Positions 1 through 64,000 of a stretch of 64,000 bases of DNA are shown piece by piece. The stretch is taken from IMG/VR virus record IMGVR_UViG_3300038679_000051, positions 32,001-96,000 of that record. One strand, 5' to 3'. Source of the stretch: a virus (Duplodnaviria > Caudoviricetes). A program made the translations under genes and the position numbers. Positions within the stretch are counted from its first letter, which is position 1. Each line of letters begins with the position of its first letter. The notes under the pieces are model-generated. The model was given only the letters and a program-made list of their open reading frames with translations, did not search any database and was not told where the DNA came from.

Positions 1-159
1 TGGCATGTCGCAAAGGCTCGGCTTGAATTGGCTAGTCTCAAATGTCACAAAGGCCCGGAATGGCTTGTCACGGACTGTACCGACTTGTCACATGGACGTC
101 TATTCTTTTTATGCTCGTTCGTCAATTTTCTAGGATTCTTGACCAAATATATTTTATGA
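1..159 (+). CDS. 3' end of a gene truncated by the window edge (hypothetical)
   Basis: Frame 1 is open from base 1 to TGA 157-159, which overlaps the ATG (156) of the next gene (ATGA coupling). Confidence 0.4.
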   Translation, partial: WHVAKARLELASLKCHKGPEWLVTDCTDLSHGRLFFLCSFVNFLGFLTKYIL

Positions 160-1325
160 TAGGCACTACTAAATATATTGAATTGGTTGCCGTTAGACAG
201 CATGGCAGCGTCACCATAAGCAATGGTAACGTCCGTGAAATTTATACACCTACGTTTGGCATGGTGATTAGGGACGTCGTCTGGAAAGCGAATTTGAATC
301 CATCTGATTTTGATGTTTGGGTGCCTGATTATGAGCACATGAATCTTAAACAAGCTGGTGTGATGGATCCGGTCACCAATGGTGACGTAATCGTATTGAC
401 GCACATTGCATTTGGGATGGATTATAAAAAAGCCACTGAGGCATATGCATTGCTCAAATCAATCATGCCCAGTAGATATGCCGTCTTTAGGGAATCCGAC
501 CCTGGTTCTGGCTCTGACATACCGTCCAAGGTCCCGCCACACGCCATCATCAGCCTTACCGAACGTTTTGGCGATGCGCCGTTGGACGTTTTGTTCGATG
601 CGTCTGGGTCATATGATGAAATCGTTTCAATAACTGAATATGAGTGGAATTTTGGTGACGGCAACAAATCATCTGAACCGGTGGTTGACCATCAATATCA
701 GAAAAATGGTGCTTTCACGGTCACGCTGACCGTGAAAAATGATTTGGGCATGATCGGCAGTACGACCAGACAGATATTGGTCGGTCCAGCCAACGTTCCG
801 ACGGCAGCAGATCAATCGGTTGCCACGGTGGTCAACAGGAGCGTCAACATAACTTTAGTGGCGAATGATCCACAGGGACGTAGTTTGACGTATTCGGTTG
901 TTAGGGTGCCATTGCATGGTACGCTTACTGGCATGGCACCTAATTTGACATATACGCCAAATGCCACATACGAAGGTGATGACGACTTCATTTTCAAGGC
1001 CAATAATGGGGCAGTAGACACTAACTCTGCGACCGTCAGCATCTCCATCAAATCTTCTGAGACGCCAGAAATTATCTCAGGACCTACTGTGACGCCGGAT
1101 TCAGTCAGCATGGATGAACCGGTATATTTTGGAATATCTGCCATTTCCACCAGTCCGATTGCCTTAAGATATATGTGGAATTTCGGCGATGGCAACATAT
1201 CTACTGTACAGAATCCAATGCATACATATGCATCGTCGGGGACGTTTATAGCGACCGTGACCATTAGCGTGGGCAACAGCACGACGGTGAAAACGGTTGC
1301 GGCGATTAGTGTCTTAGTAGGCTAA
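156..1325 (+). CDS. PKD-domain / Ig-like (Big_9-type) repeat protein
   Basis: Two PKD signatures (YEWNFGDG, YMWNFGDG...NPMHTYASSGTF) flank a cadherin-like/Big_9 unit (PTAADQSV...ANDPQGRSLTYSVVRVPLHGTL...YTPNATYEGDDDFIFKANNG). Start placed at the ATGA overlap. Confidence 0.75.
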   Translation: MIGTTKYIELVAVRQHGSVTISNGNVREIYTPTFGMVIRDVVWKANLNPSDFDVWVPDYEHMNLKQAGVMDPVTNGDVIVLTHIAFGMDYKKATEAYALLKSIMPSRYAVFRESDPGSGSDIPSKVPPHAIISLTERFGDAPLDVLFDASGSYDEIVSITEYEWNFGDGNKSSEPVVDHQYQKNGAFTVTLTVKNDLGMIGSTTRQILVGPANVPTAADQSVATVVNRSVNITLVANDPQGRSLTYSVVRVPLHGTLTGMAPNLTYTPNATYEGDDDFIFKANNGAVDTNSATVSISIKSSETPEIISGPTVTPDSVSMDEPVYFGISAISTSPIALRYMWNFGDGNISTVQNPMHTYASSGTFIATVTISVGNSTTVKTVAAISVLVG

Positions 1326-1341
1326 GAAGTAAATAACTTTG

Positions 1342-1881
1342 ATGATTACTTTCGTCATACCGACCATAGGTCGATCAACTTTAATGCGATCTATTGATTC
1401 GCTACGTGCACAGACTGATCAAAATTGGAAAGCCATAATAGCCTTTGATACAATAGAACCGACTTTGTTGTCTGATGAAAAATTGAAGATCATTAAGGTG
1501 CGGCCGACCGGTCAATGGCGTGCTGGAGCAGTTCGGAATGCTGCTATCGATCTTGTAGAATCACCATGGGTAGGTCTATTGGATGATGACGATACCATAT
1601 GCCCGAATTATGTTGAGACGCATATGAAAATGATAAATGATGATTCTGCAGCTGACATTTTCTTATATAAGATGCTCAACCAAGATGGCAGAACGTTGCC
1701 TGACGTGCCAGATCTGCGTTGTAACCATGTTGGGATATCGTTCGCCTTCCGCAAACGGGTGTTTGAGAAGGTTAAGTTTAGGCAGATGAAATGTGAAGAT
1801 TTGGATTTTCTGCGTACTGCGAGAGTGAGGGGCTTTCGCATAAAGTTCGCCGACGCCGTCCTCTACAGGGTGAAACAATGA
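1342..1881 (+). CDS. GT2-family glycosyltransferase
   Basis: N-terminal ITFVIPTIGR, AGAVRNAAIDL, DxD motif LLDDDD, and ED motif (CEDLDF). Confidence 0.85.
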   Translation: MITFVIPTIGRSTLMRSIDSLRAQTDQNWKAIIAFDTIEPTLLSDEKLKIIKVRPTGQWRAGAVRNAAIDLVESPWVGLLDDDDTICPNYVETHMKMINDDSAADIFLYKMLNQDGRTLPDVPDLRCNHVGISFAFRKRVFEKVKFRQMKCEDLDFLRTARVRGFRIKFADAVLYRVKQ

Positions 1882-2573
1882 TCATAATTACGGTAAGTCA
1901 TGATGCTAAGAATTTCGTTGAATTGTGCATTAAAGCGGTGCATCATTACACGAAGGGTGAACATCTACATCTAGTGATCGACAATGGTTCGCAGTTGGAT
2001 GCATTGAAATTGCTGCGCGGGTTTGCCAATAAAAAATGGATACAATTAATTGAGCGAAAATTATCTAAGAATGCTTCCGGACATGCATTGTCATTAGATT
2101 GGATCTTGAAAAATTATTATAATTTTGGTGATAAGTTCGTATGTTTAATGGATTCTGACGCTCATCCATCATCACATGGTTGGGACGTTGAATTATTGAA
2201 GCGGATGGAAGGGCATTCTGCTATTGGCTGCGTGCATTTCCGTGACGATAAATTGTTGCATCCATCGACGATGATTTTCAAACATGCAGAATATAAACGA
2301 ATTGGATGTCCAAGCTTTAGAATCATAAAGAATCAGGACGGTTTTATGGATACTGGCATGATTGTTTGTAAGGAGATGATTAAGCAAGGATTGAAATTAT
2401 TGCCGATGAGCAGAGAGGAAATGGCACAATTCGTACGCCATAGATGGTGCGCTACGCGCCGTGAATTAGTGACTGGTGACAAACTCGACGATCAACCTAC
2501 GGCCAAATACGACGAAGAAACGATGGCGTTTTTGGCACACCCATCGGCGCGGGAGGCATTGCAACATGCATAA
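1878..2573 (+). CDS. GT2/GT-A fold glycosyltransferase-like protein
   Basis: IIITVSHD...LVIDNGS, GHALSLD, CLMDSDAH (DxD); coupled to the previous gene by ATGA. Confidence 0.75.
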   Translation: MIIITVSHDAKNFVELCIKAVHHYTKGEHLHLVIDNGSQLDALKLLRGFANKKWIQLIERKLSKNASGHALSLDWILKNYYNFGDKFVCLMDSDAHPSSHGWDVELLKRMEGHSAIGCVHFRDDKLLHPSTMIFKHAEYKRIGCPSFRIIKNQDGFMDTGMIVCKEMIKQGLKLLPMSREEMAQFVRHRWCATRRELVTGDKLDDQPTAKYDEETMAFLAHPSAREALQHA

Positions 2574-3276
2574 ATTTCTGTTTTTGTCATTATTATTGTC
2601 ATTCATACCCGGTTGTCTCAATCCGACGCAACGCATGGATCCGCAACCAATTGTGATTACGCACAAGGAACCGGACGTTAAGGTCGCAACTAGGGACGAT
2701 CTAACGACGAGCACCAATTCATTGCAGACGCAAATTCAGGGCATTGGTGCAACCATAGGTCAATTGGCTAATAAAATGTCATTAGTCGAAGGCGATTTAT
2801 TGAAGATACAAAATTCGTTGGAGATTAAAGCCAGTGCAACGGCGATTGCTGAATTGCAGACCGACGTTCGTGCATCAATTAAAGCGATTACTGACGTTAA
2901 ATTGCAATTCGACGCTGAAATCAATGCCATTACCGACATTAAAGCACAATTGAATGCCCAAGCCAATTTATTTGCACAACTTGAGGCTAAATTGCAGGGA
3001 CAAGTTGGCTTATCCAATAAAATAGATGAATTGAAGAATGAAGTCAGTTCTGGTCGTGATAGCGTGGTCACGACCATTCAATTTACTGACAACGTAATGA
3101 AGACGATCATCTACGGCAATTTATTTTATGCCGGAATAATCATAGTGATCGTGGTATCCATATGCGTCGTCATAATTGTGTTAATGTCCAATTCTAGAAA
3201 GCGTGCTGAAGATCGATACAAGATGGAACGTGATCATCGGATGACGTTTAACGTTCAAAGAGGGGGAACGCAATGA
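2566..3276 (+). CDS. Predicted lipoprotein with coiled coil and C-terminal TM helix (unimolecular-spanin-like topology)
   Basis: GGGAGG RBS; MHKFLFLSLLLSFIPGC signal/lipobox-like (Cys17); long heptad region; TM YAGIIIVIVVSICVVIIVLM followed by a basic tail. Confidence 0.6.
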   Translation: MHKFLFLSLLLSFIPGCLNPTQRMDPQPIVITHKEPDVKVATRDDLTTSTNSLQTQIQGIGATIGQLANKMSLVEGDLLKIQNSLEIKASATAIAELQTDVRASIKAITDVKLQFDAEINAITDIKAQLNAQANLFAQLEAKLQGQVGLSNKIDELKNEVSSGRDSVVTTIQFTDNVMKTIIYGNLFYAGIIIVIVVSICVVIIVLMSNSRKRAEDRYKMERDHRMTFNVQRGGTQ

Positions 3277-3692
3277 AAAAAGTGAAAATGAAGAAAATCA
3301 AATTTGACGTTAAAGCTAGACCAGAATATCGAGACGTGCCAAAATACGCGAAACTTGGGGAGGAGCCAATTGAGGGGCAAATAGTTGACGCATGGTACAT
3401 TAACAAAGACGATTTGAAACCGTTCGATCCTGGTGCATATTTTCAAACGTCTGGTGAGGCAGTGGCAAAAGGCATAAAGATGTTGTCGGATGCTCATAAA
3501 TTCGTTGGACGATTGCAATCATTGGTATCGAAATTAAAGAAGACGAAAGCTAACAATAAATTTTTAGAAGTCGGACATGATGATTTCCAGATCGTATGTA
3601 AAAACAAGAATCCCAGAGTATTCAAGAAAAAAGAAGATAGGAAGATTAAGAAGAAACCCGAAGAGGACGATTGGGGAACGTCATGGCATTAA
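3273..3692 (+). CDS. Basic hypothetical protein
   Basis: 139-aa ORF coupled by ATGA, with GGGGG RBS. Confidence 0.6.
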   Translation: MKKVKMKKIKFDVKARPEYRDVPKYAKLGEEPIEGQIVDAWYINKDDLKPFDPGAYFQTSGEAVAKGIKMLSDAHKFVGRLQSLVSKLKKTKANNKFLEVGHDDFQIVCKNKNPRVFKKKEDRKIKKKPEEDDWGTSWH

Positions 3693-4273
3693 TATCCATC
3701 ATTACGCCAACTCATAAACGAAATCCAATTATCCTAGAAAGATGTTTTATATCAGTAGAAAGACAGACATATGATCAATGGGAACATTTGGTCGTTGCCG
3801 ATGGCGGTGATCTCAACGCTAAGAATATGATCATCGTGGGAAACAATGACAAGAGATCATATCATGAAATTGAACGTAGGGGCGGTTATGGTGCAGCGGT
3901 GCGTCAAGCAGCCTTGGATAAAGCCAAAGGCAAATATTTAGTTTTTCTAGATGATGATAACATAATCTTTCCAACGTTTTTAGAAAAGATGATCAGTGCC
4001 CTGGAGAGTGCAAAAGACGACGAAAAATTCGCGATTTGTCAGATGCTGCATTTTGGGCCGGTACAACCATTTCTTGGACCGCCACCAATCGTATTGGAAG
4101 GAATTCCGAAGATGTATCACATTGATACGCTTCAAATAATGATTGACAAAGAGGCATTTATGTCGGTTGGATGGCAAGGTAACGATTATTTTTCAGATGG
4201 TAGGACATATGAAATGTTGGGCAGCAAATTCAAATACGTGAAAGTTCCGGAAGTGTTGTGTGTACATCTATGA
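3683..4273 (+). CDS. GT2-family glycosyltransferase
   Basis: LISIITPTH...SVERQTYDQWEHLVVADG, GAAVRQAALDKAKGKYLVFLDDDN. Confidence 0.9.
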   Translation: MALISIITPTHKRNPIILERCFISVERQTYDQWEHLVVADGGDLNAKNMIIVGNNDKRSYHEIERRGGYGAAVRQAALDKAKGKYLVFLDDDNIIFPTFLEKMISALESAKDDEKFAICQMLHFGPVQPFLGPPPIVLEGIPKMYHIDTLQIMIDKEAFMSVGWQGNDYFSDGRTYEMLGSKFKYVKVPEVLCVHL

Positions 4274-4282
4274 GGATCAAAC

Positions 4283-5485
4283 ATGGCTAATAATTTGGTC
4301 ACGGTCTTGTTAATTGGTATGAATGACGCCAAACCACATACGACTGAACGCAATGGTACGTTGGGTTTTGAATGTCATTATTTGGACAATGATGAAAATC
4401 TCGAACGAGCGTTAGTTGAACATCATCCACAAGTAATCGTCACTTTCGGTGACGTCCGATCATATAAGAGATTATGGAATGCACCAATTGAGATTAGAAA
4501 ACGTTGGCTCAATTTTGATAAACCAATCGATCCGCTTAAATTAGGTTCATCTATCTTAAGTTGTTATGCGATCAATGCAACCGGTAGAATTTTTGGTGAA
4601 TTGCCATTGATGTCCATCATTACGCCGACGTATAGAACTGGGCGTAAGATATTCCGACCGTTCAATTCATTGATGCAACAAACTTATAAGAACTGGGAAT
4701 GGGTCATCTTTGATGATTCTATGGATGATGATAAGACATATAATGAGATGTGCCATTTGGCTAAGCAAGATCATCGCATTTCGGTTTATAAAGCACACAG
4801 ACATTGCGGCGTGATTGGTGAATTGAAACGACGTGCCGCGATGTTGTCAAAAGGTGATTACATAGTTGAATTGGATCATGATGATGAACTTACACATGAA
4901 TGCCTGGATTATGTCATTGAGGCATTCAAACAATTTAATGACGCCGGTTTTGCTTATGGAGATTGTGCAGAGATATATGACGATGGACGCAATAGGACAT
5001 ATGGCCGATGGGCGTTCGATTATGGCAGTTATCGCAAAGAAATTTATGATGGTAGGGAATTGTTTGTGACTAATTATCCAAACATCAATTCTAAAACCAT
5101 CCGACACATTGTCGGCGTACCAAATCACGTCCGCGCATGGCGTAAAGATGATTATTTCGTAATTGGTGGTCACGGTAGCGACGTTCACGTCGCTGACGAT
5201 TATGAATTGTTGTTACGGACGTTTTTATATACGCCAATGATCAAAATACCAAAACTTACGTACATACAATATCATAACAGAAATGGTGGCGGCAATACGC
5301 AGATGTCTAGAAATGCAGAGATACAACGGTTGGTAAGACAATTCTCACATCATTATAATAAAGAGATCCATGATCGATTCATGGAATTGGGCGTCGATGA
5401 TTTCATTTGGGCGGAGAATGGACTAAATTGGAACGTTCCAAATAAGGACCCAGAATCAATCGCCAATTATGTGGCAGTTTTTTGA
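4283..5485 (+). CDS. GT2-family glycosyltransferase with extra N-terminal domain
   Basis: MSIITPTY...QQTYKNWEWVIFDDS, SKGDYIVELDHDD, ADDYELLLRTF; ~110-aa N-terminal extension. Confidence 0.9.
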   Translation: MANNLVTVLLIGMNDAKPHTTERNGTLGFECHYLDNDENLERALVEHHPQVIVTFGDVRSYKRLWNAPIEIRKRWLNFDKPIDPLKLGSSILSCYAINATGRIFGELPLMSIITPTYRTGRKIFRPFNSLMQQTYKNWEWVIFDDSMDDDKTYNEMCHLAKQDHRISVYKAHRHCGVIGELKRRAAMLSKGDYIVELDHDDELTHECLDYVIEAFKQFNDAGFAYGDCAEIYDDGRNRTYGRWAFDYGSYRKEIYDGRELFVTNYPNINSKTIRHIVGVPNHVRAWRKDDYFVIGGHGSDVHVADDYELLLRTFLYTPMIKIPKLTYIQYHNRNGGGNTQMSRNAEIQRLVRQFSHHYNKEIHDRFMELGVDDFIWAENGLNWNVPNKDPESIANYVAVF

Positions 5486-5865
5486 ATTAATGCAATTAGA
5501 CATGATCCTAGATTGTTCAGGACATGTTTTAAATATTTTTCAGAATACCCTGAATCAAATAATCTGTAAAATATGACGCAATATCGATCGTCTTGCATAT
5601 AATTTAAACCGAATTGTTGCGTGATTACTGGTATTAGTGGTGAATCTAGTTCTTGTCTACCGTCATAATATATCTTAATGTCTATAAATGACGTATTGCC
5701 GATTTTGGTCAATATTATGCTTGGTGGGCAAAGGGATTCTCGACTTCCCATTTTCCTGGTCATCATCACCGATTTAATCGTTCCACCATTTGATGTGATG
5801 ATGATATATCCAAGAGATTCAAGCATCTTAATTAATGCATTCATGTAATTATATACGTTAAACAT
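5467..5865 (-). CDS. Hypothetical protein
   Basis: AT-rich ORF; start probably 5865 or 5844. The open extension to 6045 runs through the GC-rich structured element. Confidence 0.5.
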   Translation of the reverse strand: MFNVYNYMNALIKMLESLGYIIITSNGGTIKSVMMTRKMGSRESLCPPSIILTKIGNTSFIDIKIYYDGRQELDSPLIPVITQQFGLNYMQDDRYCVIFYRLFDSGYSEKYLKHVLNNLGSCLIALIQKTAT

Positions 5866-5894
5866 AATGATGGACCCATGTGAGGTATCACGCA

Positions 5895-6023
5895 GCCGGG
5901 TGACGTGACCGAGGGCGGGTCTGAGGTTTAGCGATCTGAACCTCGCTTCTCCCCATATCTCCGGCAGACCATGGTGGTACTCGTCACTGAATGGTTGACC
6001 CGCCGGTCGGTCTAAAGGCCGGC
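5895..6023 (+). ncRNA. Candidate structured RNA (multi-helix, possible pseudoknot), family unknown
   Basis: GACCGA/TCGGTC plus GGCGGGTC/GACCCGCC closing stem; hairpins GAGGTTTAG-CGAT-CTGAACCTC and GACCAT/ATGGTT; GTGACG (5900-5905) complementary to loop CGTCAC (5982-5987). G-U wobbles work on the + strand. Confidence 0.45.
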
Positions 6024-6075
6024 AATAAATAACATTGGCAAACATAAAAATGGGACATATAACTGGAGGAATGAG

Positions 6076-6564
6076 ATGAACATCAGCGATCGTATAATGT
6101 CGGCATTAGCTGAAGCAATACCGATACCAACCAAGGAAACTATAGCGAGAAGGAAGGAAGAGGTGGCTGACGCAGAGGCAGAAGTTGCTTCTGATCCAGC
6201 AGACATTGATACTGCGTCCGAATTTTTGGGCATAGCACCAGAAACGCCGGAAACGCCACCGGATGCACCAGGAGCACCGCCGCCGCCAGGAGAAGTACCG
6301 GGAGCGCCAGAGGCAGCACCACCGGTAGCGCCAGAGGCAGCACCACCGGTAGCACCAGAGGCAGGAGAAATAACAGGACCGGAAAAGACTGAACGAATCG
6401 ACATGCGGATCAAGCCATCGGATAAATCAGAAATTGAAGCAGCGGCTAGTAATCTTGGTTTGACTGTTTCGGCTTATGTCATGTTTTTACATAAGAGTTA
6501 TGGTGGTAGGGTCGGTATGCCACAGCCACAGCAGCCACAGCAGCCACAAGGCTCAATACAATAA
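6076..6564 (+). CDS. Ribbon-helix-helix DNA-binding protein with Pro/Ala/Glu-rich disordered N-terminus
   Basis: GGAGG RBS; TERIDMRIKPSDKSEIEAAASNLGLTVSAYV matches the RHH pattern; APEAAPPV repeats. Confidence 0.7.
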   Translation: MNISDRIMSALAEAIPIPTKETIARRKEEVADAEAEVASDPADIDTASEFLGIAPETPETPPDAPGAPPPPGEVPGAPEAAPPVAPEAAPPVAPEAGEITGPEKTERIDMRIKPSDKSEIEAAASNLGLTVSAYVMFLHKSYGGRVGMPQPQQPQQPQGSIQ

Positions 6565-6762
6565 ATCTAATGGTATGTCGTCGTATCTTCGTTTTAATAA
6601 TGGTGGTAACCGATTGCCAACTTTTGTCGGTTTAATTCTATTATTGTCATTAATTGGTCGCCCAAAGTCCTTGTTGGATATTCTACGAATATTGCAGCTC
6701 CTACAGTAGCCACTCCTATTCCTAGCGTAAATTTCTTTTTTGCAAACGACACATCGCCTCAT
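6553..6762 (-). CDS. Small Cys-rich (CxxC...CxxC) protein
   Basis: MRRCVVCKKEIYARNRSGYCRSC; GGAGAAG RBS. Confidence 0.55.
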   Translation of the reverse strand: MRRCVVCKKEIYARNRSGYCRSCNIRRISNKDFGRPINDNNRIKPTKVGNRLPPLLKRRYDDIPLDLLY

Positions 6763-6778
6763 GTTCTTCTCCGTTCGG

Positions 6779-6851
6779 TAGTCCCAGAAGGATTCGAACC
6801 TTCGACCGAGGGATTATGAGTCCCCTGCTCTCACCGCTGAGCTATGGGACC
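6779..6851 (-). tRNA. tRNA with CAU anticodon, most likely tRNA-Ile2 (lysidine-modified)
   Basis: GGTCCCATAGCTCAGCGGTGAGAGCAGGGGACTCATAATCCCTCGGTCGAAGGTTCGAATCCTTCTGGGACTA folds as a cloverleaf. It has C4-G69/C5-G68 and A73 and lacks the initiator GGG/CCC triad. G1-U72 wobble; CCA not encoded (CCG). Confidence 0.92.
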
Positions 6852-7144
6852 TTAGTTGTTTTCTTCTGTGCCCAACACATTAATAATGCCCCATTACCAT
6901 ATGGTTTACCACCATGGTTCGGACCTATCAAGGTGATGCCCTTGTCACAAATGCTTTCAACGACAAAAGGTATTTTAGGTATGCCATGATGAAACCCCAT
7001 GTCTTGAAAATACGGGATTTCATTGTCTGGAAATTGTATTGTACAACCGACTAATGGATGTGCATTGTCGGCTATTGTTTGGGCCACAAGATTTTTAACT
7101 TCCCTGCGTATCTGGTCCATGATTTCTTTCTCGTCCATCTTCAT
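6842..7144 (-). CDS. Hypothetical protein between tmRNA and tRNA
   Basis: ORF with AAAGGG RBS; its TAG lies inside the tRNA 5' end. Confidence 0.6.
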   Translation of the reverse strand: MKMDEKEIMDQIRREVKNLVAQTIADNAHPLVGCTIQFPDNEIPYFQDMGFHHGIPKIPFVVESICDKGITLIGPNHGGKPYGNGALLMCWAQKKTTKVP

Positions 7145-7160
7145 GCCCTTTCGTTTTTTG

Positions 7161-7541
7161 TGGAGGCGAGGGGAATCGAACCCCTGTCCCAAAAGAATTC
7201 CGACTCGACCGCTACATGTTTAGCACCATTTTAATCTTTTGCTTTCCTCTTTATGGTGCGACGCTGGAAAGCTACGGTTCCATTGATCTTACATGTTTCA
7301 CCTGGAACAACGGTTTGACATGCCAGTTCGTTTCGGTTACGCGTCTTAGGCGACCACGAACGGGGTCATCCTAAAACACGTCGCTGTTCTTAGGCAGCGA
7401 AGGCAACGCCCTTGCGAGCGTTGACTGCAAAGATGTTCTCTTTGGCAGTTGAAAGTTTGTGGATTTGATTTAAGAGAGATTCCACTGCTCTCTACATGCT
7501 GTCGAAATCTTCCTTCAAATGGTCGAAACCTTTGCGCCCCC
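7161..7541 (-). ncRNA. ssrA: tmRNA (one-piece), tag (A)AKENIFAVNARKGVAFAA*
   Basis: 5' GGGGGCGCAAAGGTTTCGAC pairs with 3' CGCCTCC-A (G3-U70 Ala identity); T-arm AGGGG-TTCGATT-CCCCT; resume context AACT-GCC; tag ORF 7390-7446 ends in AA-stop. Confidence 0.93.
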
Positions 7542-7552
7542 TTTCTGTTATC

Positions 7553-7603
7553 AAAGAAAAACAGAAGAGTTGTGCAGACAGAACATCAAATCTGCACAAC
7601 TCT
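7553..7603 (-). terminator. Intrinsic terminator / processing hairpin just upstream of the tmRNA
   Basis: 13-bp perfect stem AGAGTTGTGCAGA (7566-7578) / TCTGCACAACTCT (7591-7603), followed by a T-rich tract on the minus strand. Confidence 0.6.
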
Positions 7604-7634
7604 ATCTGCCGAACAAACCCATTGAATCACAACA

Positions 7635-8009
7635 TTATTTTCTTTCAGTAAGGGCTTTTCTAAATATCCAATATTCTTCAATTTCACCCTTCCTTCTGAT
7701 TTTTACCACGTCAGAAAAAAAGCCGCCTGACTCTACGATAAAAACTTCTTGACCGCCTTTGAAATCCATAATGGTTCCACGTAAAACACCAGCAGTGATT
7801 GCTTTTACAAACGCTTCTTTATCCTCTCGGATGAGATATTCCACGATTTTGTCATGTTCTTCTTGCGTTGTACAACCAAACCATGTTCCCTTAGTTATGA
7901 TTCTATGTGACAACGGTTTCTCTTCACGCACAATCAATTCTTTTTCGTTCCGTTCACTGCAAAATGAAAAAGAACAAGCGAATATCAAAACAAATAGAAA
8001 TTTTTTCAT
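7635..8009 (-). CDS. Exported/lipoprotein-like hypothetical protein
   Basis: MKKFLFVLIFACSFSFC signal-peptide-like start. Confidence 0.6.
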   Translation of the reverse strand: MKKFLFVLIFACSFSFCSERNEKELIVREEKPLSHRIITKGTWFGCTTQEEHDKIVEYLIREDKEAFVKAITAGVLRGTIMDFKGGQEVFIVESGGFFSDVVKIRRKGEIEEYWIFRKALTERK

Positions 8010-8028
8010 GGTTTTAACCTTTCTTTTC

Positions 8029-8634
8029 TCAAAGCTCCCCAACATCTTTATCTATCGATTTACACAATTCTATGATCTTGCAACGATTGCATGTTGGCAA
8101 CTTCTTTCCATATTCATCCCAACACTCGCAAATTAATTCCTTTGCGAGGTCTTTGATCTTGCTAAGTGATGTCTCCAATTCATTGATGTGCACGACAACT
8201 TTACCGTGCATCTCTTCTACGTCTTCGCAATCCGCGCAACAGTCGTTCACGCAGGTTACGTAACTCCCGACGATCTCAAATTTATGACTCATTTTTACTT
8301 CTCCTAGTTCTTCCAACAGCTCCTTATGTAGTTCTTGTTTGTTGTAAAAATCCAAGAATTCTACGCGCCAACCAATAGGTGCACCATCATCAATCATTGC
8401 TGTGCAACATGGACGACCTTCGTTGTCTATCCAAGCCGTTTCAAACGTATTATTGTTCAATATCTCTATTTTTGATGCTGCTCGCAAATCAGGGTCGTTG
8501 CCATTATGATAATTGTCCAGTATTTCTGACATTAAACTCTTTATGGCATATGTAAAATCGATGGACAAGTCCATCCCTGCTTTTTGCCATTGATGATATT
8601 TCATTTGAAGTTTGTCATGTTCCTCAAATGTCAT
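8029..8634 (-). CDS. Hypothetical protein
   Basis: AAAGGAG RBS before MTFEEH; Cys-rich C-terminal half. Confidence 0.6.
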   Translation of the reverse strand: MTFEEHDKLQMKYHQWQKAGMDLSIDFTYAIKSLMSEILDNYHNGNDPDLRAASKIEILNNNTFETAWIDNEGRPCCTAMIDDGAPIGWRVEFLDFYNKQELHKELLEELGEVKMSHKFEIVGSYVTCVNDCCADCEDVEEMHGKVVVHINELETSLSKIKDLAKELICECWDEYGKKLPTCNRCKIIELCKSIDKDVGEL

Positions 8635-8908
8635 TAGAATCTCCTTTAACGTCGTATTGTTTACATCGTTTGTCCCACGATATAACCTTGCCGCCATCTT
8701 TAAAACATATCCTGCAATAATTTCTAAAACCTTTTATTTTGCTTGGTGCTTTAATTAAGTGTCTATTAGAAATATATTCATCATGCCCACCGCATACCGT
8801 GGTCTTACCATCAACCGTCGCATGGATCAATGATGGTTGACCGGTAGAATCCAACCATGATATTCGTTGACATTGTTTTGACATCATTTCTCCTAAAATT
8901 TCGCTCAT
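8624..8908 (-). CDS. Hypothetical protein (His/Cys cluster)
   Basis: H...TVCGGH...CRIC; co-oriented with neighbours. Confidence 0.5.
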   Translation of the reverse strand: MSEILGEMMSKQCQRISWLDSTGQPSLIHATVDGKTTVCGGHDEYISNRHLIKAPSKIKGFRNYCRICFKDGGKVISWDKRCKQYDVKGDSNDI

Positions 8909-9229
8909 TCTCTTTTAATCGTCATTATTCTGTCGTAAATATGTTCCGGCTGCGATTATTTCTTGATCTTGGATGTTAATTGGTCCTTCAAATATCATTT
9001 TCTCTCCTTGCTTTTTAATGTACGGTCCATTCTATAACACATTGTTTTGTCGCGACAGTTCTTTCTACGTTCCTTATTCCATCCGAGTGAATTCGGACAT
9101 GTTTTCTTGCAGAGTTGGTCAAGTTTCGATTCACTTAGGGGCATTTTGTTGACCTTTCGCTTTGATCTTTTCACTTTATTTGCCTTTGTAAATACTTGAT
9201 GTTTCAAAAATAAAGAAAATGGAGGAAAC

Positions 9230-9862
9230 ATGTACGGAATTAGATTAGGCATAATATTTGAAGACGCAAGCATGATGCGAAGGCTCGCTATGGAATTCCC
9301 TAATTTCGATAAACTGTTGCGTAGGTTTGGGTTTGATGTCAACGATCTAGAATTGATTGGATATGGCGATCATGGACTTGCTTTCGCCAGCAATGATAAA
9401 GTAATTAAGATAACCGATGACAAGAATGAAGCTAGAGCGGCTGCGAATTTAATAAACAAGAAACTCACCGGCACCAACCAGATATATTATGTCGGATCAT
9501 TTAGTAAACTAATACAATACCACGATCCAGAAATCACCGACGATAAGATCCAATATTATGTGATCATACAAGAATTGGTTGATACCGTTTTGTCGGCAGA
9601 TGAACGCAAGGCGATAGATTTAGTATCAAATTGGTTGGATGAGTTGGAACGATGGCCATTCGACGTAGATGAAGCATGTCGTAAGATTGGTGAAAACGGT
9701 GCTGTGAGATCATTGTTGAACAGCATCAATGAATTATATAAACATGGCGTAAAGTATATGGACATACATTCTGGAAACGTGGGGCACAACAAAGATGGTA
9801 AATTGGTCGTATTTGATTTGGGCGTATCCGAAGCAAAGTCAGTTGCATATGGACGAATTTAG
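9230..9862 (+). CDS. Protein-kinase-like fold protein (ePK/APH superfamily)
   Basis: LIGYGDHGLAF (Gly loop), KVIKIT, IIQELV, YMDIHSGNV (catalytic loop), VVFDLG; GGAGG RBS. Confidence 0.8.
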   Translation: MYGIRLGIIFEDASMMRRLAMEFPNFDKLLRRFGFDVNDLELIGYGDHGLAFASNDKVIKITDDKNEARAAANLINKKLTGTNQIYYVGSFSKLIQYHDPEITDDKIQYYVIIQELVDTVLSADERKAIDLVSNWLDELERWPFDVDEACRKIGENGAVRSLLNSINELYKHGVKYMDIHSGNVGHNKDGKLVVFDLGVSEAKSVAYGRI

Positions 9863-9873
9863 GGAAGATTTTC

Positions 9874-11791
9874 TCATTCAGTCATTATCCGATGTCCAAT
9901 CACATGCTTCCGTTCCCGTTTTTCTTGTACTTGCTCTTGTTGTACTTGTTCTTGTATACCACCATGATGTGCTCGAATCCATTTTTGTAAAATCCCAACA
10001 ATTATGTCTTCGTCTTCTGAAGCAGTTCCATTTATGACCATCGTCCTTGAATGGAATTCAAATTCCATACGGAATCTGAACGGGCCTGAACCTAAAACGT
10101 GATGATAAATGTCATGTCCATATGGGGGATGTCTCTCTATTTTATAGTCAATTTCGATGTTCGATGGAATTAGTTTATCTATTAGATTAATGTGAACGTT
10201 GCTGTCTCTATAAACGCCGCTATCATTAAATGAATTTAGGCCGTCATTTATCTCTGCTGTGCCCGTTCCCCGGCAATCAGGTACGCTTGTGCCCGTCGGA
10301 CCTATAACACCATTGTCACTCATTTTATGATCTCCTTAATTATATGCCAATGTGCATAACCATACATCAACGCTGCACATATTAATATGTTTAATGTGGT
10401 ATATGTCAATATGCTCAATAATCGAGATTTTCTACGCCCGATGATTGCACCAGGGGAAACAAGTACGCCGTTAGCATCTTCAAAATGGACATGGACGTGA
10501 TCATATAAAGACAGTTGTAATGCCCATTTCGGCATAACTCCTGTCTTTGGATTCGCCACAATCTCGATCATCGTGCCCCCATCCGTATGGAAGACCATGC
10601 GACGAATTCCACTTGTCTGACTGTTCAAAACAGATGCACCCGCCTGATTGTTCAAAACAAGTGTCGCTTTCATTTCCTATTCTCCTTAACATTTTCGACG
10701 TTGGAAAATACTGATGATTTTATGAAGTTTTTCACGATTGTCTGCAAGCATCGCATCACAAAGATTTTGTCTGCGCCTTCTGAACTCAGAAGCATCAAAG
10801 GACCCATATATTATGAGAGCCAACAGGCAACTATCTCCCTCTCTTGTGATTTCGAATTCACAACCTTCAAAAAATTTGGGTGTGTTTGCGTTAAGCCAGT
10901 AAATGTCACCCATGTCCGTTTCTTTTGATTCGATTTCAGCGAGAACGTTACGGGCTGCATTTGCCAATCTATCAATGTTGATCTGAAGAGGTGCGGTCGT
11001 CGCCAGTGGCCCAAGCGCTTTTAAGATGGCCTCCTTTTCGCTGCCAGCGGCACAATCTCCGCTATCTGCCCACTCGATGGCGTGTAGAGCATCCGCAATC
11101 GGAAGTATGATCTGCCCTAGGGCGACTCTCTCTGGGGCTTCGCTTGACATAAGCTCTTTTGCCACATCTTCGAATGTGTTGCTGACGTAGTTCCAACTTC
11201 CGCCACTCATCTCACACCTCCTTAACGAAGCGACTACAACATTTATCATCTTGCCTAAGAGGCGTAAAGCGTGGTACGCAGTCATGACAAAACGTCTTAC
11301 CACATTTAGGGCAATTACCTAAATTAAAGGACAATTTCCCGCAACTATAACATTTCTCAATTGCTCGTTTTTGAACGCGATGAAATGAGCTTGCTATTGT
11401 GCCATCAGTAAAACGGAAATATGTGGAAATTTTTGATTCTTGCAGTCGCCGCTGTTCTTCTTCATTCCATTCGATAATTTTGATTGATGCTATCCGTTTT
11501 CGTTGAGGCACACCCTCTTTGAAACCGCTATCTTCAATGTGCGTTACGTGATCGCCGATTCTTAGATCATTATATTCTTCAACTTGCTCAATCTTCATTG
11601 TTTTCTCCTAGCGTTTGCAATGACGCAAGCATATGTAACACTTGTCGTTCGTCTGCAATTACCTTCTCTTCAGACCCGTGTGGACTGGACTTGATTTTAT
11701 CGTCGAGGAATTTCACTTGCTTGCTATCTTCACCAAACAAGACGACAGTAATCTTACGGTAATTACCGTATCGCCGCGTTCTTATCACCAC
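9874..11791 (-). other. Run of five hypothetical genes (9874-10323, 10320-10673, 10686-11210, 11212-11598, 11588-11791)
   Basis: Abutting or overlapping co-oriented ORFs with GGAG RBSs. 10320 has a C-terminal TM; 11212 has CxxC motifs. Confidence 0.6.
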
Positions 11792-11798
11792 TTCTCAT

Positions 11799-12008
11799 TT
11801 ACCACCATTTGAATGTTTTGCCAAGGCCATAGACGGCCAAGCCTGTTATCGCACCTGCGATGATGACGGGAGCAGCCGTGACCGCAATGGCAGTCCCACC
11901 GATGACAAGACCACCACGCCCAACGATGGCGGCAACGGTCGCCCCCGCTGCTGCCCCGGCGGCGGTCGCCGTCCCAGACTTTGCCAATTCTTTTTCTTTC
12001 TCATTCAT
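11799..12008 (-). CDS. Small Gly/Ala-rich membrane protein (glycine-zipper-like)
   Basis: AAGAAAGATVAAIVGRGGLVIGGTAIAVTAAPVIIAGAITGLAVYGLG; AAGGAG RBS. Confidence 0.7.
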   Translation of the reverse strand: MNEKEKELAKSGTATAAGAAAGATVAAIVGRGGLVIGGTAIAVTAAPVIIAGAITGLAVYGLGKTFKWW

Positions 12009-12043
12009 GCGTTTTCTCCTTGTCTGGTTCTCCCTCACGTTTC

Positions 12044-12081
12044 CTAAAAAAATGCAGGGGCTGGCTATAACCCCTGCATTT
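12044..12081 (-). terminator. Rho-independent terminator
   Basis: Minus strand reads AAATGCAGGGG-loop-CCCCTGCATTT followed by TTTT. Confidence 0.8.
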
Positions 12082-12089
12082 GGAAATTG

Positions 12090-12194
12090 TTAATTAATTA
12101 ACGTTCCGGCGATGAAACTGAGTACGCACAACGCTAAACCAAGCATTATTAACGACTTAAACATGGCTACGACGACTGCAATGACGGCCATCAT
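12090..12194 (-). CDS. 34-aa hydrophobic peptide (not in ORF track)
   Basis: GAAAGGGGG RBS; MMAVIAVVVAMFKSLIMLGLALCVLSFIAGTLIN. Confidence 0.5.
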   Translation of the reverse strand: MMAVIAVVVAMFKSLIMLGLALCVLSFIAGTLIN

Positions 12195-12209
12195 TCCCCC
12201 TTTCTACGG

Positions 12210-12377
12210 TTACCTACCGGGCCGGCCGGTCTTAGCCTCGTAATCGGCCTTGGACAGCCAATTTCCGGATGACTTCTTTGCCGACACGCCGCGATCGACG
12301 TGATTGGCGTGGGCACGACGATTGTAATCGCTCGTCTTTTCGCCCTTTGCCCTGCTCGTGACCCATTTGCTTGCCAT
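12210..12377 (-). CDS. 55-aa basic protein (not in ORF track)
   Basis: GGAGGG RBS; MASKWVTSRAKGEKTSDYNRRAHANHVDRG...GRPGR. Confidence 0.5.
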   Translation of the reverse strand: MASKWVTSRAKGEKTSDYNRRAHANHVDRGVSAKKSSGNWLSKADYEAKTGRPGR

Positions 12378-12557
12378 TTCTTCTTCCCTCCCCTAGCCCA
12401 ACTGCTCTCTGCGTCTTCCTGCACATGTCATGCACCAGTGCTGAAATTCACAATTCTCTCGTTCTTTACACTATGTCCTTTCGCCTTTTCGTCAATATCC
12501 CCGGCATCTGCATATCTAGTCTCGTCATGTTTCTACGCTCCCCAAATTGCTAGCGGA

Positions 12558-13175
12558 CTAACCAATAACGATGTGCTCAATGAGTAATTCTTCGTCTTTA
12601 TTTTTCGACTCATGTTCTTTCTTCGCCGCCCTCGCCTCCTGTAAGGAACAGAAGACATTGCCATTGTATATGAAAGCTCGCTTAATTTCGCTCACGTGGC
12701 CAACCAACATTTGTCCAACTATCCCTCTTAATTTCTCATCTCTGATATGCCCAAGCGCGTCATTATTTTGTTTTACTGCTGCCAGACAGATTTCTGGCGT
12801 CTGTTCTTTGACGTATTCAAGTGCCGAACCATCCCATTGCACTGCTGCTATACACATTTCTGGCGTCTGCTCTCTGACATATCGAAGTGCCCAACCAATT
12901 CGTTGCACTGCTGCTATACACATTTCTGGCGTCTGTTCCTTGACATATTGAAGTGCATTACAGTCTTCTCGTACCGCCGTTATGCATATTTCAGGAAATT
13001 GTTTATCTAAATGTTTAAGTACATCACACCAGAAGGAATATAAAGACACTTTATCATTCAATAATTGCTCAACGATCATTTCGTCCTCCATGTTTTTATG
13101 ATTATCATCAATCTTCCTCACTGCCTGGATCACGTCATTCAATTGTTCTTTAGTCACCTCAGAGAGCCAATGCAT
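12558..13175 (-). CDS. MHW-cap / DUF4116-repeat protein 1
   Basis: MHWLSEVTKEQLNDV cap plus about 3.5 repeats of AVxxxGxALxYVKEQTPExCxA. Confidence 0.85.
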   Translation of the reverse strand: MHWLSEVTKEQLNDVIQAVRKIDDNHKNMEDEMIVEQLLNDKVSLYSFWCDVLKHLDKQFPEICITAVREDCNALQYVKEQTPEMCIAAVQRIGWALRYVREQTPEMCIAAVQWDGSALEYVKEQTPEICLAAVKQNNDALGHIRDEKLRGIVGQMLVGHVSEIKRAFIYNGNVFCSLQEARAAKKEHESKNKDEELLIEHIVIG

Positions 13176-13211
13176 GTTTTATCTCCTTGCACATCAAATC
13201 ACACCGATAAT

Positions 13212-14523
13212 TCAGTACAAATCGTCCACTCCCCGTTCCCATTGCGCTTGTTTTTCAACAAAACCTTTATCACCTCCAATGCGTTCGAGCATGCTTGCCG
13301 ATGATTTAAGATAACCGGCGGTAAAGTCCAATCTGCTTGATCCGCCTACTCCAGTTGGCGGACATCCTGGATAAATGTGCTGTTCAAATAACGAATGACA
13401 AGTCCTGTCGAGACCTACGGCAATTTTGTATAATTCTTCTATAGTTTCGGTAGACACATCAACAAGATCTCCGGCAGCACCAATCCGTTCAAGCATGCCC
13501 GCCGCTGATCTCAGATAATGAACGGTCCACGCCAACTCGTTTGTTCCAGTTACCCCAGTCGGTCCTATCGCTTGTTTGAAGGAGGTATTGAATAGTGCCT
13601 CGCAAGTGTCATTGACTTTTTTAGCGGTTGGGTATAATTCTATTCTGACTTTAACAACCAATTCATGCTCGCTTAACATGTCTTAACCCTCCAAAATTGC
13701 TGCATTCTTCTCATTTTTTAATACTGGTTCCGTTGTCGTCAATGTTTTATCTGAGAATTGCATTCCGTATGTTTTCTATATGTTGATCTAACTCAGCAGG
13801 AGGGATGTCCCAACTCCGGATTTGACCATTCACACAGACGAGTGCAGTAATTTCACCAACATTGTAAGTCTCAACATATGCATATGTTTTATTTGAGGGT
13901 GTGGTGAATGATATCGCTACGCCTTCTTGTACACTTGCTAAGACGTTAGTCCAAGGGAACGTTTTCTCGTACGCAGACATGATTGTTCTCTTTGCTAAAT
14001 CGACCGCAATTATATTTGGTGCTTCTGACCCATATCCATCCCAATCACGTTCTAATTTTAACATGTCATCTAATGATTTTAATGCGGCGATCTTATTTCG
14101 TTCGTCCATATGTCACCTTCCTATTGTTTTAAGATTATCAGTAACCTGCATGGCGAAATCATTAAGCGCATGTTTGAAAAAATTGTTCATGCCGGTTAAG
14201 AGTGCTGCTCCAGCACCATTGCGGATGACCTCCTGCATGGTTTCTTCAACTTTTGCATGATTGTCATCCAGCCATTTTCTCAACAAAATGTCCATTCGTT
14301 CTTTCATCAAATTTGACACCAATTCATGAGCGAGCGGTGGTAAGATCTTAGTTTCGCTCCAAGAAGAACTTTGAGTCCTTCTCTCATTAAAGAATAGTTC
14401 TTCCATGCTGCGTGTGATCAACTTCATGATGTCCTCATCGCTTAAACAATCCCCGATGGAGGCTCTAATCCGGTCTTTCATTCGTTGTTCGAACGTCGCA
14501 GTCGCAGTTAATTCATCGGCCAT
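13212..14523 (-). other. Three hypothetical genes (13212-13679, 13747-14109, 14113-14523)
   Basis: Co-oriented ORFs with RBSs. 13212 has an internal duplication (GPTGV...YLRSAAGMLERIG / PPTGV...YLKSSASMLERIG); 13747 has a DWDGYG motif. Confidence 0.6.
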
Positions 14524-14698
14524 GATTTGTCTCCTCAAAAGAATCGTTGGTAACAACGCGGACAGACGTGACGCGTCCTATCCGTTTTCACCGTATATCT
14601 AACCCGCCTGAACGGTCTCCCACACATCTCGCATTTGCTGTGTCTTATTTCGTCATATGTAATAAATACAAACAAAATTGACATTGCTATAAAAGCGA

Positions 14699-15403
14699 CT
14701 AACATGAGGGTTCTGCTCCTATCCCTGCTTTTCTCAATGATGTACGAAGCTTTTCATTCTTGACGAATTCAAATGCCCGACCATTTTGTTTTATTGCCGC
14801 CATACATATCTCTGGTGTCTGTTCTATGACATATTTGAGTGCATAACCGTCTTGTTTTACTGCTGCCATGCATATTTCTGGCGTCTGCCCTTTGTTGTTC
14901 GCAGAACATTTAACATATTCAAGTACTGGGCCATGTCGTTTTACTGCCATCATACACATTTCTGGTGTCTGCTCTTTGATCCATTGAAGTGCCCGACCAT
15001 TTTGTTTTATTGCCGCCATACATATCTCTGGCGTCTGTTCTTTGACAAAATGGAAACAGTGGACGAATTCATCCTGCTTCACTGCTGCCATACATAATTC
15101 AGGCGTCTGTTCTTTGACATATTCAAGTGCCCAACAATTCTGTTTTACTGCCGCTAAACATAATTCTGGCGTCTGTTCTTTGATAAATAAGAGTGCATGG
15201 CCATTCTGTTTTACTGCGGCCATACAAATTGCGGGGAATTGTTTATCTAAATGCGCAAGCGTCTCATATAAATCTATGTCATCATCCAGTAATTTCTTGA
15301 CAATTTTTTTGTCTTTCATTGAAGCATGGACATCATCTATGCTTCTTACGGCTCGAAACACGTCCTGCAACTGTTTATCGGTCACTTCCATCATCCAATG
15401 CAT
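14699..15403 (-). CDS. MHW-cap / DUF4116-repeat protein 2
   Basis: MHWMMEVTDKQL cap plus about 6.5 repeats; one repeat carries a CSANNK insertion. Confidence 0.85.
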   Translation of the reverse strand: MHWMMEVTDKQLQDVFRAVRSIDDVHASMKDKKIVKKLLDDDIDLYETLAHLDKQFPAICMAAVKQNGHALLFIKEQTPELCLAAVKQNCWALEYVKEQTPELCMAAVKQDEFVHCFHFVKEQTPEICMAAIKQNGRALQWIKEQTPEMCMMAVKRHGPVLEYVKCSANNKGQTPEICMAAVKQDGYALKYVIEQTPEICMAAIKQNGRAFEFVKNEKLRTSLRKAGIGAEPSC

Positions 15404-15415
15404 GTTCTATCCTTT

Positions 15416-16375
15416 TCATTCATCATCTGCGATGGCTTGTGCCGTTGCTCGTATAAATTCATCTGCAAATAAACCAGCCCGACGGACTGAAAACAATTCT
15501 GATTCTTTGTCTTTAGATATTATAGCAATGGCGAATAACAAATGATCTATGAGGTGCGTCATTTGTTTGAGATTTTCAAATCTCACATCATCCTCGTTCG
15601 TTTCACCAACCGGATTGATGGGTCCGACCAACTTATTAACGACTTTGTTCAAATTAATGTCGTTTCCCATTATCAGCTCCTTCCAACGGTACGTAATGTT
15701 TATAATTTGCCTTTAACAATGCCATTATCAGCTCCTTCCAACGGTACGTAATGTTTATAATTTGCCTTTAACAATGCCATTATCAGCTCCTTCCAACGGT
15801 ACGTAATGTTTATAATTTGCCTTTAACAATGCCCGTAAAGCAGTTTTCTCCAGACTGTCGCGGTTCCTCTGCGTGCATCGCAAAGCACCGTCAATGCCGA
15901 ATGCAAATCCATCCATAAAAATGCGAGCATCATACCAATTTTTGAATTTAAAATCATTGATATATACGAATCCATTGTCAATCCTTATGGTTGACTTAAA
16001 CATAAGACATGTCTTGCGACACAATTCTTCGTCAACGTCGCGTGGCATTGGGTCCAACATCATTTTGCGTGGTTTTTCATTCATGTTTTGAATTCTTCTT
16101 TATCTTGCTTTCGTTCATGTAAATCAATGCAAAGTCGCTTGCCGCCATCCAACATCATCAACAGCATTTCCACTGTCCAATTCAGACACGCATTCTGGAC
16201 AGCAGACTCTGCCATTTCTAATGGCCCAACCCAGACTCTGGACAAGCTCTATAAAGCCTGTCTTTTTATATCCCGATCGTTGTACCCATACGCTGCATCG
16301 AGCACACCAAATTGTATATTCGATAGTTATTGCATGATTATATCGTTTCATGTCTGCTCTAGACATTCGTATCAA
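15416..16375 (-). other. Three hypothetical genes (15416-15670, 15755-16084, 16124-16375)
   Basis: Co-oriented ORFs lying between the direct repeats. Confidence 0.55.
15667..15833. repeat. Perfect 3 x 55-bp tandem repeat spanning a gene end, RBS and ATG
   Basis: Unit ccattatcagctccttccaacggtacgtaatgtttataatttgcctttaacaatg starts at 15667, 15722 and 15777; no spacers. Confidence 0.95.
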
Positions 16376-16397
16376 CCTCTATCCTTTTCATCGGCTG

Positions 16398-17369
16398 TCA
16401 TCTGCGATGGCTTGTGCCGTTGCTCGTATCATCTTCTGGCGATATTATTATGCGATCGTTTGGGAACTTTTTACGGAATACATCTACGATATATTCTTGC
16501 CATTTTATGGTGTGAAAATTTGGAACTGAAATGCGGTGTTCATTCTTTTCTGCGTCATAAATTGTCGTAAACAACATTTCGTTGCAATCAGAACAATAGA
16601 CAATATAAGCTGGAACGACATGACAACCTTTTGAATGCCATTCCCATAACGGAGAATGATGTGTGCAGTCGCTCATCCTTCGCTTGTCGCATATTTTACA
16701 TTTTTCGGGAGGTTCTTGTTGCATGTTATTTTCTCCTTCTTGTTTGTCTGTTTTTATTTCTTCTGTCTTGTGTGTAAATTCCACTGATTTACCCGTCGCT
16801 CTGGCGTAAGCAATTTCGCGGCGCGTGCTCTCGCCGATATATCCACCAGGATTGATTACCAACACATGAGATGCCATGTCAATCTTACGGAGATGAAGTT
16901 CGTCCAGCCGTCGTTTGTCATCGTCCGTTATGTGGTCACCAGAATGCATGAACACACCTGGTGCAAGAACGATCCGTCCGGTCATCGTTTCGCGACGATT
17001 GGCTTCGATAAATTCATCCCGGAAACGCGTTGATCCACATAGACATACCACAGTGGGTAACGTAAGACCTTTGATTGCTTCAGATTCTCCTGCCGCAACC
17101 AAAGGCAACAGCCTTTTGTCAGGCAACTCCTTAACTTTGTCGCTTAAACCCTTTTTACTCTCATTAATTGCTTCGAAGAGAGCCTTTCCATGTATGTCTT
17201 CTCGTTTGCTTGCACCCGTTTCCTCATCATGTTCGTCATTCATGACCTCATCATATGACCACCCTGGACGTTTTGGTTTATCCTTTGGTTTGTGATCGTT
17301 ACATAATTTCCACATCAATATCGTAGAACAGATTAAACAGATAATCATGAACAACAACGTTTCTGACAT
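16398..17369 (-). CDS. Multidomain protein with a DUF4406 / nucleoside-deoxyribosyltransferase-like domain
   Basis: N-terminal TM; central VVCLCGSTRF...LHLRKIDMASHVLVINPGGYIGESTRREIAYA; C-terminal Cys-rich region. Confidence 0.7.
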   Translation of the reverse strand: MSETLLFMIICLICSTILMWKLCNDHKPKDKPKRPGWSYDEVMNDEHDEETGASKREDIHGKALFEAINESKKGLSDKVKELPDKRLLPLVAAGESEAIKGLTLPTVVCLCGSTRFRDEFIEANRRETMTGRIVLAPGVFMHSGDHITDDDKRRLDELHLRKIDMASHVLVINPGGYIGESTRREIAYARATGKSVEFTHKTEEIKTDKQEGENNMQQEPPEKCKICDKRRMSDCTHHSPLWEWHSKGCHVVPAYIVYCSDCNEMLFTTIYDAEKNEHRISVPNFHTIKWQEYIVDVFRKKFPNDRIIISPEDDTSNGTSHRR

Positions 17370-17390
17370 AACATCTCCTTTTGTCAGTTC

Positions 17391-20300
17391 TTACTTGATT
17401 GTCTCAAATGGAAGAAAGTCGTCTCTCGGATCGTTCCAGAAGAATGGAAGAGCAACCCAATCTGTGGCTGATATTTCGGCAAGACATGGTTGCCATAAGT
17501 CTTTTCGACGTTTATTCAATTCATTCTCTTCATGGCAAATCCAAGCGAGGTTGTCTATACCGAATACCAAAATGCTGCTTAATTTCCCATTTAGATACCA
17601 TGTTTTTCTAGTTGCAAAACCACGTGCTCCCAAATGATCAGCAATTTCACCAATTGTCATGATTAGATCCTTTCTTATCAGGCCAGTTTCTGCTCAAATA
17701 CTTAGAGCACCAATTTACGGTTTCTGTTTTTATTTGATCTAATTCGTGGGTCGTTTAATGCGATTGTCCCAACACCATTACAAAATTCGCAATCTTGTCC
17801 ACTACATTTTCCATATCCACCACATTGTGGGCATAAATAATCGATTCCATTCGATTGTAGTGGACCATATGTTGATCCTTCGGCCCACATCCCAGATTGC
17901 GTATATCCAACTTCAGTCATTTTTCATCCTCTTCTGATGGTTGAATGTCTTCACATAAAACGCTTATTGTCATTCCAGGATGGACAGCTGCTATATCCTG
18001 CTGGAACGCCACCAAGTCAGCATCGTGAATGCCTGTAAGACATAACAACTTAGACTTGATCGTCTCTTTATCCTCTGGGAATAATTTTAATAATTTTTCG
18101 AGCCATATAAATTTGGATTCGGCACGGACTGATGCGTCCATGATTAAAAGTAATTTGGATTTGATCGACTCCTTCTCTTCTGGGAATAATTCTAATAGTT
18201 TACATAACTCGGAAAATCTGAATTCCATATCAGACGAATGAGTAGAAAATTCTCTCATGGATTTTGCACGATTGAGACATTCATGGCGACTTTCTATTTT
18301 TGTGCACATTGAAACGATAGCCATGTAATTATCAACGTCGTCATCGGAATTGAAGCTTGAGATTGCCATTCCATATGCAGTCTCACGCATCGATTTAATT
18401 GTCGTGCTTTCATTAAGGTCTGGAACGCGGTCTGTCATTTCAGTTCTCCTTTTAAAGGGGTTGGCATCATCTTTCATTCGGAATCACGAATGAGGCACGT
18501 CCGAGCGTTGGTGTTCTTGAACTATGTCCGAACGTTGGTGTTCTTGAACTCTTGATCATATCCCATTCTTCCTGGATATGTATTTTTTTAATCACAGTCG
18601 TCTTTTTTCTCACATGTTTTAAATACATTTCACATGATTCAATTAGATCAGAACATGGATAAATGGTCAATGTGTGTAATTCAAATATTCGGTCAACCAA
18701 TTCTTCCAGCATAGCGACAGGTTTGTCTTTTACTGGTTTCCCTTTCTCTACTTTGATTCCTGGACCAATAGATCCAATTATGGGTGGTTTATCATTCAAT
18801 GCAGCGGATAACTGTTCGACTTTCTTTTGAAGCTTTTCATGAATAACACCAACGTCACAAAGCATCAAGAATGCTTCTACATATTCTTTTTCCAACATTG
18901 ATTTGTTTTTGCGTTTTTTACTCATCCTCTCCACCTTTCTCTCTTTGTTCCTTAAGTTCCAAAGTCACATTTTGTTCCTTAAGTTTCAAAGTCACATAAG
19001 CAGTGATTATGTCCTCTTGTGCTTTGATGTTCTCTTTTGTTCCTCCGTCCTGTGCTGGCGTTCTTACATACAACATAATCAACAAGCAGGTGACATGCAA
19101 CAGTAAATATAAGACGCTGTCGTAAGAAACTCCAATTACTAGCATACGCAATAAATAAAAAAGGATGGCAACAGAATAGAAAACAATACAGAAAACAGTA
19201 CAGAAAACCACAAAGATTCTAAAGGCTCGCATTTTCATTCCTTCCTTTCTGTTTGGTTTCTTGTGCTGTTTTTTCAATCATATCTAATGCTGTCTTGAAT
19301 TTGTTTAATTCACGTCGCATTTTAGTCTCTATATTATCGAGACGGTTAAGCAGATTTCTCAATTCCGGCCACGGTTCAGGTGAGGGCGGAGACGAACAAC
19401 AACGACATAAGCCACCCTTGCAGTCTGCCCCTGCTTTTCCACATGCAGAGCAAAGAAGATTACTCATCCTCTATCGTCCTTTTCTGATGCCCATCCCTTA
19501 TCGTCCTTCATAATTTCTAATACCCAATCCCCATCATCACGCTCGAACCACTTGCCGACGCTGCGGCATTTTCTGTTGTCGAATTCAATCCCGACAAATT
19601 CTGGAAATTCCGGACCAAGTGAGCCACGAAAGACAATGCTGATCACGGAACAGTGTGCATCTTGTGGGCCTTGTTGAATGATAGGTCTCTCTTGGCCCAC
19701 CTGAACGAGTACAGGACTGTTAATCTGTGTATGTGACCATTTTAATAGGTCCATGATGCTCGCTTTGCTTGGCAGACCATTGGTTGTGTTAATCCAATCA
19801 GCCAATAATTCGTCGAATGCCTTATGTAATTCCATGTGACGTTTCTTGTGTTCTTCTGTCGTCATTGTTGTTCCTCCTGTTTTCCGTCCTGTTTTTCACT
19901 TTGTTCTCTAAGAACCTTAAGTTCCAAGACCACATTTTGTGCTTTGATGATCATGTTTTGTGTTTTGATGCTATAAATCATAATAAACGAAATGATGGTA
20001 TACAATAGTAAATATAGAACATTGTAGTAATCGCCAGTCACTAACATGCGTAATAAATAAAAAAGGGCGGCGAAGGAATAGAAGACAACACAGAAAATCA
20101 TTAAAATTTTATAAGCTCGCATTTTCATCTCCCTTCATTGCTGCCAGATATAAATCATCCATGTAACGCCAATGGGTAGTATTCTCTGCTCCGTAGCTGT
20201 CTCGGCCAGCAAGGAGCCATTTCGGTTCTTCCTCGTCCCACTGACTGACATAGCCAATGCGTATGTCACCATCGCACCGAATTAATACGTTCTTTGATCT

Positions 20301-22354
20301 TAAATTACCAATGTCACTTAACGTCATTTCTGGTAAACACTCTTTGACCGATTTCCATGTTATGCTTGACCCCTTAACCGTTGTCGGCTTTGCCCCGCAA
20401 TTATTGCATACGAAAGGTAATCCCTTATGCCTTAAGTCCTCTTCTGTCATTTTTCTCATTATTTTCTCCTGTAAATGCTCCGCAATTACATCGATCGGGA
20501 ATCCTCGCACCGAGAACATACGAAGGGTAATTCCCCTGGGTAATATTGACGGCCAAGTCCCTTAACCACCATATTTTTACACTGTGGGCAGATTTTAGTT
20601 GATCCATCTGTTAAATGTCGTCCTAATAGATAAGAAGTTTCAAGATCGGATATATGTGGTTTGACGTGATAACGTTTACATGTTGGGCACCATGCCGGAA
20701 GGTCATCAAGCGTCAATTCGGACAGACCGGCGAATTTCCGCAGCATGTTCCAGAACATCATGGAGTGTGGGTTTGCCCCGTGATCTGCGACGGTACGGAA
20801 ATGCTTGCGTTCCGTTTCTGCGATGAATCGAAGTAGGTTTTCATTTTTAGAGTCTTTTGTTTCAGGTTCTTGCTCTTTTTGTGTTTGCTCTTCTTGTGTT
20901 TTCAACAATTCTTGCTCTTCTTGTGTTTTCAATTCTGGCTCTTGTGTTTTCAACAATTTCAATATTTCATCACGTACAAGAACATATTCCCCTACCGCAC
21001 CAGCATATTTGAAACTGTGTGGGTCTTTCATTGCATTAAAGAGATGGGTCTCTACGTCCAGCAATTTTCTAACGGCATTTGGTAAAGTGTCCATCTTTCT
21101 CGCCTCCTCCCTTGATCGGTTTCAACAAGATATGAGCATATATGCGATGAGACCAACGATGATGAACGCCAATGCGTTACCATCTTTCTCTCTTCTGGTT
21201 TCGCCTGATTCAAAGATCGTCAACAATAAGACAATACCTACTATAATCAGGGCAGTTACTGGTTCCATCATTTGCTCCTTTCATCAGGTTATTCATCCAA
21301 CATCATTTTTTCTTTAATTGCATCCCGCTTTTCTTCGTACCGTGAAAATGTGGTACATATTTTATGCTCACCTCAACGGTACAATACGGGTTTTCGTCAT
21401 CTTTTTCCCAATACAGATTGAATGTGAGCGGCCATTTATAACTCCGCCCCCCGCGCTGCCAAAATCTTTCGGCGCACTCCTCGGCAATGCTTTCGGCCTC
21501 ACCCGTATCTGCCGATGGTTCCCTCAGCAAATACTTTGATTCGCCCACTTCCTTAATCGAATACCATATCTTTTTCATTATATGCCACTTTCCGTTAAAC
21601 ATTAACGTTGCGTTTGCCGGTATACGTGCCAGCATCGAGGGCGGCTACAATCTCTGCGGCTTTTGTGTAAACCGCCCCGAAATCTTTTACCGACCCCCGA
21701 ATGCGAACCTTTACAGCCGACTTTCTACAGCCCTTCCCGTTCGTCTTCGGCAGCCACTGGAAGATTCCAACACTAAAAGTGCTGATGGTTGCTCCCATAA
21801 CAGATGGGTCGCACAACCCACTGAAAGCGTGCTTGCCTACCTCGTGACTCTCAACCTTTTTGTTCATGTTTGGGCCGTCTTTCTAGAGTTTCACAAATCA
21901 TGGCGGTCATACACAACGCATTCATTCGCGTTACACTCTCGACATTCGTCCAATCCGCTTTTTGAACTTTCTCCAATGCAGCAATCAGTGCTTCTAATGC
22001 CTCATTCACGCCGTCTGGCGGCAAAACCTCTTGAGTCAGTTTATTTGTACTCACCGTGTCCTCCAATTCTCTTCCTTACGGTTTTAACTCGTCCAACATT
22101 GTTTTTATCATCTCGTCCGTCGTCGTAAAAAGTGGTATGTCGATCTTTTTTCTCCCCTTAATTGGACTGGCTTTGAATTTTTTCAAAAAATGATTGTGTG
22201 CCGCCGTCTCCAACAATTCACGCTTATTCATCAGACACAATTTGAGCAATGTCTTCTTTTTCTCATTACTCATCTTGGACGAGTAGACGGCATCGACGAA
22301 CGCATCGCGATTGTAGAGGATTTGGTGGAGAATATCAGTCATGTGATTGACCAA
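17391..22354 (-). other. Run of ~15 small hypothetical genes, including two paralogous membrane proteins (18918-19238, 19862-20128) and a 49-aa two-TM peptide (21122-21271)
   Basis: Tightly packed co-oriented ORFs with GGAG RBSs. The paralogs share MKMRA...FYLLRMLV.G...VLELK. Confidence 0.6.
20109..20459 (-). CDS. DUF551-like phage protein
   Basis: TWKSVKECLPE...VLI...IGY...THWRYM pattern. Confidence 0.6.
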   Translation of the reverse strand: MRKMTEEDLRHKGLPFVCNNCGAKPTTVKGSSITWKSVKECLPEMTLSDIGNLRSKNVLIRCDGDIRIGYVSQWDEEEPKWLLAGRDSYGAENTTHWRYMDDLYLAAMKGDENASL

Positions 22355-22404
22355 TGAAATGAAATTCCATTATTATGCTCCATATTAATCGGATATAAAT
22401 CCGA

Positions 22405-22887
22405 TTAAGGTGTCAACGGCCTTTGTGCTTGTGCTAAACTAAATTTGCAAATTTTCTTAACTCTCCAAATAGGAAAGAATGCAAGCAATTTACCAATATC
22501 CAATTTAAATAGTCGGAGATCAACTTGTGAAAACAAATCATATTCAATCGATAATCGTAGTTCTGGAAGCCTACCTCCATATGAAGTTCCTAATTGTATA
22601 AAGAATTGTGTTGTTGCATTATTTGATATTCCATATTCTATAACTTGTTTTGAATATAGTTCATCGATCTTAATGATTTCCGTTCCAGTTCCAAAGTTTT
22701 CTGCTCCATATAACTCGATCACTGGTGTTATTTTAATGTTTTTTATAAGAAACGGGCCTGCATTTGCGATTAAACAAAAATAACCAATACAATTACCACT
22801 ACATTGACTTGAACAAAGATGGATAGTTGGACCAAACCAATGCTTCGTTTTAAGCAATAAATCAATCGCTGGTTCGTAAGTATTCAT
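22405..22887 (-). CDS. AT-rich hypothetical protein coupled to the R-M gene
   Basis: ATGA overlap with the R-M stop; same low GC as the R-M 3' end. Confidence 0.55.
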   Translation of the reverse strand: MNTYEPAIDLLLKTKHWFGPTIHLCSSQCSGNCIGYFCLIANAGPFLIKNIKITPVIELYGAENFGTGTEIIKIDELYSKQVIEYGISNNATTQFFIQLGTSYGGRLPELRLSIEYDLFSQVDLRLFKLDIGKLLAFFPIWRVKKICKFSLAQAQRPLTP

Positions 22888-25800
22888 TTTATCATCCTTT
22901 CAAATTCTGCATCAATCCCAGCAAGGAAATTATCCTTGTCTCGTACATTGTTTTCTATCCATTCCATGTACGCTTTGACGCGTTCCGGTCGGTCATTGAG
23001 ATAAAAGTCATAATCTGGAACTGGTGCATCTTTAAAAATGTTATTTATGAGTTGATAATTTGTGCCACCTTTTTCTATTCGTTTGCGTTTTAGGAATTTT
23101 TGTATTTTCCCTCTAAACATAGTAGAGTTAAGCCACCCAAATAGCCAAATAATTTTCTCTTTAGACATAGGACCAATATGTTTCATATATCCAGTCCCTT
23201 GACCAACACACATTTTTTGCACATCAATAGATAAATCATTGCATTTGATGATTTTAAATAAGACATCAATATTATTGCTGCTCCTAATGTAGACAAATTC
23301 CGATCTGGCTATATAAAAATTTTCACCACCCAAATCAAAATAAGCACCAGAATTTAATTTATGCTGACCATCTCTGTTTCCTCTACCAGACACTTGAACA
23401 GTTCCATAATCATTCATTGTCTTAAAATTGAAACTAGGCTTCCAGTCATCAGTTAATTTATCTATAAATCTTTGTTGGAGAAGATCACTTTCTGAATATT
23501 GATATTCCTTATCATTATAAATGAGTTTATTTTCTATTACATTATTTAAACAAACCACGGTGGTTGGCAGATCACCACCACCATTCATTGAATATGAAAT
23601 TATCTTGGAATTTGATACTATCTCTCGTATTTTACCACAAATAAGTAAACGTGTCTGCTTTGCGCCTTCGGCTAATTTATTTAATAACCAAACATCGCTT
23701 ATATTTAAGGCGCATATTCCATTGTCTAAATGGTTTAAAGACCATAGGACAAATATCTGAGCAAAATCCATTTGTTCTTTATATTCAGAATATTTATATC
23801 CAATAAATCTAGTATAGGGCGGATTCCCCACGATCATATCATATTTCTTGTTTCGGATTTCTTCCGGCAACAATCCACCTTCATTTTCCGGACGACCGAT
23901 TTCGACATCAACATCCTTGCCTTCTTTGTCCTTGTTGTTCGCAGAACATTTGATCGTCTTCTTAATGACTGGTTGTTGATACCATTCTTCTTTGGTATCA
24001 TCCGGCATACAGATCGTGTTGCCCCAGTGGATGTTCAACACTTTGCCGTTATTGGTCGGTGACCAATTATCCATCAGATCAACATATTTTGTGCAGTCAC
24101 CACCATGTTTTAGGACCGTCTCGAAGTGTGCCGTAACTAAACGGATTTTGCAAGCATAATACATCGGTTCTAGGATTTCGATGCCGTGGAGACAATGGGT
24201 CAGAATGTGGTATGAGCGTTCAATTGGATCAACGATGGATGTGCCTTCTCTCATCAATTTGTGATAGAGGAAGATCAAGAAATTGCCGTCGCCGCTGGCT
24301 GGATCGCAATAAGTAAGGTTCAAAATGTCAACGTCTTTAGGAAGATATTTGAAAGCCAAATCCACGGTCTCTTTTACTACAAATTCCGGCGTATAGATTG
24401 TGCCATACTTCTTCCGACAATCATCGGAGAAGACGCCGCGCTTTGCTTTCCGTGCTTTGTCGATCGTCTTCAAGTAATCCTCATCCCTCTTGTAGCGTCG
24501 CCATGCTCGGTCGTCGTATTCTTTCAATCCGTCTTTAAACCACGTCTTAATTTTACCAAATACTTTATCTTTAGCATCCGGATCGGCAATGAACAAATTT
24601 AATAAATCAAAGACCGCCAATTCATGGATTTCAAGCGGTCGGTCCAAATCATCCTTTACTTCTTGGAAATACTTTTCAACTTCCATTTTAGACGTTTTTA
24701 AGCGTCTCGTTAGACTATTTTGTCCTTTGGGTTCTTCGTCCTTTGCACCGAACATGTCGTCAATTCTGATCATTTCTTTATCTAAACCATATTCATCGAC
24801 CAACGTATAAAGCAGATCTTTATATCTCTCTGTATAGTCTTTCGATTCAATCAACACGCGTGGTATGACGATTGCGGCGTAGGGTTTGACGAATCGGACA
24901 TGTTGTTCTGGTTTTAGAGAACCCTCATAAAGTGCCTTCCTGTCGTCTCTTTGAAGACGACAGGACCGACCGACACCCTGCTTAAAACCGGTGTCGGACA
25001 TTGATCGAAGCGGCATGAACGACGTAATGCCAGGGACGTCAATGCCTTCCGTCAACATGTCTACATATAGAATGATGGCTTTGTCGTCTTCCTTAAGGTT
25101 TTGGAGATTTCTCAAAAACGGGTCTTTATGACGAGACGGCAGCATCCAATCATCGGACGTCCCTTGAATCACCCAACCATCGGAATATACGCCGACGTTG
25201 GAGGACAATGCCATGACGTGGACGTCTGTTCTGGTCTTGTGGAACTCCTGCAATTCCTTACTGTTCAATATTCCCTTCAACGTCTTTTGATCCTTTACGG
25301 TGATCAACATTTTTGCGCCGATTTTGGTCGGTTCTTTGCTCTTTAGAAACAACCATTCTTCATGTCTGGCAAATGTAAGCATCAAACATCTGGTTATTTC
25401 GTCATAGGCATCTACTTTTACTTCTGCTTCCTTGTTGCTTTCACCTAATGCTTCCACGATGTGTAAGGCTGGCGGCAACATTTCACCGGCGTCAATCATT
25501 TCACGCGGCGTCTTTCTAAAGATGATTTTGCCAAATTTCTCCTCATTGTTCATACCATAACCTTTTTTGCCACCTTCAGTTATTTTGGGTGTGGCGGTAA
25601 ATGAATAAGAGAAATTGCCGATTGACGTAAATTTACCAAATTCGTCAGAAACCATATGATGAGCTTCATCATTGAGTTGAACGTCCAATTCGAAGCCCAA
25701 TTTCTTGGCTTCGTCCAGTTGTTCAGCAGAATGATATGTAGATGAGATAACCAACGGTTTATTGTTGGCTTGTGCTCGTTTGTATACTTCATAAATTTCC

Positions 25801-26744
25801 AACGACGACGTAGTTGATTTAACTTGACTGACCAACATGCCGGATGATTTTCTTGCCTCGTTGATTTCAGTCTCGTCGAAACGACCACTGTTGACGTTAA
25901 GATATTCAACTTCGGTACCAATGCCGTTGAGATATTCTGCGACGTTTTCCAACAGTTGAAACGACAACAGAATTCGGGGTGAGAAAACTGCAAACGTTTT
26001 CATTCCCTTTTTGATCAATTCATTGATAATTGCAGCTTGCACGTACGTCTTGCCGGTTCCAGTCGGCAATTCCACAATGCCTTTGTTGACGTTTGAAGCG
26101 ATTAATCCAACCACCACGTCAATGGCTTCAGTCTGATGTTGTCGCAATTTGATTTGTTGTCTATCCGCCGTCGGCGTCTGACTTGCAATGACTGACGCCT
26201 TAAAATCAGACCAGAAACCTACCATGTTGTCGGTCATATGGCGGAGGTCTTCACGAAGAAGCGTCCGCACCTTGCCCTGTAACATCTCAGATTCCGTAAA
26301 ATGATGTATGCTACCGGCCGAAGACATGATCAGCATGTTCTTGTCGTCTTTAATATGGACGCCATATTTACCCCACGACGCAGACAATAAATTCGTCAGT
26401 TTGTCTTCATTCGTCAACACATGATTTGCTTGACGATATTTTGCTTGTACCGTGATTGGTCTTCCATTTATTGTGGATGTGCCTTTGCCGTCAACGCCAG
26501 TATCTGAAGATACGTCTACTGGTTCATAATCGGAAATGCCGATCCGATTATCGTTTGATGACATTTTAATTAAATATTCAACGAACAATTCGAACCCATT
26601 GCCCTTAATTAAATTCGGTTCCATTCTGTTGGCATATTTAATAGCCAATGATTCGAGTTTATTACAATATGCATTCAGACCATTCACGCCGTCAAATAAT
26701 TCATCCGGATCAACGAAGTCCCGAAATGGGTGAATCAATCTCAT
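22884..26744 (-). CDS. Type ISP-like single-polypeptide restriction-modification enzyme (Mrr-like nuclease, SF2 helicase, N6-adenine MTase, TRD)
   Basis: Nuclease DTGVDG...TVQAKY; Walker A LPTGTGKT; DEAH; DMLTEGIDVP; QGVGRSCR; MTase IYTPEFVV, DPASGDGNFL, GNPPY. Domain order as in LlaGI/LlaBIII. Confidence 0.85.
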   Translation of the reverse strand: MRLIHPFRDFVDPDELFDGVNGLNAYCNKLESLAIKYANRMEPNLIKGNGFELFVEYLIKMSSNDNRIGISDYEPVDVSSDTGVDGKGTSTINGRPITVQAKYRQANHVLTNEDKLTNLLSASWGKYGVHIKDDKNMLIMSSAGSIHHFTESEMLQGKVRTLLREDLRHMTDNMVGFWSDFKASVIASQTPTADRQQIKLRQHQTEAIDVVVGLIASNVNKGIVELPTGTGKTYVQAAIINELIKKGMKTFAVFSPRILLSFQLLENVAEYLNGIGTEVEYLNVNSGRFDETEINEARKSSGMLVSQVKSTTSSLEIYEVYKRAQANNKPLVISSTYHSAEQLDEAKKLGFELDVQLNDEAHHMVSDEFGKFTSIGNFSYSFTATPKITEGGKKGYGMNNEEKFGKIIFRKTPREMIDAGEMLPPALHIVEALGESNKEAEVKVDAYDEITRCLMLTFARHEEWLFLKSKEPTKIGAKMLITVKDQKTLKGILNSKELQEFHKTRTDVHVMALSSNVGVYSDGWVIQGTSDDWMLPSRHKDPFLRNLQNLKEDDKAIILYVDMLTEGIDVPGITSFMPLRSMSDTGFKQGVGRSCRLQRDDRKALYEGSLKPEQHVRFVKPYAAIVIPRVLIESKDYTERYKDLLYTLVDEYGLDKEMIRIDDMFGAKDEEPKGQNSLTRRLKTSKMEVEKYFQEVKDDLDRPLEIHELAVFDLLNLFIADPDAKDKVFGKIKTWFKDGLKEYDDRAWRRYKRDEDYLKTIDKARKAKRGVFSDDCRKKYGTIYTPEFVVKETVDLAFKYLPKDVDILNLTYCDPASGDGNFLIFLYHKLMREGTSIVDPIERSYHILTHCLHGIEILEPMYYACKIRLVTAHFETVLKHGGDCTKYVDLMDNWSPTNNGKVLNIHWGNTICMPDDTKEEWYQQPVIKKTIKCSANNKDKEGKDVDVEIGRPENEGGLLPEEIRNKKYDMIVGNPPYTRFIGYKYSEYKEQMDFAQIFVLWSLNHLDNGICALNISDVWLLNKLAEGAKQTRLLICGKIREIVSNSKIISYSMNGGGDLPTTVVCLNNVIENKLIYNDKEYQYSESDLLQQRFIDKLTDDWKPSFNFKTMNDYGTVQVSGRGNRDGQHKLNSGAYFDLGGENFYIARSEFVYIRSSNNIDVLFKIIKCNDLSIDVQKMCVGQGTGYMKHIGPMSKEKIIWLFGWLNSTMFRGKIQKFLKRKRIEKGGTNYQLINNIFKDAPVPDYDFYLNDRPERVKAYMEWIENNVRDKDNFLAGIDAEFERMIK

Positions 26745-26777
26745 GTTTTCTCGCTTTCATTATGGGGTGGGATTGTT

Positions 26778-27038
26778 TTACCACGTCAGTTTGGTGTTGT
26801 GTTTGTCCGTCGCCGTCATTATCTCGTCCGTCCGGTTTCTGCCGTCTTTTATCCCATCAACGAGCATTCGTAAAGATAATTCAATCACGCAGAGCAGTCC
26901 GTCCACGTCGGCAAGACATGCCAATTTATTGTCACCGAGATCAGGCCGGGGCGTTGGTTCACCTATGATTCTAATCCTTGGCGTAATCCACACGCCGTCC
27001 ATCTTGGGCAATTGTAATTGCCCGATGACAAGACCCAT
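26778..27038 (-). CDS. Hypothetical protein
   Basis: AAAGGAG RBS; TAATG coupling to the upstream gene. Confidence 0.55.
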   Translation of the reverse strand: MGLVIGQLQLPKMDGVWITPRIRIIGEPTPRPDLGDNKLACLADVDGLLCVIELSLRMLVDGIKDGRNRTDEIMTATDKHNTKLTW

Positions 27039-27550
27039 TATTGCTCCTTTCTTTGCGTTCGTTCCAAAAGACCAGCGGGTGCAAACCATTGCACAGGCAC
27101 TTGTTCGCATATTTCCTTCCTTAATTCCTTCCTTAATCTCTCGTCTTTGACATATTGAAGTGCATTGCTATTTTGTTTTATTGCTGCCATGCATATTTCT
27201 GGTGTTTGTTCTCTGACATATTCAAGTGCATGACCATCCTGTTTTACTGCTGCCAGACACATTTCCGGCGTCTGCTCCTTAACGTGATCTATCGTTCGAC
27301 CAGTGGTTACGCTCAGTGTGTATTTTCCGCCGCTAAGGAAATCCCAATCATCTTTCGTTATGGCTGCCATACAGATCTCAGGGAATTGTTTATCCAAACG
27401 TTTAAGTATCTCACAAAAATTTATTTCATCACTCAACAGTTTCTCGACAATTTCCTCATCCTTCATTTGTTCATAATCATTGTTTATCTTCCTTACTGCT
27501 TCAATTACGTCAGCTAATTGTTCCTTGCTTGCGCTCATCATCCAGTGCAC
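27038..27550 (-). CDS. MHW-cap / DUF4116-repeat protein 3
   Basis: GTG start, MHWMMSASKEQL cap, about 2.5 repeats, first one with an insertion. Confidence 0.85.
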   Translation of the reverse strand: MHWMMSASKEQLADVIEAVRKINNDYEQMKDEEIVEKLLSDEINFCEILKRLDKQFPEICMAAITKDDWDFLSGGKYTLSVTTGRTIDHVKEQTPEMCLAAVKQDGHALEYVREQTPEICMAAIKQNSNALQYVKDERLRKELRKEICEQVPVQWFAPAGLLERTQRKEQ

Positions 27551-30541
27551 GTTTTATCCTCTCTTCCGTCTCAGCCTGTAGAGCTTGTAGAGCTTTTTCT
27601 GTGGCCTGCCGCACACATTCTACAGCATTACGATGCCGTCGCCGCTTCTCGTCCTTGGCTGCTTGTTTACGTTGGCTTCGTACTCTCATCCCTATCCTCA
27701 TTCCCATCACCCTCGTCAGTCGAAATAAAAGCATATTCGCGTAGTTGGGATCGGGCATATGACAAAATCTTCTGAATCTCAACGATCACATCCCTAACCG
27801 TATCTCGATCACCTGCAGGATTTCTGGTTTCGACATCCAGATCACCATATTCGTCGCGCAATTTCAATAATTTCTCAACCAATTCAGTAATTTTCATTTC
27901 TTGTCTACTCCTATTTTTGTGCCTTTGGCGAGTCAACCTTAATGTGCGAAGCGGCAGGTACGCCAAATAAAACAGCCAGATCGCCAATGTCGAATACAAG
28001 ACACGCACACGGACGATCTGTTTGAAGGTCAAACCCCTCAATGTTGTCAATCAACGTCACAAATTGTAAGCATATGCGAGTACCACCCTGCTCAACGGTA
28101 TATTCCAGCCCTGGATACACCTTGTCGGCGATCGTGGGCCACAGCGTATGTAGAATTTTGCACTGCAATTCAGTCAGTTTTTTAACATCCGTTGCCGTCT
28201 CTTTAACCGTTGCCGTCTCTTTAACAATAGGGACGTCTCGCCATTCCGCTTCACATTTTCCTTCCGCACCAACAAGCCACTTCTGTTGTAAAATCTCTTT
28301 ATTAGATGTCTTCGCAATGTTTTTCGTCCCGTCAACCAGGATAAGCACTTCCCTCGTCACCAGCCGTAGTTCTGTCGTTCGTTCTTCCATGTCCGCCGTT
28401 TTCGGAACATCGTTTATCATCTTTCCTTCCTCTTTACTCACTGTGGTGTTGGTGTGTGTGTTTTGTGACTCCCAACTTATGCGTAATACGAAACCCCGGC
28501 CGAATGTGGCTTCCTGCCCGACAAAATACACACTTGAACCAACCCGTTCGATATGAACTGCATATCCGGCATCTGAGAGTTTATTTTTGATCAATTCACC
28601 TAGCGCGATTGAGGGTATCCAATCAATATCATTAAATCTCGTATTGTCTAACATAAACATCGATCTCCGTAGCTGCGGATCAATTTTACTAAACGCATCG
28701 GATATATTCGACGAGTCTACCACAATTGACAGCTTCTCGTTCATAGCCGCCTCTCTGATTCGATTACCTACAAATGAGACAACAGATGACACTACATGTT
28801 CCAATTCGCATTCTTTTTGGCATGTTTCCAGCAACTTTGCAGCTACATCCCCCCTCGCCGCAATTGCATTGCGGACTAACGCCCTAGCGTCTACAGCTGA
28901 TAATGATATTTTTTCATCTTCCTTCTCCCACTCTTTCATCTTCCTTCTCCTTTCATTGTGGCGATTCTGATCTCCATATCTTGCCGCAGTCTTTACATCG
29001 TAGGGTTACGACATCACCACCAGGATGACCATCTTCACATTTGATTTCCTCTACGTTGGTATGTTCCCATCGCCCTGTGGCGTCTTTGGGCATTGGATGC
29101 TCAGGGGAGCATGTTTGTCTTAATTGCTCATCCCTTGCTTCCTTCTCATCTATTGGCACTAGTGCATAATCATAATCGTCAATCATACCGGTCTCCCAAT
29201 CTCGTCTTATGTTACAGGTCTTCACTTCATAAATACCATCTTCGTATTTGTTGAGGTTCATTTTTAATGACATTTCTTCGGCACCTACATATTCTATGTC
29301 GTTTTCGAGAAGATTATGCCCCATACATTTACGACGCAGATAAGTCAGGCTGCGCTTGACATGAAAACCATTTTTGTCCGACCAAATCGACGTTCGCAAT
29401 CGAATGACGCAGCGACATTTCTCGATTGGAGGATGCAGATCAAGTTTGAGGTTCATGTTCTCCCCGACTCCTTAAAGGCATGTTGAAGTTTGTCTGCTAG
29501 CTTTGGATATGTACTTATTATCAAATCTTTATATTCCTGACTGGTTTCTAGTAATTCTCCGCGAACGAATTTATCAACGTCTTCGCGCCATTTCGGCGGT
29601 ATTTCAAATACAAAAGTAGCATATGTTGAATCGTAAGGATCGTCGTAATCAGTCACATAACCATTTTTGGATTGTAGGGCTGAAATTTGATTGGCGTATT
29701 CCTCTCTATTATTACCCCCAACGCGAGTATAAATATGAATCATTCCATTGTATTCCGGACATGTTTCATCCATTAAGAAACAGTCACGAAACCGAGGATA
29801 TTTGTCTGGATGTTGACCAAGAATCGGAAGCACAAAAAATGTTGCTGGAGTCATGCCGTGAAGTAAATTGTAAAGGCTCATTTCCGTTCTCCTTATAGCC
29901 TCCTTTTATTGCAGCCTCATAACTGCAATATTCTCCCGCGTTTCTTCTTTGACACGGCGCGTTTCGCCCCGCTTACTTTATTCAAACATACGTCTTCGGC
30001 TTCGCCCGGATTAATGGCAAAATATGGTTGACCATATTCGCGCCACGTTTTATTATCAATACATAAAAATAATCTGACGTACGTGCCATAATGTGGATTG
30101 TTGGTATCGTCTAACATCCTACCAAAAGCATAATCGTTGATTCGTTGGTCAAATGGGTCAACACCTTCATAGATTGCTTTCATCAACTTTCTTCTGGCGG
30201 ATATAACGTCATGTCGATTGTGTTGAATATAACCACTGCCGTTTTTGAAACTGATGTCGCTATTTGAATGCAGTCCTGATAGAATCTCTTCATTTGTCAT
30301 GGGCATCTCCATTCTCTTGTCATCGTTACCGTCTCTTATTGGCTGGCTTTTTGAGGTCTTCAAATTCTTGGCGTGAATAGGTGACGACCAATACGCCTGC
30401 TGTCTTATGTCCATATTCCATGACACCTAATGGTCTGTCTTGTGGGGCGCATTTGATGCATTCCGTCAATCCGAGTTCCAATCTCTCTTCAGGCATCACT
30501 TGTCCACAAAAAGCACATTTACACATGTCGTTCCTCCTCAA
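27510..30541 (-). other. Run of hypothetical genes (27510-~27707, 27667-27897, 27911-28939, 28953-29456, 29453-29881, 29917-~30306, 30326-30541)
   Basis: Co-oriented ORFs. 29453 has IYTRVGGNNRE...DDPYDSTYATF, a motif I associate with conserved phage proteins; 30326 has CxxC motifs. Confidence 0.6.
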
Positions 30542-30570
30542 ACGATGAATGTTTACTTAATTTATCGAGA

Positions 30571-31062
30571 CTATGTTTTAACGTCGTTTGCTTGATCAAA
30601 CAACTTCCGATCTCCTTTAGTCAATGCCTTTAACAATTCTTCCTTCTCTTGTAAGTATAATTGAGCAAAGTGTGGATCGTGATCGACGATGGATTTCGTA
30701 TTGTCGATGAGATCGGCCAACTTGATGGTCTGAACCTCAGCACAACATTCTCCCAATCGTCGGCATTCAGTCGCTTTTCGAACAGCCCGATTGCCCAGAC
30801 CACTGCTCTGATCAGTAAGCTCGCATACATAGAAAATGACTTGTTTGTCGATTCCCATCTCTTGCATGTGGGCTACTGTAATCTTGGTGTCTTCCAACAC
30901 ATCATGCAACCAAGCAGCAGCAACTATGGCATCGCATCTGCCCTCCACGGCGTTCACCATAGTGGCTACGGCTGCGGGATGAACGATATAGGGGTCGCCG
31001 GTATATTTCCTGTCTTGCCCATAATGGGCATTGGCTGCCAGACGTGCCGCGTCATGGATCAT
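30571..31062 (-). CDS. HD-domain hydrolase, RelA/SpoT hydrolase (Mesh1/SAH)-like
   Basis: AANAHYGQDRKYTGDPYIVHPAAVA, AAWLHDVLEDT, IKLADLIDN. Confidence 0.9.
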   Translation of the reverse strand: MIHDAARLAANAHYGQDRKYTGDPYIVHPAAVATMVNAVEGRCDAIVAAAWLHDVLEDTKITVAHMQEMGIDKQVIFYVCELTDQSSGLGNRAVRKATECRRLGECCAEVQTIKLADLIDNTKSIVDHDPHFAQLYLQEKEELLKALTKGDRKLFDQANDVKT

Positions 31063-31136
31063 TTTACTCACCCTCGATAGAGGCCAGATTCGACGTCTCA
31101 ATTGGTGTCTGATTTTACTTCTTTTGGACCTTACCG

Positions 31137-32209
31137 TCAATACTTTTCGCTGTTTCTAAGATAATTCTTCCATTGTCCTTTCATAAAGCCTTCAGGGTTT
31201 ACTTCAAACGGTCCGACTTCTACCGGTTTGGCGTGTTGGAAATCATTGTGATCAGTCTTTGCGTCGAGAAAACCGAGCATGGCCGTTTTACCGACTTTCG
31301 ACAGCATTTTGCTGCCATAACCCAATCCAGGGCTGATGAAGTGCAGCGGTCTAAACAGCAGCGAAAATTTACCGTGGTTGTCAGCAAATTCACCAGTCAG
31401 ATGAAGCATGCTGATTTTGAATCGTTCAATTGATTTCTCCAGATTTGGAAAGAGGACGACGTGATACTTGTCGCTCTCAGCATAAACAAACAATTTAAAC
31501 CATTCAGACGGATTGCCTTCCGTCCAAACCTTTAGGTGTTCGACGACCTCCTCAGCCCGATCGATTAAGAAGCAGGGCGTGGCCGTCCCGCCGTCTTCAG
31601 TGGAGTACCAGAGACATGCTCCAGGCGAGGGTGCTTCATTTATGGCACGGGATATTTCGTTGGAATACTCTTCCACGTCTTTCTCGACCTTTGCGTAGAA
31701 CATGACCGGTGCCGGTTTCAAGAACAGTGGGATGTAACTGACGACGAGATACGTCGTACCTTTCTCTTCTTTCATGATTTCACCCCTCCTATAGCCCCAT
31801 GCTATTGTGTCATCAGTCCTTGACATGCGTCCCACGACGAGACATAACATTCAAATCGCCCATCTCTCGTTCCATTTGTTGTTACCAAATCATGAATGTT
31901 TGCTTTATAAACAGAATCTTCAAATCCGAAGTATTCATATTGACCATGAAACCTTAAATGTCCTTTAGAAATTTCAACCATGCAAAGTTCGTCAGAAACT
32001 TCATAGGGCAAATAGGTTCTTTCGGGTGGACAATTAATGTCATTTCTGGCGTAGGTTTCAATCTTATATGGAACATCTTCATTACCTTTAAGTAATGCGC
32101 AAACCACTTTTTCGTTTGGTTTGAGTCGTAGGCTTAGGTTTATGCCGTGTGTTTCTTCAAGCCATTTAAAATCTTCGGGAGTTTCCAGTAAGGTCATTTT
32201 CATGCTCAT
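31137..32209 (-). other. Two hypothetical genes (31137-31775, 31802-~32209)
   Basis: Co-oriented ORFs with RBSs. Confidence 0.55.
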
Positions 32210-32571
32210 TTCTCCTTTAATGCTCTGATGCATTTTTTCAAATCGAATACGTCATCGTCGCACATCCACATTCGTTTTACGCCGGGGGGCATTTCTGACA
32301 AGTTTTCGGGCGAATCGTCGATCATTAGATCAATGCCCAATTCCGTGGCCACTCTCGATTTGAACGCTTGTGGCGTTTCGTCATTGTCGTTTGGCATGAT
32401 TAATTCGGTATAAGATATGTTATAATCATTTAGGTCGATGATTGTAGCTTCGCGACCGTCCCTATACGTAATGATATAAATCTGATGTTTTTGGATCAAT
32501 GCTTTGGTGATGATTGCAAAGAATTCCGGCATGGCAGTAATCGTATCGTCCAAATCAATGCCTATTTTCAT
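32206..32571 (-). CDS. HAD-superfamily phosphatase/nucleotidase-like protein
   Basis: IGIDLDDTIT (DxD motif I) and IDLMIDDSPENL (motif IV). Confidence 0.85.
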   Translation of the reverse strand: MKIGIDLDDTITAMPEFFAIITKALIQKHQIYIITYRDGREATIIDLNDYNISYTELIMPNDNDETPQAFKSRVATELGIDLMIDDSPENLSEMPPGVKRMWMCDDDVFDLKKCIRALKEK

Positions 32572-33460
32572 TTTTATCCTCCGCCGCGACCTCAGTTTCT
32601 CTAATCCAGACTACCCGTGGTTTGCCTTCATCGTCTCTGCGATATCGTTCATCACGTAATATGCGGAAATGCGCCCTTCGTAAATACCATGATGGCGATG
32701 GTTTGAATTTATCGCCTAGTAGGATGCAACTAGGTTTCTCACCTAACTGCATCCGTTGTTTGTCTTTAAACGTTCGTAGATCCGGTTCTCTAACGTTTAA
32801 GTAACATAACGTGCCCATGATTAGACGCATCAATGATGCCGATTGCTTTTTTTCTGCGTCGTTTAATGAGTGTCCAACTTTGAAGGCAGGCAATTCATTG
32901 ATTACGTCGTCAATGGTCTTACCTTTCGTTTCGCGCAAATCAACGTTGCTCTGATATTTCTCAGGCGGTTGTCCATACATCATCCTGAAGGCATTGCTGA
33001 CATGATCAATGCCGCCGTCTATGACCATACCGGCACGATCCAATAATTTCATAATCGTATTGGTAGTAGCTTCATCTGGTCCGACCAATACCAATAGACT
33101 GGGCACGTCGCCAATCACGTTCGGCAATCTTGTGCCACGTTCGACGCACAATTCGAACAGATGAAACGGCAATCGTAGATTGTCCAAGCATATTTCATTC
33201 ATGTTAGTATTGACTATGGATTCAGCAAGATCCTTGGTGATGCACACAACTTTATGTGAAATGGCATAATGCATTGCTTCAATAACCACTCCGAAGATCG
33301 ATGGATCATGTGCCGATGAATCATGCAATTGTTTTGCGGCTTGTATTGACAGATCGAGCACGTCTTTGCTGGTGCGCATCTTCTGTAGTCCTGCTCCTTT
33401 GATTGCTTTCCTAGCTACGTAAATCTCGCCCATGAATGGTGGAAATCGTTCCATGTTCAT
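32555..33460 (-). CDS. Hypothetical phage protein
   Basis: 301 aa; C-terminal YLRRAHFR...VVWIRETEV motif seen in large-phage proteins (recollection). Confidence 0.6.
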   Translation of the reverse strand: MNMERFPPFMGEIYVARKAIKGAGLQKMRTSKDVLDLSIQAAKQLHDSSAHDPSIFGVVIEAMHYAISHKVVCITKDLAESIVNTNMNEICLDNLRLPFHLFELCVERGTRLPNVIGDVPSLLVLVGPDEATTNTIMKLLDRAGMVIDGGIDHVSNAFRMMYGQPPEKYQSNVDLRETKGKTIDDVINELPAFKVGHSLNDAEKKQSASLMRLIMGTLCYLNVREPDLRTFKDKQRMQLGEKPSCILLGDKFKPSPSWYLRRAHFRILRDERYRRDDEGKPRVVWIRETEVAAEDKNENRH

Positions 33461-33463
33461 CTC

Positions 33464-33907
33464 CTATGGTAAAAGGGTTGTATCGGCCAATTTATCACCT
33501 CTTCTAATAGATGCACGAAGTTCTGTGCTTCTAATGAAACGGTGAGTGTTATCATTTTGTCTTACTGCTGCCAGGCATATTTCTGGCGTCTGATCCTTGA
33601 CAAATTGTAGTGCCCAACCATCTTGTTGTACTGCGGCCATACACAATTCTGGCGTCTGCTCCTTAATGCAATTCAGTGCATAACCATCTTGTCTTACTGC
33701 TGCCATACAAATTGCGGGGAATTGTTTATCTATGTTATTGCATATGTAATATAAATCTATTTCATCGTTTAATAATTTTTCGACGATCTCATAATCCGTT
33801 GTACTGCGTTCCATATTATAACCGAAAGCGCCGACGGCGGCACCATGCTTTACAATCTGGATTACGTCTTGTAATTGTTCTTTAGTTATATCCATCAGCC
33901 AGTGCAT
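33464..33907 (-). CDS. MHW-cap / DUF4116-repeat protein 4
   Basis: MHWLMDITKEQLQDVI cap plus about 2.5 repeats; third gene of a tandem trio. Confidence 0.85.
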   Translation of the reverse strand: MHWLMDITKEQLQDVIQIVKHGAAVGAFGYNMERSTTDYEIVEKLLNDEIDLYYICNNIDKQFPAICMAAVRQDGYALNCIKEQTPELCMAAVQQDGWALQFVKDQTPEICLAAVRQNDNTHRFIRSTELRASIRRGDKLADTTLLP

Positions 33908-33910
33908 TTT

Positions 33911-34663
33911 TTAACTCCTAGGCGGCACGTTCGCCGCCATATATTTAAGCGCTGGACCATATTGCTGCACCGCAGTTAAACATATTTCTGGCGTCTGTTC
34001 CTTGACATATTTAAGTGCCCCACCATCCTGTCGCACTGCTGTCATACATATTTCTGGTGTCTGATTCTTGACATATTCAAGCGCTCGACCATCTTGTTTT
34101 ATTGCTGCCATACATATCTCTGGCGTCTGACTCTTGACAAATTGCAGTGCCCAACCATTTTGTTGCACTGCTGCCATACACATTTCGGGTGTTTGCTCTC
34201 CGATGTATTTGAGTGCATGGCCTTGTTGTCTTATCGCTGCCATACGTATTTGTGCGCCATAGATGCCTTCTAATATCTGTCTTCTGACATCTTGGAGAGC
34301 ATAACCATTATCTTTTACTGCTGCCAGGCATATTTCTGGCGTCTGTTCTTTGACAAATTCAAGCGCATAGCCGTTCTGTTGTACTGCAGCCAGACATATT
34401 TCTGGTGTTTGTTCCTTGACAAGTCTGAGTGCATAACCATTTTGTTGCACGGCAGCCATGCAAATCGCTGGAAATTGTCTATTCATATGTCCCAAGATAA
34501 AATATAAATCTATCTTACCACATAACAATCTCTCAATTATGCCATGTTCCGATGTGTCTGTGATGACGGACCTATTTTCTGGAGACATAAGATCATAACC
34601 ATGCTTTGCAGTCTGGATTACGTCTTGTAATTGTTCTTTGGTTATATCCATCAGCCAATGCAT
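33911..34663 (-). CDS. MHW-cap / DUF4116-repeat protein 5
   Basis: Same cap plus about 7.5 repeats. Confidence 0.85.
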   Translation of the reverse strand: MHWLMDITKEQLQDVIQTAKHGYDLMSPENRSVITDTSEHGIIERLLCGKIDLYFILGHMNRQFPAICMAAVQQNGYALRLVKEQTPEICLAAVQQNGYALEFVKEQTPEICLAAVKDNGYALQDVRRQILEGIYGAQIRMAAIRQQGHALKYIGEQTPEMCMAAVQQNGWALQFVKSQTPEICMAAIKQDGRALEYVKNQTPEICMTAVRQDGGALKYVKEQTPEICLTAVQQYGPALKYMAANVPPRS

Positions 34664-35283
34664 TTTTTAACTCCCCACGTTTTGAATTCTTCTTTAAGAA
34701 CTGGATCTTTGATGTGTTTATATGTGCATGACATTGGGTGGCTTTGTTTCACTGCTGCCATACACATTTCTGGCGTTTGTTCCCTGACATACTTAAGTGC
34801 CCAACCATGTCGCTGTACTGCCACCATACATATTTCTAGCGTCTGTTCTTTGACATATCGAAGTACCCAACCATATTGTTTTACTGCTGTTATACATATC
34901 TCTGGCGTCTGATCCTTAACATATTGAAGTGCATGACCGTCTTGTTGTACTGCTGCCAGACATATCTCTGGTGTCTGTTCCTTAACATATTGAAGTGCAT
35001 GACCGTCTTGTTGTACTGCTGCCAGACATATCTCTGGCGTCTGTTTCTTGACACATTTAAGTGCTTTGCCGCTCACATCCTGTTTTACTGCTGCTATGCA
35101 GATTGCTGGAAATTGTTCATTCATGCTCTTACATACATAATGTAGATTTACCTCGTTGTTGAATAATTTCTCGATTATACGAACATCAGTAAGATTAGAG
35201 AGATTATGAGGCTTATAACTACGTTTCGCAGTCCGAATTACGTCTTGTAATTGTTCTTTGGTTATATCCATCAGCCAATGCAT
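34651..35283 (-). CDS. MHW-cap / DUF4116-repeat protein 6
   Basis: First 47 nt identical to those of protein 5; about 5.5 repeats. Confidence 0.85.
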   Translation of the reverse strand: MHWLMDITKEQLQDVIRTAKRSYKPHNLSNLTDVRIIEKLFNNEVNLHYVCKSMNEQFPAICIAAVKQDVSGKALKCVKKQTPEICLAAVQQDGHALQYVKEQTPEICLAAVQQDGHALQYVKDQTPEICITAVKQYGWVLRYVKEQTLEICMVAVQRHGWALKYVREQTPEMCMAAVKQSHPMSCTYKHIKDPVLKEEFKTWGVKKCIG

Positions 35284-35293
35284 GAAATCACCC

Positions 35294-35661
35294 CAATTTG
35301 AGGATGCGTCGAACGGGCCGATTTCATATTATGATTTTTTCTTAGTTGGTTTTCTCTTGGTTTTTCGTTTAGTTTGTGCGGATCGCATCATGGCCGTATC
35401 ATATCCGGCCATGATGGCATTGGCAAACCAACCAATCATCAATCCGCGCTGGTCCTGCACTATGCCTTCCTTAGTGAAGACGCTAAATCTTTTGCAGAAT
35501 TCCGAAGTCCATTTCTGTGCATCCAACGTGTGCGGCCAACGTTGTTTCTCCGTTTCGATCATCACTTTTATCCACCCATCTGGACCACATTGCTTTTTGC
35601 GCTGCCGTTGCTTTTTCATGTCTTGTTCCTTTCACAATTTGAGGATGCGTCGGGTGGGCCG
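35294..35661. repeat. Direct repeat pair flanking gene 35329-35619
   Basis: caatttgaggatgcgtcg-NNN-gggccg at 35294-35320 and 35635-35661. Confidence 0.85.
35329..35619 (-). CDS. Hypothetical protein
   Basis: AAAGGA RBS; DAQKWTSEF...MIGWFANAIMAGYD. Confidence 0.65.
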   Translation of the reverse strand: MKKQRQRKKQCGPDGWIKVMIETEKQRWPHTLDAQKWTSEFCKRFSVFTKEGIVQDQRGLMIGWFANAIMAGYDTAMMRSAQTKRKTKRKPTKKKS

Positions 35662-35922
35662 GCGTTTGTCTTGTTTTACTTTTGTCCGTTTTGCCAATTC
35701 AGCCTCATAAATATGAAGATTAAGATGTCGTGCCGCCTCCTTCCCAATGACAAAGGTTTCGTCATATCAATGATCATCTGGGAATGAGCCGCCACCGGAT
35801 CTCAACGTAATTCCGGCGACGGCTCTTTTCCTAATCATCCTTATTGTATTGATTAAGTGCTGATCACTCATTTCTGAGATTTTTATGATCGTCCCATCTC
35901 TCGTCTCGTGCTCATATTCCAT
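35632..35922 (-). pseudogene. 96-codon phage gene interrupted by one in-frame TGA (35767-35769)
   Basis: MEYEHETRDGTIIKISEMSDQHLINTIRMIRKRAVAGITLRSGGGSFPDDH*YDETFVIG...RRILKL; the frame stays open for 44 codons after the TGA. AAAGGA RBS. Confidence 0.7.
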
Positions 35923-35939
35923 GTCGACGATCCTTTGAA

Positions 35940-38814
35940 TTATTTTAACGTAATGACGTCGTCCGACACCGTAATTCTGCGTCCTTTCACCAAGCGCATC
36001 AACGTATAATGAAAAGCCTCCATTTCATTGCGGCCTTTTGCCCAACGACCGGCGACCAATGACACTGGAACGGTGTTAGTTCCGTCTTGCATGCTACGCG
36101 AGATGACCTTGAATAACCTATCCTTGTCTGATACGGTTTGACTCTGAATCTTGCGACTCTTGCGGCCCCTGCGGCCCCTGCGGCCCCTGCCGTTCTCGCT
36201 CTTGCTTTTGTTCTTACCTCGTGTCCGTCTGGTCTGGCGCATTTCATCAACGTCGATGTTGATGTTGAGACTTGCCGCAATTTCATTGATTTCATTGAGA
36301 GCAGCGACATGTTTGCTCCGTTCGAGTTTCAGATCTTCCAGATTTTTCTTCAATTCAGCGATCATTTGCTTGTGCATCGTTCTTCTCCCTATCTTGGGCG
36401 TCTCGCGCCACATTTTGTGCGTTGAACGTCCACACGCTCAACGTTGTCGGCTTTTCTTTCGCGCCACATTTTGTTCAATGTCATCGATTAATGCATCCAT
36501 GCGCCTACATATTTGGCCATAATGAACTTTCATCCATTTTTTATCCAATTTCAGTGCATTTATCTGGCGTTTCGCATTCGCACTCTTAGGTAATTGATCG
36601 TAATTTACGAACGCATGTGATTCACGCGAAATGAGTCTAGCCCAAGCATCATATTTAGGTGATTTCATCTCCATACCTCGTTTTTAACGACATGGGTTGA
36701 ATTCGTAAATCATTTTCTCTTTTTGATTTTTATTGCGGTCCATCTACCATCGACATACTTAAACGGTCGATCGTGCCGTTCAGTGGTTACTGTGATCGTT
36801 GCATCTTCACATTTTGCCGAAATGCCGTCGATTTTTTCTACGCTGATGTTCTGCACTGCGAGCAATTCTTTTACTTGGTCTGGAAGCTTCTCGAACGTGA
36901 TCTCACCCATGGTCATCATCTCCCTTATCAAAATGTAATTGTTGATTTTAAGGTGCCGTTTCATCCAAACGTGCCTGATGTCAAAGAAATCAGTGGCCAT
37001 CTTAGCGTAGGCAATGCGTTCCGATTCATCCGAATGTTTAATTGATCGTCTACAAAACAATGCGCGTTCCTCAGCCATGTCCGCAAGATGTAAAATTATG
37101 TCATTGGCCTCGACCAATTTGTTTGATTTAAATAGATCCAATGCCGTGCGATGCATTAATGTCACGTCTTTCGTCCATACGTCCATCATGTTCATTGTTG
37201 ATTCTCCTAGGTTACGTTTATTAATACGTCTACATCAATCACTAAAAACAGAAAACGTCAAACTTTTTTCCGTCTTGTGTCACACACCTCAACTGTGACA
37301 TCGCCATGCTGCATGGTGACGACGCTGCCATGATCACCGATCATACATGAGTATTGACCGGGATGTCGTTTAGACAACAGATAAATCATGGCTTGATCCG
37401 GATGCATGCTGTCATTATGATTCTTATCAGAAATGAACATAAACTGTTTTGACGACGGAAAGATGTCAAGATATGTAATGTAATCGTCGTCGGTTTTGAA
37501 GATGATGCTGTGCAAATCGTCTGCCGACCAAATGCGATGCGACCCTAGTTTAAGTCCAATGCCAGTGCCCTCAAAATAGGTATTTAATATGAATTTTGTA
37601 AATCCGTCAAACGTATCAACGTCTTCGGCAACAATTTTGTTGAATTTTATCTTTTTGAGGTATTTCTCAAATGCATCACAATGTTTCATGTCTCGTGGTC
37701 GTGGTTTAATTATCTTCATAAGTAATGCATTTCTCCCCGCGTCTCTCAATGCGACGCATTTCGTCGCATATGTCCAAGGCCCTGTCGGCGGCGTCCAGAT
37801 AATCATAACCTTCAGCGATGGCCATGTCAAGTACTTTTCGTTGCAATGCTCTTTTAGCATGCTCTGAAAGCTTCATCCAATTCATGTGGATGTCTAAAAA
37901 TTTGTACATCTTCCTTTCTCTCTCTTTTGGGTCCGTTATGGCAGATGCCTGAATTTCATCTGGATCATATTCCATTTATTATCTCCTTTCAGTTGTTCTT
38001 GCACCGTCTTAGAAGGTGGTTCATCTAGGTCATCTTCTTTTTGATGGCTAATTGTTCACGTAATTGTTCCAATCGCAATAAGAAAATCAGACACGCACGG
38101 ACCATCATGTCCTGACCTCTGACTGTATTGTTTGCTTCATGATATGCTGCTGCATAACTACAGACGGCATATACTTCATCTTTCCCGTATGAATACAGTT
38201 CGTTGAGACGTGTCATGATCTGACTTCTTCGTCGATTCCAGATTTTCAGATTTTCGTATGGCGATTTGCGTGCACACAGAACGTATTCGAAAATTACCAG
38301 CCCCATTAATCTTCTGTCGGTCATCGTCGCTTGATATTTTTCATAATCAAACCAATGGTCTTCTATTGGATCTTTGATAACGACGCCGACTTCCCTTTCT
38401 TTGATTTCACACATCCAATCTGGATGATACGGTTCCGGTGCATCATATGCGACCGTATTTTGTTTCAGTCCGTCATACCACTCTTTGGTTGCATATTCAT
38501 GATTGAATCGACATTCGAAACAATAACATTGTCCTCTGATTCCAAACAAGGGATTGTCTGCCTGTGGCGTACCATATTCTCCAACGTAGATGCCACATTT
38601 GGTGCAATGCGTCGTCCGTTTGGCCATTCTATCGGATCTCGACATTTTTCACACCCTCAATCAGTTTTAGAGTCAATTCTACGCCGGACACGCGGATTTG
38701 TAACATGTCTGCCCTCCGACGTTCTCTTGGATTAGTGGAGAATTTTAGCTTCATTATTTCCGATTGCATTCGTCGTCGCACTGCGTTGATTGCGCTGATG
38801 ATTCTAGGATTCAT
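35940..38814 (-). other. Run of hypothetical genes (35940-36377, 36438-36674, 36710-37195, 37258-37860, 37706-37975, 38025-38645, 38629-38814)
   Basis: Co-oriented ORFs. 35940 has a coiled coil, a GRR tract (tgcggcccc x3) and a possible winged-helix C-terminus. Confidence 0.55.
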
Positions 38815-39377
38815 TGGGATTTCCTTTCTAGGAATTCCTTCTGGAGTCTTTTTCTGAGTTCAACGTCTTTGACATGATTGATTGCCGATCTGCCATGTCG
38901 TTTTACTGCTTCTCTGCACAATTCGGGTGTTTGTTTGATGAATTGCATCGCCCAATCACCGTCCGGACCTTCTATGGCCAATTTACACAATTCTGGCGTC
39001 TTCCTCTTCTCCTCTAAGTATGCTATCGCACCACCATTCTGTGTTATGGCCGCCCTATAGAGTTCAGGCGTCAGGTATCGCCGATGCACATTGCTTAATG
39101 CCATTCCATTTTGTTTTACTGCCATCATGCATAATTCTGGCGTCTGCTTCGGGACATATTTTATGTGTTGACCATCGGTCATAATTGCTGCCATACACAA
39201 TGCTGGAAATCGTTGACCTGGTCTTAAATTATCTATTAAAATATTCCAATTAATCTCGTCCTTAAGCAACATTTCTACTAAAACCGCATCGTCCATGTTC
39301 TCATACTCCTTATTTTTCTTTAATACTCGGAGTATGTCTTGTAACTGTTTCTTGGTCACTTCCATCATCCAATGCAT
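38811..39377 (-). CDS. MHW-cap / DUF4116-repeat protein 7 (more divergent repeats)
   Basis: MHWMMEVTKKQL cap plus about 4.5 repeats. Confidence 0.85.
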   Translation of the reverse strand: MHWMMEVTKKQLQDILRVLKKNKEYENMDDAVLVEMLLKDEINWNILIDNLRPGQRFPALCMAAIMTDGQHIKYVPKQTPELCMMAVKQNGMALSNVHRRYLTPELYRAAITQNGGAIAYLEEKRKTPELCKLAIEGPDGDWAMQFIKQTPELCREAVKRHGRSAINHVKDVELRKRLQKEFLERKSQ

Positions 39378-41166
39378 TATTGTTCACTTTTTTCGTCTTT
39401 AGCATAGGCGTAATTTTTGCGAAGTTCAGCTATTATTTTATTATTTTCGATGGTTATCTGATCTACATATCGTGCGATTGCCGACGCCAATCGTACCGGT
39501 TTCAGTCTTTCAAGTGGGATGGATTCACGATCGAAATTGCCGCTGATGTCGAGTGTATGGTCGGTTATCGTAATAACGACTACGTGACGCCAATTCATTT
39601 TGATGGTGCACTGTGATTTCGAGACGTCTATGTCAAATGGGGTTTTGGCTTTCAATAAGATTTCTGATTTTAACACTTCCAATAATGCATTTGGTTGTTC
39701 AGGTTCATTTGACATCTTTCCCTCCTTATTCTTTGCATTCTACGTAACCTTTTGATTGCCATCGTAACATCAGTTTGTTCAAATGTTTCTCATTTCTGAT
39801 TGAGTATTTCTGTCCGCCTTTCACTCTCTTGTGTTCTCTGATGGCTGTCAGGGCAGCGTCTTCCTCCTCTGCGGTCATAGTAGAGAATATGATGAATTTA
39901 CTGTCGTTTATCAATGCGATGTGATTGGTGATGCCGCCCATTTGTCCGGATTTCAACCAATGTCTGTAATTCGTCACTTTGACGGTCGGCACCTGAAAGA
40001 TGCGGGTATAATGCATCTTACGAGTCTTGTCTCTGTCTCTGATATACACCCATGGCAGATTGATCCTATCTACGACAAATATGTCATCACCCTGGCCGTC
40101 GACTTCCGATATGGTCACTAACATGTATCGTTCAAGATTTGTCTTCATTTTTGCATCCTTTATCAAAGAGTGCATTGAATGAACTGAATATTTTGAGGCA
40201 TTCCTCACTCGCTTCAATTCGTTCAATGGCGAGTTCCTTCGTGCGTTCAATGCTGGCATCCATGCGTTTCAGTTCATCTTGGCGTTTAATCAATGTGTCA
40301 GCCTGTGCTTCTGATTGTGTCAGGCATTCAGCTAAATCCGCCTCCTGCGGTTTAATCACTTCTTCTACCCACAACCCCCACAACCGTTTCATTTCATCTT
40401 CACAAGCCGTTTCCCAGTCTTGTCCACTTAAGATGATTTCTTTGGTCAGTAAATTTCGACCATATTTCAATTCGGTTTCAGTCGGGAGCTTCAGACTGTA
40501 ATCGGTCTCTCTTACTTTGTCCGGCACTTCTGGCGACCACCTATAAATCATTGGTCTGCTTGATACTTCCGCCGCTGGAAAGACCTTCTTGGGTAATGAA
40601 TAAGTACCAATTTCATCTTTATGACGCAGTTTGCAGCGTTCGCTCCAACAGAATTCTTCCCATGATAGGGGTCGCCAACAAGCATGTAATTTGAATTCCT
40701 CGAACTCCAATCCAGTTGCCTTGCGCAGACCTTCAAGTCCGAACATTGCATTGCCGACCCCAGTTTGGTCGTTCGCACCGACAAGATGTTTGGCACCGTA
40801 TGCCCAACCGATGAACGTCCAAAACCTTGCTTTGAACGTTTCCCATTTCTGACGTGATGGACTATGTGCATTACGCCATTCGGCCAGCGATGCGTCGTTT
40901 TCGTGTACGCATTTGAATTCCAATCCGATCTCTTTGTGGATGAACTTTCGATAGAACTTGCTGATGAAATCCAATCGTTTACAGTCTCTCTCATTTGGTC
41001 CGACGACGTTTAGCTCAAGACCGTTGTAATGTGCCGCCTGGTAGAATTGTAAAAATCTTGATAAGGTTTTCGGCGAGATGATTTCCTCATAATTCAATCC
41101 AGCATATGCCATTGCACCGGATTGCCAAGCCATGATCGTGTCATGTGTGTTGCTAAACGTTGGCAT
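39377..41166 (-). other. Three hypothetical genes (39377-39715, 39726-40148, 40132-41166)
   Basis: Co-oriented, overlapping ORFs with RBSs. Confidence 0.6.
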
Positions 41167-42232
41167 CAGACCTCCTTTCCAACTCTGCCGTCACTCTTGC
41201 CATTATGGTGCCACGCAATTCGTTCTTTAATCGTAATCGTCGGTCGTTGGCCTCGGCTTGTTCTTTTGACAATTCATCGGACTGTTCACCGGCCATGATT
41301 CTGGCCTCATTCATCATGTCTTTTTTATTCTTTTTCTTTCGTTCAATGCGTTGCCGTTTGTGCTCACTGACTTTTTGCGTCGTATCGAGAATTTTGTCCA
41401 CCACGTCTCTGCCAAGCACGCGGTCCACGTCCTCGCGTGGGTATTCCTCAAGAATGATGGTTATGGCACGACCTTTCAATTTGTCAATCGTCATGTGGAT
41501 CATCTGTCGGCTGACTTTACGATTTCTGGCGATGTCGACCGGTTGCAACCCAGTCAGTAAGTCGTTTACGATCTCTTTCTGGTCTGGACTTTTGGCAGAT
41601 TCATGCATTGCTTCAAAGAGACGTTTAGTCATTGCTTTCAACTCTTCCGGCATTCCCTTATCCACAAGATCAAGCTTGTACTGATCATCTTTATCCTTGT
41701 CGAGCGGATCAATCTGTACCATCATTGGGGGCAATTTATGTTTGAGATTGTAATCACAAGATGGACATTTTACCGTACCGTCTGCATTTGGGATGGCAGC
41801 CATTCCGACGTTGTGATTTTCACAATTTGGATTGGTACAGAACCATCGTTTCTTCAATGGGACTCTCATCAAGCTGCGATGATATTTTGCCCGTTGACAG
41901 ATTTGACGGACCCATCTCCTACTGAATCCCTCCATTGTAATTGTCGGCATCCACTTGTCGGTTAAGGCGGCACGCCACAATGCATATATGGCATTGGCTT
42001 TCATCTCTTCGAAGGAGATTTTGGGATTGGAATATCTCCTTGATTCGCGTTCGATCATGCTCATGCACAACTTGATGCGTTCTTCCATTTCATCGTCTGG
42101 CACCAGTCGGATCGTCCTGATACCCTCTGCTTGGAGACGTTTCGATTCGTCTTCGGTCAGCAATCGTCCGGCTTCATCCATATATTGTGGATTGATTGGT
42201 TTTTCCGTCAACGTATTTCTTCGTGTGGTCAT
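41153..42232 (-). CDS. Sigma-70-like transcription factor with inserted zinc ribbon
   Basis: Region-2-like LCMSMIERESRRYS...FEEMKANAIYALWRAA...FSRRWVRQ; CTNPNC...CPSC; region-4 HTH LLTGLQPVDIARNRKVSRQMIHMTIDKLK. Confidence 0.65.
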   Translation of the reverse strand: MTTRRNTLTEKPINPQYMDEAGRLLTEDESKRLQAEGIRTIRLVPDDEMEERIKLCMSMIERESRRYSNPKISFEEMKANAIYALWRAALTDKWMPTITMEGFSRRWVRQICQRAKYHRSLMRVPLKKRWFCTNPNCENHNVGMAAIPNADGTVKCPSCDYNLKHKLPPMMVQIDPLDKDKDDQYKLDLVDKGMPEELKAMTKRLFEAMHESAKSPDQKEIVNDLLTGLQPVDIARNRKVSRQMIHMTIDKLKGRAITIILEEYPREDVDRVLGRDVVDKILDTTQKVSEHKRQRIERKKKNKKDMMNEARIMAGEQSDELSKEQAEANDRRLRLKNELRGTIMARVTAELERRSDANV

Positions 42233-42302
42233 CCCGACTTCCTCTTGCATTTGTAACCCTCCATTCTCACATTACGTCATTTCCTTTTATCAATGTTTTC
42301 AC

Positions 42303-42323
42303 ATTTGTCAATTCTTGACAAAT
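42303..42323. promoter_or_regulatory. Palindrome containing back-to-back TTGACA hexamers upstream of the sigma-like gene
   Basis: ATTTGTCAA-TTC-TTGACAAAT. Confidence 0.5.
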
Positions 42324-42330
42324 AAACGAC

Positions 42331-42363
42331 AGCAACGCGAGGGAGAATCCCCCTCGCGTTGCT
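42331..42363. terminator. GC-rich hairpin (terminator or REP-like)
   Basis: 13-bp perfect stem AGCAACGCGAGGG/CCCTCGCGTTGCT, directly downstream of gene 42389-43060. Confidence 0.6.
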
Positions 42364-42388
42364 ACCCCCCCCTGCTATTTTATTTATG

Positions 42389-43060
42389 TTAATCTGGTTT
42401 TAAAGAAGGACTGTATTTCTTGACAAATCCCATCGTTTCAAGGACTTTTGCCTTTTTATCTACATCAGCGTCAATGAAGCGTCGTTCGTGCAGTTCTTTG
42501 GTGGTAAAGAGCGTCACATTAATCGCGAACAACTCATTGAATCTTTCCGGGCCACCAACTGCTTCGATGATTTTCCGCAACGTTTCGTCATCCTGTCCTT
42601 CTTTCTTCAGAGCGATTGAATACTTGGTAGAGAAGAATCTATCTACCTCATCACCAAATGCTTTCTTGGCTTCATCCAAGACTTCATTGACTTTGGCTGC
42701 GGTTTCTTCGCCAGCACCCTTGACCACCGTTTGGTGCAATTCGTTGTATTGTACGTAGCAGAGAAGCTTGTCGTTCAGTTTGACGGAGCCTTTGTAGCCG
42801 CTACCGTCACGACAGGCTTTCTTGTGCTCACCTTCGATGCTCTTAGCGATGATGCCTTTGAATTGTTCCTTCCGTCCCTCGGCATCTTTGAAGTCCTCGG
42901 CCGCTTTAATGAAGCCATCAACGGCCATGTCCAGATCGGGAAGATTGATGCGTGGTTTTTCTTCTTTTGCCTTACTGGAAGACGGTGCAGCTTTCTTGAT
43001 CAAACCACCTAATACGCCACCGAGCGGTGCACTTTTGTCTGACTTTTTGTCTTTAGCCAT
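42389..43060 (-). CDS. Hypothetical protein
   Basis: 223 aa, GAGGAG RBS, strongly biased codon use. Confidence 0.7.
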   Translation of the reverse strand: MAKDKKSDKSAPLGGVLGGLIKKAAPSSSKAKEEKPRINLPDLDMAVDGFIKAAEDFKDAEGRKEQFKGIIAKSIEGEHKKACRDGSGYKGSVKLNDKLLCYVQYNELHQTVVKGAGEETAAKVNEVLDEAKKAFGDEVDRFFSTKYSIALKKEGQDDETLRKIIEAVGGPERFNELFAINVTLFTTKELHERRFIDADVDKKAKVLETMGFVKKYSPSLKPD

Positions 43061-43098
43061 GTTCGTTTTCTCCTCTGATTCTCAGCCATTATGTAATC

Positions 43099-43122
43099 AT
43101 TTCATGCCACATGGCATGAAAT
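43099..43122. promoter_or_regulatory. 24-bp palindrome (operator-like)
   Basis: ATTTCATGCCA-CA-TGGCATGAAAT in the intergenic gap. Confidence 0.5.
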
Positions 43123-43139
43123 TTTACATCAGGTAGAAA

Positions 43140-43760
43140 TTACGTTTGTACGCCCATTTTGTTGCCATCGGATCCGCCGCGCCATTTACATTTGGTCCAA
43201 GCATAGTTGACCGTTCGTTCTTTGATCGAACCGACCAACGTTGAATCTAATGCTTTGATGACCAATCCTTCCGTCCATGGGAGCGATTTCGACAATTCGA
43301 ACGCTTCAACAAAACTTTTACGCGTTCGATGCGTCACCGTCAATATTGGGCCAGGCAACGTCGAAAAATTCTTCAGCGTGTCGTCATTCCAGACGTTTGG
43401 CACGCAATCAAGGAAATTCATTCTTTCTGCGTATGTCATCCCACCCAACCATTCACCGGCATGGAACATTGCATCCCACAGAATGATCGTTTCCGGTCCA
43501 ACCGTACGACGTTCGAGCCATTCTCCATCTAGAATCGTGCCGCGTGGAAAGCTTAATTTTTCTTTTAAGAGTGTCGCCATCTCCTTTGAGATTGGGTGCT
43601 TTTTCCACTTTCTGGACCATGGCACGATGCCATGATCAGTAAATTCCAAATGAACCCTGTAACCATCTGCCTTGAATTCTGCAGAATATTTTCCTTCTTC
43701 AAATTCATTCAGACAATTCGGGAGCCGCCTTACGCAGTCGTCACAGTATCTTCTAAACAT
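43140..43760 (-). CDS. ATP-dependent ligase nucleotidyltransferase domain (no OB domain visible)
   Basis: EFKADGYR (motif I), ILDGEW (III), LWDAMF (IIIa), TEGLVIK (IV), WTKCK (V); 206 aa. Confidence 0.85.
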   Translation of the reverse strand: MFRRYCDDCVRRLPNCLNEFEEGKYSAEFKADGYRVHLEFTDHGIVPWSRKWKKHPISKEMATLLKEKLSFPRGTILDGEWLERRTVGPETIILWDAMFHAGEWLGGMTYAERMNFLDCVPNVWNDDTLKNFSTLPGPILTVTHRTRKSFVEAFELSKSLPWTEGLVIKALDSTLVGSIKERTVNYAWTKCKWRGGSDGNKMGVQT

Positions 43761-43790
43761 TATTCCTCCTTCGTGATTCGGAAACGTCAC

Positions 43791-45807
43791 TCAATGATTT
43801 ACCAATGATTTACCATCGAGTTCCCAACCGACGTTGTTCTTAGACAAAATGGATTCTCTTCCATTAAGAAGCAATTGTACTTTATGGACCGCATGTTGAT
43901 CAGCCAATGATATGATCGGCCATATTGCCGAATGCTTGAACATAATGGGTCTGGTTGTCTCGGCGCATGCCGTTTTGTCGGGCATGATGCGCATTCTTAC
44001 CCAACCAGTCTTTAACATGTCGCTCATGTTTAGGCCGTGAGCGATTGCCCACTCATTGTGAATGACATCCTTGAAGGTGAATGCCTTGTCATCGGGGTTG
44101 ATCCAAATCCCAATTCCTGCCTCTTTGAACAATTTGTTCTTCGCCATTTCATCGATGCGCATGTCCAGCCATTCCTTGAAATCCATGTTTCATTCCTTTA
44201 TCGTTTGTCCATGTTTTAACAACCATATCTGAAATTGGCACACGTTAACGTTCCACCCCTTGTCGCCCGTTGCCTTGGCGTATGCCTTACGGCACGCAGA
44301 AACCCAGAGAATGTAACCGGTCATTTTACCTCCCGGCCATTTCAGGTCATCATCTTGTAAGCACGCTTCCGGATCATCTGGGAATCCACGAGCTTTGCAG
44401 TAAGTGAGATAAGCATGCGTGAATTCCTGTTTCACCATCACTGGTAAATCCTAGGCACGTTGTTAGCCATGTCAAGTTTGAAACATTTCATTCGTTCGGT
44501 CAGGGGAACGGAATCATGTTGCTTCTTTCGAAATTCAACGATGTGTTTGTTGCGCTCTTTCTTGGTAAGGAATGGTCCGATCAATTTGCCAGCAGATAAG
44601 ACGTAGAAAGAGCCAGCCTTAACGTTTGTCTTAACGTTTGCGTGTACTATTAGACGCCAACCCAACATGTTGAGCGCCTCCAATGCAGCATCCTGCACGT
44701 CAATTGCTTTGACTACGAATGAATCATTTGCATCATTGTCGTTTTGGATCGTGAATTTTCTCATCTTTTTCCTCCCCATTTTTGCTTTCGGTTTGTGACA
44801 CCGCTTTGAAGACGTGCTCATGGACTGCGGCATCGGATTCAAATTTACCGCAAGCGTCGCAACGCTCAATGCGGACGCCATGGACGTCGTTTTCAACGAG
44901 CAAGTAACCACGACTCTCACACGCTTTGCATCTTTTATGCGCCATTTTCGCTCTCCTCCTTCTGCCGGTCCGTATCGGCAACGAGGTCGCCGCTCCGTGC
45001 GGGGAAAGCGACGTTGACGATGGCCTTCAATTGCTCGACGGTCAGCGTCTTGACGTCAATCTTCTCGAATTTACGAGTCAGACATTGTTTGAGATACCGA
45101 CATTTAAGATCTTCAGTTTCGACGCGATAAATCACGCGATCGTAGCTTTGACCGCCAACTATCCTCACTTGATCATATGTGTAGATTTCACGATAGAATT
45201 TGATGGGCGGCTGCGGCTTCATCCTTTCAACGACGGCTTGCTTTTCCGTCGTACGCGAAATCACGAACTTCGTCAGCCCCTGATAAAAATTGTCGGCGTA
45301 AACGACCATGCCGGCTTCAAGCTTTGCCATTTTCATCTCCTAATCTCTTTCCGAGTAAATTCCGTCCGTGGTCGGTTGTGATGCTTTATTGCCTAACAAT
45401 TTGCGGACAAATTTCAACGTTTTTCGTTCTTTAGGCGAACATTTCAATTTCATTTCATCCGAGATCGAGGATTGTGCAACGTCGAGCAGATTCAGAAAAT
45501 CGTCGTAGATTTCAGCCGGGATTGTAATCGTTTTGGTCTTCATTCTTTCCTACTCCTAACAGCTAAAGAGAATGTGTCGGTGCGTCTTAGGATTGTCTTC
45601 GCAACGACAGGGATTCGGTTGACCACTGTGAAACTTTTTATCTTTGGAGACTTTCCATCCACTGTTCACCGGTTGTTCCGAGTTAAGCCTTCTCGTCGCT
45701 TCCCTATTCGTCAAACTCGTACAGACGGAAGCATAACAGATTCCTAAACTGTAGATGGTAAAATCCTCGGCCTTCGTTGTCTTGGTCATCATCGTTTTTG
45801 TCTTCAT
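43791..45807 (-). other. Run of small hypothetical genes (43791-44186, 44190-44441, 44438-44764, 44733-44945, 44935-45336, 45340-45543, 45556-45807)
   Basis: Abutting co-oriented ORFs with RBSs; 44733 has two CxxC motifs. Confidence 0.6.
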
Positions 45808-45893
45808 TTGATCATCTCCAAAAATTGTTCCTCGCTAATCACTTTCGTGCCATACTTCTCAGCTTTTTTGGTCTTGCTACTTTGGCTTGACGG
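45804..45893 (-). pseudogene. Orphan second copy of the ligA 3' end (BRCT C-terminus, 29 codons + TGA)
   Basis: Encodes PSSQSSKTKKAEKYGTKVISEEQFLEMIK*, versus ligA PSSQSSKTRKAAKYGTKVISEEQFLEMIK (46670-46756): 27/29 aa identical and 20/87 nt different by hand count. Confidence 0.9.
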
Positions 45894-46576
45894 TCAATCT
45901 TTTCCTAAGCGCCTCGGCGAGTATTTCCACGTTTTCCAGGCTGTAATCATCTTTTAATGCAACCCTAAACGGATCTGAGTCGTGCTTACAGTATCGTTCA
46001 AATTCCTCTAGTTCTTCCGCATGGCGGGACAACAACCGCTTGCGGTTCTCATTATTTATCGCATCCCACTGAATATACCTGTCAACCGCTTCTCTTATGT
46101 TCATCCCGCCTCCCCTAAGTTGGCGAATTCCTCTTTGCAGTAAACTACCGCTATCATTTTATTTCTCTTACTACAAAGGCAAAGACATCGTCGGCATCGT
46201 CATCACGATAAATGAAATCGTATTCTTCATCCTCATCTTTTTCCAACTTCGTTTTTAACCAATGAAGTTTACGACGGGCCAAGAATTGTTTTTTGCTACC
46301 TTTGTTCTGATCTTCCGGAATTCCGCTTTTGCGAGCGCGTCGCTTCCAGTCCTTGAGTTCCGCAGCACGAAGTGGATCTTTCAAGCTGACGACAACGCGC
46401 AAGTCTTCCTCTAGCTCTTGCCAATCGTCGCTTTCACGTTCGAGCATGCGTTCACATAAACTCTGTCGAGCGGCATCATATGCGTTTTTAGCACGATAAA
46501 AATTTAACTGTGTTGGATCTAATCCTAGATGGTCAATAACATGTTGCGTCGTTGCTACGGCAAATCGTTTCATCAT
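45877..46576 (-). other. Two hypothetical genes (45877-46104, 46154-46576) between the two ligA 3' ends
   Basis: Co-oriented ORFs with GGAG RBSs. Confidence 0.65.
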
Positions 46577-46642
46577 TCTATTCTCCTTTGCTGGATGTTT
46601 CTACTTTCAACGGTCCCCGTGACCATAACGATCATCCCGACA

Positions 46643-48565
46643 TCAAGTGTACTCTGCAGCGCTGGACAATTTGATCATCTCCAGAAATTGCTCCTCACTA
46701 ATCACTTTTGTGCCGTATTTTGCGGCCTTGCGGGTTTTAGATGATTGGCTTGACGGGTCCGCTTGCACCAAGTGGGTCACCGTTGGACCGACTTCATCCT
46801 TCACCGCCCCACCGTTTTCAAGGACCAATTGCTGCGCCGCTGCCCGTTTCATACCCGACGGCAACGCTCCCGTAAACACCATGACGAGATTCGCCAGTTT
46901 CCCGCCGCTCGTCGCCGCCGGCGTCTCCTCCGCCGCGTCGTCCGCGTCACCGACGACCACGCCGTTTGCCAGCAGTTTGTCGACGAGTCCGCTACACGCC
47001 GCCAGTCCGGCCACGACGACAGGACCAATGCCGCTGCCGAGCGCAAGCGATTCTTCCGTCGTCATCTCACGCCATTCCCTGAGCGTCTTCTTGCCGCATT
47101 TCTTGATGAACTCTTCCGCCGCCCGTTTACCTAGGAAGCGGATGCCCAATGAGCCAATGAATTCGGCCAAGGTCAAATTCTTTTTCTTCTCAATCTCAGC
47201 AAGAATTGCTTGTGCTCGTTTGATGCCGAGATTGCCGTTGCCGACGGTCAGATTCGGCAACCTTTCCATGTCGAGGACGTAGAGATCGGCTGGGTCTTTA
47301 ACCAGACCGGATTCATACAACGCCGCTTCCACTTCCGGACCGATGAACTTGATGTCGTTCGACTTAATCCAGCGACGGACTTTACGGACGGCCTTACCGT
47401 CGCACTCGTCATTTTGACAAACCAATGCTGCACCATCGCGAGCCACCGCACCGCCACAGACTGGACAGACCGTTGGGATTGTAATTGGCGTACCACCCTT
47501 ACAGGATACTAACTTAGGGATCACATCCCCTGCTCTGATGACTTCGACCTCACCGCCGATCCCTAAATTGAGACGCTTAATCTCATCTTCATTGTTGACT
47601 AAGACGGAAGTGACGGTTACGCCGCCAATGTTGATCGGGTCAATTTTACCAACGGGGACGATGCTGCCGGTGTGACCTACCGACCATTCGATGGAACGTA
47701 GAATTGATTTTCCGCCCATCGGTGGGAATTTGTAAGCCATTTGACCCTTGGGGTTCTGGTCATGAAACCCAAGTGCCTTTTGCGTTGCAATGTCGTCAAA
47801 CCGCAGCACCAATCCATCCACTTCGAACGGCAGTGTGGCCCGTTCGTTACGTCGTTTGTCATAGACGGTTTGTATCAGACCCAATGTGTCTGCGCCAGTA
47901 ACCAATGCGCCCTCATCGACGTCGAATCCCAATCGAGCGAGATATTGTTGGTTATCCCGTTCGGTGTCGCAGCATGATTCACCGTCGCACAGCACGTCGT
48001 ATGCCTTTAGACGCAACCATTCACAACCATCACCGCGTTTGTTGCGCAATGCACCGTTACCGGCATTGCGGGGATTGGCACAATCGGCGAAATGCGTTTT
48101 AAATTCGTCTTGGTGGAGAATTGCCTCACCACGTACGTAACCGGTGAATTCTTCATTCAACCGTTGGGGAATGAATTTGGATTTCTTGACGTTTTCGGTC
48201 AGGTCCTCGCCGGTATTTCCATCCCCACGACTGATGGCCTGTACCAGTTGTCCCTTCTCGTATTTAAGAGACAATGAGCAGCCGTCGAACTTCCATTGGA
48301 CGAGAATTTTCGTACCAGGGGTTTTGTCCAACCAGCGCTTGATTTCTTTCTCATCCTTGACTTTGTTGAGACTGCCCATTGGGATGCTATGCTTGATCTT
48401 GGTAAAGAGGTCGGAGACTGGTGCCCCAACCGTTTTAAAGAACGGGTCGTTGGGATGTTCAGCCTTCGCCTCGTCATACAGACGGTCGTAATCGGCGTCT
48501 GACATGACTGCTTTGTCATTGTAGTAAGCTTCGGCAGCCTTCTTGAGCGCATCAATCTTGGTCAT
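46643..48565 (-). CDS. ligA: NAD-dependent DNA ligase
   Basis: YYNDKAVMSDADYD, KFDG, SRGDGNTGEDLT, VRGE, DGLV, AYKFP, VGHTGSIVPV, RAGDVIP, Zn finger CPVC...C...C, HhH motifs and BRCT (VFTG). Confidence 0.97.
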   Translation of the reverse strand: MTKIDALKKAAEAYYNDKAVMSDADYDRLYDEAKAEHPNDPFFKTVGAPVSDLFTKIKHSIPMGSLNKVKDEKEIKRWLDKTPGTKILVQWKFDGCSLSLKYEKGQLVQAISRGDGNTGEDLTENVKKSKFIPQRLNEEFTGYVRGEAILHQDEFKTHFADCANPRNAGNGALRNKRGDGCEWLRLKAYDVLCDGESCCDTERDNQQYLARLGFDVDEGALVTGADTLGLIQTVYDKRRNERATLPFEVDGLVLRFDDIATQKALGFHDQNPKGQMAYKFPPMGGKSILRSIEWSVGHTGSIVPVGKIDPINIGGVTVTSVLVNNEDEIKRLNLGIGGEVEVIRAGDVIPKLVSCKGGTPITIPTVCPVCGGAVARDGAALVCQNDECDGKAVRKVRRWIKSNDIKFIGPEVEAALYESGLVKDPADLYVLDMERLPNLTVGNGNLGIKRAQAILAEIEKKKNLTLAEFIGSLGIRFLGKRAAEEFIKKCGKKTLREWREMTTEESLALGSGIGPVVVAGLAACSGLVDKLLANGVVVGDADDAAEETPAATSGGKLANLVMVFTGALPSGMKRAAAQQLVLENGGAVKDEVGPTVTHLVQADPSSQSSKTRKAAKYGTKVISEEQFLEMIKLSSAAEYT

Positions 48566-48800
48566 TCTTCAGTCTCCTTAGATTCTTTCGTCTCATGCTC
48601 TTCACGCAGTTCGTCCAACAATCCCGTGATTTCATCATATGAAAATCCGGTCTTTCTAGCGAGTCGATACGTCAACTGATGATACTGATTGCCTGGCAAT
48701 GATTCCAGGGAATCAACCGGATCGTCACCAAGAACGTCAATCTTTTTCAATTCAGCGAGCATGACGTTCTTCTTATCAATCTTAGTCATTCTGTCTCCTT
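48551..48800. repeat. Direct repeat of RBS + MTKID start flanking gene 48562-48789
   Basis: atcaatctt(g/a)gtcattct...gtctcctt at 48551-48579 and 48775-48800. Confidence 0.7.
48562..48789 (-). CDS. Hypothetical protein
   Basis: AAGGAG RBS; starts MTKIDKK. Confidence 0.6.
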   Translation of the reverse strand: MTKIDKKNVMLAELKKIDVLGDDPVDSLESLPGNQYHQLTYRLARKTGFSYDEITGLLDELREEHETKESKETEE

Positions 48801-49474
48801 TTGGGGTTTGAACCAACGAGTATCTTGATCTTGAATTTTTTATTAACGTATTCAAGTGCCTCATTGTTCTGTTTTACTGCCGCCATGCACAATTCTGGCG
48901 TCTGCTCCTTAACGTATTCAAGTGCCTCACCATTTTGTTTTACCGCCGTCATACATACCTCTGGCGTTTGTTTTTTGACATATTTAAGTGCCCAGCCATT
49001 TTCTTTTACTGCTGCCATGCATATTTCTGGCGTCTGCTTTTTAACAAATTCAAGTGCCAAGCCATATTGTCTCACTGTCGCCATACAGATTTCTGGTGTC
49101 TGTTCCTTGACATGCTGAAGTGCATGACCATTTTGTTGTACTGCAGTCAGACATGTATCTGGTGTTTGTTTTTTGACATGCTGAAGTGCATGACCATTTT
49201 GTCTTACTGCTGCCATGCACAATTCTGGCGTCTGCTCCTTGACATATTCAAGCGCATAACCATTTTGTTTTACTGTTGCCATACAGATTGCGGGAAATTG
49301 TTTATCTATATTCTTGCATGTGGAATATAAATCTATTCCATCATCCAATAATTTCTTGACAATCGTTGTATCCTTCATCTGTTTATAATCATCAATCTTT
49401 CTCACTGCTTTGATTACGTCATTCAATTGTTCTTTGGTTACGGTCGTTATCCAGGCGTTCTTTCTCTTCTTCAT
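48782..49474 (-). CDS. MHW-cap / DUF4116-repeat protein 8 (decayed start)
   Basis: Cap reads NAWITTVTKEQLNDV; ATG overlaps the upstream TGA; about 6.5 repeats. Confidence 0.8.
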   Translation of the reverse strand: MKKRKNAWITTVTKEQLNDVIKAVRKIDDYKQMKDTTIVKKLLDDGIDLYSTCKNIDKQFPAICMATVKQNGYALEYVKEQTPELCMAAVRQNGHALQHVKKQTPDTCLTAVQQNGHALQHVKEQTPEICMATVRQYGLALEFVKKQTPEICMAAVKENGWALKYVKKQTPEVCMTAVKQNGEALEYVKEQTPELCMAAVKQNNEALEYVNKKFKIKILVGSNPKRRQND

Positions 49475-50115
49475 TGTAGTGCATAACCATCTTCTCGTAC
49501 TGCTGCCATACATATTTCTGGCGTCTGTTCTTTGATATCTTGAAGCGCCCAGCCATCCTGTTGTACTGCCGCCAGATATGCCTTCTTTTTAGTCATGGTC
49601 ATTGTTTTCACGTCAAAAACAAGACCATCATCATCAAACTTCTTTTTAGTCATGGTCATTGTTTTCACGTCAAAAACAAGATCATCATCAACAGTTCCGT
49701 TACATTCTTCCTCTTCCTTTACTTCTATTAATTCAATTAAATGTCGGTATTTTTTCGGTGTCTTTTTAATTACATCATCTTTATCATCCTCATAAATAAA
49801 CATCGTCGAATTAGCTACATCCCTTGGCCAACCAGCAAGCGTCAATAATTTAATCTTTAATGGCCATGCATATTGCTCAAGATAATCAAAGTTATTTTCT
49901 TTGATATCCATGAGAAACCTCGTTGAGTCGATTTTCAATTCCTCTAATATTGCTTCCATAATTTCATCATTGATTCTCATCTTAATGCATACTCCCTCTT
50001 CTTCGTCTTCTGGATCGTACGCATACCCCTTGTCGTTCTTCACGACGATGTCTTTTTCATACCAGATGCCACCGTCATCTGTCTCGGTGTCAAAATCGAA
50101 AATGTAGGTCATCAT
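49471..50115 (-). CDS. Acidic hypothetical protein fused to ~1.5 DUF4116 repeats
   Basis: C-terminus AAVQQDGWALQDIKEQTPEICMAAVREDGYALQ, preceded by a 57-bp in-frame duplication (LVFDVKTMTMTKKK x2). Confidence 0.7.
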   Translation of the reverse strand: MMTYIFDFDTETDDGGIWYEKDIVVKNDKGYAYDPEDEEEGVCIKMRINDEIMEAILEELKIDSTRFLMDIKENNFDYLEQYAWPLKIKLLTLAGWPRDVANSTMFIYEDDKDDVIKKTPKKYRHLIELIEVKEEEECNGTVDDDLVFDVKTMTMTKKKFDDDGLVFDVKTMTMTKKKAYLAAVQQDGWALQDIKEQTPEICMAAVREDGYALQ

Positions 50116-51608
50116 TTCTCCTTTAGATCTTCTGGGTTGACGTCAATGACAATTTGATCGGCTTTATGCGATTTGCCAGGCATTTCTTTTTTCATGTTTG
50201 TGACGGATGTTACGTATGGCAGACATATGTCCAAAGATGGCGCTTCCAATCGCCATTGCAGTAAAATTTCTTTGCCGGATGGAAGGACCAAATTCACGTC
50301 TCTCGCTTTATTTCCTAATTTGATTTTTATCATCATCGGTCTCCTTTGGCATTACTTACTGATCTGTAAAGATCGACGTAATCACCGAATTCTTCGTCAA
50401 AGATTTCAATTAAGTTATTGTAGTTGCCGGCCATCATCCGTCGCCGTATGTCTTCCCAATTATTCAAATTCAATTCTTCACATAATTGTTTGGCTATGCC
50501 GAGTAAACAAAAGGCATTGCCTTGTGGACCGCTTAAATCGATTTCAGTCTTTCTCGACGGCGGTTTTCCGCTGTGAATCATCTCGTCCTCCCTCTTGCTG
50601 CTGCATCTAAAAAATCACGAATGTCATTTATTGACGACGATTCTAGCAAATTTACTAACATTTCTACGTCAAAGCTCGTCGTATTAGGCACGTATCTGAG
50701 ATAAACAGAGACGTTGAAATTCTGGTAGAATTTGATGCCAATGGATTTACGCTCATCGAGATAATGGACGAACCATAACATTGATGGATGTTGATAATGA
50801 TCAATGACGTTGAATTTGAGATGTGATAATTCATCTACCAATGACTGAAATGGTTCTATGTCCATCCGTCTCTCCTTTCTTAATATTGAAGAAGTTTGTT
50901 CTCTTTAGCATTCCACAACAATGCTTGTATGATTATTTCTTTTACGTCTGGGTTGTAAATCGTTCCTGGATTGAGTGAATGTAACATCAGATGTTGTGTC
51001 CGATGCTTCCCTTTAAGATTCGTTATTCCGGGTTCGTAGAAATTTCTAGCGCCAAAAACGACCCACCATCTATTGCTGACAAATGCCATGCTTGGACGTC
51101 CCCCGACTCCTGTGACATATATGTCACATTTAGTCGGGTCGAGATCAAGCATCAACTGTAGATTATAATTATACGCATCTAAAATGACATCATATTTGAC
51201 GGCTATGATTTCACATTCCTTGTTGCATCCAGCCGTCATTCTTGGCGTTTTCACTAATTCGATTGGCATCGTTGCAATTAAACGGACATGCTTTGGTTTA
51301 ATGTCATATTCAACTACTCTATTGATTTTGTTATGTTCAAAGTTTTTTGGACCGCTTACCACTTTTCTTTCTCCTTGACTTGGCGTTCGTCATCCAGTGC
51401 ACGTTTTATCTCCTAACACATAGACGTCGGCTTTATGTGCCGACGTTAAAATCAGCATACGTTCTTTGCCATCAGCGTCAATTATGATCTGTGAACGACA
51501 CAAATCGCCGTAGTCGTTCCACTCCTTACCGTGCCGGATTCGAAACGGTGCCGGACAACTTTCAAGTAAGGCTTTTGCTTTTTTGAAGCTTTTGATTTTC
51601 CTTCTCAT
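50112..51608 (-). other. Run of small hypothetical genes (50112-50336, 50333-50581, 50578-50865, 50880-51362, 51390-51608)
   Basis: Co-oriented, with ATGA coupling. 50333 carries IDLSGPQGNAF, a motif common in phage proteins. Confidence 0.6.
51383..51415 (-). pseudogene. Stub of an MHW-cap gene start (RBS + GTG CAC TGG ATG ACG AAC GC)
   Basis: 33 nt identical to 62141-62173 (start of protein 10); no repeats follow. Confidence 0.8.
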
Positions 51609-51853
51609 CGCATCCTCCTAAATCTCCATACATGTGTGGAAACAGACCAGCCCATTCCGTAAAACCGTAGGCTAATCCTGCTGGGTGTTTTTTGTCTACG
51701 TCACGAAAACTGATGAAATAATTCAATCCGCTCTTCATCAGCATCTTGATGGCACGCCTGCGGTTGCAGGTATTGCGATATAATCGTATCCCACCCTTTG
51801 TGACCTTACCCGTAGCTATGCTTAGCATTCGTCATCCTCCCTTGGATTGTAGT

Positions 51854-52387
51854 TTATGTGATTTTTGTGATCTCGATTTCGACCCTGAATTTAGTCTTAT
51901 CGATGAGATCAAACACTGTATCATTTCCTTGTGCTGCCGCCATGCACGTTTCTAGTGTCTGTTCTTTGACATATTTAAGTGCCGAACCGTCCTGTTGTAC
52001 TGCTGCCAGACAGATTTCTGGTGTCTGTTTCTTAACATGCTGAAGCGCATAACCGTTTTCTTGCGCTGCTGCCATACATATTTCTGGTGTCTGCTCCTTC
52101 ACATATTTTAGTGCCAAACCATTTTGTTGTACTGCAACTAAACACAATTCTGGTGTCTGTTTTTCGATGCATTCAAGTGCATAACTACGTTGTTTTACTA
52201 CTGCTATGCAGATTTCTGGAAATTGCTTGTCCAAATGTTTGAACACATTCAATAGATTTACTTCATCATTCATCAGTTTCTTGACAATCGTTACATCCTT
52301 CATTCGTTCATAATTATTGTTTATCTTCTTTACTGCTTGGATTACATCAGCCAACTGTTCCTTGCTTGCGTTCATCATCCAGTGCAT
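51854..52387 (-). CDS. MHW-cap / DUF4116-repeat protein 9
   Basis: MHWMMNASKEQL cap plus about 4.5 repeats. Confidence 0.85.
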   Translation of the reverse strand: MHWMMNASKEQLADVIQAVKKINNNYERMKDVTIVKKLMNDEVNLLNVFKHLDKQFPEICIAVVKQRSYALECIEKQTPELCLVAVQQNGLALKYVKEQTPEICMAAAQENGYALQHVKKQTPEICLAAVQQDGSALKYVKEQTLETCMAAAQGNDTVFDLIDKTKFRVEIEITKIT

Positions 52388-52767
52388 GATTTTCTCCTTA
52401 TCGCAATGGACAATGCGTCATTTGTTCAGACAACGACCATTCATGTTCGATGCCGCAGTTCGGACAGGCTTTTACGACGATCGGCCAGGCTTGACATGCT
52501 CTAATTGTAATCATCTCCTCGCATGTCGGACAATGGAATTCAGCCGCAAATTCACGATGACCGAACAATCCATAATCAGTATCACACGTACAATTTTCAC
52601 TGACGACGGCGACCGATAGACAAGTTGTCTTGTTTATTTTCCGAGCATCATTCCACATCGTCCGGAACGTTTTACAATCCTTACCTAATTTAGTCGCTTC
52701 CAATTTAACAACGGCTTCTTCGTACGTATTGCTGTTTTCGACGATCTCAAAAATCACTTCCTTCACT

Positions 52768-53535
52768 CTACCCATGGCATTCTCCTTTCCACATCCCTTG
52801 TGTGCTTCTTTCTATGCATTTGATGGCAGCTTCTGACATCACGTCATATCCGATTTCCTCGAATATTTGTGATTGTATGCTGGCATCCAAATAGGGCAGA
52901 CAACGAGGATTACATTTGACTGCCTTCATCGCTATGCGTAAATCCTTGATTGGTTCAAAACCTGACAGAATCTTTGGTGCATCTGTCGGTAAAAGAGAAA
53001 ACATGATGTCAAAAAGTTCAACGTTACTCATCATTACATAATGGCTTAGACAACTTATCATTTTGGGATATACGCGAGCAACCGTTGCGAGCATGGCACT
53101 GGGCAGATACTGAGATAAAACGAATGAATTGTTGATGAACAAATTCAACTCTGGATCATAGAGTGACGTAATGATGGCCACTCTTTCGAAGGATGGTTGA
53201 TTCTTTAGAATTTCTATGACCTTTATTAATCGTCCGTTTTTCGACATAGTCAACAAAAATTCTTTCGTAAATCTTTCAACTAAATGAATTGGTGCATGCT
53301 TGCACACCATAGCACGGGTATCCCGATGTGCGTACCATGCTGGATCGAACAATAATTCTTTAGTGCGTTCATTCTTAAGATATGGGTAGAGATCTTTTAT
53401 GGGGTAAGACATTAATCTTTTCAAACATGTGGCCGGATTCCATCGTGCCGTGTTTCCATTTACATTGTGCACGGCTTCGATGATGTCGTCTATTTCCTCC
53501 TTGGTGGCAGTTTCCAACCACTGTGAAACGTCCAT
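52768..53535 (-). CDS. Divergent MHW-cap homolog with degenerate helical repeats
   Basis: SQWLETATKEEIDDIIEAVHNV aligns by eye with MHWMTNASKEQLNDVIEAVRKF; C-terminal IAMKAVKCNPRCLPYL. Confidence 0.55.
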   Translation of the reverse strand: MDVSQWLETATKEEIDDIIEAVHNVNGNTARWNPATCLKRLMSYPIKDLYPYLKNERTKELLFDPAWYAHRDTRAMVCKHAPIHLVERFTKEFLLTMSKNGRLIKVIEILKNQPSFERVAIITSLYDPELNLFINNSFVLSQYLPSAMLATVARVYPKMISCLSHYVMMSNVELFDIMFSLLPTDAPKILSGFEPIKDLRIAMKAVKCNPRCLPYLDASIQSQIFEEIGYDVMSEAAIKCIERSTQGMWKGECHG

Positions 53536-53592
53536 TCTTTATTCCTCCTTTTCTGGTGCACCATACTGATAATATGGTGCACCCCAGATCAC

Positions 53593-54143
53593 CTATTTCC
53601 GCATTATCTCATTCAATTCAAGCCAGGCTCGAACTCGACGCATGTACGTGAAGACATGTCGACGATTATCACATGTCTTCATTTCTTCATAATGTCGTGA
53701 TTCCTCATCCCACTGATAATTAAGAATCTGATTCATGTCTCTCAAAATGCCGTATGGAACTTTAACAAGTCTAGCTACTTGATTGTTAGGTTTCTTCGGT
53801 TTCTTCGTCGCTTTATTCATTTCGTTCCCTTTCTGTGGCAAACCACCATGTCTTTCTAAGAGTGGAATGACCAACGTTTATCTTCATGATGGTAAATCCC
53901 ACCAATGACGTATGCTGGATTTTGTGGAAGACCTTCTTTGGGATAATAAGTGGCGGTGATTTCATATTCCAGATTGTCGTTCGCCAATGGACATAAATAA
54001 CAGAAATTGTAACCCTTATGATGAAACGCCCACGTTGCCAAATATCCGACCGCTGCATTAAAATCTTTACATTCCCTAAGTTTATTCCATGTTTCATTGT
54101 CGCCTATGAGAATTACTTTGCGCTCGCATCTATCGTCCTCCAT
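53593..54143 (-). other. Two hypothetical genes (53593-53820, 53856-54143)
   Basis: Co-oriented ORFs with RBSs. Confidence 0.55.
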
Positions 54144-54154
54144 GTCGATCCTCC

Positions 54155-55060
54155 TTAGACTTCCAATTTCCTGCGACCCAAAATGCGTGATTCCAAAGTG
54201 ATTGCCTGTTTTTCGAGGTCGGTCCCTGCCCCATTCAGAATCGATGAGTATTGTCTGATCCGTTCCTTGATCGCCTCAATTCTGCCGATGCGCGTCTTAC
54301 GCCACGTTTCAGTGACTTGTTGATGGCCTTCAGCCACGGCTTTGATGTCACGGTCAATTTCGAGCATCGACGCCAGCACCTCATCGTTGACGGCGGTTCT
54401 AACCGTTACGCGACTGCTTTCCACATCGGGAATCGGAAGATGATCAAAAGTGAGACCGGGGATTTGTTGCACCATCCGTGAGACGGCATCGATGACTTCG
54501 CCGTATGTGGCTGGGATGAAATAGACGCCACCTTGATTTCGGAGTGCCACGATGTCGGCACGACTCCTAAAGATCTTCTGTACGTATCGATTCATGTCGG
54601 ACGAATTGTACTTCGTCTTCTCAATTTCGAATAACTCAGCGATCCGTTTCTTGATTTCCTCGTTGCCTTTCACCAATGAGTCGGCAAAGATGCCGGTTTC
54701 GGCATATTTGTTCTTATCGATCACGACGCTCGTTTCCTTCACGTAATCGATATATGGTGTGTCATCATCCTGCAACGTCTCGGCAGTGAACTGATAGATT
54801 AGACGATCTTTATTTTCCGACACCAATTTGATGATGCGTTTTTCTTCCATGTTGCGTAGAGCACGAATGAATGATGAGCGCCAATTATGTTCTCGTGCGA
54901 AACTGGTGGGCAAACCGACCGATTCTAGAATTGCAGCGAATCTGTCTTGCGTCAATTCCACGTTGTGTGCGCTCGTCCAGCAGACATGCCCCAAAATTCG
55001 TACGTTCACGTTTTCCTGTTTGATTTGTCCAAAGATGGCACTTGCCGTCGTCATGTTCAT
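54155..55060 (-). CDS. DUF6744-like protein
   Basis: ILGHVCWTS...LESVGLP...FIRAL...GGVYFIP pattern (recollection of the family). Confidence 0.6.
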   Translation of the reverse strand: MNMTTASAIFGQIKQENVNVRILGHVCWTSAHNVELTQDRFAAILESVGLPTSFAREHNWRSSFIRALRNMEEKRIIKLVSENKDRLIYQFTAETLQDDDTPYIDYVKETSVVIDKNKYAETGIFADSLVKGNEEIKKRIAELFEIEKTKYNSSDMNRYVQKIFRSRADIVALRNQGGVYFIPATYGEVIDAVSRMVQQIPGLTFDHLPIPDVESSRVTVRTAVNDEVLASMLEIDRDIKAVAEGHQQVTETWRKTRIGRIEAIKERIRQYSSILNGAGTDLEKQAITLESRILGRRKLEV

Positions 55061-55101
55061 TCTCCTCGTTAGGTTGGAATTAGGTGGTAGTTTTGTTGGG
55101 A

Positions 55102-55488
55102 TTATTCGAATGCTTCGTCTTCGACCAGGGAATCTAATTTGCCGTCTTGATCGTAGTAAGCACCGATCGTAGTGCCGACCTTTAGATCTTTAATCAAATT
55201 TCTTATTTGTCTGATCTTACAAGCCTCGGCCCACATCCTCATGATGTATTGGTCTCGATTGCCAACTTCACCGTATTTGTTCAAAACTGCTATCCTGGCC
55301 AACCAAGACACGGACTCAGATACTTTCATTACTAGACCGACTGGTGATTTTGCTCGCGTGATCATGCCGATGAATTCCGTTGGGACTCCGAATTTTGGTT
55401 TATCCACGATTGTCAACGGTTCATTCGGGGCGAGATCGCCCAAGTTCCAGGATGGTGCAACAAGATATTTCCAACAATCCATGTTCAT
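55102..55488 (-). CDS. Hypothetical protein
   Basis: 128-aa ORF in the same run. Confidence 0.55.
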   Translation of the reverse strand: MNMDCWKYLVAPSWNLGDLAPNEPLTIVDKPKFGVPTEFIGMITRAKSPVGLVMKVSESVSWLARIAVLNKYGEVGNRDQYIMRMWAEACKIRQIRNLIKDLKVGTTIGAYYDQDGKLDSLVEDEAFE

Positions 55489-55489
55489 C

Positions 55490-56230
55490 TCACAATTCTA
55501 GTTTTCTGTGGCCCAATGCGCAGAATTTCTTAATTACCATTCTATCTACCGACGTTTCGTGCATCTCCTCGATCACTTCATCCTCCTGCTGTGACGTGAT
55601 GGCCACGTCTGCATCTGCGTCCGCGTCTGATCCATCTAACATTAATTTTCGTTGGCCTAATCCACCAAATTTGACGCGGACGACGTTGATGATTCTCTCG
55701 GCTAATTTTTTCAGGTATTCGCGGATTGATTGTGACAGTGCAGCATCCTTTTCGTTACATTCCTCCAAATTCATTGTCAACGTATCACGCATTCGCCGTA
55801 CGCCATTGGCAACCTTCGTCTCGTTCTTGCTGAGCAGCAACACGTGTGAATCCTTGGACCAGGAGTTCAACACGGTCACCATCATGTGTTTTGATGGGTC
55901 ATACGATTGTAGGACCTTAAACGTGCCATCTTGAGCATTCTGGACGTATTCCAGTTGCGTCACTTTATATTGAGTGCCGAGCATTCTGGCCGCCTCGTTG
56001 TCCTTCTTGAGTTGTTTCTCGTCCTGTGGTGCATAACCTTTCTTCACCTTTTCATTGATTTTGTCTTGGATGAATGCGGCACGTTCATATGGCGATCCGA
56101 AATCGTGCGTCTTTTCTTGCGGTTTCAATCCAATCCTTCCCCACTGAACTTTCACGGAAGTCGTACCAATTTCCTCGTATGCCCACATCTTATTCGAACT
56201 TCCCTCTTTGCACGTGAAGATTTGTTTCAT
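55490..56230 (-). CDS. WGR-domain protein
   Basis: EGSSNKMW...VKVQWGRIG...KINEKVKKGY. Confidence 0.85.
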   Translation of the reverse strand: MKQIFTCKEGSSNKMWAYEEIGTTSVKVQWGRIGLKPQEKTHDFGSPYERAAFIQDKINEKVKKGYAPQDEKQLKKDNEAARMLGTQYKVTQLEYVQNAQDGTFKVLQSYDPSKHMMVTVLNSWSKDSHVLLLSKNETKVANGVRRMRDTLTMNLEECNEKDAALSQSIREYLKKLAERIINVVRVKFGGLGQRKLMLDGSDADADADVAITSQQEDEVIEEMHETSVDRMVIKKFCALGHRKLEL

Positions 56231-56604
56231 CGACGTTCCCCTTTTGGTTGACAGTATTTGTCGATTACGCCCTTTAATTTATCTTTAGGCGTGGCCGTAA
56301 TTTTTGCAATCAATCCCGGATTTTGCCTCAACAACGACAACAGCATTCTAGCTTCTCTGCGACGATTGTTTTTCGCCTGTTTGCGACATTCTTTACACAA
56401 TTCGGATTGATAGAAACATGACGTGAACGATTCATGCTTCTTTTTGCATTTCTTGCAGATTAGCGTGCCAATCTGCTTGTTCGATTCTAAGTCGTATCTC
56501 AATGATCCGACGACGAAATGTGGATATTTCTCTTTTAATTCCGTTTCATCCATCCTGGCTGCGGCTACTCGTTCCAACAGCATCTGCATTTCTTTTTTGT
56601 CCAT
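56227..56604 (-). CDS. Zinc-finger protein (paralog of 57383-57667)
   Basis: KYPHFVVGS...NKQ...CKKC...ESFTS...CKECRK. Confidence 0.65.
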   Translation of the reverse strand: MDKKEMQMLLERVAAARMDETELKEKYPHFVVGSLRYDLESNKQIGTLICKKCKKKHESFTSCFYQSELCKECRKQAKNNRRREARMLLSLLRQNPGLIAKITATPKDKLKGVIDKYCQPKGERR

Positions 56605-57322
56605 TTTTCTCCTCCGTGTTCTCGATCCACGTTCTGATCATGCTGTTCAGATGTCTGTGTTCGTTTGGCATTATGCGTATGAATTCCGAAAATTCATCGA
56701 CGTACAGATCTCTTTTGTTGGCCATGTTTTCAGCAACTATCATTTGTGCTTCGAGCAGCGTTTGTTTGTCTTTGAACCGAAGTTTATGTAACAACCACGG
56801 CGATCGACTTTTTTTAATTGCGATCAATTTCATGTCATCACCCATGGCATAACCGTAGTCTAAGGGTAATTTTGGGTTAACGTTGATCGCGATGATTGTC
56901 AACTCCCTGATTTGTTCTTCCGTATAATTCAAATGCTTGCAACTATGCTTGCATTGATTTAGGAAATTACTGACACATTTTTCGGATGCGGCATGCATCG
57001 CTGCATGGCGGAATTCAAAATTATCTAATTCTGATGGGATTGTAATGTGACCTCTATTGACGTTCGTGTATGTCTGTAGAATCAATTCCGGCACTTTGCA
57101 TTTCATGTTATAAATCCATGTTCCATTTATGAGAGAATATTTTTTATGTCCAGTGTCGGCATGTTCAATCAAATTAGCCATCAATTTATGATCCGTCATT
57201 CGTAAGACGTTTTTGTCGACTTTTCGCATTGCTTGCAATATGTCTTCGACGATTTCCCGCGTCGCTAATGATGATGCAATAAATTCCTTGAACGGCATTG
57301 GTCTCCACTTCGGTTCATTCAT
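56546..57322 (-). CDS. Divergent MHW-cap homolog with helical repeats
   Basis: ATREIVEDILQAMRKVDKNVLRMTDHKLMANLI aligns by eye with VTKEQLNDVIQAVRKIDDNHKNMEDEMIVEQLL. Confidence 0.5.
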   Translation of the reverse strand: MNEPKWRPMPFKEFIASSLATREIVEDILQAMRKVDKNVLRMTDHKLMANLIEHADTGHKKYSLINGTWIYNMKCKVPELILQTYTNVNRGHITIPSELDNFEFRHAAMHAASEKCVSNFLNQCKHSCKHLNYTEEQIRELTIIAINVNPKLPLDYGYAMGDDMKLIAIKKSRSPWLLHKLRFKDKQTLLEAQMIVAENMANKRDLYVDEFSEFIRIMPNEHRHLNSMIRTWIENTEEKNGQKRNADAVGTSSRSQDG

Positions 57323-57341
57323 CGCTTCTCCTTCCAATGAG

Positions 57342-57373
57342 CATGGGTGGCGAGGTAAGCCTCGCCACCCATG
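57342..57373. promoter_or_regulatory. 14-bp perfect inverted repeat directly upstream of an RBS
   Basis: CATGGGTGGCGAGG-TAAG-CCTCGCCACCCATG; related element at 58447-58481. Confidence 0.65.
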
Positions 57374-57382
57374 TCGTTATCG

Positions 57383-57667
57383 TTATTTCTTATCTTTCTT
57401 CGTTTCTTTCTTGACCTCTTTCTTTGTCTTTGTTTCTTCTTTGGTCTCTTCTTTAATTTTCTTGGTTTTCTTGCGACAATCCGCACATGTCTTCAGTTGG
57501 AACAGATCGGATGTGAAGCATTCGTATTCCGTACCACAGGCACATTTACAACGCGCACGTTGTTTGTTCTTGGTGGCATCCCAAACGATGGAACCCGCGA
57601 CGAAGTGTGGATACTTGGCGAAGTATTCATCGCCTTTTCTTTTCACTTGCTTTGCTTGCTTTGCCAT
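57383..57667 (-). CDS. Zinc-finger protein with Lys/Glu tail (paralog of 56227-56604)
   Basis: KYPHFVAGS...NKQ...CKCAC...ECFTS...CADCRK. Confidence 0.7.
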   Translation of the reverse strand: MAKQAKQVKRKGDEYFAKYPHFVAGSIVWDATKNKQRARCKCACGTEYECFTSDLFQLKTCADCRKKTKKIKEETKEETKTKKEVKKETKKDKK

Positions 57668-57793
57668 GGTCTCTTCTCCTTTTGTTTCGGTTCAATTGCC
57701 AATTGCACGATTTGTACGACACGGTTTACGTCTTAATCATCACATTCGTTTAATCTCCTTTTGATTGTTGTCAATCATTGCGTTTGCATTTGC

Positions 57794-57822
57794 GTTTTAA
57801 TCTCTATTGGGTCGATTGTCAA
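57794..57822 (-). promoter_or_regulatory. Sigma-70-type promoter
   Basis: TTGACA-17 nt-TAAAAC immediately after the hairpin at 57836-57858. Confidence 0.55.
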
Positions 57823-57835
57823 GAATTAAATTAAT

Positions 57836-57990
57836 GCCGGTCTAACTTCTTGACCGGCAAGTCCCGCAATCGGGAAGGAGACCGATAGGGACCTGCGGGT
57901 GATTTGGGGCTGAATGTTACGACCTTTCGGCCGCTGAGCCTGCCCTTGGGGTACGTCCGCCCGCTGCGTCGCTCCCGCATTCGGCTCATA
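57836..57990. ncRNA. GC-rich, highly self-complementary intergenic element (candidate RNA), ending in a terminator-like hairpin
   Basis: GCCGGTC/GACCGGC; GTCCC+ATCGG/CCGAT+GGGAC; GGGCTGAATG/CATTCGGCTC; minus-strand GCGGCC-GAAA-GGTCGT. Confidence 0.35.
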
Positions 57991-57992
57991 CA

Positions 57993-59332
57993 TTACATAA
58001 TTTTTATTTTTTTCGATTTAGATAAGAATTTGGCAAAATTCCTACTGAAATCAGTAGGCTTGCAGAAGCATTCTGGAGAGAAGACAGATTTCTCACCAGT
58101 GAGCAAGTAACCTATGACTATTTGATAATCACCATAATGACGGTTATTTAACACGACCAACATGACGTTGCATCCGTCTACAATTCTAGCTTCTATTTTA
58201 TTGCCGAATTTATTTGGCCAAATGCAGTCTTCAATGTTGATCTTCCGTCCAAATTTCTTAATGATTTGCTCATTGACATACGTCTCTTCCATGCGTACAA
58301 TCGCAGCCTTAAATTCGTCTATTGCGTTTGGCATGTCTGGTGCAGACATTTCGAACGATGCGTCGCCGATGGTTATTTTGACGGGCACTCGTTTTATATC
58401 GAGTTCATTAAGCTTGTGTTTTAATTGGTCAATCATCGTTTCTCCTTCCATGGGCTGGGCGGCGAGGCTTACTCGCCCAGCTTCGTCATTCTGGCTCACC
58501 CATCATGAAAATTCTTGCATTCTTACCTTGACTCCGTAGCACGCTTAATCGTGCTTTTGCTTTTTCTATTTCGGTAACCGGAAACGTTAGGGCATCCAAC
58601 TCCTGGTAACAACCCTCATAGCAGGGATTACCCTTGGGGTTTTTTGTGATTGCGCAGATTAAAAAGCGCGTCTTTAACTTCATTGTCGTGGGTTTGGGGT
58701 GCATTTCTTGTTCATCCAATTCCGTGAACGGTCCATAACGTTCCTGCTCAAGATAGGCGTTGACTAAATCGTGTTGTTCATCCACCTCCTTCTGTGTCAT
58801 CGGCTGGATTGGATTAACGGGGATGCCGGATCGCATTAATCGTTTGCCGGTCGTTGGGTCGTATGAATAAACCATCTTGATCTCCTTATAAACGTGGATT
58901 GAAACTACCATGTGCTTGTTTTTGTATCTTGTAGTGGTGTCGAAACTGGGTGAGAGCAGTCGTAGCCGCAATTCAGCCAGATATTGTTCGACGAAAAGCA
59001 GACGTTCATGTCCTTGTAAATCAAAAACGAACAAAGTCAATCTGGGGCTACGTTACCGCCAAGCGTGCCATGATCACCAAATTCGATGTCGGCGAAACGT
59101 TGAGCGACCTCACGGATCTTGGTGATTCTTTTCTTTGTCTTACTATTCATCTTTTGCTCCTTTTTGTTTTCTTTTTTCCGACATATTTAAGCTTAATCGC
59201 TCCACCTACCGTAGCGGATAGGTCTCGCGGCACGCGTCTCCAGACACTATCTGGGACGGTCTTACCGATTTCAGACAAAATCGTCCCAATGGATTTCACT
59301 TTCTTTTTCCGCTTCCCGCATGGTTTTTTCAT
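57993..59332 (-). other. Four small hypothetical genes (57993-58436, 58486-58875, 59037-59150, 59147-59332)
   Basis: RBS-preceded starts; 59037-59150 is a 37-aa ATGA-coupled ORF missing from the track. Confidence 0.5.
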
Positions 59333-59343
59333 TTCTTCCTCCT

Positions 59344-60663
59344 TTATGAGGCGTAGAACTCCTGAGGTAGCAGGCTCATGTCCCACATATTCTTCCACCC
59401 CCGGCGTCCGGTATCCCGCCAGATGACCAGCTTCTTCTCGGCGTACGGAGCGAAGACTTTCCGACATTGGGCCAAGAATGGCACTTCCCATGCCGTCGTC
59501 ATCTTGGTCACAATCTCGGACCCAACCCTCTCGGCCAGCTTCTTGGGGATGTCCCCATAGAGGCAGGTCAACCCGACGCAAATCTCGTCGGCCAACCCAT
59601 ACGCCTCGGCGAACGTCCCATGTTCTATTGCCATGCTAGAGATGTCCGGCATACATGGACAGACGTTGACCACCAGTTTGATTTTCCTCTGTCTGTAGAT
59701 CTCCCTAATCGCAGCAATCCTCTGTTCGTTGGGCGGCGCGTTTTGTTCCAGCCGCTTTCGCATCTCCTCGTCGAATGGAGAGAGTGCCATGTGGATGGAC
59801 GGATTCGGGAGCTTCGATATGAGGTCGAGATCACGAACCACAAGTGGTGATTTGGTGAAGATCCCGACCTTGGTCACATCTTTACCGCCGACAAGGTGAC
59901 GTAGGATGGTCTGCGTCGCCAGCGCCTTCTCCTCGCAGGGCTGGTACGGGTCTATATGGGTGCCGATAACCACCCTTCCCTTGAGGTCAAGTGGTAAGCA
60001 GGAAAAATCCTTGGACACACAGCCGTAGCAGTAGACGCAGCCGTGGGAGCAACCAGTGTACGGGTTATATCCGCGATCGAAACAGGAGAATCCGGTGGTC
60101 CTCGCATCCGTTGCCCCTTGCACGGAGGCGGTCGACCCCAGAAGCACGGCCTCGTAATTCTTGATCTCGAACACGTCGGTCTGGGCGTATTGATTGGTTA
60201 CACCAGCCAGTAGGGCGTGCATCGCCTCGTCGTGAGTCTCCACGGCCCTGACCGTCCGTTTGGACACCTCGCCTGTCTTATTGAAAAAGATCTTGATCAC
60301 CAGGAACGTTCCGGTCCGAATGGCGTGTTTCTTCTTGTCGCCCCGGCCCATGGTAATGGTAATCTTCTGATTGCCGGGGACTTCCAGCGTCCGATAGATT
60401 GCGCCATCCTTGGAAATGAAAGCGGCATTCCGCGTAGTGTGCCAGTGGAAGTTGCCATCGTACGTCTCGGAGAGCGCTCCCTCTCCGCCTTTCTGGACGG
60501 AGACCACGACGTTACTGATCTTCCCCGATCCGCCCCGGTCCTCGTTCCTGGTGCTCTGAATCCCGACGATCCAGTAATCGCCGTCCTTACTTTGCATCTT
60601 GCCGAAGTCCAGCCCAGACTTCATGTTGGTACCCTGGAAGAGCGGAGTCACGTCTTTTTCCAT
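59344..60663 (-). CDS. Radical SAM protein (SplB/Rv2578c-like) with an unrecognised ~170-aa N-terminal domain
   Basis: YNPYTGCSHGCVYCY (CxxxCxxC), GTHIDPYQPCE, FTKSPLVVRDLDLI; GC about 58-65% in sampled lines versus about 38% in the flank. Confidence 0.85.
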   Translation of the reverse strand: MEKDVTPLFQGTNMKSGLDFGKMQSKDGDYWIVGIQSTRNEDRGGSGKISNVVVSVQKGGEGALSETYDGNFHWHTTRNAAFISKDGAIYRTLEVPGNQKITITMGRGDKKKHAIRTGTFLVIKIFFNKTGEVSKRTVRAVETHDEAMHALLAGVTNQYAQTDVFEIKNYEAVLLGSTASVQGATDARTTGFSCFDRGYNPYTGCSHGCVYCYGCVSKDFSCLPLDLKGRVVIGTHIDPYQPCEEKALATQTILRHLVGGKDVTKVGIFTKSPLVVRDLDLISKLPNPSIHMALSPFDEEMRKRLEQNAPPNEQRIAAIREIYRQRKIKLVVNVCPCMPDISSMAIEHGTFAEAYGLADEICVGLTCLYGDIPKKLAERVGSEIVTKMTTAWEVPFLAQCRKVFAPYAEKKLVIWRDTGRRGWKNMWDMSLLPQEFYAS

Positions 60664-60672
60664 TTCTTCCTC

Positions 60673-61471
60673 CTATCCGTTGTACGCCGTCTGACAATCC
60701 TCATCGCAGCATCGTTGCCCGCGTTCTGTCGGTTCAAACCAATTTCCACACCAATCACATTGTCGCGGATTTTGCCATGATGGACATCCGGTCTCATGAC
60801 AAAAAACGCCATTTATCATGACTGCTTCACAATCATCGCATTTCTTAACCTTCCGTGGCTTAATTCCGGGCATTCTCTCCTTTCTTGTAGTATGGATTGA
60901 CAAACGTTCCTCATTTCTGCAGGTAGCCAGAAATCCTATCCAATCACGAATGTGTTGAATGCTGTCCAAATCATGAAGATTCGTCTGAATTTCAAACTCA
61001 TCACCTTTCAATCTATAATGCATCCATACGTTTCCATTTTCATAAAAGATGATATAAACGTTCGCCAATGGTACGCCGAACGGCGATTCTAATTTAAATG
61101 ATGCCGTGGCTACTTGAGTGGCTACTTGAACGAATTTAATGCCCAAGTCTTTGGTCAATTCATCGAGGATTTTCTGATACATGGCCTCAATTTCCTGACG
61201 TTGGTCGTCTCTGCTTCTTCTTTTTGTCTGATTCATCTATGAATGGCATTACATTTCCACTGTTAATATCATCCTTGATGTTGATTTTTATATGGTGATC
61301 CATTAACCAATCCACCAAGAACAATAGACCAATCCACCAAGAACAATAGTCGCAATTCCATTCCTTTCCATTTACAGTAAAGCCACTTCTTGACTTCCTT
61401 GTGAAAACTATCTTAAATTCACGAATGTCCGGTTTTTGCTTCTTTTGCTTCTTTTGTTTTTTCATTTTCAT
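60673..61471 (-). other. Two hypothetical genes (60673-61182, 61187-61471)
   Basis: 60673 ends in a Cys-rich cluster (CDDC...CHETGC...CDWC...CCDEDC). Confidence 0.55.
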
Positions 61472-61499
61472 TCTCCTCTTTCTGCGTCCACGGAGCAGA

Positions 61500-61521
61500 C
61501 GACCATCAACATTGATGGTCG
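61500..61521. promoter_or_regulatory. 22-bp palindrome abutting the middle repeat
   Basis: CGACCATCAA-CA-TTGATGGTCG. Confidence 0.55.
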
Positions 61522-61548
61522 TCATTCCCTCAATTTCCTGACGTTTCT

Positions 61549-62160
61549 CTACTTCTTCTTTATGGAAAGTGATTCTATTTCAAATTTAGTTGTATCGACA
61601 AAATCTATTACCTCCGTCATATTTGCTGCAATTGCTGCATCAATCGCTGCAGTGCAAATTTCCAACGTCTGCTTTTTAACAAATTCAAGCGCCATCCCGC
61701 ATTTCTGCACTGCTGCCAGACATATTTCCGGCGTCTGCTTTTTTACATATTCAAGCGCCTGACCATTTTGTTTTACTGCCGCCAGACATATTTCAGGTGT
61801 CTGTTTTTTGACATATCGAAGTGCCCAACCATTTTCTTTTACTGCTGCCATACATATTTCCGGCGTCTGCTTTTTTACATATTCAAGCGCCTGACCATTT
61901 TGTTTTACTGCCGCCAGACATATCTCTGGCGTCTGATCTTTGACGAATTTAATTGTATAACCATTTCGTTGTACTGCTGCCATGCATATTTCAGGAAATT
62001 GATCGCCCAAATCATGGAGTACGCCCCACAAGCTTATTTCATTGTTCAACAATCTCTCTACAATCGTTTCATCCTTCATCTGTTTATAATCGTCAATCTT
62101 CTGCACTACTTGAATTACGTCGCTTATTTGTTTCTTGCTTGCGTTCGTCATCCAGTGCAC
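61549..62160 (-). CDS. MHW-cap / DUF4116-repeat protein 10
   Basis: GTG start, MHWMTNASKKQI cap plus about 5 repeats. Confidence 0.85.
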   Translation of the reverse strand: MHWMTNASKKQISDVIQVVQKIDDYKQMKDETIVERLLNNEISLWGVLHDLGDQFPEICMAAVQRNGYTIKFVKDQTPEICLAAVKQNGQALEYVKKQTPEICMAAVKENGWALRYVKKQTPEICLAAVKQNGQALEYVKKQTPEICLAAVQKCGMALEFVKKQTLEICTAAIDAAIAANMTEVIDFVDTTKFEIESLSIKKK

Positions 62161-62170
62161 GTTTTATCTC

Positions 62171-62830
62171 CTATGCCAGAATGCAGATCTTGGTCTTGAA
62201 TTTCCTATCAACATATTTAAGTGCATCACCATTTTGTCTTACCGCTGCCATGCATATTTCTGGCGTCTGTTCTTTGACATATTCAAGTGCTGCACCATTT
62301 TGTCGTACTGCGGCCATGCATATTTCTGGCGTCTGTTTTTTGACAAACCGAAGTGCATCACCATCTTGTTGTACTGCTGCCAGGCATATTTCTGGCGTCT
62401 GTTTTTTGACATATACAAGTACCCAACCCCATTGTTGTACTACTGCCATACATATTTCTGGCGTCTGTTCCTTGACATATTTAAGTGCATCATTATCTTG
62501 TTGTACTGCTGCCATGCATATTTCTGGTGTTTGTTCCTTGACGTGTTCAAGTGCTGCACCATTTTGTCGTACTGCCGCCATGCATATTTCTGGTGTCTGT
62601 TCCTTGACATATACAAGTACATGACCCCATTGTTGTACTGCTGCCAGGCATATGGCTGGAAATTGATTGTCTAAATGTTTAAGCACATCACTTAAAACCC
62701 GAATCTCATCATCCAATAATTTCTTAACGATCGTTTCGTCCTTCATCTGTTTATAATTGCCATCAAACTTTCTCACTGCTTCAATCACATCATTCAATTG
62801 TTCCTTACTTGCGTTCGTCATCCAGTGCAT
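62171..62830 (-). CDS. MHW-cap / DUF4116-repeat protein 11
   Basis: MHWMTNASKEQL cap plus about 6.5 repeats. Confidence 0.85.
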   Translation of the reverse strand: MHWMTNASKEQLNDVIEAVRKFDGNYKQMKDETIVKKLLDDEIRVLSDVLKHLDNQFPAICLAAVQQWGHVLVYVKEQTPEICMAAVRQNGAALEHVKEQTPEICMAAVQQDNDALKYVKEQTPEICMAVVQQWGWVLVYVKKQTPEICLAAVQQDGDALRFVKKQTPEICMAAVRQNGAALEYVKEQTPEICMAAVRQNGDALKYVDRKFKTKICILA

Positions 62831-62869
62831 GTTTATCTCCTATTGGACCAATTTGTCTCTTTTGTTATT

Positions 62870-64000
62870 TCATTCCCTCAATTTCCTGACGTTGGTCGTC
62901 TCTACTTCCTCATCGTCTGAGGCTGGTGTGGCGTTTTCCTTGGCCCAATTTGCCATTGTCTCCAATTGCTTGGCGCGTGATTTGGCCAATGGTGTGAAGC
63001 TGTCCATTTCTGCCAAGATGTGTTCCTTGGTCAATTGGCGATCACCGCCCATGTGATAAGCATGAAACAATCCACCGATGACGGCTTGTTCGATTTCTGC
63101 GCCACTGTAATCCCTAGATTGTTTGACCAATTCATCAACGCCGACCTTCTTTGGATCGCGACCGTGTTTGCGGATTTGGATTTCAAAAATGTCCTTACGT
63201 TCCCTCTCAGACGGCAGACCGACGAAGAAGATTTCGTCGAAGCGACCTTTTCTGAGCAATTCATCTGGCAACAAATCAATTCTGTTCACTGTGGCCATGA
63301 TGAAGGCTTGTGATTTCTTTTCCTGCATCCACGTAATGAAGGTGCCGAACACCCGTTTGCCGGTGCCGCCGTCAGTCTCACCGCTACCGCCCATTCCGGC
63401 GAATGCCTTGTCCAATTCATCGATCCAGACGATGCAGCGACCGACGGCATCGATCGTGTTGATGGCCGTCCGCACGTTTGCTTCCGATTGACCGACCAAC
63501 GACCCAAATACTTTGCCGACGTCAAATCGAATGAGTGGGACGCCGATTAGGTTTGATGCTGCTTTGGCGGCGAGGCTTTTACCACACCCTGGCAGGCCCA
63601 CCAGCATGACGCCCTTCGGCGACGGCAGACCATACTGTTTCGCCTCTTTGGTGAAGCATGGTTGGACGCGATTTTTGAGCCATCGTTTCAAGCGGTTCAA
63701 ACCACCCACGTCTTCAGGTTTCTCAACCGCCTCGAAGATTTCCAAGATGCCGCTCTTTTTGACCGCCAATGATTTTTCTTTCATGACAATTCGACTGATC
63801 GGTAGATCAAGATTCAATTTCTTTTTGTCGATTGCTGCCTTTGCGATTGCGTTTTCCGCTTCACCAATCGTCAGCCCCATAGCTGATTGGATGATCATGT
63901 CTTTTTCTTCTTCCTCGATCTTACCGAAAACGTTCTTATTCTCAGACATCAGATTATCCAAGACTAACAGGATGTCTTTCTCTGATGGCAAATCGAATTC
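62870..64000 (-). CDS. AAA+ ATPase, Ycf46/SpoVK-like (5' end outside the window)
   Basis: DVGGLNRLKRWL, GVMLVGLPGCGKS (Walker A), VWIDELDK (Walker B), ATVN, LLRKGRFDE (SRH); frame open to the window edge. Confidence 0.92.
   Translation of the reverse strand, partial: EFDLPSEKDILLVLDNLMSENKNVFGKIEEEEKDMIIQSAMGLTIGEAENAIAKAAIDKKKLNLDLPISRIVMKEKSLAVKKSGILEIFEAVEKPEDVGGLNRLKRWLKNRVQPCFTKEAKQYGLPSPKGVMLVGLPGCGKSLAAKAASNLIGVPLIRFDVGKVFGSLVGQSEANVRTAINTIDAVGRCIVWIDELDKAFAGMGGSGETDGGTGKRVFGTFITWMQEKKSQAFIMATVNRIDLLPDELLRKGRFDEIFFVGLPSERERKDIFEIQIRKHGRDPKKVGVDELVKQSRDYSGAEIEQAVIGGLFHAYHMGGDRQLTKEHILAEMDSFTPLAKSRAKQLETMANWAKENATPASDDEEVETTNVRKLRE

Follow-up and report, generated by a model that had tools for sequence, protein, structure and literature searches.

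The window analysed here is a stretch of 64,000 nucleotides (bases 32001-96000) of a phage genome of 320,399 bp, which has direct terminal repeats and a GC content of 41.5%. At positions 5895-6023 of the window lies an element with a GC content of 0.62, set in flanking DNA of 31-38% GC. It occupies most of the 210-bp gap between two divergent genes, a minus-strand ORF at 5467-5865 and a plus-strand ORF at 6076-6564. By ARAGORN, the entire genome has just two genes of tRNA type, a tRNA-Met (6777-6851, minus strand) and a tmRNA (7160-7541, minus strand); the element is 750 nt away from the tRNA, with the opposite-strand gene in between. The location given in the first-pass annotation (AT-rich DNA between divergent genes, near the tRNA and tmRNA) is thus accurate. 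On a larger scale, GC skew and gene orientation show that a plus-strand block, the glycosylation island, ends at the element and that a minus-strand block begins there and continues to 166 kb. A two-gene unit at such a block junction is a typical spot for accessory DNA. Could the junction be a replication origin? The skew turn near 38-40 kb of the genome tracks the switch in gene orientation, where the two blocks converge, and the skew reaches its global minimum at 166 kb, so an origin was rejected.

The flanking genes are both orphans. The minus-strand gene (5467-5865, referred to here as ORF132) is an orphan encoding 132 amino acids, with a probable true start at 5865, 30 nt from the end of the element, and a frame that is open on to 6045. 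It has a weak language-model likeness to YbjN and CesT-type chaperone-like clusters (scores 0.85-0.88). Its single-sequence structure model is of low confidence (pLDDT 55.7), and the predicted order of secondary structure (helix, strands, helix, strands, long C-terminal helix) may be compatible with a YbjN/CesT-type fold. The plus-strand gene (6076-6564) starts with an ATG at 6076 preceded by a Shine-Dalgarno sequence, GGAGG, at 6065-6069, and has a codon score of +0.40. Its 162-aa product combines a proline/alanine-rich repeat with a C-terminal ribbon-helix-helix (RHH) motif. In Pfam this protein matches NikA-like at E 1e-4 and TacA1 at E 1.4e-3, neither of which reaches the curated cut-offs, and protein searches found no homologues of it. 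Two repeats within the gene are visible at the protein level: the PVAPEAAP repeats come from a 24-nt tandem repeat at 6297-6364 (2.8 copies, 95% matches), and the PQPQQ tail from a short CAGCCACAG repeat at 6523-6548. Elsewhere in the window, two GC-rich islands at 11800-12400 (minus strand), conspicuous in the scan for such islands, look by eye like genes for tiny Gly/Ala-rich, probably membrane-spanning proteins and not like RNA.

Is the element part of a protein-coding gene? The minus frame is open across it up to an ATG at 6045, a 60-codon extension of 5467-5865 that had been entered as a caveat when the element was first described, and gene callers predict the resulting 192-aa product (5467-6045) in public assemblies. 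Coding potential was scored with a codon table built from 123 long ORFs of this genome, for which 60-codon segments of real genes have a mean of 0.25 and a standard deviation of 0.11. The extension (5866-6045, 60 codons) scores -0.10 bits/codon, under 99.3% of the 60-codon segments of long ORFs, against +0.14 bits/codon for the remaining 132 codons, in that frame only. Its GC content by codon position is 0.60/0.48/0.57, compared with 0.48/0.39/0.38 for the genome, and the island formed by the element has one of the lowest composition-normalised best-frame coding scores among the 62 GC-rich islands of the genome. There is no Shine-Dalgarno sequence ahead of 6045, though AAAGGAG-type sites dominate the gene starts of this phage, and the 192-aa ORF has no homologue but itself among 5.8 billion proteins. 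The low codon score and the lack of a homologue make the minus frame across the element most likely non-coding. The caveat therefore describes a frame that is indeed open, and an extension that looks non-coding. The element is probably not protein-coding, and the public 192-aa call probably over-extends a 132-aa gene starting at 5865.

What the element does contain is a 129-nt, GC-rich candidate RNA folded as a three-way junction and exceptionally stable for its composition. The architecture proposed from the letters by the first-pass annotation (an outer stem, a 14-bp closing stem, two hairpins and a C-rich linker) is present at 5895-6023, and ViennaRNA recovers it on the plus strand. The outer stem pairs GCCGG (5895-5899) with CCGGC (6019-6023), in the sequence and in both the minimum free energy (MFE) and centroid structures. 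Inside it, the 5' arm of the closing helix, GACCGA-G-GGCGGGTC (5907-5921), forms 6 + 8 bp with the 3' arm, GACCCGCC-GG-TCGGTC (5997-6012), giving the 14 bp of this segment. The long-range helix as a whole comprises 5 + 6 + 8 = 19 bp, spans about 75 nt and encloses two hairpins. Hairpin 1 (5922-5945) has 10 bp, including 2 G-U pairs, and a CGAT loop; hairpin 2 (5968-5995) carries CGTCAC (5982-5987) in its loop. Between them runs a C/U-rich linker (5946-5967) that is unpaired in the centroid, and of which 7 nt are unpaired in the MFE structure while the remainder lengthens hairpin 2. MFE and centroid give the same three-way junction when 5890-6030 is folded as plus strand, and the junction is retained on folding 235 nt of context.

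The plus-strand MFE is -61 kcal/mol (z -3.0), and 1 of 200 dinucleotide shuffles is equally stable. How unusual is this for the genome? A genome-wide scan was made with 130-nt segments (n = 3559, one of them in register with the element), and MFE was regressed on GC. The element has the second lowest plus-strand MFE among the 3559 segments of the 320-kb genome and exceeds in stability all other segments with a GC content of 0.55 or more (116 in total). Corrected for GC it ranks 13 of 3559 (z -3.04), a value of about -3 being attained by roughly 0.4% of the segments of the genome, in a region that had been chosen for its structured look. The segments covering the phage's own tmRNA have GC-corrected z of -3.1 to -3.4, which puts the stability of the element in the range of a known structured RNA. 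By composition, the gap holding the element is about 7th by peak GC among 90 intergenic gaps of at least 90 nt (by our own crude gene calls), in a list of high-GC gaps that also includes the tmRNA gap and a gap with a 5-nt-periodic array. The element is single-copy in the genome. On these predictions it remains a candidate RNA with a fold unusual for this genome.

A pseudoknot had also been suggested, between the 5' leader GTGACG (5900-5905) and the loop of hairpin 2, CGTCAC (5982-5987). The two are indeed complementary, and the pairing would be worth about -7 kcal/mol. The complementarity does not go beyond chance, since at least one 6-mer complement occurs in 80% of dinucleotide shuffles, and the contact competes with the top of hairpin 2. 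For both reasons the pseudoknot is treated here as unsupported.

From which strand would such an RNA be read? The plus-strand fold has 45 base pairs, 4 of them G-U, against 39 with no G-U in the minus-strand fold; the first-pass annotation had noted that the wobbles work on the plus strand. For the minus strand the MFE varies with the stretch chosen, from -53.6 to -54.8 kcal/mol; its shuffle z is -2.8 and its GC-corrected rank 89 of 3559 (z -1.95). The preference of the fold for the plus strand is moderate but real.

A plus-strand transcript would need a promoter upstream of the fold. The phage genome contains a motif, TAAATAC(TT), that precedes nine gene starts at a distance of 21-78 nt, roughly 4 times as often as expected by chance; 9 of its approximately 50 exact sites fall 15-90 nt upstream of a gene start. 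One copy is in the window (9189-9197, plus strand), upstream of a plus-strand gene at 9230, and others are on the plus strand at genome positions 139156, 159619, 189347, 241040 and 246076, and on the minus strand at 233779, 124125 and 11786. The late promoter of T4 is TATAAATA. TAAATAC(TT) resembles it and is probably one promoter class of this phage. By a position weight matrix (PWM) built from the nine sites upstream of genes, TATATAC at 5850-5856 (plus strand) scores among the top 0.008% of positions in the genome. This putative promoter lies 39 nt 5' of the fold, has one mismatch to TAAATAC(TT) and is inside the neighbouring ORF. It is a weak hint of a plus-strand transcript that would start at about 5863 and carry the fold.

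If transcription does start near 5863, as this T4-late-like site suggests, the fold would be placed in a leader of about 210 nt on the mRNA of the RHH gene. There is no intrinsic terminator between the fold and the plus-strand gene, and with none between the end of the fold at 6023 and the ATG at 6076 the fold would lie inside the leader of that mRNA. Promoter-like sites can also be picked out by eye 3' of the fold, AATAAATAAC at 6024-6033 and TTGGCA-17-TATAAC at 6035-6063, and the latter, if used, would exclude the fold from the RHH mRNA. Because of these sequences we infer the leader assignment and do not count it as a result. What would a leader of this kind do? Neither a terminator/antiterminator pair nor a predicted sequestration of the RHH Shine-Dalgarno was found. 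A pairing of the linker with the Shine-Dalgarno region (UCUCCGG/CUGGAGG) is possible on paper and absent from the predicted fold of 235 nt. As no expression platform is seen, a ligand-sensing riboswitch seems less likely than a 5' structural module, which would most likely act in mRNA stability or processing, or in protein binding. We tentatively prefer, with a confidence that stays somewhat short of the halfway point, a lineage-specific structured RNA on a plus-strand transcript, in the simplest case the RHH leader, with a role in stability, processing or protein binding.

The search for relatives gave no diverged homologue. An exact 33-mer of the element has no other match in IMG/VR, blastn of 5400-6600 against 50,697 phage records came back empty, and so did protein searches with both flanking orphan genes. 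A single-sequence covariance model of the element found no match in 65 loci sharing the neighbouring glycosyltransferase, in 5 large viral records, in 50 records from the jumbo-phage clade with a split DnaE (taken whole; 8 have a completeness of 98% or more) or in the tmRNA neighbourhoods of three relatives. The pattern of the closing stem hit at least 120 stretches in metagenome contigs, of which 80 were examined, and 10 stretches in viral contigs; all of those inspected were chance matches in GC-rich DNA. A tmRNA-tag pattern aimed at sister phages found nothing. The only other copies of the element are in two Logan assemblies, 100% identical over 3.8-6 kb; samples holding this phage include the runs behind Logan contigs SRR13051709 and SRR11844738. 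A search with its DnaE agrees with a place in the split-DnaE jumbo-phage clade and finds relatives at 84% and 71% identity (contigs of 5-7 kb), at 57% (a 61-kb contig) and at no more than 48% for the rest. One of them, a 395-kb genome with direct terminal repeats and a DnaE 45% identical, has a tmRNA followed by a tRNA-Met on the same strand, as in this phage, with the tmRNA tag GETNVLSLDAFRAPARIAA where this phage has AKENIFAVNARKGVAFAA. Beyond its tRNA-Met come a tRNA-Gly, then a simple hairpin and a gene for an unrelated 124-aa protein; no fold like that of the element is present there. Given the common order of tmRNA and tRNA-Met, this pair is older than the surrounding accessory genes.

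This distribution bears directly on the possibility that the element has no RNA function and is a compositional remnant, either decayed GC-richer DNA that had been acquired or a recombination scar where the two gene blocks join, in which the fold is accidental. The element is present once, it is absent from the 50 related jumbo-phage records and from the tmRNA/tRNA-Met region of the 395-kb relative, and both its neighbours are orphans, as expected of an accessory spot with fast turnover; moreover, about 13 plus-strand segments of the genome reach the same corrected z. Set against this are the second lowest plus-strand MFE in 320 kb and the top stability among the 116 GC-rich segments, together with a 19-bp helix over about 75 nt and two well-formed hairpins, an organised architecture beyond a generic GC effect. 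The identical sequence in independent samples points the same way, though it carries little weight at such short divergence. We regard an accidental fold as unlikely.

An RNA could also be read from the minus strand, as a structured leader or gene-junction element before the 132-aa gene (ATG 5865). The minus-strand fold is significant as well (-54.8 kcal/mol, shuffle z -2.8), the element ends 30 nt upstream of the start of ORF132, and this is the orientation of the tRNA and tmRNA and of the long block of minus-strand genes. The phage, in addition, has type I hammerheads at minus-strand gene junctions. This is nevertheless an unlikely reading, and we give it slightly less credence than the accidental fold: the GC-corrected rank is 89 of 3559, compared with 13 for the plus strand, the minus fold has 6 fewer pairs, the 4 G-U pairs of the plus strand become A-C mismatches, the plus-strand gene at 6076-6564 intervenes between the element and the tRNA cluster, and the PWM scan found no minus-strand promoter-like motif upstream of the element.

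The function might lie in the DNA itself. NikA/MobC-type RHH proteins bind inverted repeats beside their own genes, and the element could be an operator or cruciform for the adjacent RHH protein, controlling the divergent promoters. In favour are the position of the RHH gene, right beside the element and divergent from ORF132, the fact that the shared promoter region is filled by the element, and the main stems, which as inverted repeats with perfect Watson-Crick pairing could serve on either strand. RHH operators, however, are usually repeats of 10-20 bp near the -35/-10 region, not arms of 14-19 bp that are 75 bp apart and enclose hairpins; the G-U pairs of the hairpins are meaningless in duplex DNA, and the RHH match itself is under the Pfam cut-offs. 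A role at the DNA level therefore seems improbable to us. We think it equally improbable that the element represents a functional class of phage RNA not sighted before, for example a self-processing or protein-scaffolding three-way junction at a gene junction, from a poorly sampled jumbo-phage lineage. That the element encodes the N-terminal 60 residues of the 192-aa minus-strand protein (5467-6045), for which speak the open frame from ATG 6045 and the public gene calls, is highly improbable in view of its codon score and codon-position GC, the lack of a Shine-Dalgarno sequence ahead of 6045 and the lack of a homologue.

How does the element, taken in the preferred reading as a structured RNA of a plus-strand transcript, compare with known RNAs? 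The first-pass annotation could not match it to a known family and had proposed a search against Rfam, which bears this out. At gathering thresholds, Rfam 15 matches only the tRNA and the tmRNA in the window. On 5700-6200 at E <= 10 it gives four matches at chance level (E 1.6-9.4, far under gathering), to three snoRNA families and one togavirus element. A tRNA-like or tmRNA-like RNA was rejected, as ARAGORN calls nothing in the element, even with introns or with the relaxed setting -ps80, and there is no T-loop sequence (GTTCRANYC); the calls under relaxed settings, at about 5711-5798 and at 6061-6146, are both outside it. Bacterial Y RNA and retron msr/msd or another reverse transcriptase-associated ncRNA were also considered. 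The whole phage genome has no TROVE/Ro60 domain and no RVT_1 match, and there is no Rfam match to a Y RNA; the lack of Ro60 and of a reverse transcriptase argues against either type.

No clear sign of ribozyme cores was seen in the element. Like a hammerhead, it is a three-way junction between genes, and its junction lengths in the MFE structure (0/7/2) resemble the 1/7/3-4 of hammerheads. The likeness ends at the sequence: on the plus strand the junction consists of strands of 0 nt, CUUCUCC and UU, and on the minus strand of AA, GGAGAAG and 0 nt, with no CUGANGA and no GAAA, the 7-nt strand of the element reading CUUCUCC in place of the CUGANGA of a hammerhead. There is also no Rfam hammerhead match at E <= 10 in 5700-6200. 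A home-made descriptor for HDV-like/theta ribozymes (a nested double pseudoknot with P1 of 7 bp, P3 of 3 bp, P1.1, P2 and P4) gave 6 weak, G-U-rich solutions on the plus strand and 0 on the minus strand, none of them compatible with the stable fold of the element.

The phage does have hammerheads of its own, which have canonical cores. Two type I copies are on the minus strand, at about 119,454-119,534 and 120,582-120,649 of the genome, with the form CCCAU-CUGAKGA-helix II-GAAA-helix III-UA|AUGGG, both at minus-strand gene junctions and beside a pair of small paralogous genes. Neither was reported by Rfam cmscan over 17 kb at E <= 0.01, a setting at which short ribozymes can therefore be missed. 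With its tmRNA and its hammerheads, the host phage is already rich in RNA devices.

A further phage RNA system considered was VIPR. Its vrRNA guide array is described as alternating GGY and NN with a 5-nt period (bioRxiv 10.64898/2026.04.26.720920). The element was rejected as such an array: it has no 5-nt periodicity, Tandem Repeats Finder is blank in 5895-6023, and GGY fits 2 of 6 pentads in the best register. At another place in the genome (120,905-120,966; L304:2106-2167) there is a 62-nt array with a 5-nt period and up to 86% GC, GCCCC on the plus strand and GGGGC on the minus strand, followed by four repeats of about 120 nt (L304:2200-2560), each with ATAACTAAAAATCATAACTGTACACACATTGTCCATAT. 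The 62-nt array could be a VIPR-type guide array.

Another comparison is with the T4 species 1 and 2 RNAs, rnaC and rnaD, the classical pair of unexplained RNAs in a phage tRNA cluster. Like the element they are encoded by a phage, are of about its size (139 and 119 nt) and border a tRNA cluster, and no function is known for them. Both adjoin tRNA-Arg in the same orientation, rnaC with a tRNA-like T arm, whereas the element is 750 nt from the tRNA, beyond an opposite-strand gene, folds better on the strand opposite the tRNA and has no T arm. Kinship with them was rejected, as the covariance model of the element matches neither.

A further comparison is offered by a widespread, uncatalogued phage RNA motif with a near-invariant 43-nt core, ACCTGTAATAAGGTCGAGCCNAAGCGCGGTAAT, that forms two small hairpins and is found in 1048 phage records with an 81-nt query. 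Among its carriers are phages of the T4-like and rV5-like groups, one Pseudomonas phage and an E. coli phage of 45 kb. In T4 a 43-nt segment upstream of, or overlapping, the annotated start of vs.8 has 88-95% identity with rV5-like phages; this copy is at 64,860-64,902 of NC_000866, within the annotated 5' end of vs.8, and has the core ACCTGTAATAAGGTCGAGCC.AAGCGCGGTAAT. Like this motif, the element is a GC-rich fold from a non-coding part of a large lytic phage genome, is absent from Rfam and is followed by a promoter-like motif of the TAAATA type. Unlike it, the element lacks the core, is three times larger as a fold and is without relatives. A covariance model of the motif, built from 8 aligned copies from diverse phages and searched over the whole window with filters off, matched nothing at or near 5895-6023 (the best match, 9.7 bits with E 1.1, is elsewhere), and on this ground the element is not a member.

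The element belongs, then, to a loosely defined kind, the unexplained GC-rich structured elements of large phages, and to no defined family. Should it prove a true RNA, it would lengthen the growing list of structured RNAs without explanation that occur near the tRNA and tmRNA genes of large lytic phages. As a singleton it has nothing general to teach yet, and its main value is as a flagged coordinate. Structured 5' leaders are one more known system for comparison. Such leaders stabilise or process phage and bacterial mRNAs, as 5' stem-loop stabilisers or as processing stems for RNase III. The element would resemble them in that a long, interrupted helix would lie close to the 5' end of what is probably an mRNA and no expression platform of the ligand type is seen; the known examples are simple hairpins or RNase III stems of 20-25 bp, whereas the element is a three-way junction of 129 nt.

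What the first reader, a model, noticed from the sequence alone, without database searches (positions are those of the whole stretch)
12558..62830. Eleven dispersed paralogs with a conserved ~60-aa MHW cap and a variable array of 22-aa DUF4116-type repeats
All share the cap MHW[ML]xxxxKxQLxDVxxxV...FP.IC, followed by about 2.5-7.5 repeats of 66 nt (seen). DUF4116 is a repeat family of unknown function (established). A constant N-terminal module on a variable solenoid is the architecture of substrate adaptors such as F-box/ankyrin-type viral families. Inference: the cap docks on one shared partner (the adjacent AAA ATPase or a host protease/complex) while each array binds a different target, possibly as a modular anti-defence or host-takeover toolkit. 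About 6.7 kb of this window is devoted to the family.
Basis: partly seen in the sequence, partly recalled or inferred. Interest (0 to 1): 0.8.

Follow-up and report, generated by a model that had tools for sequence, protein, structure and literature searches.

The report
Jumbo-phage family of capped DUF4116 repeat proteins
A 320-kb uncultured groundwater phage carries its largest gene family here: 11 copies in this window (16 genome-wide) of a small helical repeat protein with a rare, lineage-specific 55-residue head; the family is real and the head is new, but its function and any link to the neighbouring AAA ATPase remain unproven.

Summary
Eleven minus-strand genes at the stated coordinates share a ~55-aa N-terminal cap followed by 3-8 DUF4116 repeats of 22 aa (66 nt). 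The complete 320-kb phage genome holds 16 canonical members, three divergent cap-bearing proteins, one chimera and a relic.

The cap is not the generic end of DUF4116 solenoids. A cap-only profile finds 23 clusters among 1.84 billion proteins, always N-terminal and nearly always followed by DUF4116-type repeats. Ordinary DUF4116 proteins carry other heads, including a true F-box. The paralogs are old (synonymous sites saturated) and under purifying selection. Variation is concentrated at a few positions per repeat, one of them rich in aromatic residues. AlphaFold2 gives a confident alpha-solenoid with no close solved structure.

The proposed AAA ATPase partner is not supported:
- Only one paralog pair touches it.
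- That pair is a cassette flanked by direct repeats of the AAA 3' end.
- The AAA family (Cdc48/p97-like, phrog_8638) is common in phages without DUF4116.
- One distant relative again places DUF4116 genes beside its AAA gene.

Best reading: a lineage-specific expansion of cytoplasmic binding proteins with a shared head, role unknown. This scan has reported DUF4116 gene arrays in other genomes before. This is a new variant of a known kind, of moderate interest.

The parts
12558..13175 (-). Paralog 1, 205 aa: cap, 4 repeat anchors, and a ~60-aa C-terminal extension
14699..15403 (-). Paralog 2, 234 aa: cap and 7 repeat anchors; one repeat carries the 18-nt in-frame CSANNK hairpin insert
27038..27550 (-). 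Paralog 3, 170 aa, GTG start: cap and 3 anchors, with a 16-aa insert in the first repeat
33464..33907 (-). Paralog 4, 147 aa, the shortest (3 anchors); first gene of a tandem triplet
   Evidence: the triplet's caps form a clade
33911..34663 (-). Paralog 5, 250 aa, 7 anchors; tandem triplet
34651..35283 (-). Paralog 6, 210 aa, 6 anchors, including two adjacent identical repeats; tandem triplet
38811..39377 (-). Paralog 7, 188 aa, the most divergent canonical member
48782..49474 (-). Paralog 8, 230 aa from the likely start MKKRKNAW (no MHW), 7 anchors; its ATG overlaps the stop of 49471-50115 (ATGA)
51854..52387 (-). Paralog 9, 177 aa; this is the copy that was modelled (AF2 pLDDT 92.5, pTM 0.83)
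61549..62160 (-). Paralog 10, 203 aa, GTG start; a 99.9%-identical metagenome contig has two repeats (132 nt) fewer here
62171..62830 (-). Paralog 11, 219 aa, 7 anchors; directly downstream of the AAA ATPase gene
49471..50115 (-). 214-aa chimera: unrelated N-terminal part and 1.5 DUF4116 repeats at the C-terminus, no cap
52768..53535 (-). 255-aa divergent member: cap-like N-terminus (cap HMM E 1.8e-7) on a non-canonical helical C-terminal part; homologue P0140 in another metagenome
56546..57337 (-). 263-aa protein with a weak cap-like segment (cap HMM E 1.2e-4) and degenerate repeat-like stretches
62870..64000 (-). AAA ATPase gene; runs past the window end (519 aa as called in the near-identical contig). 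phrog_8638; AAA domain closest to Cdc48/p97 D2
62871..62911 (-). 3' end of the AAA gene; reference copy of a ~41-nt direct repeat bounding the paralog 10+11 cassette
61523..61563 (-). Second copy of the AAA 3'-end repeat, at the stop of paralog 10 and supplying RBS and ATG for gene 61187-61525
61180..61220 (-). Third copy of the same repeat, at the next gene junction

Best explanation
This is a lineage-specific expansion of small cytoplasmic alpha-solenoid binding proteins in the accessory (non-structural) arm of a complete 320-kb groundwater phage.

Architecture: each member has three parts. (a) A ~55-aa N-terminal domain of five short helices, found only in this small phage lineage. (b) Three to eight 22-aa DUF4116 helix-turn-helix repeats. 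(c) One of two short C-terminal tails.

Evolution: the family grows and changes by whole-gene tandem duplication, gain and loss of 66-nt units, and cassette insertion at gene junctions.

Proposed mechanism (inferred, not shown): the conserved scaffold residues build a rigid superhelix. Positions 11-13, 15 and 18 of each repeat vary, and position 15 is rich in Trp/Tyr/His. They lie at the turn between the two helices and along the short second helix, and they give each paralog its own ligand-binding stripe. The shared head supplies a common function such as docking, oligomerisation or regulation. The proteins would then engage different host or phage targets during infection.

Shown: family, architecture, rarity of the cap, purifying selection, localisation of variability. 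Inferred: binding, target diversity, the role of the head.
For: Family and architecture:
- 11/11 window members hit PF13475, and there are 16 canonical members genome-wide.
- It is by far the largest paralog family of the genome, and no partner family is co-duplicated with it.

Fold:
- AF2 pLDDT is 92.5 and pTM 0.83. The protein is all-alpha; each repeat is a 10-residue plus a 6-residue helix, and the cap has five short helices.
- The cap alone folds at pLDDT 78.

The cap is a separate, rare module:
- The cap profile finds 23 clusters among 1.84e9 proteins, always N-terminal.
- Relatives carry the same cap on diverged repeats (IKNPSEEVQLAAVKQNG type).
- Generic DUF4116 proteins have other heads, including an F-box.
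- hhalign of cap against repeats gives E 0.43.
- Cap-like heads occur on non-canonical C-terminal parts, and one array has no cap.

Selection:
- In cap codons pS is 0.70 (saturated), pN 0.33, dN/dS about 0.3. Conservation is therefore at the protein level and the duplicates are old.
- Repeat position 15 has 3.27 bits of entropy; 36 of 65 residues there are W/Y/H, and pN/pS is 0.97. Position 18 has pN/pS 0.73. Scaffold positions are strongly constrained.
- Every paralog has a different signature at the variable positions.

Setting: the genes sit in a dense co-directional block of about 155 small genes, with ligase, an R-M enzyme, a deaminase and similar genes, and often with overlapping stops and starts.
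Against: - No binding partner, phenotype or timed expression is known, and DUF4116 has no characterised member.
- The host is unknown.
- Conservation of a cap among paralogs follows from whole-gene duplication plus selection for a stable solenoid end, so it does not by itself show a shared partner.
- Most strongly conserved cap residues are hydrophobic or helix-capping (W3, L12, V15, I16, Y26, M29, D31, I34, L38). I could not map conservation onto coordinates.
- The aromatic residues at position 15 could be a structural ladder and not a binding surface, and the same position varies throughout DUF4116 generally.
- Evidence for expression is limited to short contigs in two RNA libraries, which could be carried-over DNA.
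Confidence: 0.45

Rival explanations
1. The cap is only a lineage-specific structural N-cap. It shields the hydrophobic end of the solenoid and is inherited by all paralogs through gene duplication. It has no docking role, and any function resides in the repeat array alone.
For: - The cap has higher confidence in the full-length model (pLDDT 87-97) than alone (78), as expected if it packs on the first repeat.
- Its conserved residues are mainly hydrophobic or helix-capping.
- A conserved C-terminal capping helix (V-K/R-D-P-x-L-R-x-E-I-K type) also exists and is shared with relatives P0141 and P0142.
- Its helix pattern resembles two further hairpins.
- The Atlas's nearest shapes are ARM-like FliG_C/MgtE_N domains at TM about 0.5 (a lead only).
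- Earlier notes of this scan describe other DUF4116 gene arrays with their own fixed caps.
Against: - At 55 aa it is much larger than a capping hairpin, and it has no detectable sequence relation to the repeats.
- It occurs without canonical repeats: 83-aa P0135; a 161-aa protein with a sub-threshold ankyrin match; the 255-aa and 263-aa proteins.
- One array exists without it.
- It is kept at about 35-45% identity between lineages whose repeats have diverged to about the same degree.
Confidence: 0.3
2. One reading: the cap docks all paralogs onto the neighbouring Cdc48/p97-like AAA ATPase (or a host protease). Each array would then deliver a different target for unfolding or degradation, as an F-box-like or p97-cofactor-like adaptor set.
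For: - The AAA gene lies directly upstream of paralogs 11 and 10.
- Its AAA domain is closest to the Cdc48/p97 D2 domain (E 2e-55). From established knowledge, that is an unfoldase class that works through N-domain adaptors.
- In a distant relative (ENA contig L001, AAA 47% identical), a 356-aa protein with two DUF4116-like repeats sits directly upstream of the AAA gene, and a capped paralog lies 2 kb away.
- An F-box plus DUF4116 protein exists.
Against: - Only 2 of the 16 canonical members are adjacent to the AAA gene.
- That pair is bounded by direct repeats of the AAA 3' end, as an inserted cassette would be, so the adjacency looks secondary.
- The AAA family (phrog_8638) occurs in Rhizobium, Rhodobacter, Pseudomonas and other phages, while tblastn finds DUF4116 in only five records of four other phages.
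- In Rhizobium phage L338C no neighbour of the AAA gene is annotated as a repeat protein.
- With about one family member per 5 kb in this block, chance adjacency is likely.
- The C-terminus of the AAA protein (..KLRE) is not an HbYX proteasome-docking motif (sequence).
Confidence: 0.1
3. The cap is a targeting domain that loads the proteins into the capsid, so that they are ejected with the DNA. This would be like the T4 internal proteins, which share a capsid-targeting sequence on variable bodies.
For: A constant N-terminus on variable bodies in a polymorphic multigene family is the T4 IP/CTS pattern (own knowledge).
Against: - The cap is a folded 55-aa domain that AF2 packs on the solenoid, not a ~10-aa leader.
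- There is no conserved L/I-x-E cleavage motif at the cap-repeat boundary: IVE/IVK at residues 34-36 varies.
- The genes lie in the accessory block with ligase, an R-M enzyme and similar genes, not among head genes, which I did not locate.
- No virion data exist.
Confidence: 0.08

Closest known systems
Pfam DUF4116 (PF13475) repeat proteins, including PHROGs 17056, 5925 and 31839 (all of unknown function)
   Same: The same 22-aa repeat (QTPEIC.AAV.Q.G.AL.YVKE), with Pfam matches far above threshold in all members and PHROG matches. A predicted alpha-solenoid, as in PMC8078820. The same position after the conserved Gly is hypervariable.
   Different: The 55-aa MHW head is absent from generic DUF4116 proteins, which carry F-box, ankyrin or other N-terminal domains, or none. 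Here there are 16 or more short single-purpose paralogs in one phage.
F-box plus DUF4116 proteins (e.g. metagenomic P0045); by architecture also poxvirus ANK/PRANC proteins and giant-virus ankyrin 'accordions'
   Same: A constant docking-type module on a variable solenoid array, expanded into a multigene family in a large virus. P0045 shows that DUF4116 arrays are used in exactly this layout.
   Different: The cap has no F-box or PRANC similarity. The host is presumably a bacterium, without an SCF ligase. No partner of the cap is known.
Phage T4 internal proteins IPI/IPII/IPIII with a shared capsid-targeting sequence (own knowledge)
   Same: A shared N-terminus on divergent bodies, in a polymorphic phage accessory family.
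   Different: The T4 CTS is a ~10-aa cleaved leader. Here the head is a folded 55-aa domain with no conserved protease site, and virion location is untested.
Lineage-specific expansions in jumbo phages, e.g. about 35 copies of a zinc ribbon in Bacillus phage G (PMC7824862)
   Same: A single small domain family amplified to tens of copies in one jumbo phage, with unknown but presumably host-directed roles.
   Different: A different fold. Here each copy also varies internally in repeat number.

Membership tests
DUF4116 (PF13475) | Match to the Pfam model above the gathering score (24.9 bits) | tested here: met
   11 of 11 window members match, best E 1.2e-44. The genome-wide scan gives 61 matches, of which 58 pass the cut-off alone or with their neighbours in the frame.
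DUF4116 (PF13475) | Tandem 22-aa (66-nt) units forming helix-turn-helix repeats of an alpha-solenoid | tested here: met
   Anchor spacing is 22 aa in most units. TRF finds period 66. The AF2 model has a 10-residue and a 6-residue helix per unit, pLDDT 92.5.
F-box / SCF substrate adaptors | An F-box (or PRANC) domain that binds Skp1 | tested here: not met
   No F-box family is among the Pfam matches of any member. P0045 shows what a true F-box plus DUF4116 protein looks like.
Cdc48/p97 cofactors | A known N-domain-binding module (UBX, SHP, VIM, PUB etc.) or demonstrated binding to the ATPase | tested here: inconclusive
   No such Pfam domain was found in any member. Binding to the ATPase was not shown and cannot be decided with these tools.
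T4-type capsid-targeted internal proteins | A short N-terminal CTS followed by a prohead-protease site (L/I-x-E), and presence in virions | tested here: inconclusive
   No conserved cleavage motif at the cap boundary, and the cap is a folded domain. Virion content is not testable here.
Viral multigene repeat-protein expansion ('accordion') | Many paralogs in one genome, with tandem duplicates, unit-number variation and relics | tested here: met
   16 canonical members, divergent members and a relic. The tandem triplet is monophyletic. Repeat number ranges from 3 to 8. A 132-nt indel separates near-identical contigs, with an assembly caveat.

The most novel reading that the evidence does not exclude
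The MHW head is a new docking domain that couples a panel of differently tuned DUF4116 arrays to one machine, most attractively the phage's own Cdc48/p97-like AAA unfoldase. The phage would then carry a programmable adaptor-unfoldase system for removing host proteins (defence or housekeeping), a bacterial-virus counterpart of F-box or p97-cofactor families.
Probability: 0.08. Interest if true: 0.85.

Novelty: new variant of a known kind. Interest (0 to 1): 0.42.

Why it matters
DUF4116 is a large repeat family with no known function, found in bacteria, phages, giant viruses and eukaryotes. This phage offers a natural panel of 16 short proteins with the same head and different arrays. It also offers variants with the head on other bodies and an array without a head, which is a convenient set for asking what the repeats bind and what the head does. 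If the head proved to be a docking domain, it would show that phages use adaptor families as eukaryotic viruses use F-box/ankyrin proteins. As it stands, the finding adds a new, very rare N-terminal domain and a well-documented case of lineage-specific expansion in a jumbo phage. It does not add a new mechanism.

Tried and rejected
- Co-folding of the cap alignment (A4) with the 519-aa AAA ATPase returned 'no answer' (score 0.00, controls not run). This is neither for nor against binding.
- Structure searches found nothing significant:
  - Whole model: Foldseek PDB had no hit at E<=1e-3. VIA-align wide gave a best Z of 5.4, generic ankyrin/DARPin/alphaRep/PPR rows.
  - Cap-only model: Foldseek PDB gave nothing, VIA wide a best Z of 3.8, and the Atlas shape search no hit.
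  - The Atlas by-structure listing of FliG_C/MgtE_N at TM about 0.5 and its feature scores of about 0.83 are leads only.
- Searches for relatives:
  - Megablast of 24 kb of the window against cultured phages: no match.
  - Cap patterns in IMG/VR and in JGI metagenome contigs: no confirmed relatives. One attempt failed for lack of a conserved stretch.
  - The look-up of P0123 was not on record.
  - The contigs of P0130, P0138 and P0141 were too short to give context.
- hhalign of cap against repeats showed no similarity, so I dropped the claim that the cap is two degenerate repeats. It remains possible structurally.
- The cap tree is largely unresolved.
- Repeat-number polymorphism between strains:
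  - The 132-nt difference from contig Ga0435281_000002 is real in the assemblies.
  - Short-read contigs break at exactly these repeats, so it may be an assembly collapse.
- RNA-library contigs cover parts of the region, including 62005-62206 and 62625-62866.
  - Uncovered parts and depth cannot be interpreted, and DNA carry-over is not excluded.
- The literature holds no functional study of DUF4116.


Full report
**Setting.** The window is bases 32001-96000 of a 320,399-bp virus record with direct terminal repeats, estimated complete, 41.5% G+C. Identical sequence is present in several groundwater and coal metagenomes. It has no megablast match among cultured phages. From about 5.4 kb onward nearly all genes are on the minus strand, in a dense block of about 155 small genes that extends past the window. 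Recognisable genes in or next to the block include:
- an NAD-dependent DNA ligase, a 1286-aa helicase-methyltransferase restriction-type enzyme, a radical-SAM-like protein and an AAA ATPase;
- a WGR protein and a dCMP-deaminase-like gene (precomputed Pfam, weak);
- a tmRNA and a tRNA-Met.

**Check of the observation.**
- All eleven match Pfam DUF4116.
- Their repeats are 66-nt tandem units at the DNA level.
- The eleven N-termini align over about 55 residues, and W3, Q11, D14 and L38 are invariant.
- Three details need correction. Two copies use GTG starts behind the same RBS (GGAGATAAAAC). One copy has MKKRKNAW in place of MHW and starts in an ATGA overlap at 49474. The 'FP.IC' motif belongs to the first repeat, not to the cap.
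- The family extends beyond the window. An HMM of the eleven finds 16 canonical members in the genome, all between 44 and 115 kb and all on the same strand.
- A cap-only HMM additionally finds three divergent proteins with a cap-like head on a different body: window 52768-53535, window 56546-57337, and genome 102808-103293. The last has a sub-threshold ankyrin match (Ank_2, E 0.002, below the cut-off).
- One member (genome 100339-101049) is an array without a cap. Gene 49471-50115 ends in 1.5 repeats. A 3' relic lies upstream of the member at genome 114267.
- This is the largest paralog family of the phage, and no second family is co-amplified with it.

**Is the cap the generic DUF4116 end?** It is not.
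- The best full-length relatives of paralog 11 among 5.8 billion clusters cover only the repeat part. Those that cover more carry unrelated N-termini.
- Pfam confirms a true F-box on one of them (P0045) and ankyrin repeats on another.
- A profile of the cap alone, searched against 1.84 billion representatives, finds 23 proteins at E<=1e-3. One is a low-complexity false hit and several are this phage's own. The rest are small metagenomic proteins with the cap at the very N-terminus.
- In one group of these (heads beginning NEWINNC...), the cap is followed by clearly diverged 22-aa repeats (IKNPSEEVQLAAVKQNG.AI). The cap-plus-array architecture therefore predates the divergence of the repeats.
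- Profile-profile comparison of the cap with a three-repeat profile shows no similarity (E 0.43).

**Structure.** AlphaFold2 on paralog 9 with the paralog alignment gives pLDDT 92.5 and pTM 0.83.
- Each repeat is a 10-residue helix (P3-Q12), a turn at N13-G14 and a 6-residue helix. The cap is five short helices.
- The cap alone folds with moderate confidence, pLDDT 78.
- Neither model has a significant match among solved structures or in the Atlas. The nearest rows are generic solenoids.
- The only literature statement on the fold is a predicted alpha-solenoid (PMC8078820). No functional study of DUF4116 was found.

**Evolution.**
- Among paralogs the cap codons are saturated at synonymous sites (pS 0.70), with pN 0.33 and dN/dS about 0.3. 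The copies are therefore old and are kept by selection on the protein, not homogenised by recent conversion.
- In 65 regular repeats the scaffold positions are nearly fixed. Position 15, just after the Gly, has 3.27 bits of entropy, is W/Y/H in 36 of 65 cases and has pN/pS 0.97. Positions 18 and 13 come next.
- By helix position, the variable residues lie at the inter-helix turn and along the short helix.
- Every paralog has its own signature at these positions.
- The C-terminal tails fall into two classes: a helical V-K/R-D-x-x-L-R-x-E-I/L-K type, also seen in relatives, and a V-x-K-K-F-K-I-K-I type.
- The tandem triplet 33464-35283 is monophyletic.
- A 138-kb JGI contig that is 99.9% identical differs by one 132-nt (two-unit) indel in paralog 10. 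Short-read contigs break at these repeats, so this may be an assembly effect.

**The AAA ATPase.** The gene at 62870 onward is 519 aa as called in the near-identical contig. It matches phrog_8638 over its full length, and its AAA domain is closest to the D2 domain of Cdc48/p97.

Evidence against its being the shared partner:
- Homologues occur in Rhizobium, Rhodobacter, Pseudomonas, Vibrio, Mycobacterium and other phages.
- DUF4116 is found by tblastn in only five records of four quite different cultured phages, and there inside larger proteins without the cap.
- In Rhizobium phage L338C no neighbour of the AAA gene is annotated as a repeat protein.
Paralogs 10 and 11 therefore form a ~1.35-kb cassette bounded by direct repeats, and the adjacency to the AAA gene looks like the result of an insertion.

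Evidence for a link:
- A 4.4-kb ENA contig from a distant relative carries a capped paralog and a 356-aa protein with two DUF4116-like repeats. Directly downstream of that protein lies an AAA gene 47% identical to this one.

With one family member per about 5 kb, chance adjacency is plausible, so I rate the AAA link at about 10%.

**Expression.** Two groundwater metatranscriptome libraries contain short contigs identical to parts of 44-64 kb. They include pieces spanning the junction of paralogs 10 and 11 and the cap of paralog 11. These are contigs, without strand or level, and DNA carry-over cannot be excluded. This is a weak hint at most.

**Interpretation.** The facts fit a lineage-specific expansion of solenoid binding proteins. 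The scaffold, head and tail are conserved, and the specificity-determining positions and the repeat number are free to vary. Whether the head is a docking or effector module (about 40-45%) or merely a specialised structural cap (about 30%) cannot be settled without a conservation map on coordinates or experiments.
- For modularity: its size, its lack of relation to the repeats, its occurrence on other bodies and the existence of a capless array.
- For the structural reading: the mostly hydrophobic nature of its conserved residues and the parallel conservation of a C-terminal cap.
- A T4-like capsid-targeting role is a minor rival.

**Comparison and novelty.** The repeats are ordinary DUF4116. 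This scan has already described DUF4116 gene arrays in a digester bacterium, small phages and a giant virus, and lineage-specific expansions are known in jumbo phages (PMC7824862). New here are the very rare 55-aa head, the size of the family in a bacterial virus (16 canonical members, and about 20 with the divergent forms), and the natural set of head and array combinations. I class it as a new variant of a known kind, of moderate interest.

Noticed in passing
window 7158-7541 (-) and 6779-6851 (-): The phage encodes a full-length tmRNA (RF00023, 151 bits; tag peptide AKENIFAVNARKGVAFAA) next to a tRNA-Met. These could help to identify the host.
   Followed up: partly
window 14892-14911 and 23932-23951; genome 102286 and 102502: An identical 20-nt hairpin-forming segment (TTGTTGTTCGCAGAACATTT, read as K-CSANN-K) sits in frame in three DUF4116 repeats of two paralogs and in the methyltransferase part of the 1286-aa R-M-type gene. 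A near copy (YSANNK) is in the paralog at genome 114267. It looks like a tiny in-frame mobile or recombination-derived insert.
   Followed up: partly
window 62871-62911, 61523-61563, 61180-61220: The 3' end of the AAA gene, including a GAGG RBS and a stop/start overlap, is repeated at two further gene junctions. It bounds a two-paralog cassette and a single-gene cassette, and may be a recombination site for shuffling accessory genes.
   Followed up: partly
window 15667-15833: A perfect tandem repeat of 55 nt x 3.0 copies (100% matches) at the junction of two small minus-strand ORFs, just upstream of paralog 2's operon neighbour.
   Followed up: no
window 49582-49690: A 57-nt direct duplication (98% matches) inside gene 49471-50115 duplicates the peptide DD.LVFDVKTMTMTKKK just before its DUF4116 tail.
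   Followed up: no
window 22884-26744 (-): A 1286-aa fusion of a ResIII/DEAD helicase and an Eco57I/MmeI-type methyltransferase (a type ISP/IIG-like restriction-modification enzyme) encoded by the phage.
   Followed up: no
L001 (ENA contig KRAE22-1 scaffold_14150) 1-4420: A distant relative shares at least three genes with this phage: a capped DUF4116-like paralog, a homologue of window 43140-43790, and the AAA ATPase at 47% identity. It places a 356-aa protein with two DUF4116-like repeats directly upstream of the AAA gene.
   Followed up: partly
genome 115038-115160 (beyond the window): A 3' relic of a family member (..AAVRQDGQALKYVKDPALREEIK), preceded by stop codons, lies directly upstream of the paralog at genome 114267-115037. 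Its last codons supply the RBS of that paralog.
   Followed up: partly

Follow-up and report, generated by a model that had tools for sequence, protein, structure and literature searches.

Duplicated gene junctions around small genes in one arm of a 320-kb phage genome: likely scars of gene insertion and replacement

One arm of a 320-kb phage genome has small genes, one to three at a time, bracketed by short duplicates of gene boundaries (the stop codon, the ribosome site and the start codon). Do these repeats belong to a dedicated system for exchanging cassettes, or did recombination of a less specialised kind leave them behind? In the window (the whole 64,000-nucleotide stretch of DNA analysed here), the initial annotation had reported eight repeat sites and a 3 x 55-bp array, and all are present where it placed them. 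It described the repeats as lying at gene junctions, differing from site to site, and flanking one to three genes while leaving both the upstream ORF and the downstream RBS and ATG intact, and in each of these respects it was right. Most likely, however, the repeats are scars of recombinase-free gene insertion and replacement rather than parts of a dedicated cassette system.

Excess of repeats at neighbouring junctions

The arm in question (genome 8-117 kb) is minus-strand and ORFan-rich, and the site copies, the 55-bp array and the DUF4116 start fragment described below all lie on the minus strand. As an RBS-matched control, junction windows from -45 to +25 around the starts predicted by a home-made gene caller were compared for pairs of same-strand genes that are not paralogs and scored without gaps (+1/-2). 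Among 6000 pairs of distant junctions (at least 15 genes apart), 0.08% scored at least 13, with a maximum of 14, versus 9/373, 4/349 and 4/350 for junctions one, two and three genes apart; none of the pairs four (0/339) or five (0/335) genes apart reached 13. A score of at least 15 was attained by 13 pairs one to three genes apart and by zero far-apart pairs, so the excess over matched controls, a check proposed with the initial annotation, is real. Both copies fell in junction windows for 6 of 25 isolated local repeats (0.18 expected, p = 2e-8). Exact local repeats of at least 12 nt are also in excess (1601 vs about 120 in Markov-3 simulations), the bulk of which was traced to DUF4116 paralogs. 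Junction-repeat matches number 14 in the 8-117 kb arm and one in the 117-320 kb region, and further ones lie beyond the range first annotated, at genome 8370/9210, 100319/101025, 106626/106962 and 114311/115038.

The overlap of the repeats with ribosome sites and start codons, together with an extra pair (57315-57374 / 58429-58480) consisting of a strong hairpin followed by an RBS, would suit functional cis-elements kept similar by selection, such as translational-repressor operators or processing sites. Yet the repeat sequence differs at every site with none common to all, the junction-window comparison revealed no shared motif, and the copies have no fold in common (z-scores -1.5 to +0.6). 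Their position relative to the start codon varies from -45 to +24, and they include out-of-frame coding ends, making this explanation highly improbable.

Tandem duplication of gene blocks, with each flanked gene and its neighbour being old paralogs of which only the junctions are still similar, is very unlikely too. Tandem paralogs abound in the genome (17 DUF4116 genes, as well as those at genome 120320/120662 and 275066/275767), and several extra junction repeats are the ends of DUF4116 paralogs. At all eight sites, however, the flanked genes have no paralog, even at E = 0.5, and identity at the repeat borders falls sharply from about 100% to random, both of which argue against tandem gene duplication. 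In addition, the reading frame changes between copies of the same stretch at site 1 (15423-15454 vs 16398-16429), in AAA copies 1 and 3 (site 7) and at genome 106626/106962; they are therefore DNA-level duplications and not conserved peptides.

Anatomy of the sites

Site 1 (15406-15454 / 16378-16429) consists of blocks of 14 and 32 nt, both 100% identical between copies, separated by a spacer of 3 nt in the first copy and 6 nt in the second. The upstream copy (16378-16429) is the native 3' end and stop of a 323-aa gene (16398-17369) plus the RBS block, and ORF 16124-16366 now follows it. The downstream copy (15406-15454), made of a 32-nt copy of that 3' end, the variable spacer and the 14-nt RBS block, directly precedes a DUF4116 gene (14699-15403), and ORF 15416-15670 stops within it in a different frame. 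Two perfect blocks with a 3- versus 6-nt replacement between them are not accounted for by one clean duplication. The 55-bp array (15667-15833) is a perfect tandem triplication of another junction, formed by the 3' end of ORF 15755-16084 and the RBS and ATG of ORF 15416-15670; its period is not a multiple of 3, and it represents junction duplication without cargo. As this junction is present three times here and once in the sister assembly L073, junction duplication appears to be ongoing.

At site 2 (35294-35311 / 35635-35652), 18 of 18 positions are identical, or 23 of 26 when the copies are extended to 35294-35319 and 35635-35660. The former separates the stop of ORF 35329-35619 from the start of a DUF4116 gene (34651-35283), and the latter lies upstream of the RBS of the same ORF.

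Sites 3 to 5 surround the NAD-dependent ligase gene ligA and its neighbours. At sites 3 and 5 a neighbour's first five codons have been borrowed in frame. Site 3 (45527-45545 / 45791-45809, 18/19 identical) holds the ATG and first five codons (MKTKT) of a resident 67-aa gene (45340-45543), and its second copy forms the N-terminus of an 83-aa ORF (45556-45807) whose own Met-Met start comes directly after. Site 5 (48551-48568 / 48775-48792) is 17/18 identical, with a shared RBS containing a 3-nt indel; the start region of ligA (48551-48579: RBS, ATG and the first five codons, MTKID) recurs at 48775-48800, where it now opens a 75-aa ORF (48562-48789).

Site 4 (45806-45893 / 46669-46756, 88 nt at 77%) is of another nature. 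One copy corresponds to codons 604-632 of the intact ligase gene (46643-48565), the other is an untranslated relic of a diverged ligA 3' end (29 codons), with a stop before it, no start inside and an end (...EMIK-stop) that overlaps the ATG of the next gene. The two ends agree at 27 of 29 residues despite 77% nucleotide identity and encode the same two serines as TCA-TCT and AGT-AGC, and none of 20,000 random sets of 20 substitutions gave two or fewer residue changes. The initial annotation had counted this pair among the junction duplications, which we reject: these are the ends of two diverged ligA alleles, and they record a replacement.

Site 6 (59324-59343 / 60655-60674, 19/20 identical) comprises the RBS, ATG and five further bases of a 61-aa gene (59147-59332), adjoining the stop of a radical-SAM-like gene (59344-60663), and the same start region again at the head of the latter. 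Most flanked genes are native in composition (GC 0.425 vs 0.424, codon score 0.181 vs 0.186) and thus not obviously recent imports. The sole exception is the radical-SAM gene (GC 56% and GC3 73%, vs 42% and 43%), a clearly foreign cargo bounded by the two start-region copies.

The junction of an AAA ATPase gene occurs three times at site 7 (61180-61220 / 61523-61563 / 62871-62911), which requires repeated events at one place. Copy 1 (62871-62911) is the native 3' end of the AAA gene, and the ATG following it opens a 2-codon ORF only. Copy 2 (61523-61563), which has a 6-nt deletion, comes after two DUF4116 genes, and its ATG starts ORF 61187-61525. This ORF stops inside copy 3 (61180-61220) in another frame, and the ATG of copy 3 (61182-61180) is likely the start of gene 60673-61182. 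A DUF4116 start fragment (51383-51415: RBS, GTG and six codons) is 33/33 identical to 62141-62173, 10.7 kb away, and a 72-aa ORF (51390-51608) ends inside it.

Independent assemblies and recombination genes

Contigs from other samples (L067-L069, L071, L072, L074) are 100% or 99.97% identical over one copy of site 2, sites 3 to 6 and part of site 7, and both copies of site 1 are present in L073. One Logan contig stops at 16400, within the 32-nt repeat of site 1; with k=31, which we take to be the Logan assembly setting, this end would mark the point where the repeat breaks the assembly graph. The number of copies in the 55-bp array, the only structural difference among the other assemblies found for the phage, could reflect short-read mis-resolution in either record. 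That the junction repeats themselves are assembly artefacts, however, is extremely improbable, as different samples and different assemblers give identical sequence across the sites and the repeats are shorter than a read and surrounded by unique sequence.

Since no close relative exists (the best share 36-53% amino-acid identity), no empty-site allele was found for any of the eight sites. In one relative (L012) the AAA gene and the homolog of 54155-55060 are 1.7 kb apart rather than 7.8 kb as here, which places the sites in expandable stretches between backbone genes.

As the initial annotation had noted, the window holds no integrase; nor does the rest of the genome, where resolvase, reverse transcriptase, HNH and GIY-YIG genes were not found either. 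It had also suggested looking there for a recombinase or SSAP, and a strong RecA match (355 bits) was the only recombination gene that the search returned.

Origin of the repeats and known systems

The footprint has precedents in phage T4 and, as described, in bacteria. In T4, analysed with the same pipeline, mobC separates nrdD from nrdG, with a 21-nt copy of the nrdG start flanking it; mobC begins with the first seven codons of nrdG, and its stop falls within the second copy, in another frame. In phage Kha5h the coupled nrdD/nrdG junction occurs once and mobC is absent, an empty site, and two-piece matches at 59% coverage suggest that other T4-like phages are empty there too. As is the case here, a junction with overlapping stop and start was duplicated, the newcomer using its neighbour's start and ending in the second copy, but the T4 cargo is an HNH homing endonuclease able to promote its own spread. 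Look-alike neighbouring junctions occur at a comparable rate in the first 100 kb of T4 (the ipII/ipIII start regions score 40), and the repeats therefore look like a footprint general to the plastic regions of large lytic phages.

We consider it probable (about 60%) that the repeats are scars from the insertion, replacement and small-scale tandem duplication of DNA in this plastic, ORFan-rich arm, which belongs to a jumbo phage that encodes RecA. Genes in the arm are packed stop to start, each ribosome site falling within the end of the preceding gene, so that a newcomer could survive only if the event duplicated the boundary, one copy serving as the upstream gene's end and the other as the downstream gene's start signals. 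The newcomer uses the spare halves in two ways: it takes the duplicated ATG and initial codons as its own start (sites 3, 5, 6 and 7), or its last ORF enters the copied 3' end in another frame and stops there (sites 1, 4 and 7; genome 106626). Illegitimate or short-homology recombination, with selection as the filter, would make a dedicated enzyme or shared site unnecessary, and possible routes are two illegitimate joins, a junction duplicated in tandem and then split by an insertion between its copies, and a single crossover of a circle. The geometry and the analogy with T4 suggest an origin by insertion for every site in this phage; the repeats of just 18-20 nt at sites 2, 3, 5 and 6 weigh against this reading.

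Alternatively, resident genes could have had patches copied between neighbouring junctions (by ectopic gene conversion or templated break repair on RBS-like microhomology), or tandem junction duplications could have drifted, without any insertion. The strictly local effect (at most three genes), the native composition of flanked genes, the cargo-free 55-bp array with its varying copy number and the patchy site 1 would all fit. This is unlikely, though, as mobC shows the same geometry by true insertion, the repeat copies of site 6 enclose a foreign radical-SAM cargo, a recent patch cannot account for the ligA relic, and conversion would have to swap native ORF ends for out-of-frame patches repeatedly and harmlessly.

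What stands of the initial proposal is gene acquisition, insertion with junction duplication being the best reading given the geometry and the mobC/Kha5h pair. The cassette system it inferred, read as small circles (a gene with its copy of the junction) that enter and leave through RecA-type single crossovers so that translation-ready genes are continually gained and lost, is distinctly unlikely. Repeats of 18-20 nt are poor RecA substrates, and the other assemblies found for the phage showed no circle, no empty allele and no cassette polymorphism. Moreover, with site-specific repeats there is no portable att site and a circle from one site cannot enter another, the first acquisition of a junction by a foreign gene is hard to account for, no promoter, terminator or RNA structure was found to coincide with the repeats, and the ligA pair is what an allele replacement left behind. 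On the other side, the final structures equal the product of a Campbell-type single crossover, a strong RecA is encoded while a site-specific recombinase is absent, and the three AAA copies suggest a reusable site. Experiments have found mini-circles for PeSLs, and homology shorter than 50 bp is enough for recombination of the T4 type (Arbiol et al. 2010, PMC2839356).

Among phenomena already described, the nearest are insertion with long target duplication and PeSL/linker-mediated shuffling. In the former (Nobusato et al. 2000, Gene 259:99; PMC2853133), as here, there is no mobility gene and variable, site-specific direct repeats represent one target copy; the repeats often span translation starts or stops and leave target genes intact (Furuta et al. 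2010, PMC2853133). Those cases involve restriction-modification genes in bacterial chromosomes, repeats above 30 bp and proven empty sites, whereas the sites described here are in a phage, carry ORFans, DUF4116 genes and a radical-SAM gene, have repeats of just 18-23 nt in half of the cases, and point to insertion by their geometry. PeSL cassettes and T-even internal-protein loci (PMC2839356; Comeau et al. 2014, PMC4122927) likewise hold ORFans in hyperplastic regions bounded by short direct repeats, in large lytic phages without a dedicated recombinase, where general phage recombination is invoked (PMC2839356, and Repoila et al. 1994 as cited). PeSL cassettes are portable because a single promoter-plus-stem-loop motif is conserved at many sites, whereas the repeats here, composed of coding ends and translation signals, are different at every site and lack promoter or terminator. 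Finally, the mosaicism by illegitimate recombination, and the moron accretion, of Hendrix and colleagues, as summarised in PMC2839356, share with this arm random joins filtered by selection, with surviving breakpoints at gene boundaries; what sets this phage apart is that duplicated boundaries are the rule.

Gene boundaries repeated around small genes

The 320,399-bp virus record carries direct terminal repeats and therefore represents a jumbo phage, in which the minus strand holds nearly all genes of the window from ~5.4 kb onwards, these genes being small and tightly packed. Calling genes on the whole genome with a codon-usage and RBS scorer yielded 462 of them. Every repeat pair named in the initial annotation was recovered at its place, and on the coding (minus) strand, on which all are described here, the repeats are pieces of gene boundaries. 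At site 1 (15406/16378), the last 32 nt of the gene for a 323-aa protein (16398-17369) and a 14-nt RBS block reappear 972 bp downstream, ahead of a DUF4116 gene, with three ORFan genes between the copies. Site 2 (35294/35635) is an 18-nt intergenic repeat (23/26 when extended) on either side of a 96-aa ORF. At site 3 (45527/45791), a 67-aa gene and the 83-aa ORF immediately upstream share their ATG and first five codons (MKTKT); at site 5 (48551/48775), ligA and the 75-aa ORF immediately upstream have RBS, ATG and first five codons (MTKID) in common. A 20-nt block (RBS, ATG and five further bases) stands before a radical-SAM-like gene and again before the next gene at site 6 (59330/60661). At site 7 (61185/61522/62870), the final ~40 nt of an AAA ATPase gene, together with an ATG, are present in three copies, with two DUF4116 genes between the first two copies and a 112-aa ORF between the second and the third. 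Finally, the array at 15667 consists of three perfect copies of the 55-bp stretch at which two ORFs meet. Translation starts or stops lie within the repeats, and no target gene is disrupted. Their length exceeds 30 bp at site 1 (32 + 14 nt), site 7 (41 nt) and position 100319 of the whole record (42 nt and more), and is only 18-20 nt at sites 2, 3, 5 and 6. Further junction pairs are located outside the range first described, at genome positions 8370/9210, 100319/101025, 106626/106962 and 114311/115038.

Tandem duplications were also seen within genes. ORF 61187-61525, one of the flanked ORFs, contains a perfect 22-bp tandem duplication (61306-61349) and, this period not being a multiple of 3, may be frameshifted or decaying. 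A near-perfect 57-bp duplication (49582-49693) is in frame within gene 49471-50112, and most other high-identity tandem repeats of the genome are likewise intragenic, with a period divisible by 3.

Exact local repeats are far more numerous than in Markov simulations (1601 observed versus ~120), but this excess is mostly due to the 66-nt repeats of 17 DUF4116 paralogs. An RBS-matched control was therefore run instead, scoring the best ungapped match between the junction windows (-45 to +25 relative to the start) of same-strand, non-paralogous genes. Pairs at least 15 genes apart reached a score of 13 or more in 5 of 6000 cases (0.08%), with a maximum of 14, as against 9/373, 4/349 and 4/350 for pairs one, two and three genes apart; no such score occurred among pairs four (0/339) or five (0/335) genes apart. 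Thirteen near pairs score 15 or more, and both copies fall in junction windows for 6 of 25 isolated local repeats (0.18 expected). Neighbouring junctions thus exceed the RBS-matched expectation that the initial annotation had proposed as a yardstick, and the observation is confirmed as statistically solid. The signal is confined to the ORFan-rich minus-strand arm at 8-117 kb of the genome, with 14 hits compared to a single one in the remaining 203 kb. This arm is expanded relative to that of a 235-kb relative (L012). The distance between the AAA gene and the homolog of 54155-55060 is 1.7 kb in that relative versus 7.8 kb here, indicating that the sites are situated in expandable stretches between backbone genes. 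The arm also encodes a 1286-aa protein (22884-26744) with matches to ResIII helicase, MmeI_Mtase and Eco57I in a precomputed gene table, which looks like a fused restriction-modification-type enzyme carried by a phage.

Other contigs of the same phage, originating from other samples, were found through exact-protein look-ups and cluster members. Contigs L067-L069, L071, L072 and L074 are 100% or 99.97% identical over sites 2 (one copy), 3, 4, 5, 6 and part of 7. A 138-kb JGI contig (L073) has both copies of site 1, its sole differences from the window being four SNPs and the presence of one 55-bp unit instead of three. The 109-aa form of the ORF ending in this array, which requires at least two units at its C-terminus, is recorded on three contigs, and the 106-aa form (one unit) on one. 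A Logan contig terminates at 16400, within the 32-nt repeat of site 1; Logan was built with k=31, which would give a graph break at this repeat. The possibility that the repeats are assembly artefacts can thus be set aside, the sites being reproduced by contigs from other samples. All near-identical assemblies carry the inserts. Beyond them, no relative closer than 36-53% amino-acid identity was found: a search of a phages collection was negative, viral contigs queried with gene 16398-17369, with ligA and with the AAA gene reached 53% identity at best, and a metagenome scan with ligA reached 36% at best.

Nature of the repeats and of the genes between them

The repeats are DNA-level copies that arose through rearrangement and are neither conserved peptides nor regulatory motifs, since they are read in different frames, the cargo is not duplicated with them, no regulatory signal accompanies them and their spare halves are put to use by the newcomers. 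In the 323-aa gene, the 32 nt of site 1 read ...TSNGTSHRR-stop, but in the 84-aa ORF ending in the other copy they read ...IRATAQAIADDE-stop. Likewise, the AAA 3' copy forms, in a second frame, the end of the 112-aa ORF, and the 30-nt repeat at genome 106626/106962 is read in two frames. Sequence identity drops from ~100% to random at the repeat borders. Tandem gene duplication was rejected, as paralog searches with the flanked genes were empty at E = 1e-3 and gave nothing above chance level at E = 0.5; homology to a neighbouring gene holds for the DUF4116-related repeats only. No fold is shared among the repeats, none of the promoter-like and terminator-like sites coincides with them, and the number of promoter-like sites does not exceed that in shuffles. 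The initial claim that there is no shared att sequence also stands, no motif being common between sites. As for the spare halves, the 83-aa ORF has the borrowed MKTKT as its opening, directly ahead of its own start (Met-Met), the 75-aa ORF opens with the MTKID of ligA, its remainder being unrelated to ligA, and the first AAA copy retains a leftover ATG, now useless, that opens a 2-codon ORF. That the 75-aa ORF is a relic of the 5' part of an old ligA was considered and rejected, similarity beyond the five borrowed codons being at shuffle level.

The 88-nt pair at the 3' end of ligA (site 4, 45804/46670) had been counted among the flanking duplications, a reading that did not survive closer comparison of the copies. 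They differ at 20 positions, yet specify the same residue in 27 of 29 codons (for two consecutive serines, one copy has TCA-TCT, the other AGT-AGC), and 20 random substitutions never produced two or fewer residue changes in 20,000 simulations. A stop precedes the downstream copy, which lacks a start codon and whose end (...EMIK-stop) overlaps the next ATG. The ligase of L012 likewise ends four residues past the matching F (...QFKEWLK-stop), whereas intact ligA continues for eight more codons. Given this conservation of residues and the L012-like end, the downstream piece is the relic of another, diverged allele of ligA. Recombination with a diverged relative thus brought in two small genes and, of the ligA now present (GC content 53% versus 42% for the arm), at least the 3' end; the pair is a replacement with a leftover and no target duplication. 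The NAD-ligase of L012 (L012:13085-15901) is itself split into an N-terminal ORF of 383 aa and a C-terminal ORF of 293 aa, and the 286-aa ORF on the opposite strand between these halves may be an inserted mobile gene.

The composition of 10 of the 11 flanked genes tested is like that of their neighbours (mean GC 0.425 and 0.424, codon score 0.181 and 0.186 for flanked genes and neighbours, respectively), so that a foreign composition of the cargo is rejected save for the radical-SAM-like gene and, weakly, ligA. The radical-SAM-like gene (59344-60663) has a GC content of 56% and a GC3 of 73% in an arm of 42% GC, and this foreign composition starts right after the borrowed start region and stops at the stop codon before the second copy. 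Its nearest homologs are ~50% identical, some distant ones being labelled photolyase-like radical SAM or 'DNA repair photolyase', and it looks, by its composition, like a recent foreign acquisition. The codon-usage score of this gene is near zero.

Recombination enzymes, the T4 parallel and the route of insertion

No flanked gene belongs to a Pfam family above the curated cut-off, and no domain of a transposase, an integrase or any other mobility function was recognised in these ORFs by Pfam. The lack of a visible integrase in the window was borne out and extends to the whole genome, where Phage_integrase (PF00589), Resolvase (PF00239), RVT_1, HNH (PF01844) and GIY-YIG (PF01541) have no match, the same searches giving hits in control genomes. 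The check for a recombinase elsewhere in the genome, as suggested initially, gave a bona fide RecA homolog (genome 180747-181520, outside the window; Pfam RecA, 355 bits), RecA being the only recombinase family detected among those searched.

As an outside control, the same pipeline was applied to the first 100 kb of phage T4, where 4 of 157 adjacent pairs score 15 or more and 5 of 158 pairs two genes apart score 13 or more. This signal is comparable to that of the present phage (9/471 near pairs in T4, 14/519 in the arm). The T4 hits include the known ipII/ipIII start regions, early-promoter motifs and an nrdG/mobC match with exactly the geometry described here. A 21-nt duplication of the nrdG start flanks mobC (L075:42896-42916 and L075:43518-43538): the nrdD stop overlaps the ATG that now starts mobC with the first seven codons of nrdG, and mobC ends within the second copy, in a different frame, followed by nrdG. 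Phage Kha5h has a single, translationally coupled nrdD/nrdG junction without mobC, that is, an empty site, and an nrdG-mobC-nrdD query is covered to at least 80% in one place in only 29 of 835 matching records. The footprint thus marks gene insertion into a stop/start-overlapped junction in T4, the best-studied large lytic phage.

We regard the sites as scars left, without a recombinase, by insertion, replacement and small tandem duplication. Insertion with junction duplication, which agrees with the geometry of the sites and with T4 mobC, is the best explanation, with a probability of roughly 0.6. This part of the initial proposal is retained, but its extension to a gene-cassette acquisition system working through small circles, with ongoing gain and loss, is unsupported and seems quite improbable. 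Selection would retain only those events that damage neither the stop of the upstream gene nor the RBS and ATG of the downstream one and, as genes overlap or abut, a surviving insertion would be forced to duplicate the boundary. The 55-bp array suggests one possible route, in which tandem duplication of a junction creates a harmless spacer, with a later insertion between the copies. Two illegitimate joins, or the single crossover of a circle, could lead to the same product, and the three routes would be indistinguishable from sequence alone.

The region is an unusually dense and statistically clean record of gene uptake in a tightly packed phage genome whose neighbouring genes remain unbroken, with at least eight sites in the window and more in the same 110-kb arm. 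In the pattern that emerges, the boundary is duplicated and the newcomer would be expressed from borrowed start signals, often ending at a borrowed stop. No new molecular machine is revealed, the phenomenon being a new, dense instance of an already known kind of footprint. The neighbour-junction test is simple, recovers known T4 cases (ipII/ipIII, mobC) and could be used to gauge the frequency of recombinase-free insertion across phage genomes.

Relation to known systems

The nearest proposed 'system' is the PeSL system of T4-type phages (PMC2839356), in which neighbouring repeats give rise to extrachromosomal mini-circles. Like PeSL cassettes, the repeats lie in a hyperplastic region and bound ORFans, but the shared promoter/stem-loop motif that defines PeSLs is absent, distant pairs scoring no higher than 14 and the repeats having no common fold. 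The only PeSL-like, structure-bearing repeat noticed is a strong hairpin, rich in GC and with an RBS and ATG after it, that occurs twice (57315-57374 and 58429-58480, preceding genes 56546-57322 and 57993-58436); the two stems differ in sequence, and both pair well.

The 17 dispersed DUF4116 paralogs, all on the same strand, are made of 22-aa (66-nt) repeats (12558-13175, 14699-15403, 27038-27541, 33464-35283, 38811-39377, 48782-50112, 51854-52387, 61549-62830 and further ones beyond the window). Twelve of them and a truncated remnant at 51402 have a start region and N-terminal leader (MHWM..KEQLxDVI) in common, and about half of the junction-repeat sites adjoin a DUF4116 gene. The likeness of this leader to the one that T4 internal-protein cassettes share is one of analogy only. 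The arm might be pictured as an active cassette field, in which RecA recombination at duplicated junctions would free and recapture single genes as small circles and the conserved, portable ~90-nt DUF4116 start region would act as a linker, likened to PeSLs or to the T4 internal-protein capsid-targeting leader; we consider this highly doubtful.

Insertion with junction duplication, the reading preferred here, differs from integron- or prophage-type integration in that there is neither a tyrosine or serine recombinase nor a common att/attC site. It also departs from insertion of free-standing homing endonucleases (T4 mob/seg type), as the inserts have no HNH or GIY-YIG domain; the T4 cargo mobC is such an endonuclease, whereas this genome has no match to either family. 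In insertion with long target duplication, described for restriction-modification genes, a translation start or stop frequently lies within the repeats and the target is not disrupted (PMC2853133). The present repeats are likewise specific to each site and span starts or stops, around inserts devoid of mobility genes. Repeats in that system are longer than 30 bp, a length exceeded here at sites 1 and 7 and at genome 100319, whereas those of sites 2, 3, 5 and 6 measure 18-20 nt.

Follow-up and report, generated by a model that had tools for sequence, protein, structure and literature searches.

Two diverged copies of a ligA gene end flank a two-gene cassette in an environmental jumbo phage: a recombination scar

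Introduction

How does a DNA ligase gene come to have two 3′ ends? In a 320-kb environmental jumbo phage genome, whose source metagenomes come from groundwater and coal, the final 29 codons of ligA are present twice, and two small genes lie between the two copies. We characterized this locus within the window (the whole 64,000-nt stretch analysed, whose coordinates are used throughout) and compared it with the rest of the genome, with related phages and with known routes of gene insertion. The features of the locus, in the direction of transcription, are as follows.

46643..48565, minus strand: ligA, intact, encoding a 640-aa NAD-dependent DNA ligase (Pfam adenylation, OB and BRCT domains; PHROG 3869, E 2.5e-151)
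46669..46756, minus strand: R1, the resident repeat copy, ligA's final 29 codons (PSSQSSKTRKAAKYGTKVISEEQFLEMIK) and the end of the BRCT domain (alignment, repeat search)
46745..46756, minus strand: 12-nt block CCGTCAAGCCAA, ligA copy, candidate crossover point
46643..46668, minus strand: non-homologous 8-codon extension (LSSAAEYT) and TGA, replacing ligA's canonical stop; the inserted DNA begins here
46577..46642, minus strand: 66-nt spacer with the g140 ribosome-binding site (AAAGGAGAA), read from the sequence
46154..46576, minus strand: g140, inserted gene of 140 aa from a small family (five relatives, E 5e-12 to 3e-4)
45877..46104, minus strand: g75, a 75-aa ORFan, predicted helical; a GGGGAGG ribosome-binding site precedes the ATG
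45806..45893, minus strand: R2, the orphan repeat copy, a second ligA tail (PSSQSSKTKKAEKYGTKVISEEQFLEMIK and the first base of the stop; alignment, repeat search)
45882..45893, minus strand: 12-nt block CCGTCAAGCCAA, orphan copy (sequence comparison)
45556..45807, minus strand: g83, downstream gene of 83 aa whose start overlaps the orphan's stop, with homologs in phage contigs

Results

Two diverged copies of the ligA tail

The two tails form an 88-nt direct repeat on the minus strand (45806-45893 versus 46669-46756, spacing 863 nt) that matches at 68/88 nt (77% identity) and that was recovered independently three times, by MAFFT alignment, by a repeat finder (family D3) and by genome self-BLAST (E 1e-10). 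A recount of the tail codons reproduced the values of the original prediction: 27/29 amino acids are the same while 20/87 nt differ, with 11 synonymous codon changes, two of which switch a serine between AGY and TCN, and 2 replacements (K->R and E->A). Differences at codon positions 1, 2 and 3 number 4, 4 and 12, respectively. When 20 random substitutions were simulated, at least 6 amino acid changes resulted in 200,000/200,000 trials, compared to 2 in the real tails. The pS between the tails is 0.735 and, outside the 12-nt core, codons for the same amino acid are identical in 12/23 cases, where saturation predicts 10.2.

Because replacements are few and synonymous sites are saturated, both tails must have diverged as working ligase ends in separate lineages. 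The codon pattern indicates that both copies were held under protein-level purifying selection up to synonymous saturation. The earlier claim of separate evolution of the two tails, each as coding sequence in a lineage of its own, is therefore backed by the codon pattern, the substitution simulation and the saturation estimate.

Measured against the genome and the ligA body, the orphan's codons are approximately 12-fold more typical than those of the resident tail, a weak signal from 11 codons. A GC content of about 65-72% had been given for sampled lines of the 3′ third of ligA; values of 65-67.5% are reached only in 46800-47100 (GC3 up to 0.87), and elsewhere the claim does not hold, with the remainder of ligA at about 50-55% and the tail at 45%. 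Along ligA, GC3 does not shift where the repeat begins. The locus is not an assembly artefact, as both junctions are crossed, with 100% identity, by independent contigs that come from five samples or more.

The resident copy completes ligA and the orphan copy leads into g83

The BRCT match covers ligA residues 556-631 and reaches the end of the profile within the resident copy. Homology between the repeats stops after ATCAAAT. Homologous ligases, namely P0001 and ten others, finish with ..EMIK or ..EMLK, and unrelated ligases finish with ..EEQFLEMIK*. P0001 is the closest ligase relative (62% identity to ligA across its full length), and its 6-kb ENA contig, from sample ERZ27247989, has a 580-nt gap without a called gene after ligA. 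It is the upstream copy that completes ligA today; since the junction took away the canonical stop, the protein has gained 8 aa by chance.

The orphan copy has kept the canonical ligase ending in a frame without stops or indels, reading ..FLEMIK and then TGA (45804-45806). Its frame is shut upstream by a TGA directly preceding CCG, making translation from upstream impossible. As originally predicted, the orphan's TGA overlaps the next ATG, that of g83 (AAATGA), and the orphan supplies its ribosome-binding site, a GGAG located 8 nt upstream of that ATG. The downstream copy is an untranslated remnant whose sole role is to provide the ribosome-binding site and start overlap for g83. Homologs of g83 with 53-61% identity are found in at least four unrelated phage contigs and in many contexts, as a widespread small phage gene; in the contexts examined, neither ligA, g140 nor g75 is nearby.

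The inserted cassette

The cassette of g140 and g75 spans about 775 nt and lies within ligA's final 29 codons, between the tail copies. The g140 family is conserved at its N-terminus (MKRFAVSSTxHxIDYLGLD) and at its C-terminus. The AF2 model of g140 has a pLDDT of 85 and a beta-beta-alpha-alpha-alpha-beta-beta order; in the PDB it comes closest to PurS and eL20 (Z ≤ 6.9) and matches neither nucleases nor recombinases, and the ESM Atlas, searched by features and by structure, gave no match above noise. In the related phage L066, the g140 homolog occupies a different locus, after an AAA_5 gene whose own homolog in our phage is located about 34 kb away, and no gene-end repeat surrounds it. Genes of the g140 family thus switch locus between related phages.

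The second gene, g75, has no relatives in our searches, and its model is poor (pLDDT 64). Its TAG stop is located 17 nt inside the orphan repeat, so that its final 5 codons and stop are there, in a different frame from the ligase tail. Neither gene matches a recombinase, nuclease or mobility family in Pfam, PHROG, NCBIfam or PADLOC. In particular, no sequence-family match to a homing nuclease (HNH, GIY-YIG, LAGLIDADG, PD-(D/E)xK or EDxHD) was found in the cassette, where the structural comparison consists of the middling Z-scores of g140 to PurS and eL20 and the poor g75 model. It is possible, from the sequences, that an unrecognised enzyme is among the two proteins.

Searches of IMG/VR with g140, g75 and g83 found no related loci, and the genome has no paralogs of these genes or of the ligase tail elsewhere. 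There is no Rfam match in 45300-47000. A promoter and terminator scan found nothing beyond chance, the one promoter-like match in the 66-nt spacer being within expectation.

Both tail copies begin with the same 12 nt

The opening 12 nt of both tail copies, CCGTCAAGCCAA, are identical and are located at the upstream edge of the repeat. The probability of such an identity by chance is 0.007 according to codon usage and 0.07 according to a crude identity rate, both resting on four codons. Since chance identity is unlikely at these values, the block is a credible crossover point, as the original prediction had proposed in naming it a candidate crossover core. Across the 320-kb genome, the block occurs at no site besides the two tail copies.

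Recombination genes and other gene-end duplications in the genome

A profile search of the 320-kb genome yielded no match to Phage_integrase, Resolvase, HNH, GIY-YIG or PDDEXK_1. The genome does encode RecA. Self-comparison revealed at least four further gene-end duplications, each around a single small gene. Their copies measure 30-48 nt, share 85-98% identity and lie at the following sites.

35294-35311/35635-35652 and 62870/61522/61185 (window): other gene-end duplications
74626/74962 and 85866/86034 (window-equivalent genome sites): other gene-end duplications

Because these duplications are shorter and more closely matched than the 88-nt repeat with its 77% identity, the two kinds may have different causes. 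The hexamer AAATTG, present at several junctions, was considered as a signal and rejected, as it occurs about 300 times per strand in the genome.

Relatives and population variants

We searched phage records (blastn), IMG/VR (protein and alignment), metagenome contigs, GTDB genome contigs and 5.8 billion proteins for relatives of the locus. No relative shows either an empty site, where ligA would end in ..FLEMIK* and g83 would follow at once, or a donor form with two tails of the resident type. Consequently, we infer the direction of the event and the number of its steps. The collections covered hold no ligase relative above 62% amino acid identity, and the tail-only ligase matches among metagenome contigs are genes truncated where a contig stops, together with one stand-alone BRCT ORF, with no orphan tail among them.

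Every contig with the exact g83 or g75 protein is 100% identical to the window and has the same layout, and there is therefore no population variation among them. Logan contigs mapped on 45800-46760 contain no joint, a result that is uninformative on rare excision as contigs drop rare variants. A lake run and a soil run contain near-identical g83 pieces of 151-207 nt, one of which enters an orphan-type tail by 51 nt; none extends to the junction. Contigs from an RNA library bridge 45801-45951 and 46575-46830, where DNA carry-over is possible.

Discussion

The most probable history of the locus

The locus is clearly a recombination scar of a known kind, and a new mobile element is not demonstrated. 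Our favoured account, which we consider probable, is that the g140 and g75 cassette sits in the end of ligA flanked by gene ends from two diverged phage lineages. The cassette would have entered a ligA tail and duplicated its 88-nt gene end, by the same process that may have left the shorter, near-identical gene-end duplications around single small genes elsewhere in the genome. General homologous recombination with a diverged co-infecting relative, possibly using the phage's own RecA, would have followed. A crossover within the 12-nt block, which is one of just two long identical blocks in the repeat, would leave one tail from each lineage. Alternatively, a cassette together with its tail could have recombined into a naive ligA in one step, giving the same product. 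By either route, the highly conserved ligase tail would serve as the homology arm and an element-encoded recombinase would be unnecessary. Recombination between two related phages, which the original prediction had set out as the alternative to an integrating element, is a component of this explanation and not a true rival.

Bacterial restriction-modification units are inserted with a long target duplication and without a mobility gene (Furuta, Abe and Kobayashi 2010, PMC2853133), a process whose first description is credited there to Nobusato et al. 2000. In those units, as at ligA, a short cassette without a mobility gene is located between direct repeats of more than 30 bp, which duplicate part of the target and often overlap a gene's 3′ end. 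Our locus differs in that it belongs to a jumbo phage genome and its cargo is not a restriction-modification unit. Moreover, the bacterial repeats are near-identical (e.g. 44/46 and 417/423), whereas the copies at ligA are 77% identical with saturated synonymous sites in place of near-identical fresh copies. This divergence implies that one tail copy came from another lineage, and a 68/88 match with saturation is reconciled with target duplication only by a second, inter-lineage recombination step.

Alternative mechanisms

Several other mechanisms could produce a gene with a replacement end. The first is a dedicated site-specific mini-element, an 863-bp circle containing the core, the surrogate ligA tail, g140 and g75, that integrates at CCGTCAAGCCAA using g140, g75 or a recombinase from the host or a helper. 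Prophage e14 and phage 21 integrated in this way into E. coli icd, at its 3′ end, and an icdC remnant stayed behind. The case of e14 in icd is reportedly taken up in PMC6379469. The likeness is close: a synonymously diverged surrogate 3′ end that preserves the target gene, a downstream orphan of the original end and an identical core at both junctions are found in both cases, and at ligA the 12 identical nt stand precisely where both copies open, while synonymous divergence is saturated over the rest of the repeat. In the circular form, g75 would still close, with ..TVKPII* in the resident-copy sequence. However, e14 and phage 21 have an integrase gene and extend over tens of kilobases, whereas the ligA insert has 775 nt, two small genes and no element-encoded integrase or recombinase. 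Neither g140 nor g75 matches a family or fold of integrases, resolvases, HUH transposases or nucleases, no integrase or resolvase match turned up across the 320-kb genome, the core is confined to the ligA locus, the L066 homolog of g140 is located elsewhere without a flanking gene-end repeat, and no relatives of g75 were found. We therefore regard the mini-element as unlikely. The original claim of an integrating element is supported as a description of layout, in that the insert lies within a gene and supplies that gene with a new 3′ end, and is unsupported as to an autonomous element, with no recombinase match in the cassette or genome and no other site for the core.

A second alternative is a single homology-facilitated illegitimate recombination, a process that de Vries and Wackernagel reportedly described in 2002. 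A linear ligA′-g140-g75 fragment would be anchored in ligA by its homologous segment, and its far end would be joined by microhomology to the recipient's tail. As in that process, one homologous segment anchors foreign DNA that is added alongside without mobility genes, which accounts for the two lineages, the one orphan and the missing mobility genes, and the poorly modelled final residues of g75 are indeed encoded by the junction. Its joints, however, have a few bases of microhomology, whereas here the partners are phage genomes and a 12-nt identical block sits precisely at the joint, an identity that this mechanism must treat as coincidental in spite of its chance probability (see above). 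We give it only a small chance.

The third alternative is a homing-type spread, in which a nuclease cuts a naive ligA near the core and a phage with the cassette serves as the repair template. As homology would exist only towards ligA, the recipient sequence past the cut would be left as the orphan. The abrupt start of the orphan fits this mechanism, and the many synonymous differences in the resident tail fit the target-site immunity that it requires. Such an arrangement is described for fungal mitochondria, where free-standing endonuclease ORFs bear duplicated gene C-termini. T4-like phages have free-standing homing endonuclease genes (PMC2988022, PMC10448857), reported as small selfish inserts that separate conserved replication genes or adjoin their ends, with flanks co-converted between phages. 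Phage nuclease genes are likewise reported at exchange boundaries between phages (PMC10448857). Homing normally leaves no duplicated gene end, however, and the cassette has no recognisable nuclease gene; the genome has no HNH or GIY-YIG match, the g140 fold gave no nuclease match, and the g75 model is poor. Such a spread is very improbable.

Finally, an in-genome tandem duplication that diverged in place, for which the near-identical gene-end duplications elsewhere could speak, and an assembly artefact are both ruled out by the codon pattern and the independent contigs: an untranslated copy saturated in place would be scrambled everywhere, yet just 2/29 amino acids differ and the orphan's frame is free of stops and indels and is closed upstream, and the independent assemblies agree across both junctions.

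Implications

Taken singly, the locus is unremarkable, one more case of a scar type known from bacteria. It is also a clean, datable case of a packed phage genome gaining accessory genes inside an essential replication gene while retaining that gene, in which the incoming DNA mends ligA with its own diverged end. The displaced ligA end would have been retained because it contains the translation start of g83. Saturated synonymous divergence shows that ligase tails from two rather distant lineages came together in a single genome, so that the locus marks mosaic exchange among uncultured groundwater jumbo phages.

Beyond the favoured account of the scar, we tentatively suggest that the cassette could be a passive, recombinase-free hitch-hiker that moves from one jumbo-phage lineage to another and takes along a copy of the highly conserved ligase tail as a portable homology arm, and one case of a genome-wide gain of genes by gene-end duplication, with at least five loci in this phage. 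Several fresher duplications of gene ends at other loci of this genome point to a recurrent process. If the hitch-hiker reading is true, new genes would enter tightly coupled operons while both the upstream gene and the downstream start site remain unbroken.

Two ligase ends bracket two small genes

The 320,399-bp virus record has direct terminal repeats and is rated complete, and the window, its bases 32001-96000, is present in runs from groundwater and coal metagenomes. Its NAD-dependent DNA ligase gene, ligA, encodes adenylation, OB and BRCT domains and matches the NAD-dependent ligase PHROG at E 2.5e-151. The gene order is:

46643-48565, minus strand: ligA, 640 aa
46154-46576, minus strand: g140, inserted gene next after ligA
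45877-46104, minus strand: g75, inserted gene next after g140
45806-45893, minus strand: orphan tail, a second copy of the 29-codon ligA tail, next after g75
45556-45807, minus strand: g83, next after the orphan tail
minus strand: g67, then g133, next after g83

The orphan and resident tails form a direct repeat of 88 nt (45806-45893 versus 46669-46756) with 77% identity and a spacing of 863 nt, as obtained by three methods. In at least five samples, independent contigs run across both junctions with identical sequence, and the two-tail arrangement is therefore not an assembly artefact. As originally predicted, a codon-by-codon reading gives 27 of 29 residues in common, with 20 nucleotide differences that amount to 11 synonymous codon changes and two replacements; the tails agree fully over their first 12 nt, a 12-mer unique in the genome. 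The orphan's stop TGA (in AAATGA) overlaps the ATG of g83, with GGAG inside the orphan 8 nt upstream of that ATG. The g75 gene stops at a TAG 17 nt into the orphan tail in another frame, and the orphan is untranslatable from upstream because an in-frame TGA directly precedes it.

The 3′ third of ligA had also been described as GC-rich, which held for positions 46800-47100 (65-67.5% GC, GC3 up to 0.87; genome 41.5% GC), but not elsewhere. This patch is the variable linker preceding the BRCT domain, where P0001, the nearest ligase in a search of 5.8 billion proteins (62% identical over full length), has a 4-aa gap and different sequence. No compositional step at the repeat boundary was found in GC or GC3 along ligA. 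Separately, a short nucleotidyltransferase gene (216 aa, ATP-dependent-ligase or capping-enzyme-like) lies at 43140-43790, 2.9 kb downstream of ligA, and the phage thus has two ligase-type genes close together.

The tails come from two ligase lineages

When 20 random substitutions were placed in either tail, at least six amino-acid changes resulted in all 200,000 trials, compared to the two observed. Synonymous divergence has reached saturation (Nei-Gojobori pS = 0.735): of the 23 same-residue codons beyond the 12-nt block, 12 are identical, versus 10.2 expected at full saturation. Two of the 11 synonymous changes are AGY-to-TCN serine switches in one direction or the other, and both replacements affect residues at which homologs vary too. 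Untranslated drift of such length would scramble a copy; therefore, both tails served as ligase ends while diverging, in different genomes, as the original prediction held. Duplication and decay within this genome is consequently excluded.

Both tails share the four codons of the 12-nt block (Pro, Ser, Ser, Gln), which lies right at the repeat edge, and the six bases right after it all differ between the tails. Given saturation elsewhere, the block's chance probability is 0.007 under genome codon usage or 0.07 under a crude identity rate. Strand exchange therefore probably took place here, in line with the crossover point proposed from the sequence.

The orphan tail keeps the canonical ligase end. 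P0001 terminates (..EMLK) at exactly its end point, which 10 further ligase homologs share, and unrelated ligases end ..EEQFLEMIK-stop. The resident tail has no canonical stop; repeat homology ceases after ATCAAAT, and ligA continues for eight extra codons (LSSAAEYT) in non-homologous DNA. Where the tails differ synonymously (11 codons), codon choice in the orphan is about 12-fold more typical of both the genome and the ligA body, which is weak evidence. End positions and codon choices fit, without proving, that the orphan is the original local end and that the resident tail came with the insert.

Inserted genes and mobility functions

Neither g140 nor g75 matched Pfam, PHROGs, NCBIfam or PADLOC. 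The g140 family is small but real, with five relatives sharing conserved N- and C-terminal blocks. AlphaFold models g140 confidently (pLDDT 85) as a four-stranded sheet that carries a helical insert; in structure comparison PurS and ribosomal protein eL20 match best (Z at most 6.9, a level classed as a common arrangement), with no nuclease or recombinase among the matches. On L066, a related phage contig of the ENA study series that also contains P0001, a homolog of g140 lies next after an AAA_5 ATPase gene, whose counterpart in this genome (64% identical) lies about 34 kb from ligA; the family therefore changes locus between related phages. No gene-end repeat was found around that homolog. 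For g75, no relatives were found anywhere searched, and its structure model is poor. Homologs of g83 (53-61% identity) occur on several unrelated phage contigs, never adjoining a ligase.

Recognisable mobility enzymes are absent: whole-genome searches for tyrosine and serine recombinases and for HNH, GIY-YIG and PDDEXK_1 domains gave no match. The phage does encode a RecA homolog (whole-record coordinates G000:C1:180747-181520, 355 bits, 366-aa open frame).

Gene-end duplication recurs in this phage

Genome self-comparison revealed shorter gene-end duplications, about 85-98% identical, that bracket small genes:

35635-35652 and 35294-35311: RRILKL-stop gene end, 18-nt exact repeat (CGACGCATCCTCAAATTG), around the 96-aa gene 35329-35619
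62870-62911, again 61522-61558 and 61185-61220: AAA-ATPase gene end, last 36-42 nt (..EVETTNVRKLRE-stop), 85-94% identity
G000:C1:106626-106991, outside the window: 440-aa gene end, 30 nt, 97% identity, recurring 336 nt downstream around a 102-aa gene
G000:C1:117866-118081, outside the window: 48-nt gene end, 98% identity, recurring 168 nt downstream around a 48-aa ORF

Gene-end duplication thus recurs, and every copy holds the next gene's ribosome-binding region. The AAA-ATPase end copies (61185-62911) each close with a GAGG ribosome-binding site and ATG, and separate two DUF4116-repeat genes and a 112-aa gene. No other duplication in the set is as long as that of ligA, and no other has diverged.

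DUF4116-like repeat genes with a 66-nt period (..MAAVKQNGxALxYVKEQTPE..) form large families at 48782-50115 and many other genome places. Contigs from one metagenome run (X5) vary in the former region and show many joints there, suggesting a variable repeat number or related strains.

Origin of the arrangement

In the most likely reading, an inference as to event order, direction and agent, a cassette would have entered a ligA tail, duplicating the gene end, and recombination with a diverged relative, crossing over in the 12-nt block, would then have left one tail of each lineage. Alternatively, a cassette carrying its own tail could have recombined into a naive ligA in one step. In both versions, the conserved tail would supply the homology, and the displaced tail would persist because it holds the ribosome-binding site and start overlap of g83. 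The block is compatible with a homologous crossover, the repeat having just two long identical stretches of which it is one, or with a site-specific core. A dedicated site-specific element and a homing-type event are less likely alternatives. So is a one-sided illegitimate join; the 12 identical nucleotides argue against a joint formed through chance microhomology of a few bases. No close relative was found in any collection searched, and all assembled contigs that carry the locus are identical.

The kind of scar is already known. The layout had been read as that of an element integrating inside a gene with a replacement 3′ end; in icd, e14 and phage 21 do show this layout, but the integrase that defines them is absent here. 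A matching layout, with near-identical repeats unlike those of ligA, has been described for restriction-modification units as insertion with long target duplication (PMC2853133). What is new is that the scar sits in a replication gene of a jumbo phage, that its two copies have diverged to saturation and that fresher duplications accompany it elsewhere in the genome.

Follow-up and report, generated by a model that had tools for sequence, protein, structure and literature searches.

The 3' end of an AAA ATPase gene in a huge (jumbo) groundwater phage with a genome of 320,399 bp is present three times at one locus, and the two displaced copies were probably left by two successive accessory insertions at a single junction downstream of that gene, by long target duplication and without a dedicated recombinase (probability about 0.6). 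The locus is apparently a real but fairly ordinary recombination scar and not an integron. The window analyzed is a 64,000-nt stretch of this genome, and positions refer to it unless genome coordinates are stated (Table 1).

Table 1. Features at and below the AAA ATPase junction, with window positions and the basis of each assignment
Feature	Position	Strand	Basis
AAA ATPase gene, Cdc48/p97 D2-like, 3' 376 of 519 codons	62870..64000	-	PF00004 E = 6e-27, phrog_8638
R, reading as native AAA gene 3' end	62870..62911	-	…EEVETTNVRKLRE, TGA at 62870-62872
Likely ORF112 start relic	62858..62873	-	16/17 nt match, E = 3e-4, local junction comparison
DUF4116-A, 219 codons	62171..62830	-	PF13475 E = 2e-38
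DUF4116-B, 203 codons	61549..62160	-	PF13475 E = 8e-43
R', putative orphan AAA tail copy, 5-nt deletion	61522..61564	-	repeat alignment
Inverted repeat, 12+12 nt arms, 2-nt non-palindromic center	61498..61523	.	11-bp stem on folding
ORF112, ORFan, 112 codons	61187..61525	-	cluster of one member
R'', putative orphan AAA tail copy	61185..61226	-	repeat alignment
ORF169, ORFan, Cys-rich C-terminus	60673..61182	-	homologue search
Radical-SAM-like gene	59344..60663	-	weak PF04055 match
WGR-domain gene	55490..56230	-	PF05406 E = 2e-10

The repeated segment is about 36-42 nt long. Its 18-nt core (CCTCAATTTCCTGACGTT, plus strand) occurs three times in the window against 0.07 copies expected, a count reached in none of 100 shuffles. 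An exact search of the entire genome returned no further copy of the core, and a profile built from the three copies found no diverged relative genome-wide (next best E = 3.6), upholding the threefold repetition described in the first-pass annotation. The order given there is likewise what we find: AAA gene, R, two DUF4116 genes, R', ORF112, R'' and ORF169, all on the minus strand. R and R'' share 28 exact nt and agree at 34 of 36 positions overall, and R and R' share 24 exact nt, then, past a single 5-nt gap (CGACC, absent from R'), another 10 (36 identical of 42 alignment columns). In their upstream parts, which are A/G-rich and of low complexity and whose outermost few aligned nt may be fortuitous, 1-3 positions are alike in R' and R'' and different in R. 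The core is free of substitutions in all three copies, whereas the flanks have decayed, and the core could perhaps have been kept for some function. Every copy ends in GAGG with an ATG 2-3 nt further on, which had been described as a ribosome-binding site (RBS) with a nearby start; the motif and the ATG are present, but the spacing is short and poor for a Shine-Dalgarno sequence, so a role of the AAA tail as a start signal is not secure.

To orient the copies, the AAA protein itself is informative. The gene extends past the end of the window (its full length is taken from contig L008, 3229-4788), and its best solved relatives are Cdc48/p97 (E = 2e-55). Read in the AAA frame, R gives EVETTNVRKLRE and then the stop, with the core encoding the terminal VRKLRE, and it closes with GAGGGAATGA, an ATGA stop/start overlap. 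Among 56 distinct tails of AAA homologues, 40 have a conserved C-terminal motif of the form R/K-[QKEP]-[LVI], with endings such as GRQLDL, ERKLEM, SRKVDA and similar. R thus encodes a conserved motif of the family and reads as the native coding copy, and R' and R'' accordingly read as displaced, derived orphan tails; R'' still translates in the AAA frame as …EEAETTNVRKL, and the 5-nt deletion in R' destroys that frame. The next open reading frame overlaps the AAA stop or starts within 15 nt of it in 33 of 51 relatives, so tight junctions at this position are a family trait.

DUF4116-A has a strong RBS of its own (AGGAGATAAAC ahead of the ATG) and is one of about 17 paralogues at 44-115 kb of the genome, the best of which is 69% identical. 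The last codons of DUF4116-B (KKK) and its TAG (61549-61551) lie within the left part of R'. We considered and rejected an origin of the R-to-R' segment by tandem duplication: the units between the copies are mutually unrelated, and the two DUF4116 proteins are only 60% identical to each other, each having a closer paralogue elsewhere. ORF112 likely starts at the ATG at 61465, 7 nt past a GGAG, although its longest frame is opened by the ATG of R' (61525). Were it not for an exact 22-nt tandem duplication inside the gene (61306-61349), its frame would end …CSWWIG followed by a stop. As the first-pass annotation had stated, ORF112 runs into R'' and is terminated there by a TGA in a frame other than that of the AAA gene, and R'' further provides the GAGG-CC-ATG of ORF169, whose ATG (61182) lies 4 nt past the ORF112 stop. 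ORF169, called as 169 or 187 codons in public assemblies, matched only itself among 5.8 billion proteins, and its Atlas look-alikes (score at most 0.85) offered no usable family; it is probably the gene that originally came next after the AAA gene in this lineage.

Directly behind R lies a stretch that resembles the start of ORF112 (ATG AAA TAA CAA AAG A, against ATG AAA AAA CAA AAG A at 61465) and that now forms a frame of only 2 codons. By its sequence this is likely a decayed ORF112 start; because it is A-rich, the assignment is only moderately secure.

We next to this place the evidence from relatives. The AAA-to-WGR spacing is 6.5 kb here, compared with 0.15-5.2 kb in the 8 distant relatives in which a WGR homologue follows the AAA gene, and the roughly 12 genes that separate the two in our phage have homologues in none of the loci of 70-odd relatives. 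The WGR gene, as the first gene further downstream to be conserved in relatives, marks the far edge of this variable island. Two near-identical relatives (L004 and L005) differ by a two-gene indel located exactly after the AAA stop, and no duplicated tail is found at that indel; the hotspot is common to these relatives and the studied phage, and the type of scar is not. These comparisons mark the interval behind the AAA gene as hypervariable among relatives; the accessory arm around the locus is hyperplastic, with many ORFans and paralogues. An empty site for comparison was not available: AAA homologues in IMG/VR and in a metagenome contig collection are at most 58% identical in protein sequence and share no downstream genes, with no intermediate relatives between them and the studied phage; exact-protein look-ups returned the same strain only, and the close contigs, being that strain, have the same inserts.

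The AAA gene is not alone in this genome in having a duplicated tail. At least three further gene tails are duplicated in the same manner: that of ligA (67/87 nt and 27/29 aa, the copies 863 nt apart), that of a 323-codon gene, with the copies around two small open reading frames, and that of a 440-codon gene, with the copies around a single 102-codon frame. A 14-nt repeat of RBS and ATG around the radical-SAM-like gene has a parallel architecture. The sequences duplicated at these other sites are unrelated and 14-90 nt in length, and so speak against a single site-specific enzyme.

The junctions recur in independent contigs of both JGI and Logan assemblies from several samples, and the arrangement is therefore not an assembly artifact. 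Gene content and order between the R copies are the same in every assembly (three metagenomic runs and other contigs), but this invariance is weak evidence, because the assemblies with the locus are effectively one strain, identical apart from a repeat-number difference (DUF4116-B in contig L008 is 132 nt shorter, or two 66-nt units). Across contigs from three DNA runs and one RNA run, and across other contigs, no joint indicative of a deletion or a circle turned up at R; contigs cannot reveal rare forms, so this absence is no evidence against excision. Two candidates for structural variation were set aside. A joint that skips 863 nt (61911 to 62775) has 10 mismatches on its 66-nt side and falls inside the DUF4116 repeats, and we read it as paralogue cross-mapping. 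Contig ends at 61541/61542, seen in a low-depth run and one JGI contig, were not taken as heterogeneity of R', since coverage at that point is about 2-3 and a single data set may be the source of both. Contigs from the RNA library cover parts of the AAA gene, DUF4116-A and DUF4116-B, and ORF169 and none of the R copies, and are uninformative on transcription.

Taken in order, the events may have been as follows. A first insertion would have brought in ORF112 and a second the DUF4116 pair. The AAA tail encodes the conserved C-terminal motif of its own protein, and its purine-rich stretch and ATG may in addition serve to begin the next gene; an insertion at such a junction would spare both neighbors only when the tail is duplicated. 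Tail-duplicating events would persist because otherwise one neighbor of the packed junction would fail. The redundant copies would then have decayed, through a 5-nt loss in R' and a stop acquired by the ORF112 start left over behind R. Each orphan tail opens with the same GAAGAAG, directly past A-rich lysine codons of the incoming gene, which suggests that the joins were guided by microhomology. Two points sit less easily with serial insertion. It is a coincidence that two independent illegitimate events should have broken within about 2 nt of the same point; microhomology accounts for this only in part, and homologous recombination through R, or a mechanism with a preferred site, would do so better. 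The agreement of R' and R'' against R would further call for a later change in R or for gene conversion. The earlier proposal of successive insertions at one hotspot nonetheless stands as the best reading, given the native motif in R, the ORF112 start relic and the hypervariable interval. We infer the insertions and their mechanism from the internal structure of one genome, because neither an empty-site comparator nor an excision product was seen.

This reading has a precedent. Insertion with long target duplication (Nobusato et al. 2000, Gene 259:99), cited by Furuta et al. (2010, PMC2853133), places a gene-sized insert between direct target duplications of >30 bp; the duplicated stretch often takes in the 3' end of a neighboring gene, its sequence has no other occurrence in the genome, transposase and integrase genes are absent, and the known cases are restriction-modification units in bacterial chromosomes, proven by empty-site comparison (PMC2853133). 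R is alike in length (>30 bp), in genome uniqueness and in the missing mobility genes. It differs in residing in a jumbo phage, in its cargo of DUF4116 repeat proteins and an ORFan, in lacking an empty site and in an apparent second hit at the same target, which gives three copies. The layout fits this published class, and the locus points neither to a new class of mobile element nor to a new enzyme. There is little documentation of how huge phages gain their hundreds of accessory genes, since close relatives can seldom be compared, and the locus together with its at least three parallels forms an internal record of such gain, with inserts exactly at gene junctions and a spare tail of the upstream gene kept. 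This suggests a rule for genomes in which the end of one gene contains what the following gene needs to start: an insertion survives there only if it duplicates the junction. Orphan tails could on that basis serve to tally insertions and to place them in sequence, including in phages that have no sequenced relatives.

A similar outcome is familiar from elements that integrate into the 3' end of a protein or tRNA gene and supply a substitute gene end. At icd of E. coli, e14 and phage 21 leave the target gene intact with its 3' end copied on both sides of the insert; the displaced 3' end is a pseudo-tail, and tandem accretion gives several such copies. Such elements carry an integrase gene and a defined core site, whereas the studied phage has no integrase-family match and its inserts are only 0.34 and 1.35 kb.

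Among other explanations, an unlikely one that still deserves weight is that R is a portable homology handle, such that cassettes with one R excise as small circles by homologous recombination between neighboring R copies and reinsert at R, whether in the genome they left or in one that co-infects the cell, keeping the array dynamic. The model for this is the promoter-early stem-loop (PeSL) of T4-type phages, which is present in about 50 dispersed copies per genome, carries a sigma-70-type promoter and a terminator stem-loop, spans the stretch from an upstream stop codon to the Shine-Dalgarno sequence and start of the next gene, flanks ORFans that come and go, and yields mini-circles that have been demonstrated experimentally (PMC2839356, PMC4122927). 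R is also a short junction repeat in a hyperplastic phage region rich in ORFans and paralogues, much as PeSL regions are (PMC2839356, PMC4122927), and direct repeats of 24-28 exact nt border each unit. That R' and R'' have the same left boundary is, moreover, what a Campbell-type crossover through pre-existing homology is expected to produce. However, R codes for the end of the upstream gene's product, and its three copies lie within 1.7 kb at one locus, with none elsewhere. A promoter scan found no sigma-70-like minus-strand site in or next to any R copy, and a terminator scan found no terminator-like site at any of them. R is on no other viral contig in IMG/VR, where the exact 18-mer gave two hits with unrelated flanks, consistent with chance. 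The contigs of the three DNA runs and the other assembled contigs, in which rare forms would be invisible, show no deletion or circle.

Less probable again is that R is a cis-acting RNA element (for translational coupling, as an operator or as a processing site) that co-regulates three genes, its identity with the AAA tail being secondary. Perfect conservation of the core amid decaying flanks, the GAGG and ATG closing every copy and the 4-nt spacing of the ORF112 stop and ORF169 start in R'' are all in keeping with such an element, as is the presence of AAATTGAGGGA at the end of the duplicated tail of the 440-codon gene as well. Yet three local copies cannot distinguish selection from recent origin, DUF4116-A begins 40 nt beyond R with a strong RBS of its own, and the ORF112 start relic behind R is left unexplained. 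Folding of the R copies is unremarkable (z = -2.2, -2.3 and -0.2), and an Rfam scan of 59000-64000 found no family match at E up to 5. Elsewhere, the same type of scan gave a single sub-threshold hammerhead-like hit at 96-108 kb of the genome and none at a repeat of ~100 nt around a DUF4116 gene (100339-101049).

A broader proposal, which we regard as improbable, would make the AAA tail an active landing pad for the repeated capture and shedding of accessory genes, either independent of a recombinase or served by an unknown one, with the 26-nt hairpin beside R' as part of the signal; in its general form, huge phages would build their accessory arms by junction-duplicating insertion at the 3' ends of conserved genes.

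Integron arrays consist of co-oriented, tightly packed cassettes between repeated elements and take up new cassettes near a fixed gene; their attC sites are imperfect palindromes, and the platform comprises attI/Pc and the tyrosine recombinase gene intI. The first-pass annotation had likened the locus to such an array, and we judge it very improbable that R is the attachment site of an integron-like system in which the 26-nt inverted repeat is a folded signal for an unrecognized recombinase of phage or host. The likeness is in the co-oriented, packed units split by a repeat, the apparently newest of them nearest the fixed gene, as polar insertion at the AAA-proximal copy would give; the breakpoints of the two orphan tails also nearly coincide, and a strong hairpin abuts R', sharing GACGACCA between its arm and the R and R'' cores. 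Described earlier as a perfect 22-bp palindrome, this inverted repeat does sit at R', but its center holds 2 non-palindromic nt, and 2 nt of it fall inside R'; a U-tract is lacking, and the terminator scan did not call it. The 11-bp hairpin is present at one of the three copies only, and R and R'' pair just 4 bp on folding, with no attC-like internal symmetry. Nor is there an intI or an attI/Pc platform. In this genome, rated complete (IMG/VR/CheckV), searches for five recombinase and mobility families, PF00589 (Phage_integrase), PF00239 (Resolvase), PF01844 (HNH), PF01541 (GIY-YIG) and PF07282 (TnpB), gave no match genome-wide; the PF00589 search gave a match in all 14 control genomes. Proteins of the cassettes belong to DUF4116 or to no family, and there is no mobility gene in or beside the inserts. 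The R site is nowhere else in the genome or in IMG/VR, the other tail duplications use unrelated sequences, and cassette content is constant among the assemblies examined (effectively one strain). As a mechanism, the integron comparison is thus not supported.

Chance resemblance or assembly error, for which only the A/G-rich, low-complexity upstream parts of the repeats speak, is negligible in view of the shuffles and of the three junctions in JGI and Logan assemblies alike.

Further down the island, a 14-nt direct repeat comprising an RBS and an ATG flanks the radical-SAM-like gene (60661-60674 and 59330-59343), and these are its only two sites in the genome.

The locus lies in a complete-rated virus record of 320,399 bp with direct terminal repeats (the window being its bases 32001–96000), and the sequencing runs that carry it are groundwater and coal metagenomes. 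All genes around it are on the minus strand. As the first-pass annotation had claimed, the 3′ end of the AAA ATPase gene is tripled, as R, R′ and R″: the window holds three occurrences of its 18-nt core where 0.07 would be expected, and the whole genome also holds just three. A profile built from the three copies found no fourth in the genome (next best match, E = 3.6), and every junction of the locus is reproduced by independent assemblies. The repeat is a real, well-delimited and statistically secure feature. R terminates in GAGGGAATGA, an ATGA stop/start overlap. The palindrome reported beside R′ as a perfect 22-bp one is indeed an inverted repeat, but a 2-nt centre parts its arms.

Coordinates and order of the repeat locus and of similar junction repeats (window positions unless marked)
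Feature	Position	Strand	Remarks
AAA ATPase		-	519 codons; PF00004, phrog_8638; nearest solved relatives Cdc48/p97
R	62870-62911	-	AAA gene end
DUF4116-A, then DUF4116-B	next after AAA in transcription order	-	
R′	61522-61564	-	begins at last codons and TAG of DUF4116-B; 5 nt (CGACC) missing relative to R
Inverted repeat beside R′	61498-61523		12+12-nt arms, 2-nt centre; folds as 11-bp stem, without U-tract
ORF112, then ORF169	after DUF4116-B	-	ORFans of 112 and 169 codons
R″	61185-61226	-	ORF112 end, different frame; ORF169 ATG 4 nt later
Radical-SAM-like gene, several small unknown genes, then WGR-domain gene	after ORF169	-	
ligA tail (last 29 codons)	45807-45893; 46670-46756		recurs 863 nt downstream, past two small genes
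Tail of 323-codon gene, 49-52 nt	15406-15454; 16378-16429 (the gene's own tail)		second copy 972 nt downstream; two small ORFs between the copies
Tail of 440-codon gene, 30 nt	genome 106626-106655; 106962-106991 (L088, a stretch of this genome, 10626-10655; 10962-10991)		second copy 336 nt downstream; a single 102-codon ORF between the copies
RBS+ATG repeat AGGAGGAAGAAATG, 14 nt	59330-59343; 60661-60674		brackets radical-SAM-like gene
Repeat pair at cap-less DUF4116 gene (3′ end and its copy)	L088 4319-4442; 5025-5136 (genome 100319-100442; 101025-101136)		

About 70 metagenomic and viral loci with AAA homologues supplied C-terminal tails for comparison; 56 of these tails were distinct, and 40 of the 56 end in R/K-[QKEP]-[LVI] plus a few residues (GRQLDL, ERKLEM, SRKVDA, KRELAL and the like, each followed by the stop). 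The protein here ends in VRKLRE, with the motif encoded by the R core. In R′ the AAA frame is broken by the 5-nt deletion; R″ read in that frame would still give EEAETTNVRKL. Because the R core encodes a C-terminal motif typical of AAA homologues, its sequence marks R as native coding sequence under protein constraint, with R′ and R″ as displaced copies, which settles the direction: the ATPase end was not lent by the cassettes. Among the homologues at loci L004–L085, this phage AAA family shows a conserved motif, G/E-R-Q/K-L-D/E-L/I/M, at the extreme C-terminus just ahead of the stop. The motif might serve in docking, or the sequence might doubly encode the ribosome-binding site of the following gene (CTGGAGAT… ahead of the stop).

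Of 51 relatives, 33 have a next ORF that either overlaps the AAA stop or begins no more than 15 nt from it, implying that the gene end also holds the initiation signal of the next gene, whatever that signal is. An insertion sparing both the ATPase motif and the downstream gene start would have to duplicate this junction, which would explain why each orphan tail directly precedes a gene start, and we infer that this need gave rise to the orphan tails. The most likely meaning of the repeat is that two insertions each left a scar at this closely packed junction. The likely order has ORF169 directly after AAA, then insertion of ORF112 to give AAA-R-ORF112-R″-ORF169, and then of the DUF4116 pair to give the present order. 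GTAGAG and GGGAATGA variants are common to R and R′ against R″, as expected if R and R′ are the younger pair. Behind R, ATG AAA TAA CAA AAG A differs at only 1 of 16 positions from ATG AAA AAA CAA AAG A, the start of ORF112 (16/17 nt matching in alignment); apparently the target duplicated in the second insertion extended into ORF112, the spare start being closed later by a stop. Both orphan tails start at the same GAAGAAG, just past lysine codons of the incoming gene, where microhomology may have guided the join. Recombination through a pre-existing R, serving as a portable homology handle in the manner of the promoter-early stem-loop (PeSL) cassettes of T4-type phages, would give the same coincident start and keeps its weight for that reason, although we consider it unlikely. 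R is somewhat like PeSLs in position and possible recombination role, but the defining features of PeSLs are absent from it.

The integron-like array suggested in the first-pass annotation found no support: Phage_integrase, Resolvase, HNH, GIY-YIG and TnpB families had no match in the genome (controls were positive), and R showed no attC-like symmetry, Rfam match, or promoter or terminator signal and was absent from other viral contigs. Across three DNA runs and the other assembled contigs, gene order at all three junctions is identical; as these assemblies represent one strain, such invariance says little about evolutionary mobility, and it lends no support to an active array. The sole difference between assemblies lies within DUF4116-B, where 61549-62160 and positions 5507-5977 of L008, another assembly of the strain, differ in length by 132 nt, exactly two units of 66 nt (22 residues each); either the repeat number truly varies or an assembly has collapsed the repeats. 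All assemblies also share a perfect 22-nt tandem duplication within ORF112 (61306-61349). Were there only one copy, the frame would close with …CSWWIG and a TAA stop, overlapping the ATG of a 38-codon frame, so ORF112 may have arisen by fusion of two very short ORFs.

The companion proposal, successive insertions at one hotspot, agrees with the variability of the AAA–WGR interval in relatives. AAA, WGR, DUF2997 and a 77-codon gene are conserved in their loci, and no gene between AAA and WGR here has a homologue there; WGR follows AAA after 0.15 kb in one relative and after 1.6-5.2 kb in another seven, compared with 6.5 kb here. Two ~99%-identical phage contigs of 100-235 kb (L004 and L005), with AAA proteins 53% identical to this one, differ right after the AAA stop by a two-small-gene indel and a replaced GC-rich hairpin (L004 9143-9654 versus L005 9143-9198); this indel has neither tail duplication nor flanking repeats. 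Within the interval here, two small Cys-rich ORFs (56227-56604 and 57383-57667) share a KYPHFV(V/A)GS motif and are apparent paralogues; the pair appears to be a further sign of local duplication.

When the genome was compared with itself, several short direct repeats emerged, each local and placed where one gene stops and the next starts. The ligA copies are identical at 67/87 nt and 27/29 residues, with mostly synonymous differences, so one of them apparently came from a diverged relative; at its end the orphan tail overlaps the following gene through an ATGA, and the ligA copy now reads 8 codons further. This duplication is the same type of scar as R. The duplicated tail of the 440-codon gene ends in AAATTGAGGGA, as R does, and AGGAGGAAGAAATG has just two occurrences in the genome, one at the start of the radical-SAM-like gene and one directly past its stop, where it begins the next small basic ORF. 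With lengths of 14 to about 90 nt and no sequence relationship to one another, these junction repeats speak for recombination of a general kind combined with selection, rather than for a single site-specific enzyme.

PMC2853133 describes bacterial restriction-modification units that entered by insertion with long target duplication, characterized by a duplication >30 bp, a genome-unique repeat and no mobility genes. This class is the best fit to R, which shares these three of its four features; for the fourth, a comparator with an empty site, the contigs and relatives compared gave no example. Within this class, the R locus would be a case from a huge phage, at a site hit twice. The locus does not represent a new kind of element, and it is not an integron. 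Integration of the e14/icd type is alike in outcome, but this phage has no match to the integrase families. The R locus offers a useful record of how the accessory arm of this phage has grown. The arm (genome 44-115 kb; window 12558-83037) is filled by a large, dispersed family of about 17 DUF4116 paralogues, every one of them on the minus strand, with 40-70% mutual identity and the same MHWMT… N-terminal cap in most. Ahead of one cap-less member stands a second version of that gene's 3′ end, ~110-125 nt long and 84% identical, apparently left over from unequal recombination between family members; the gene's start, ATGACGACCAC…, is similar to the ATGACGACCAT… found after R′.
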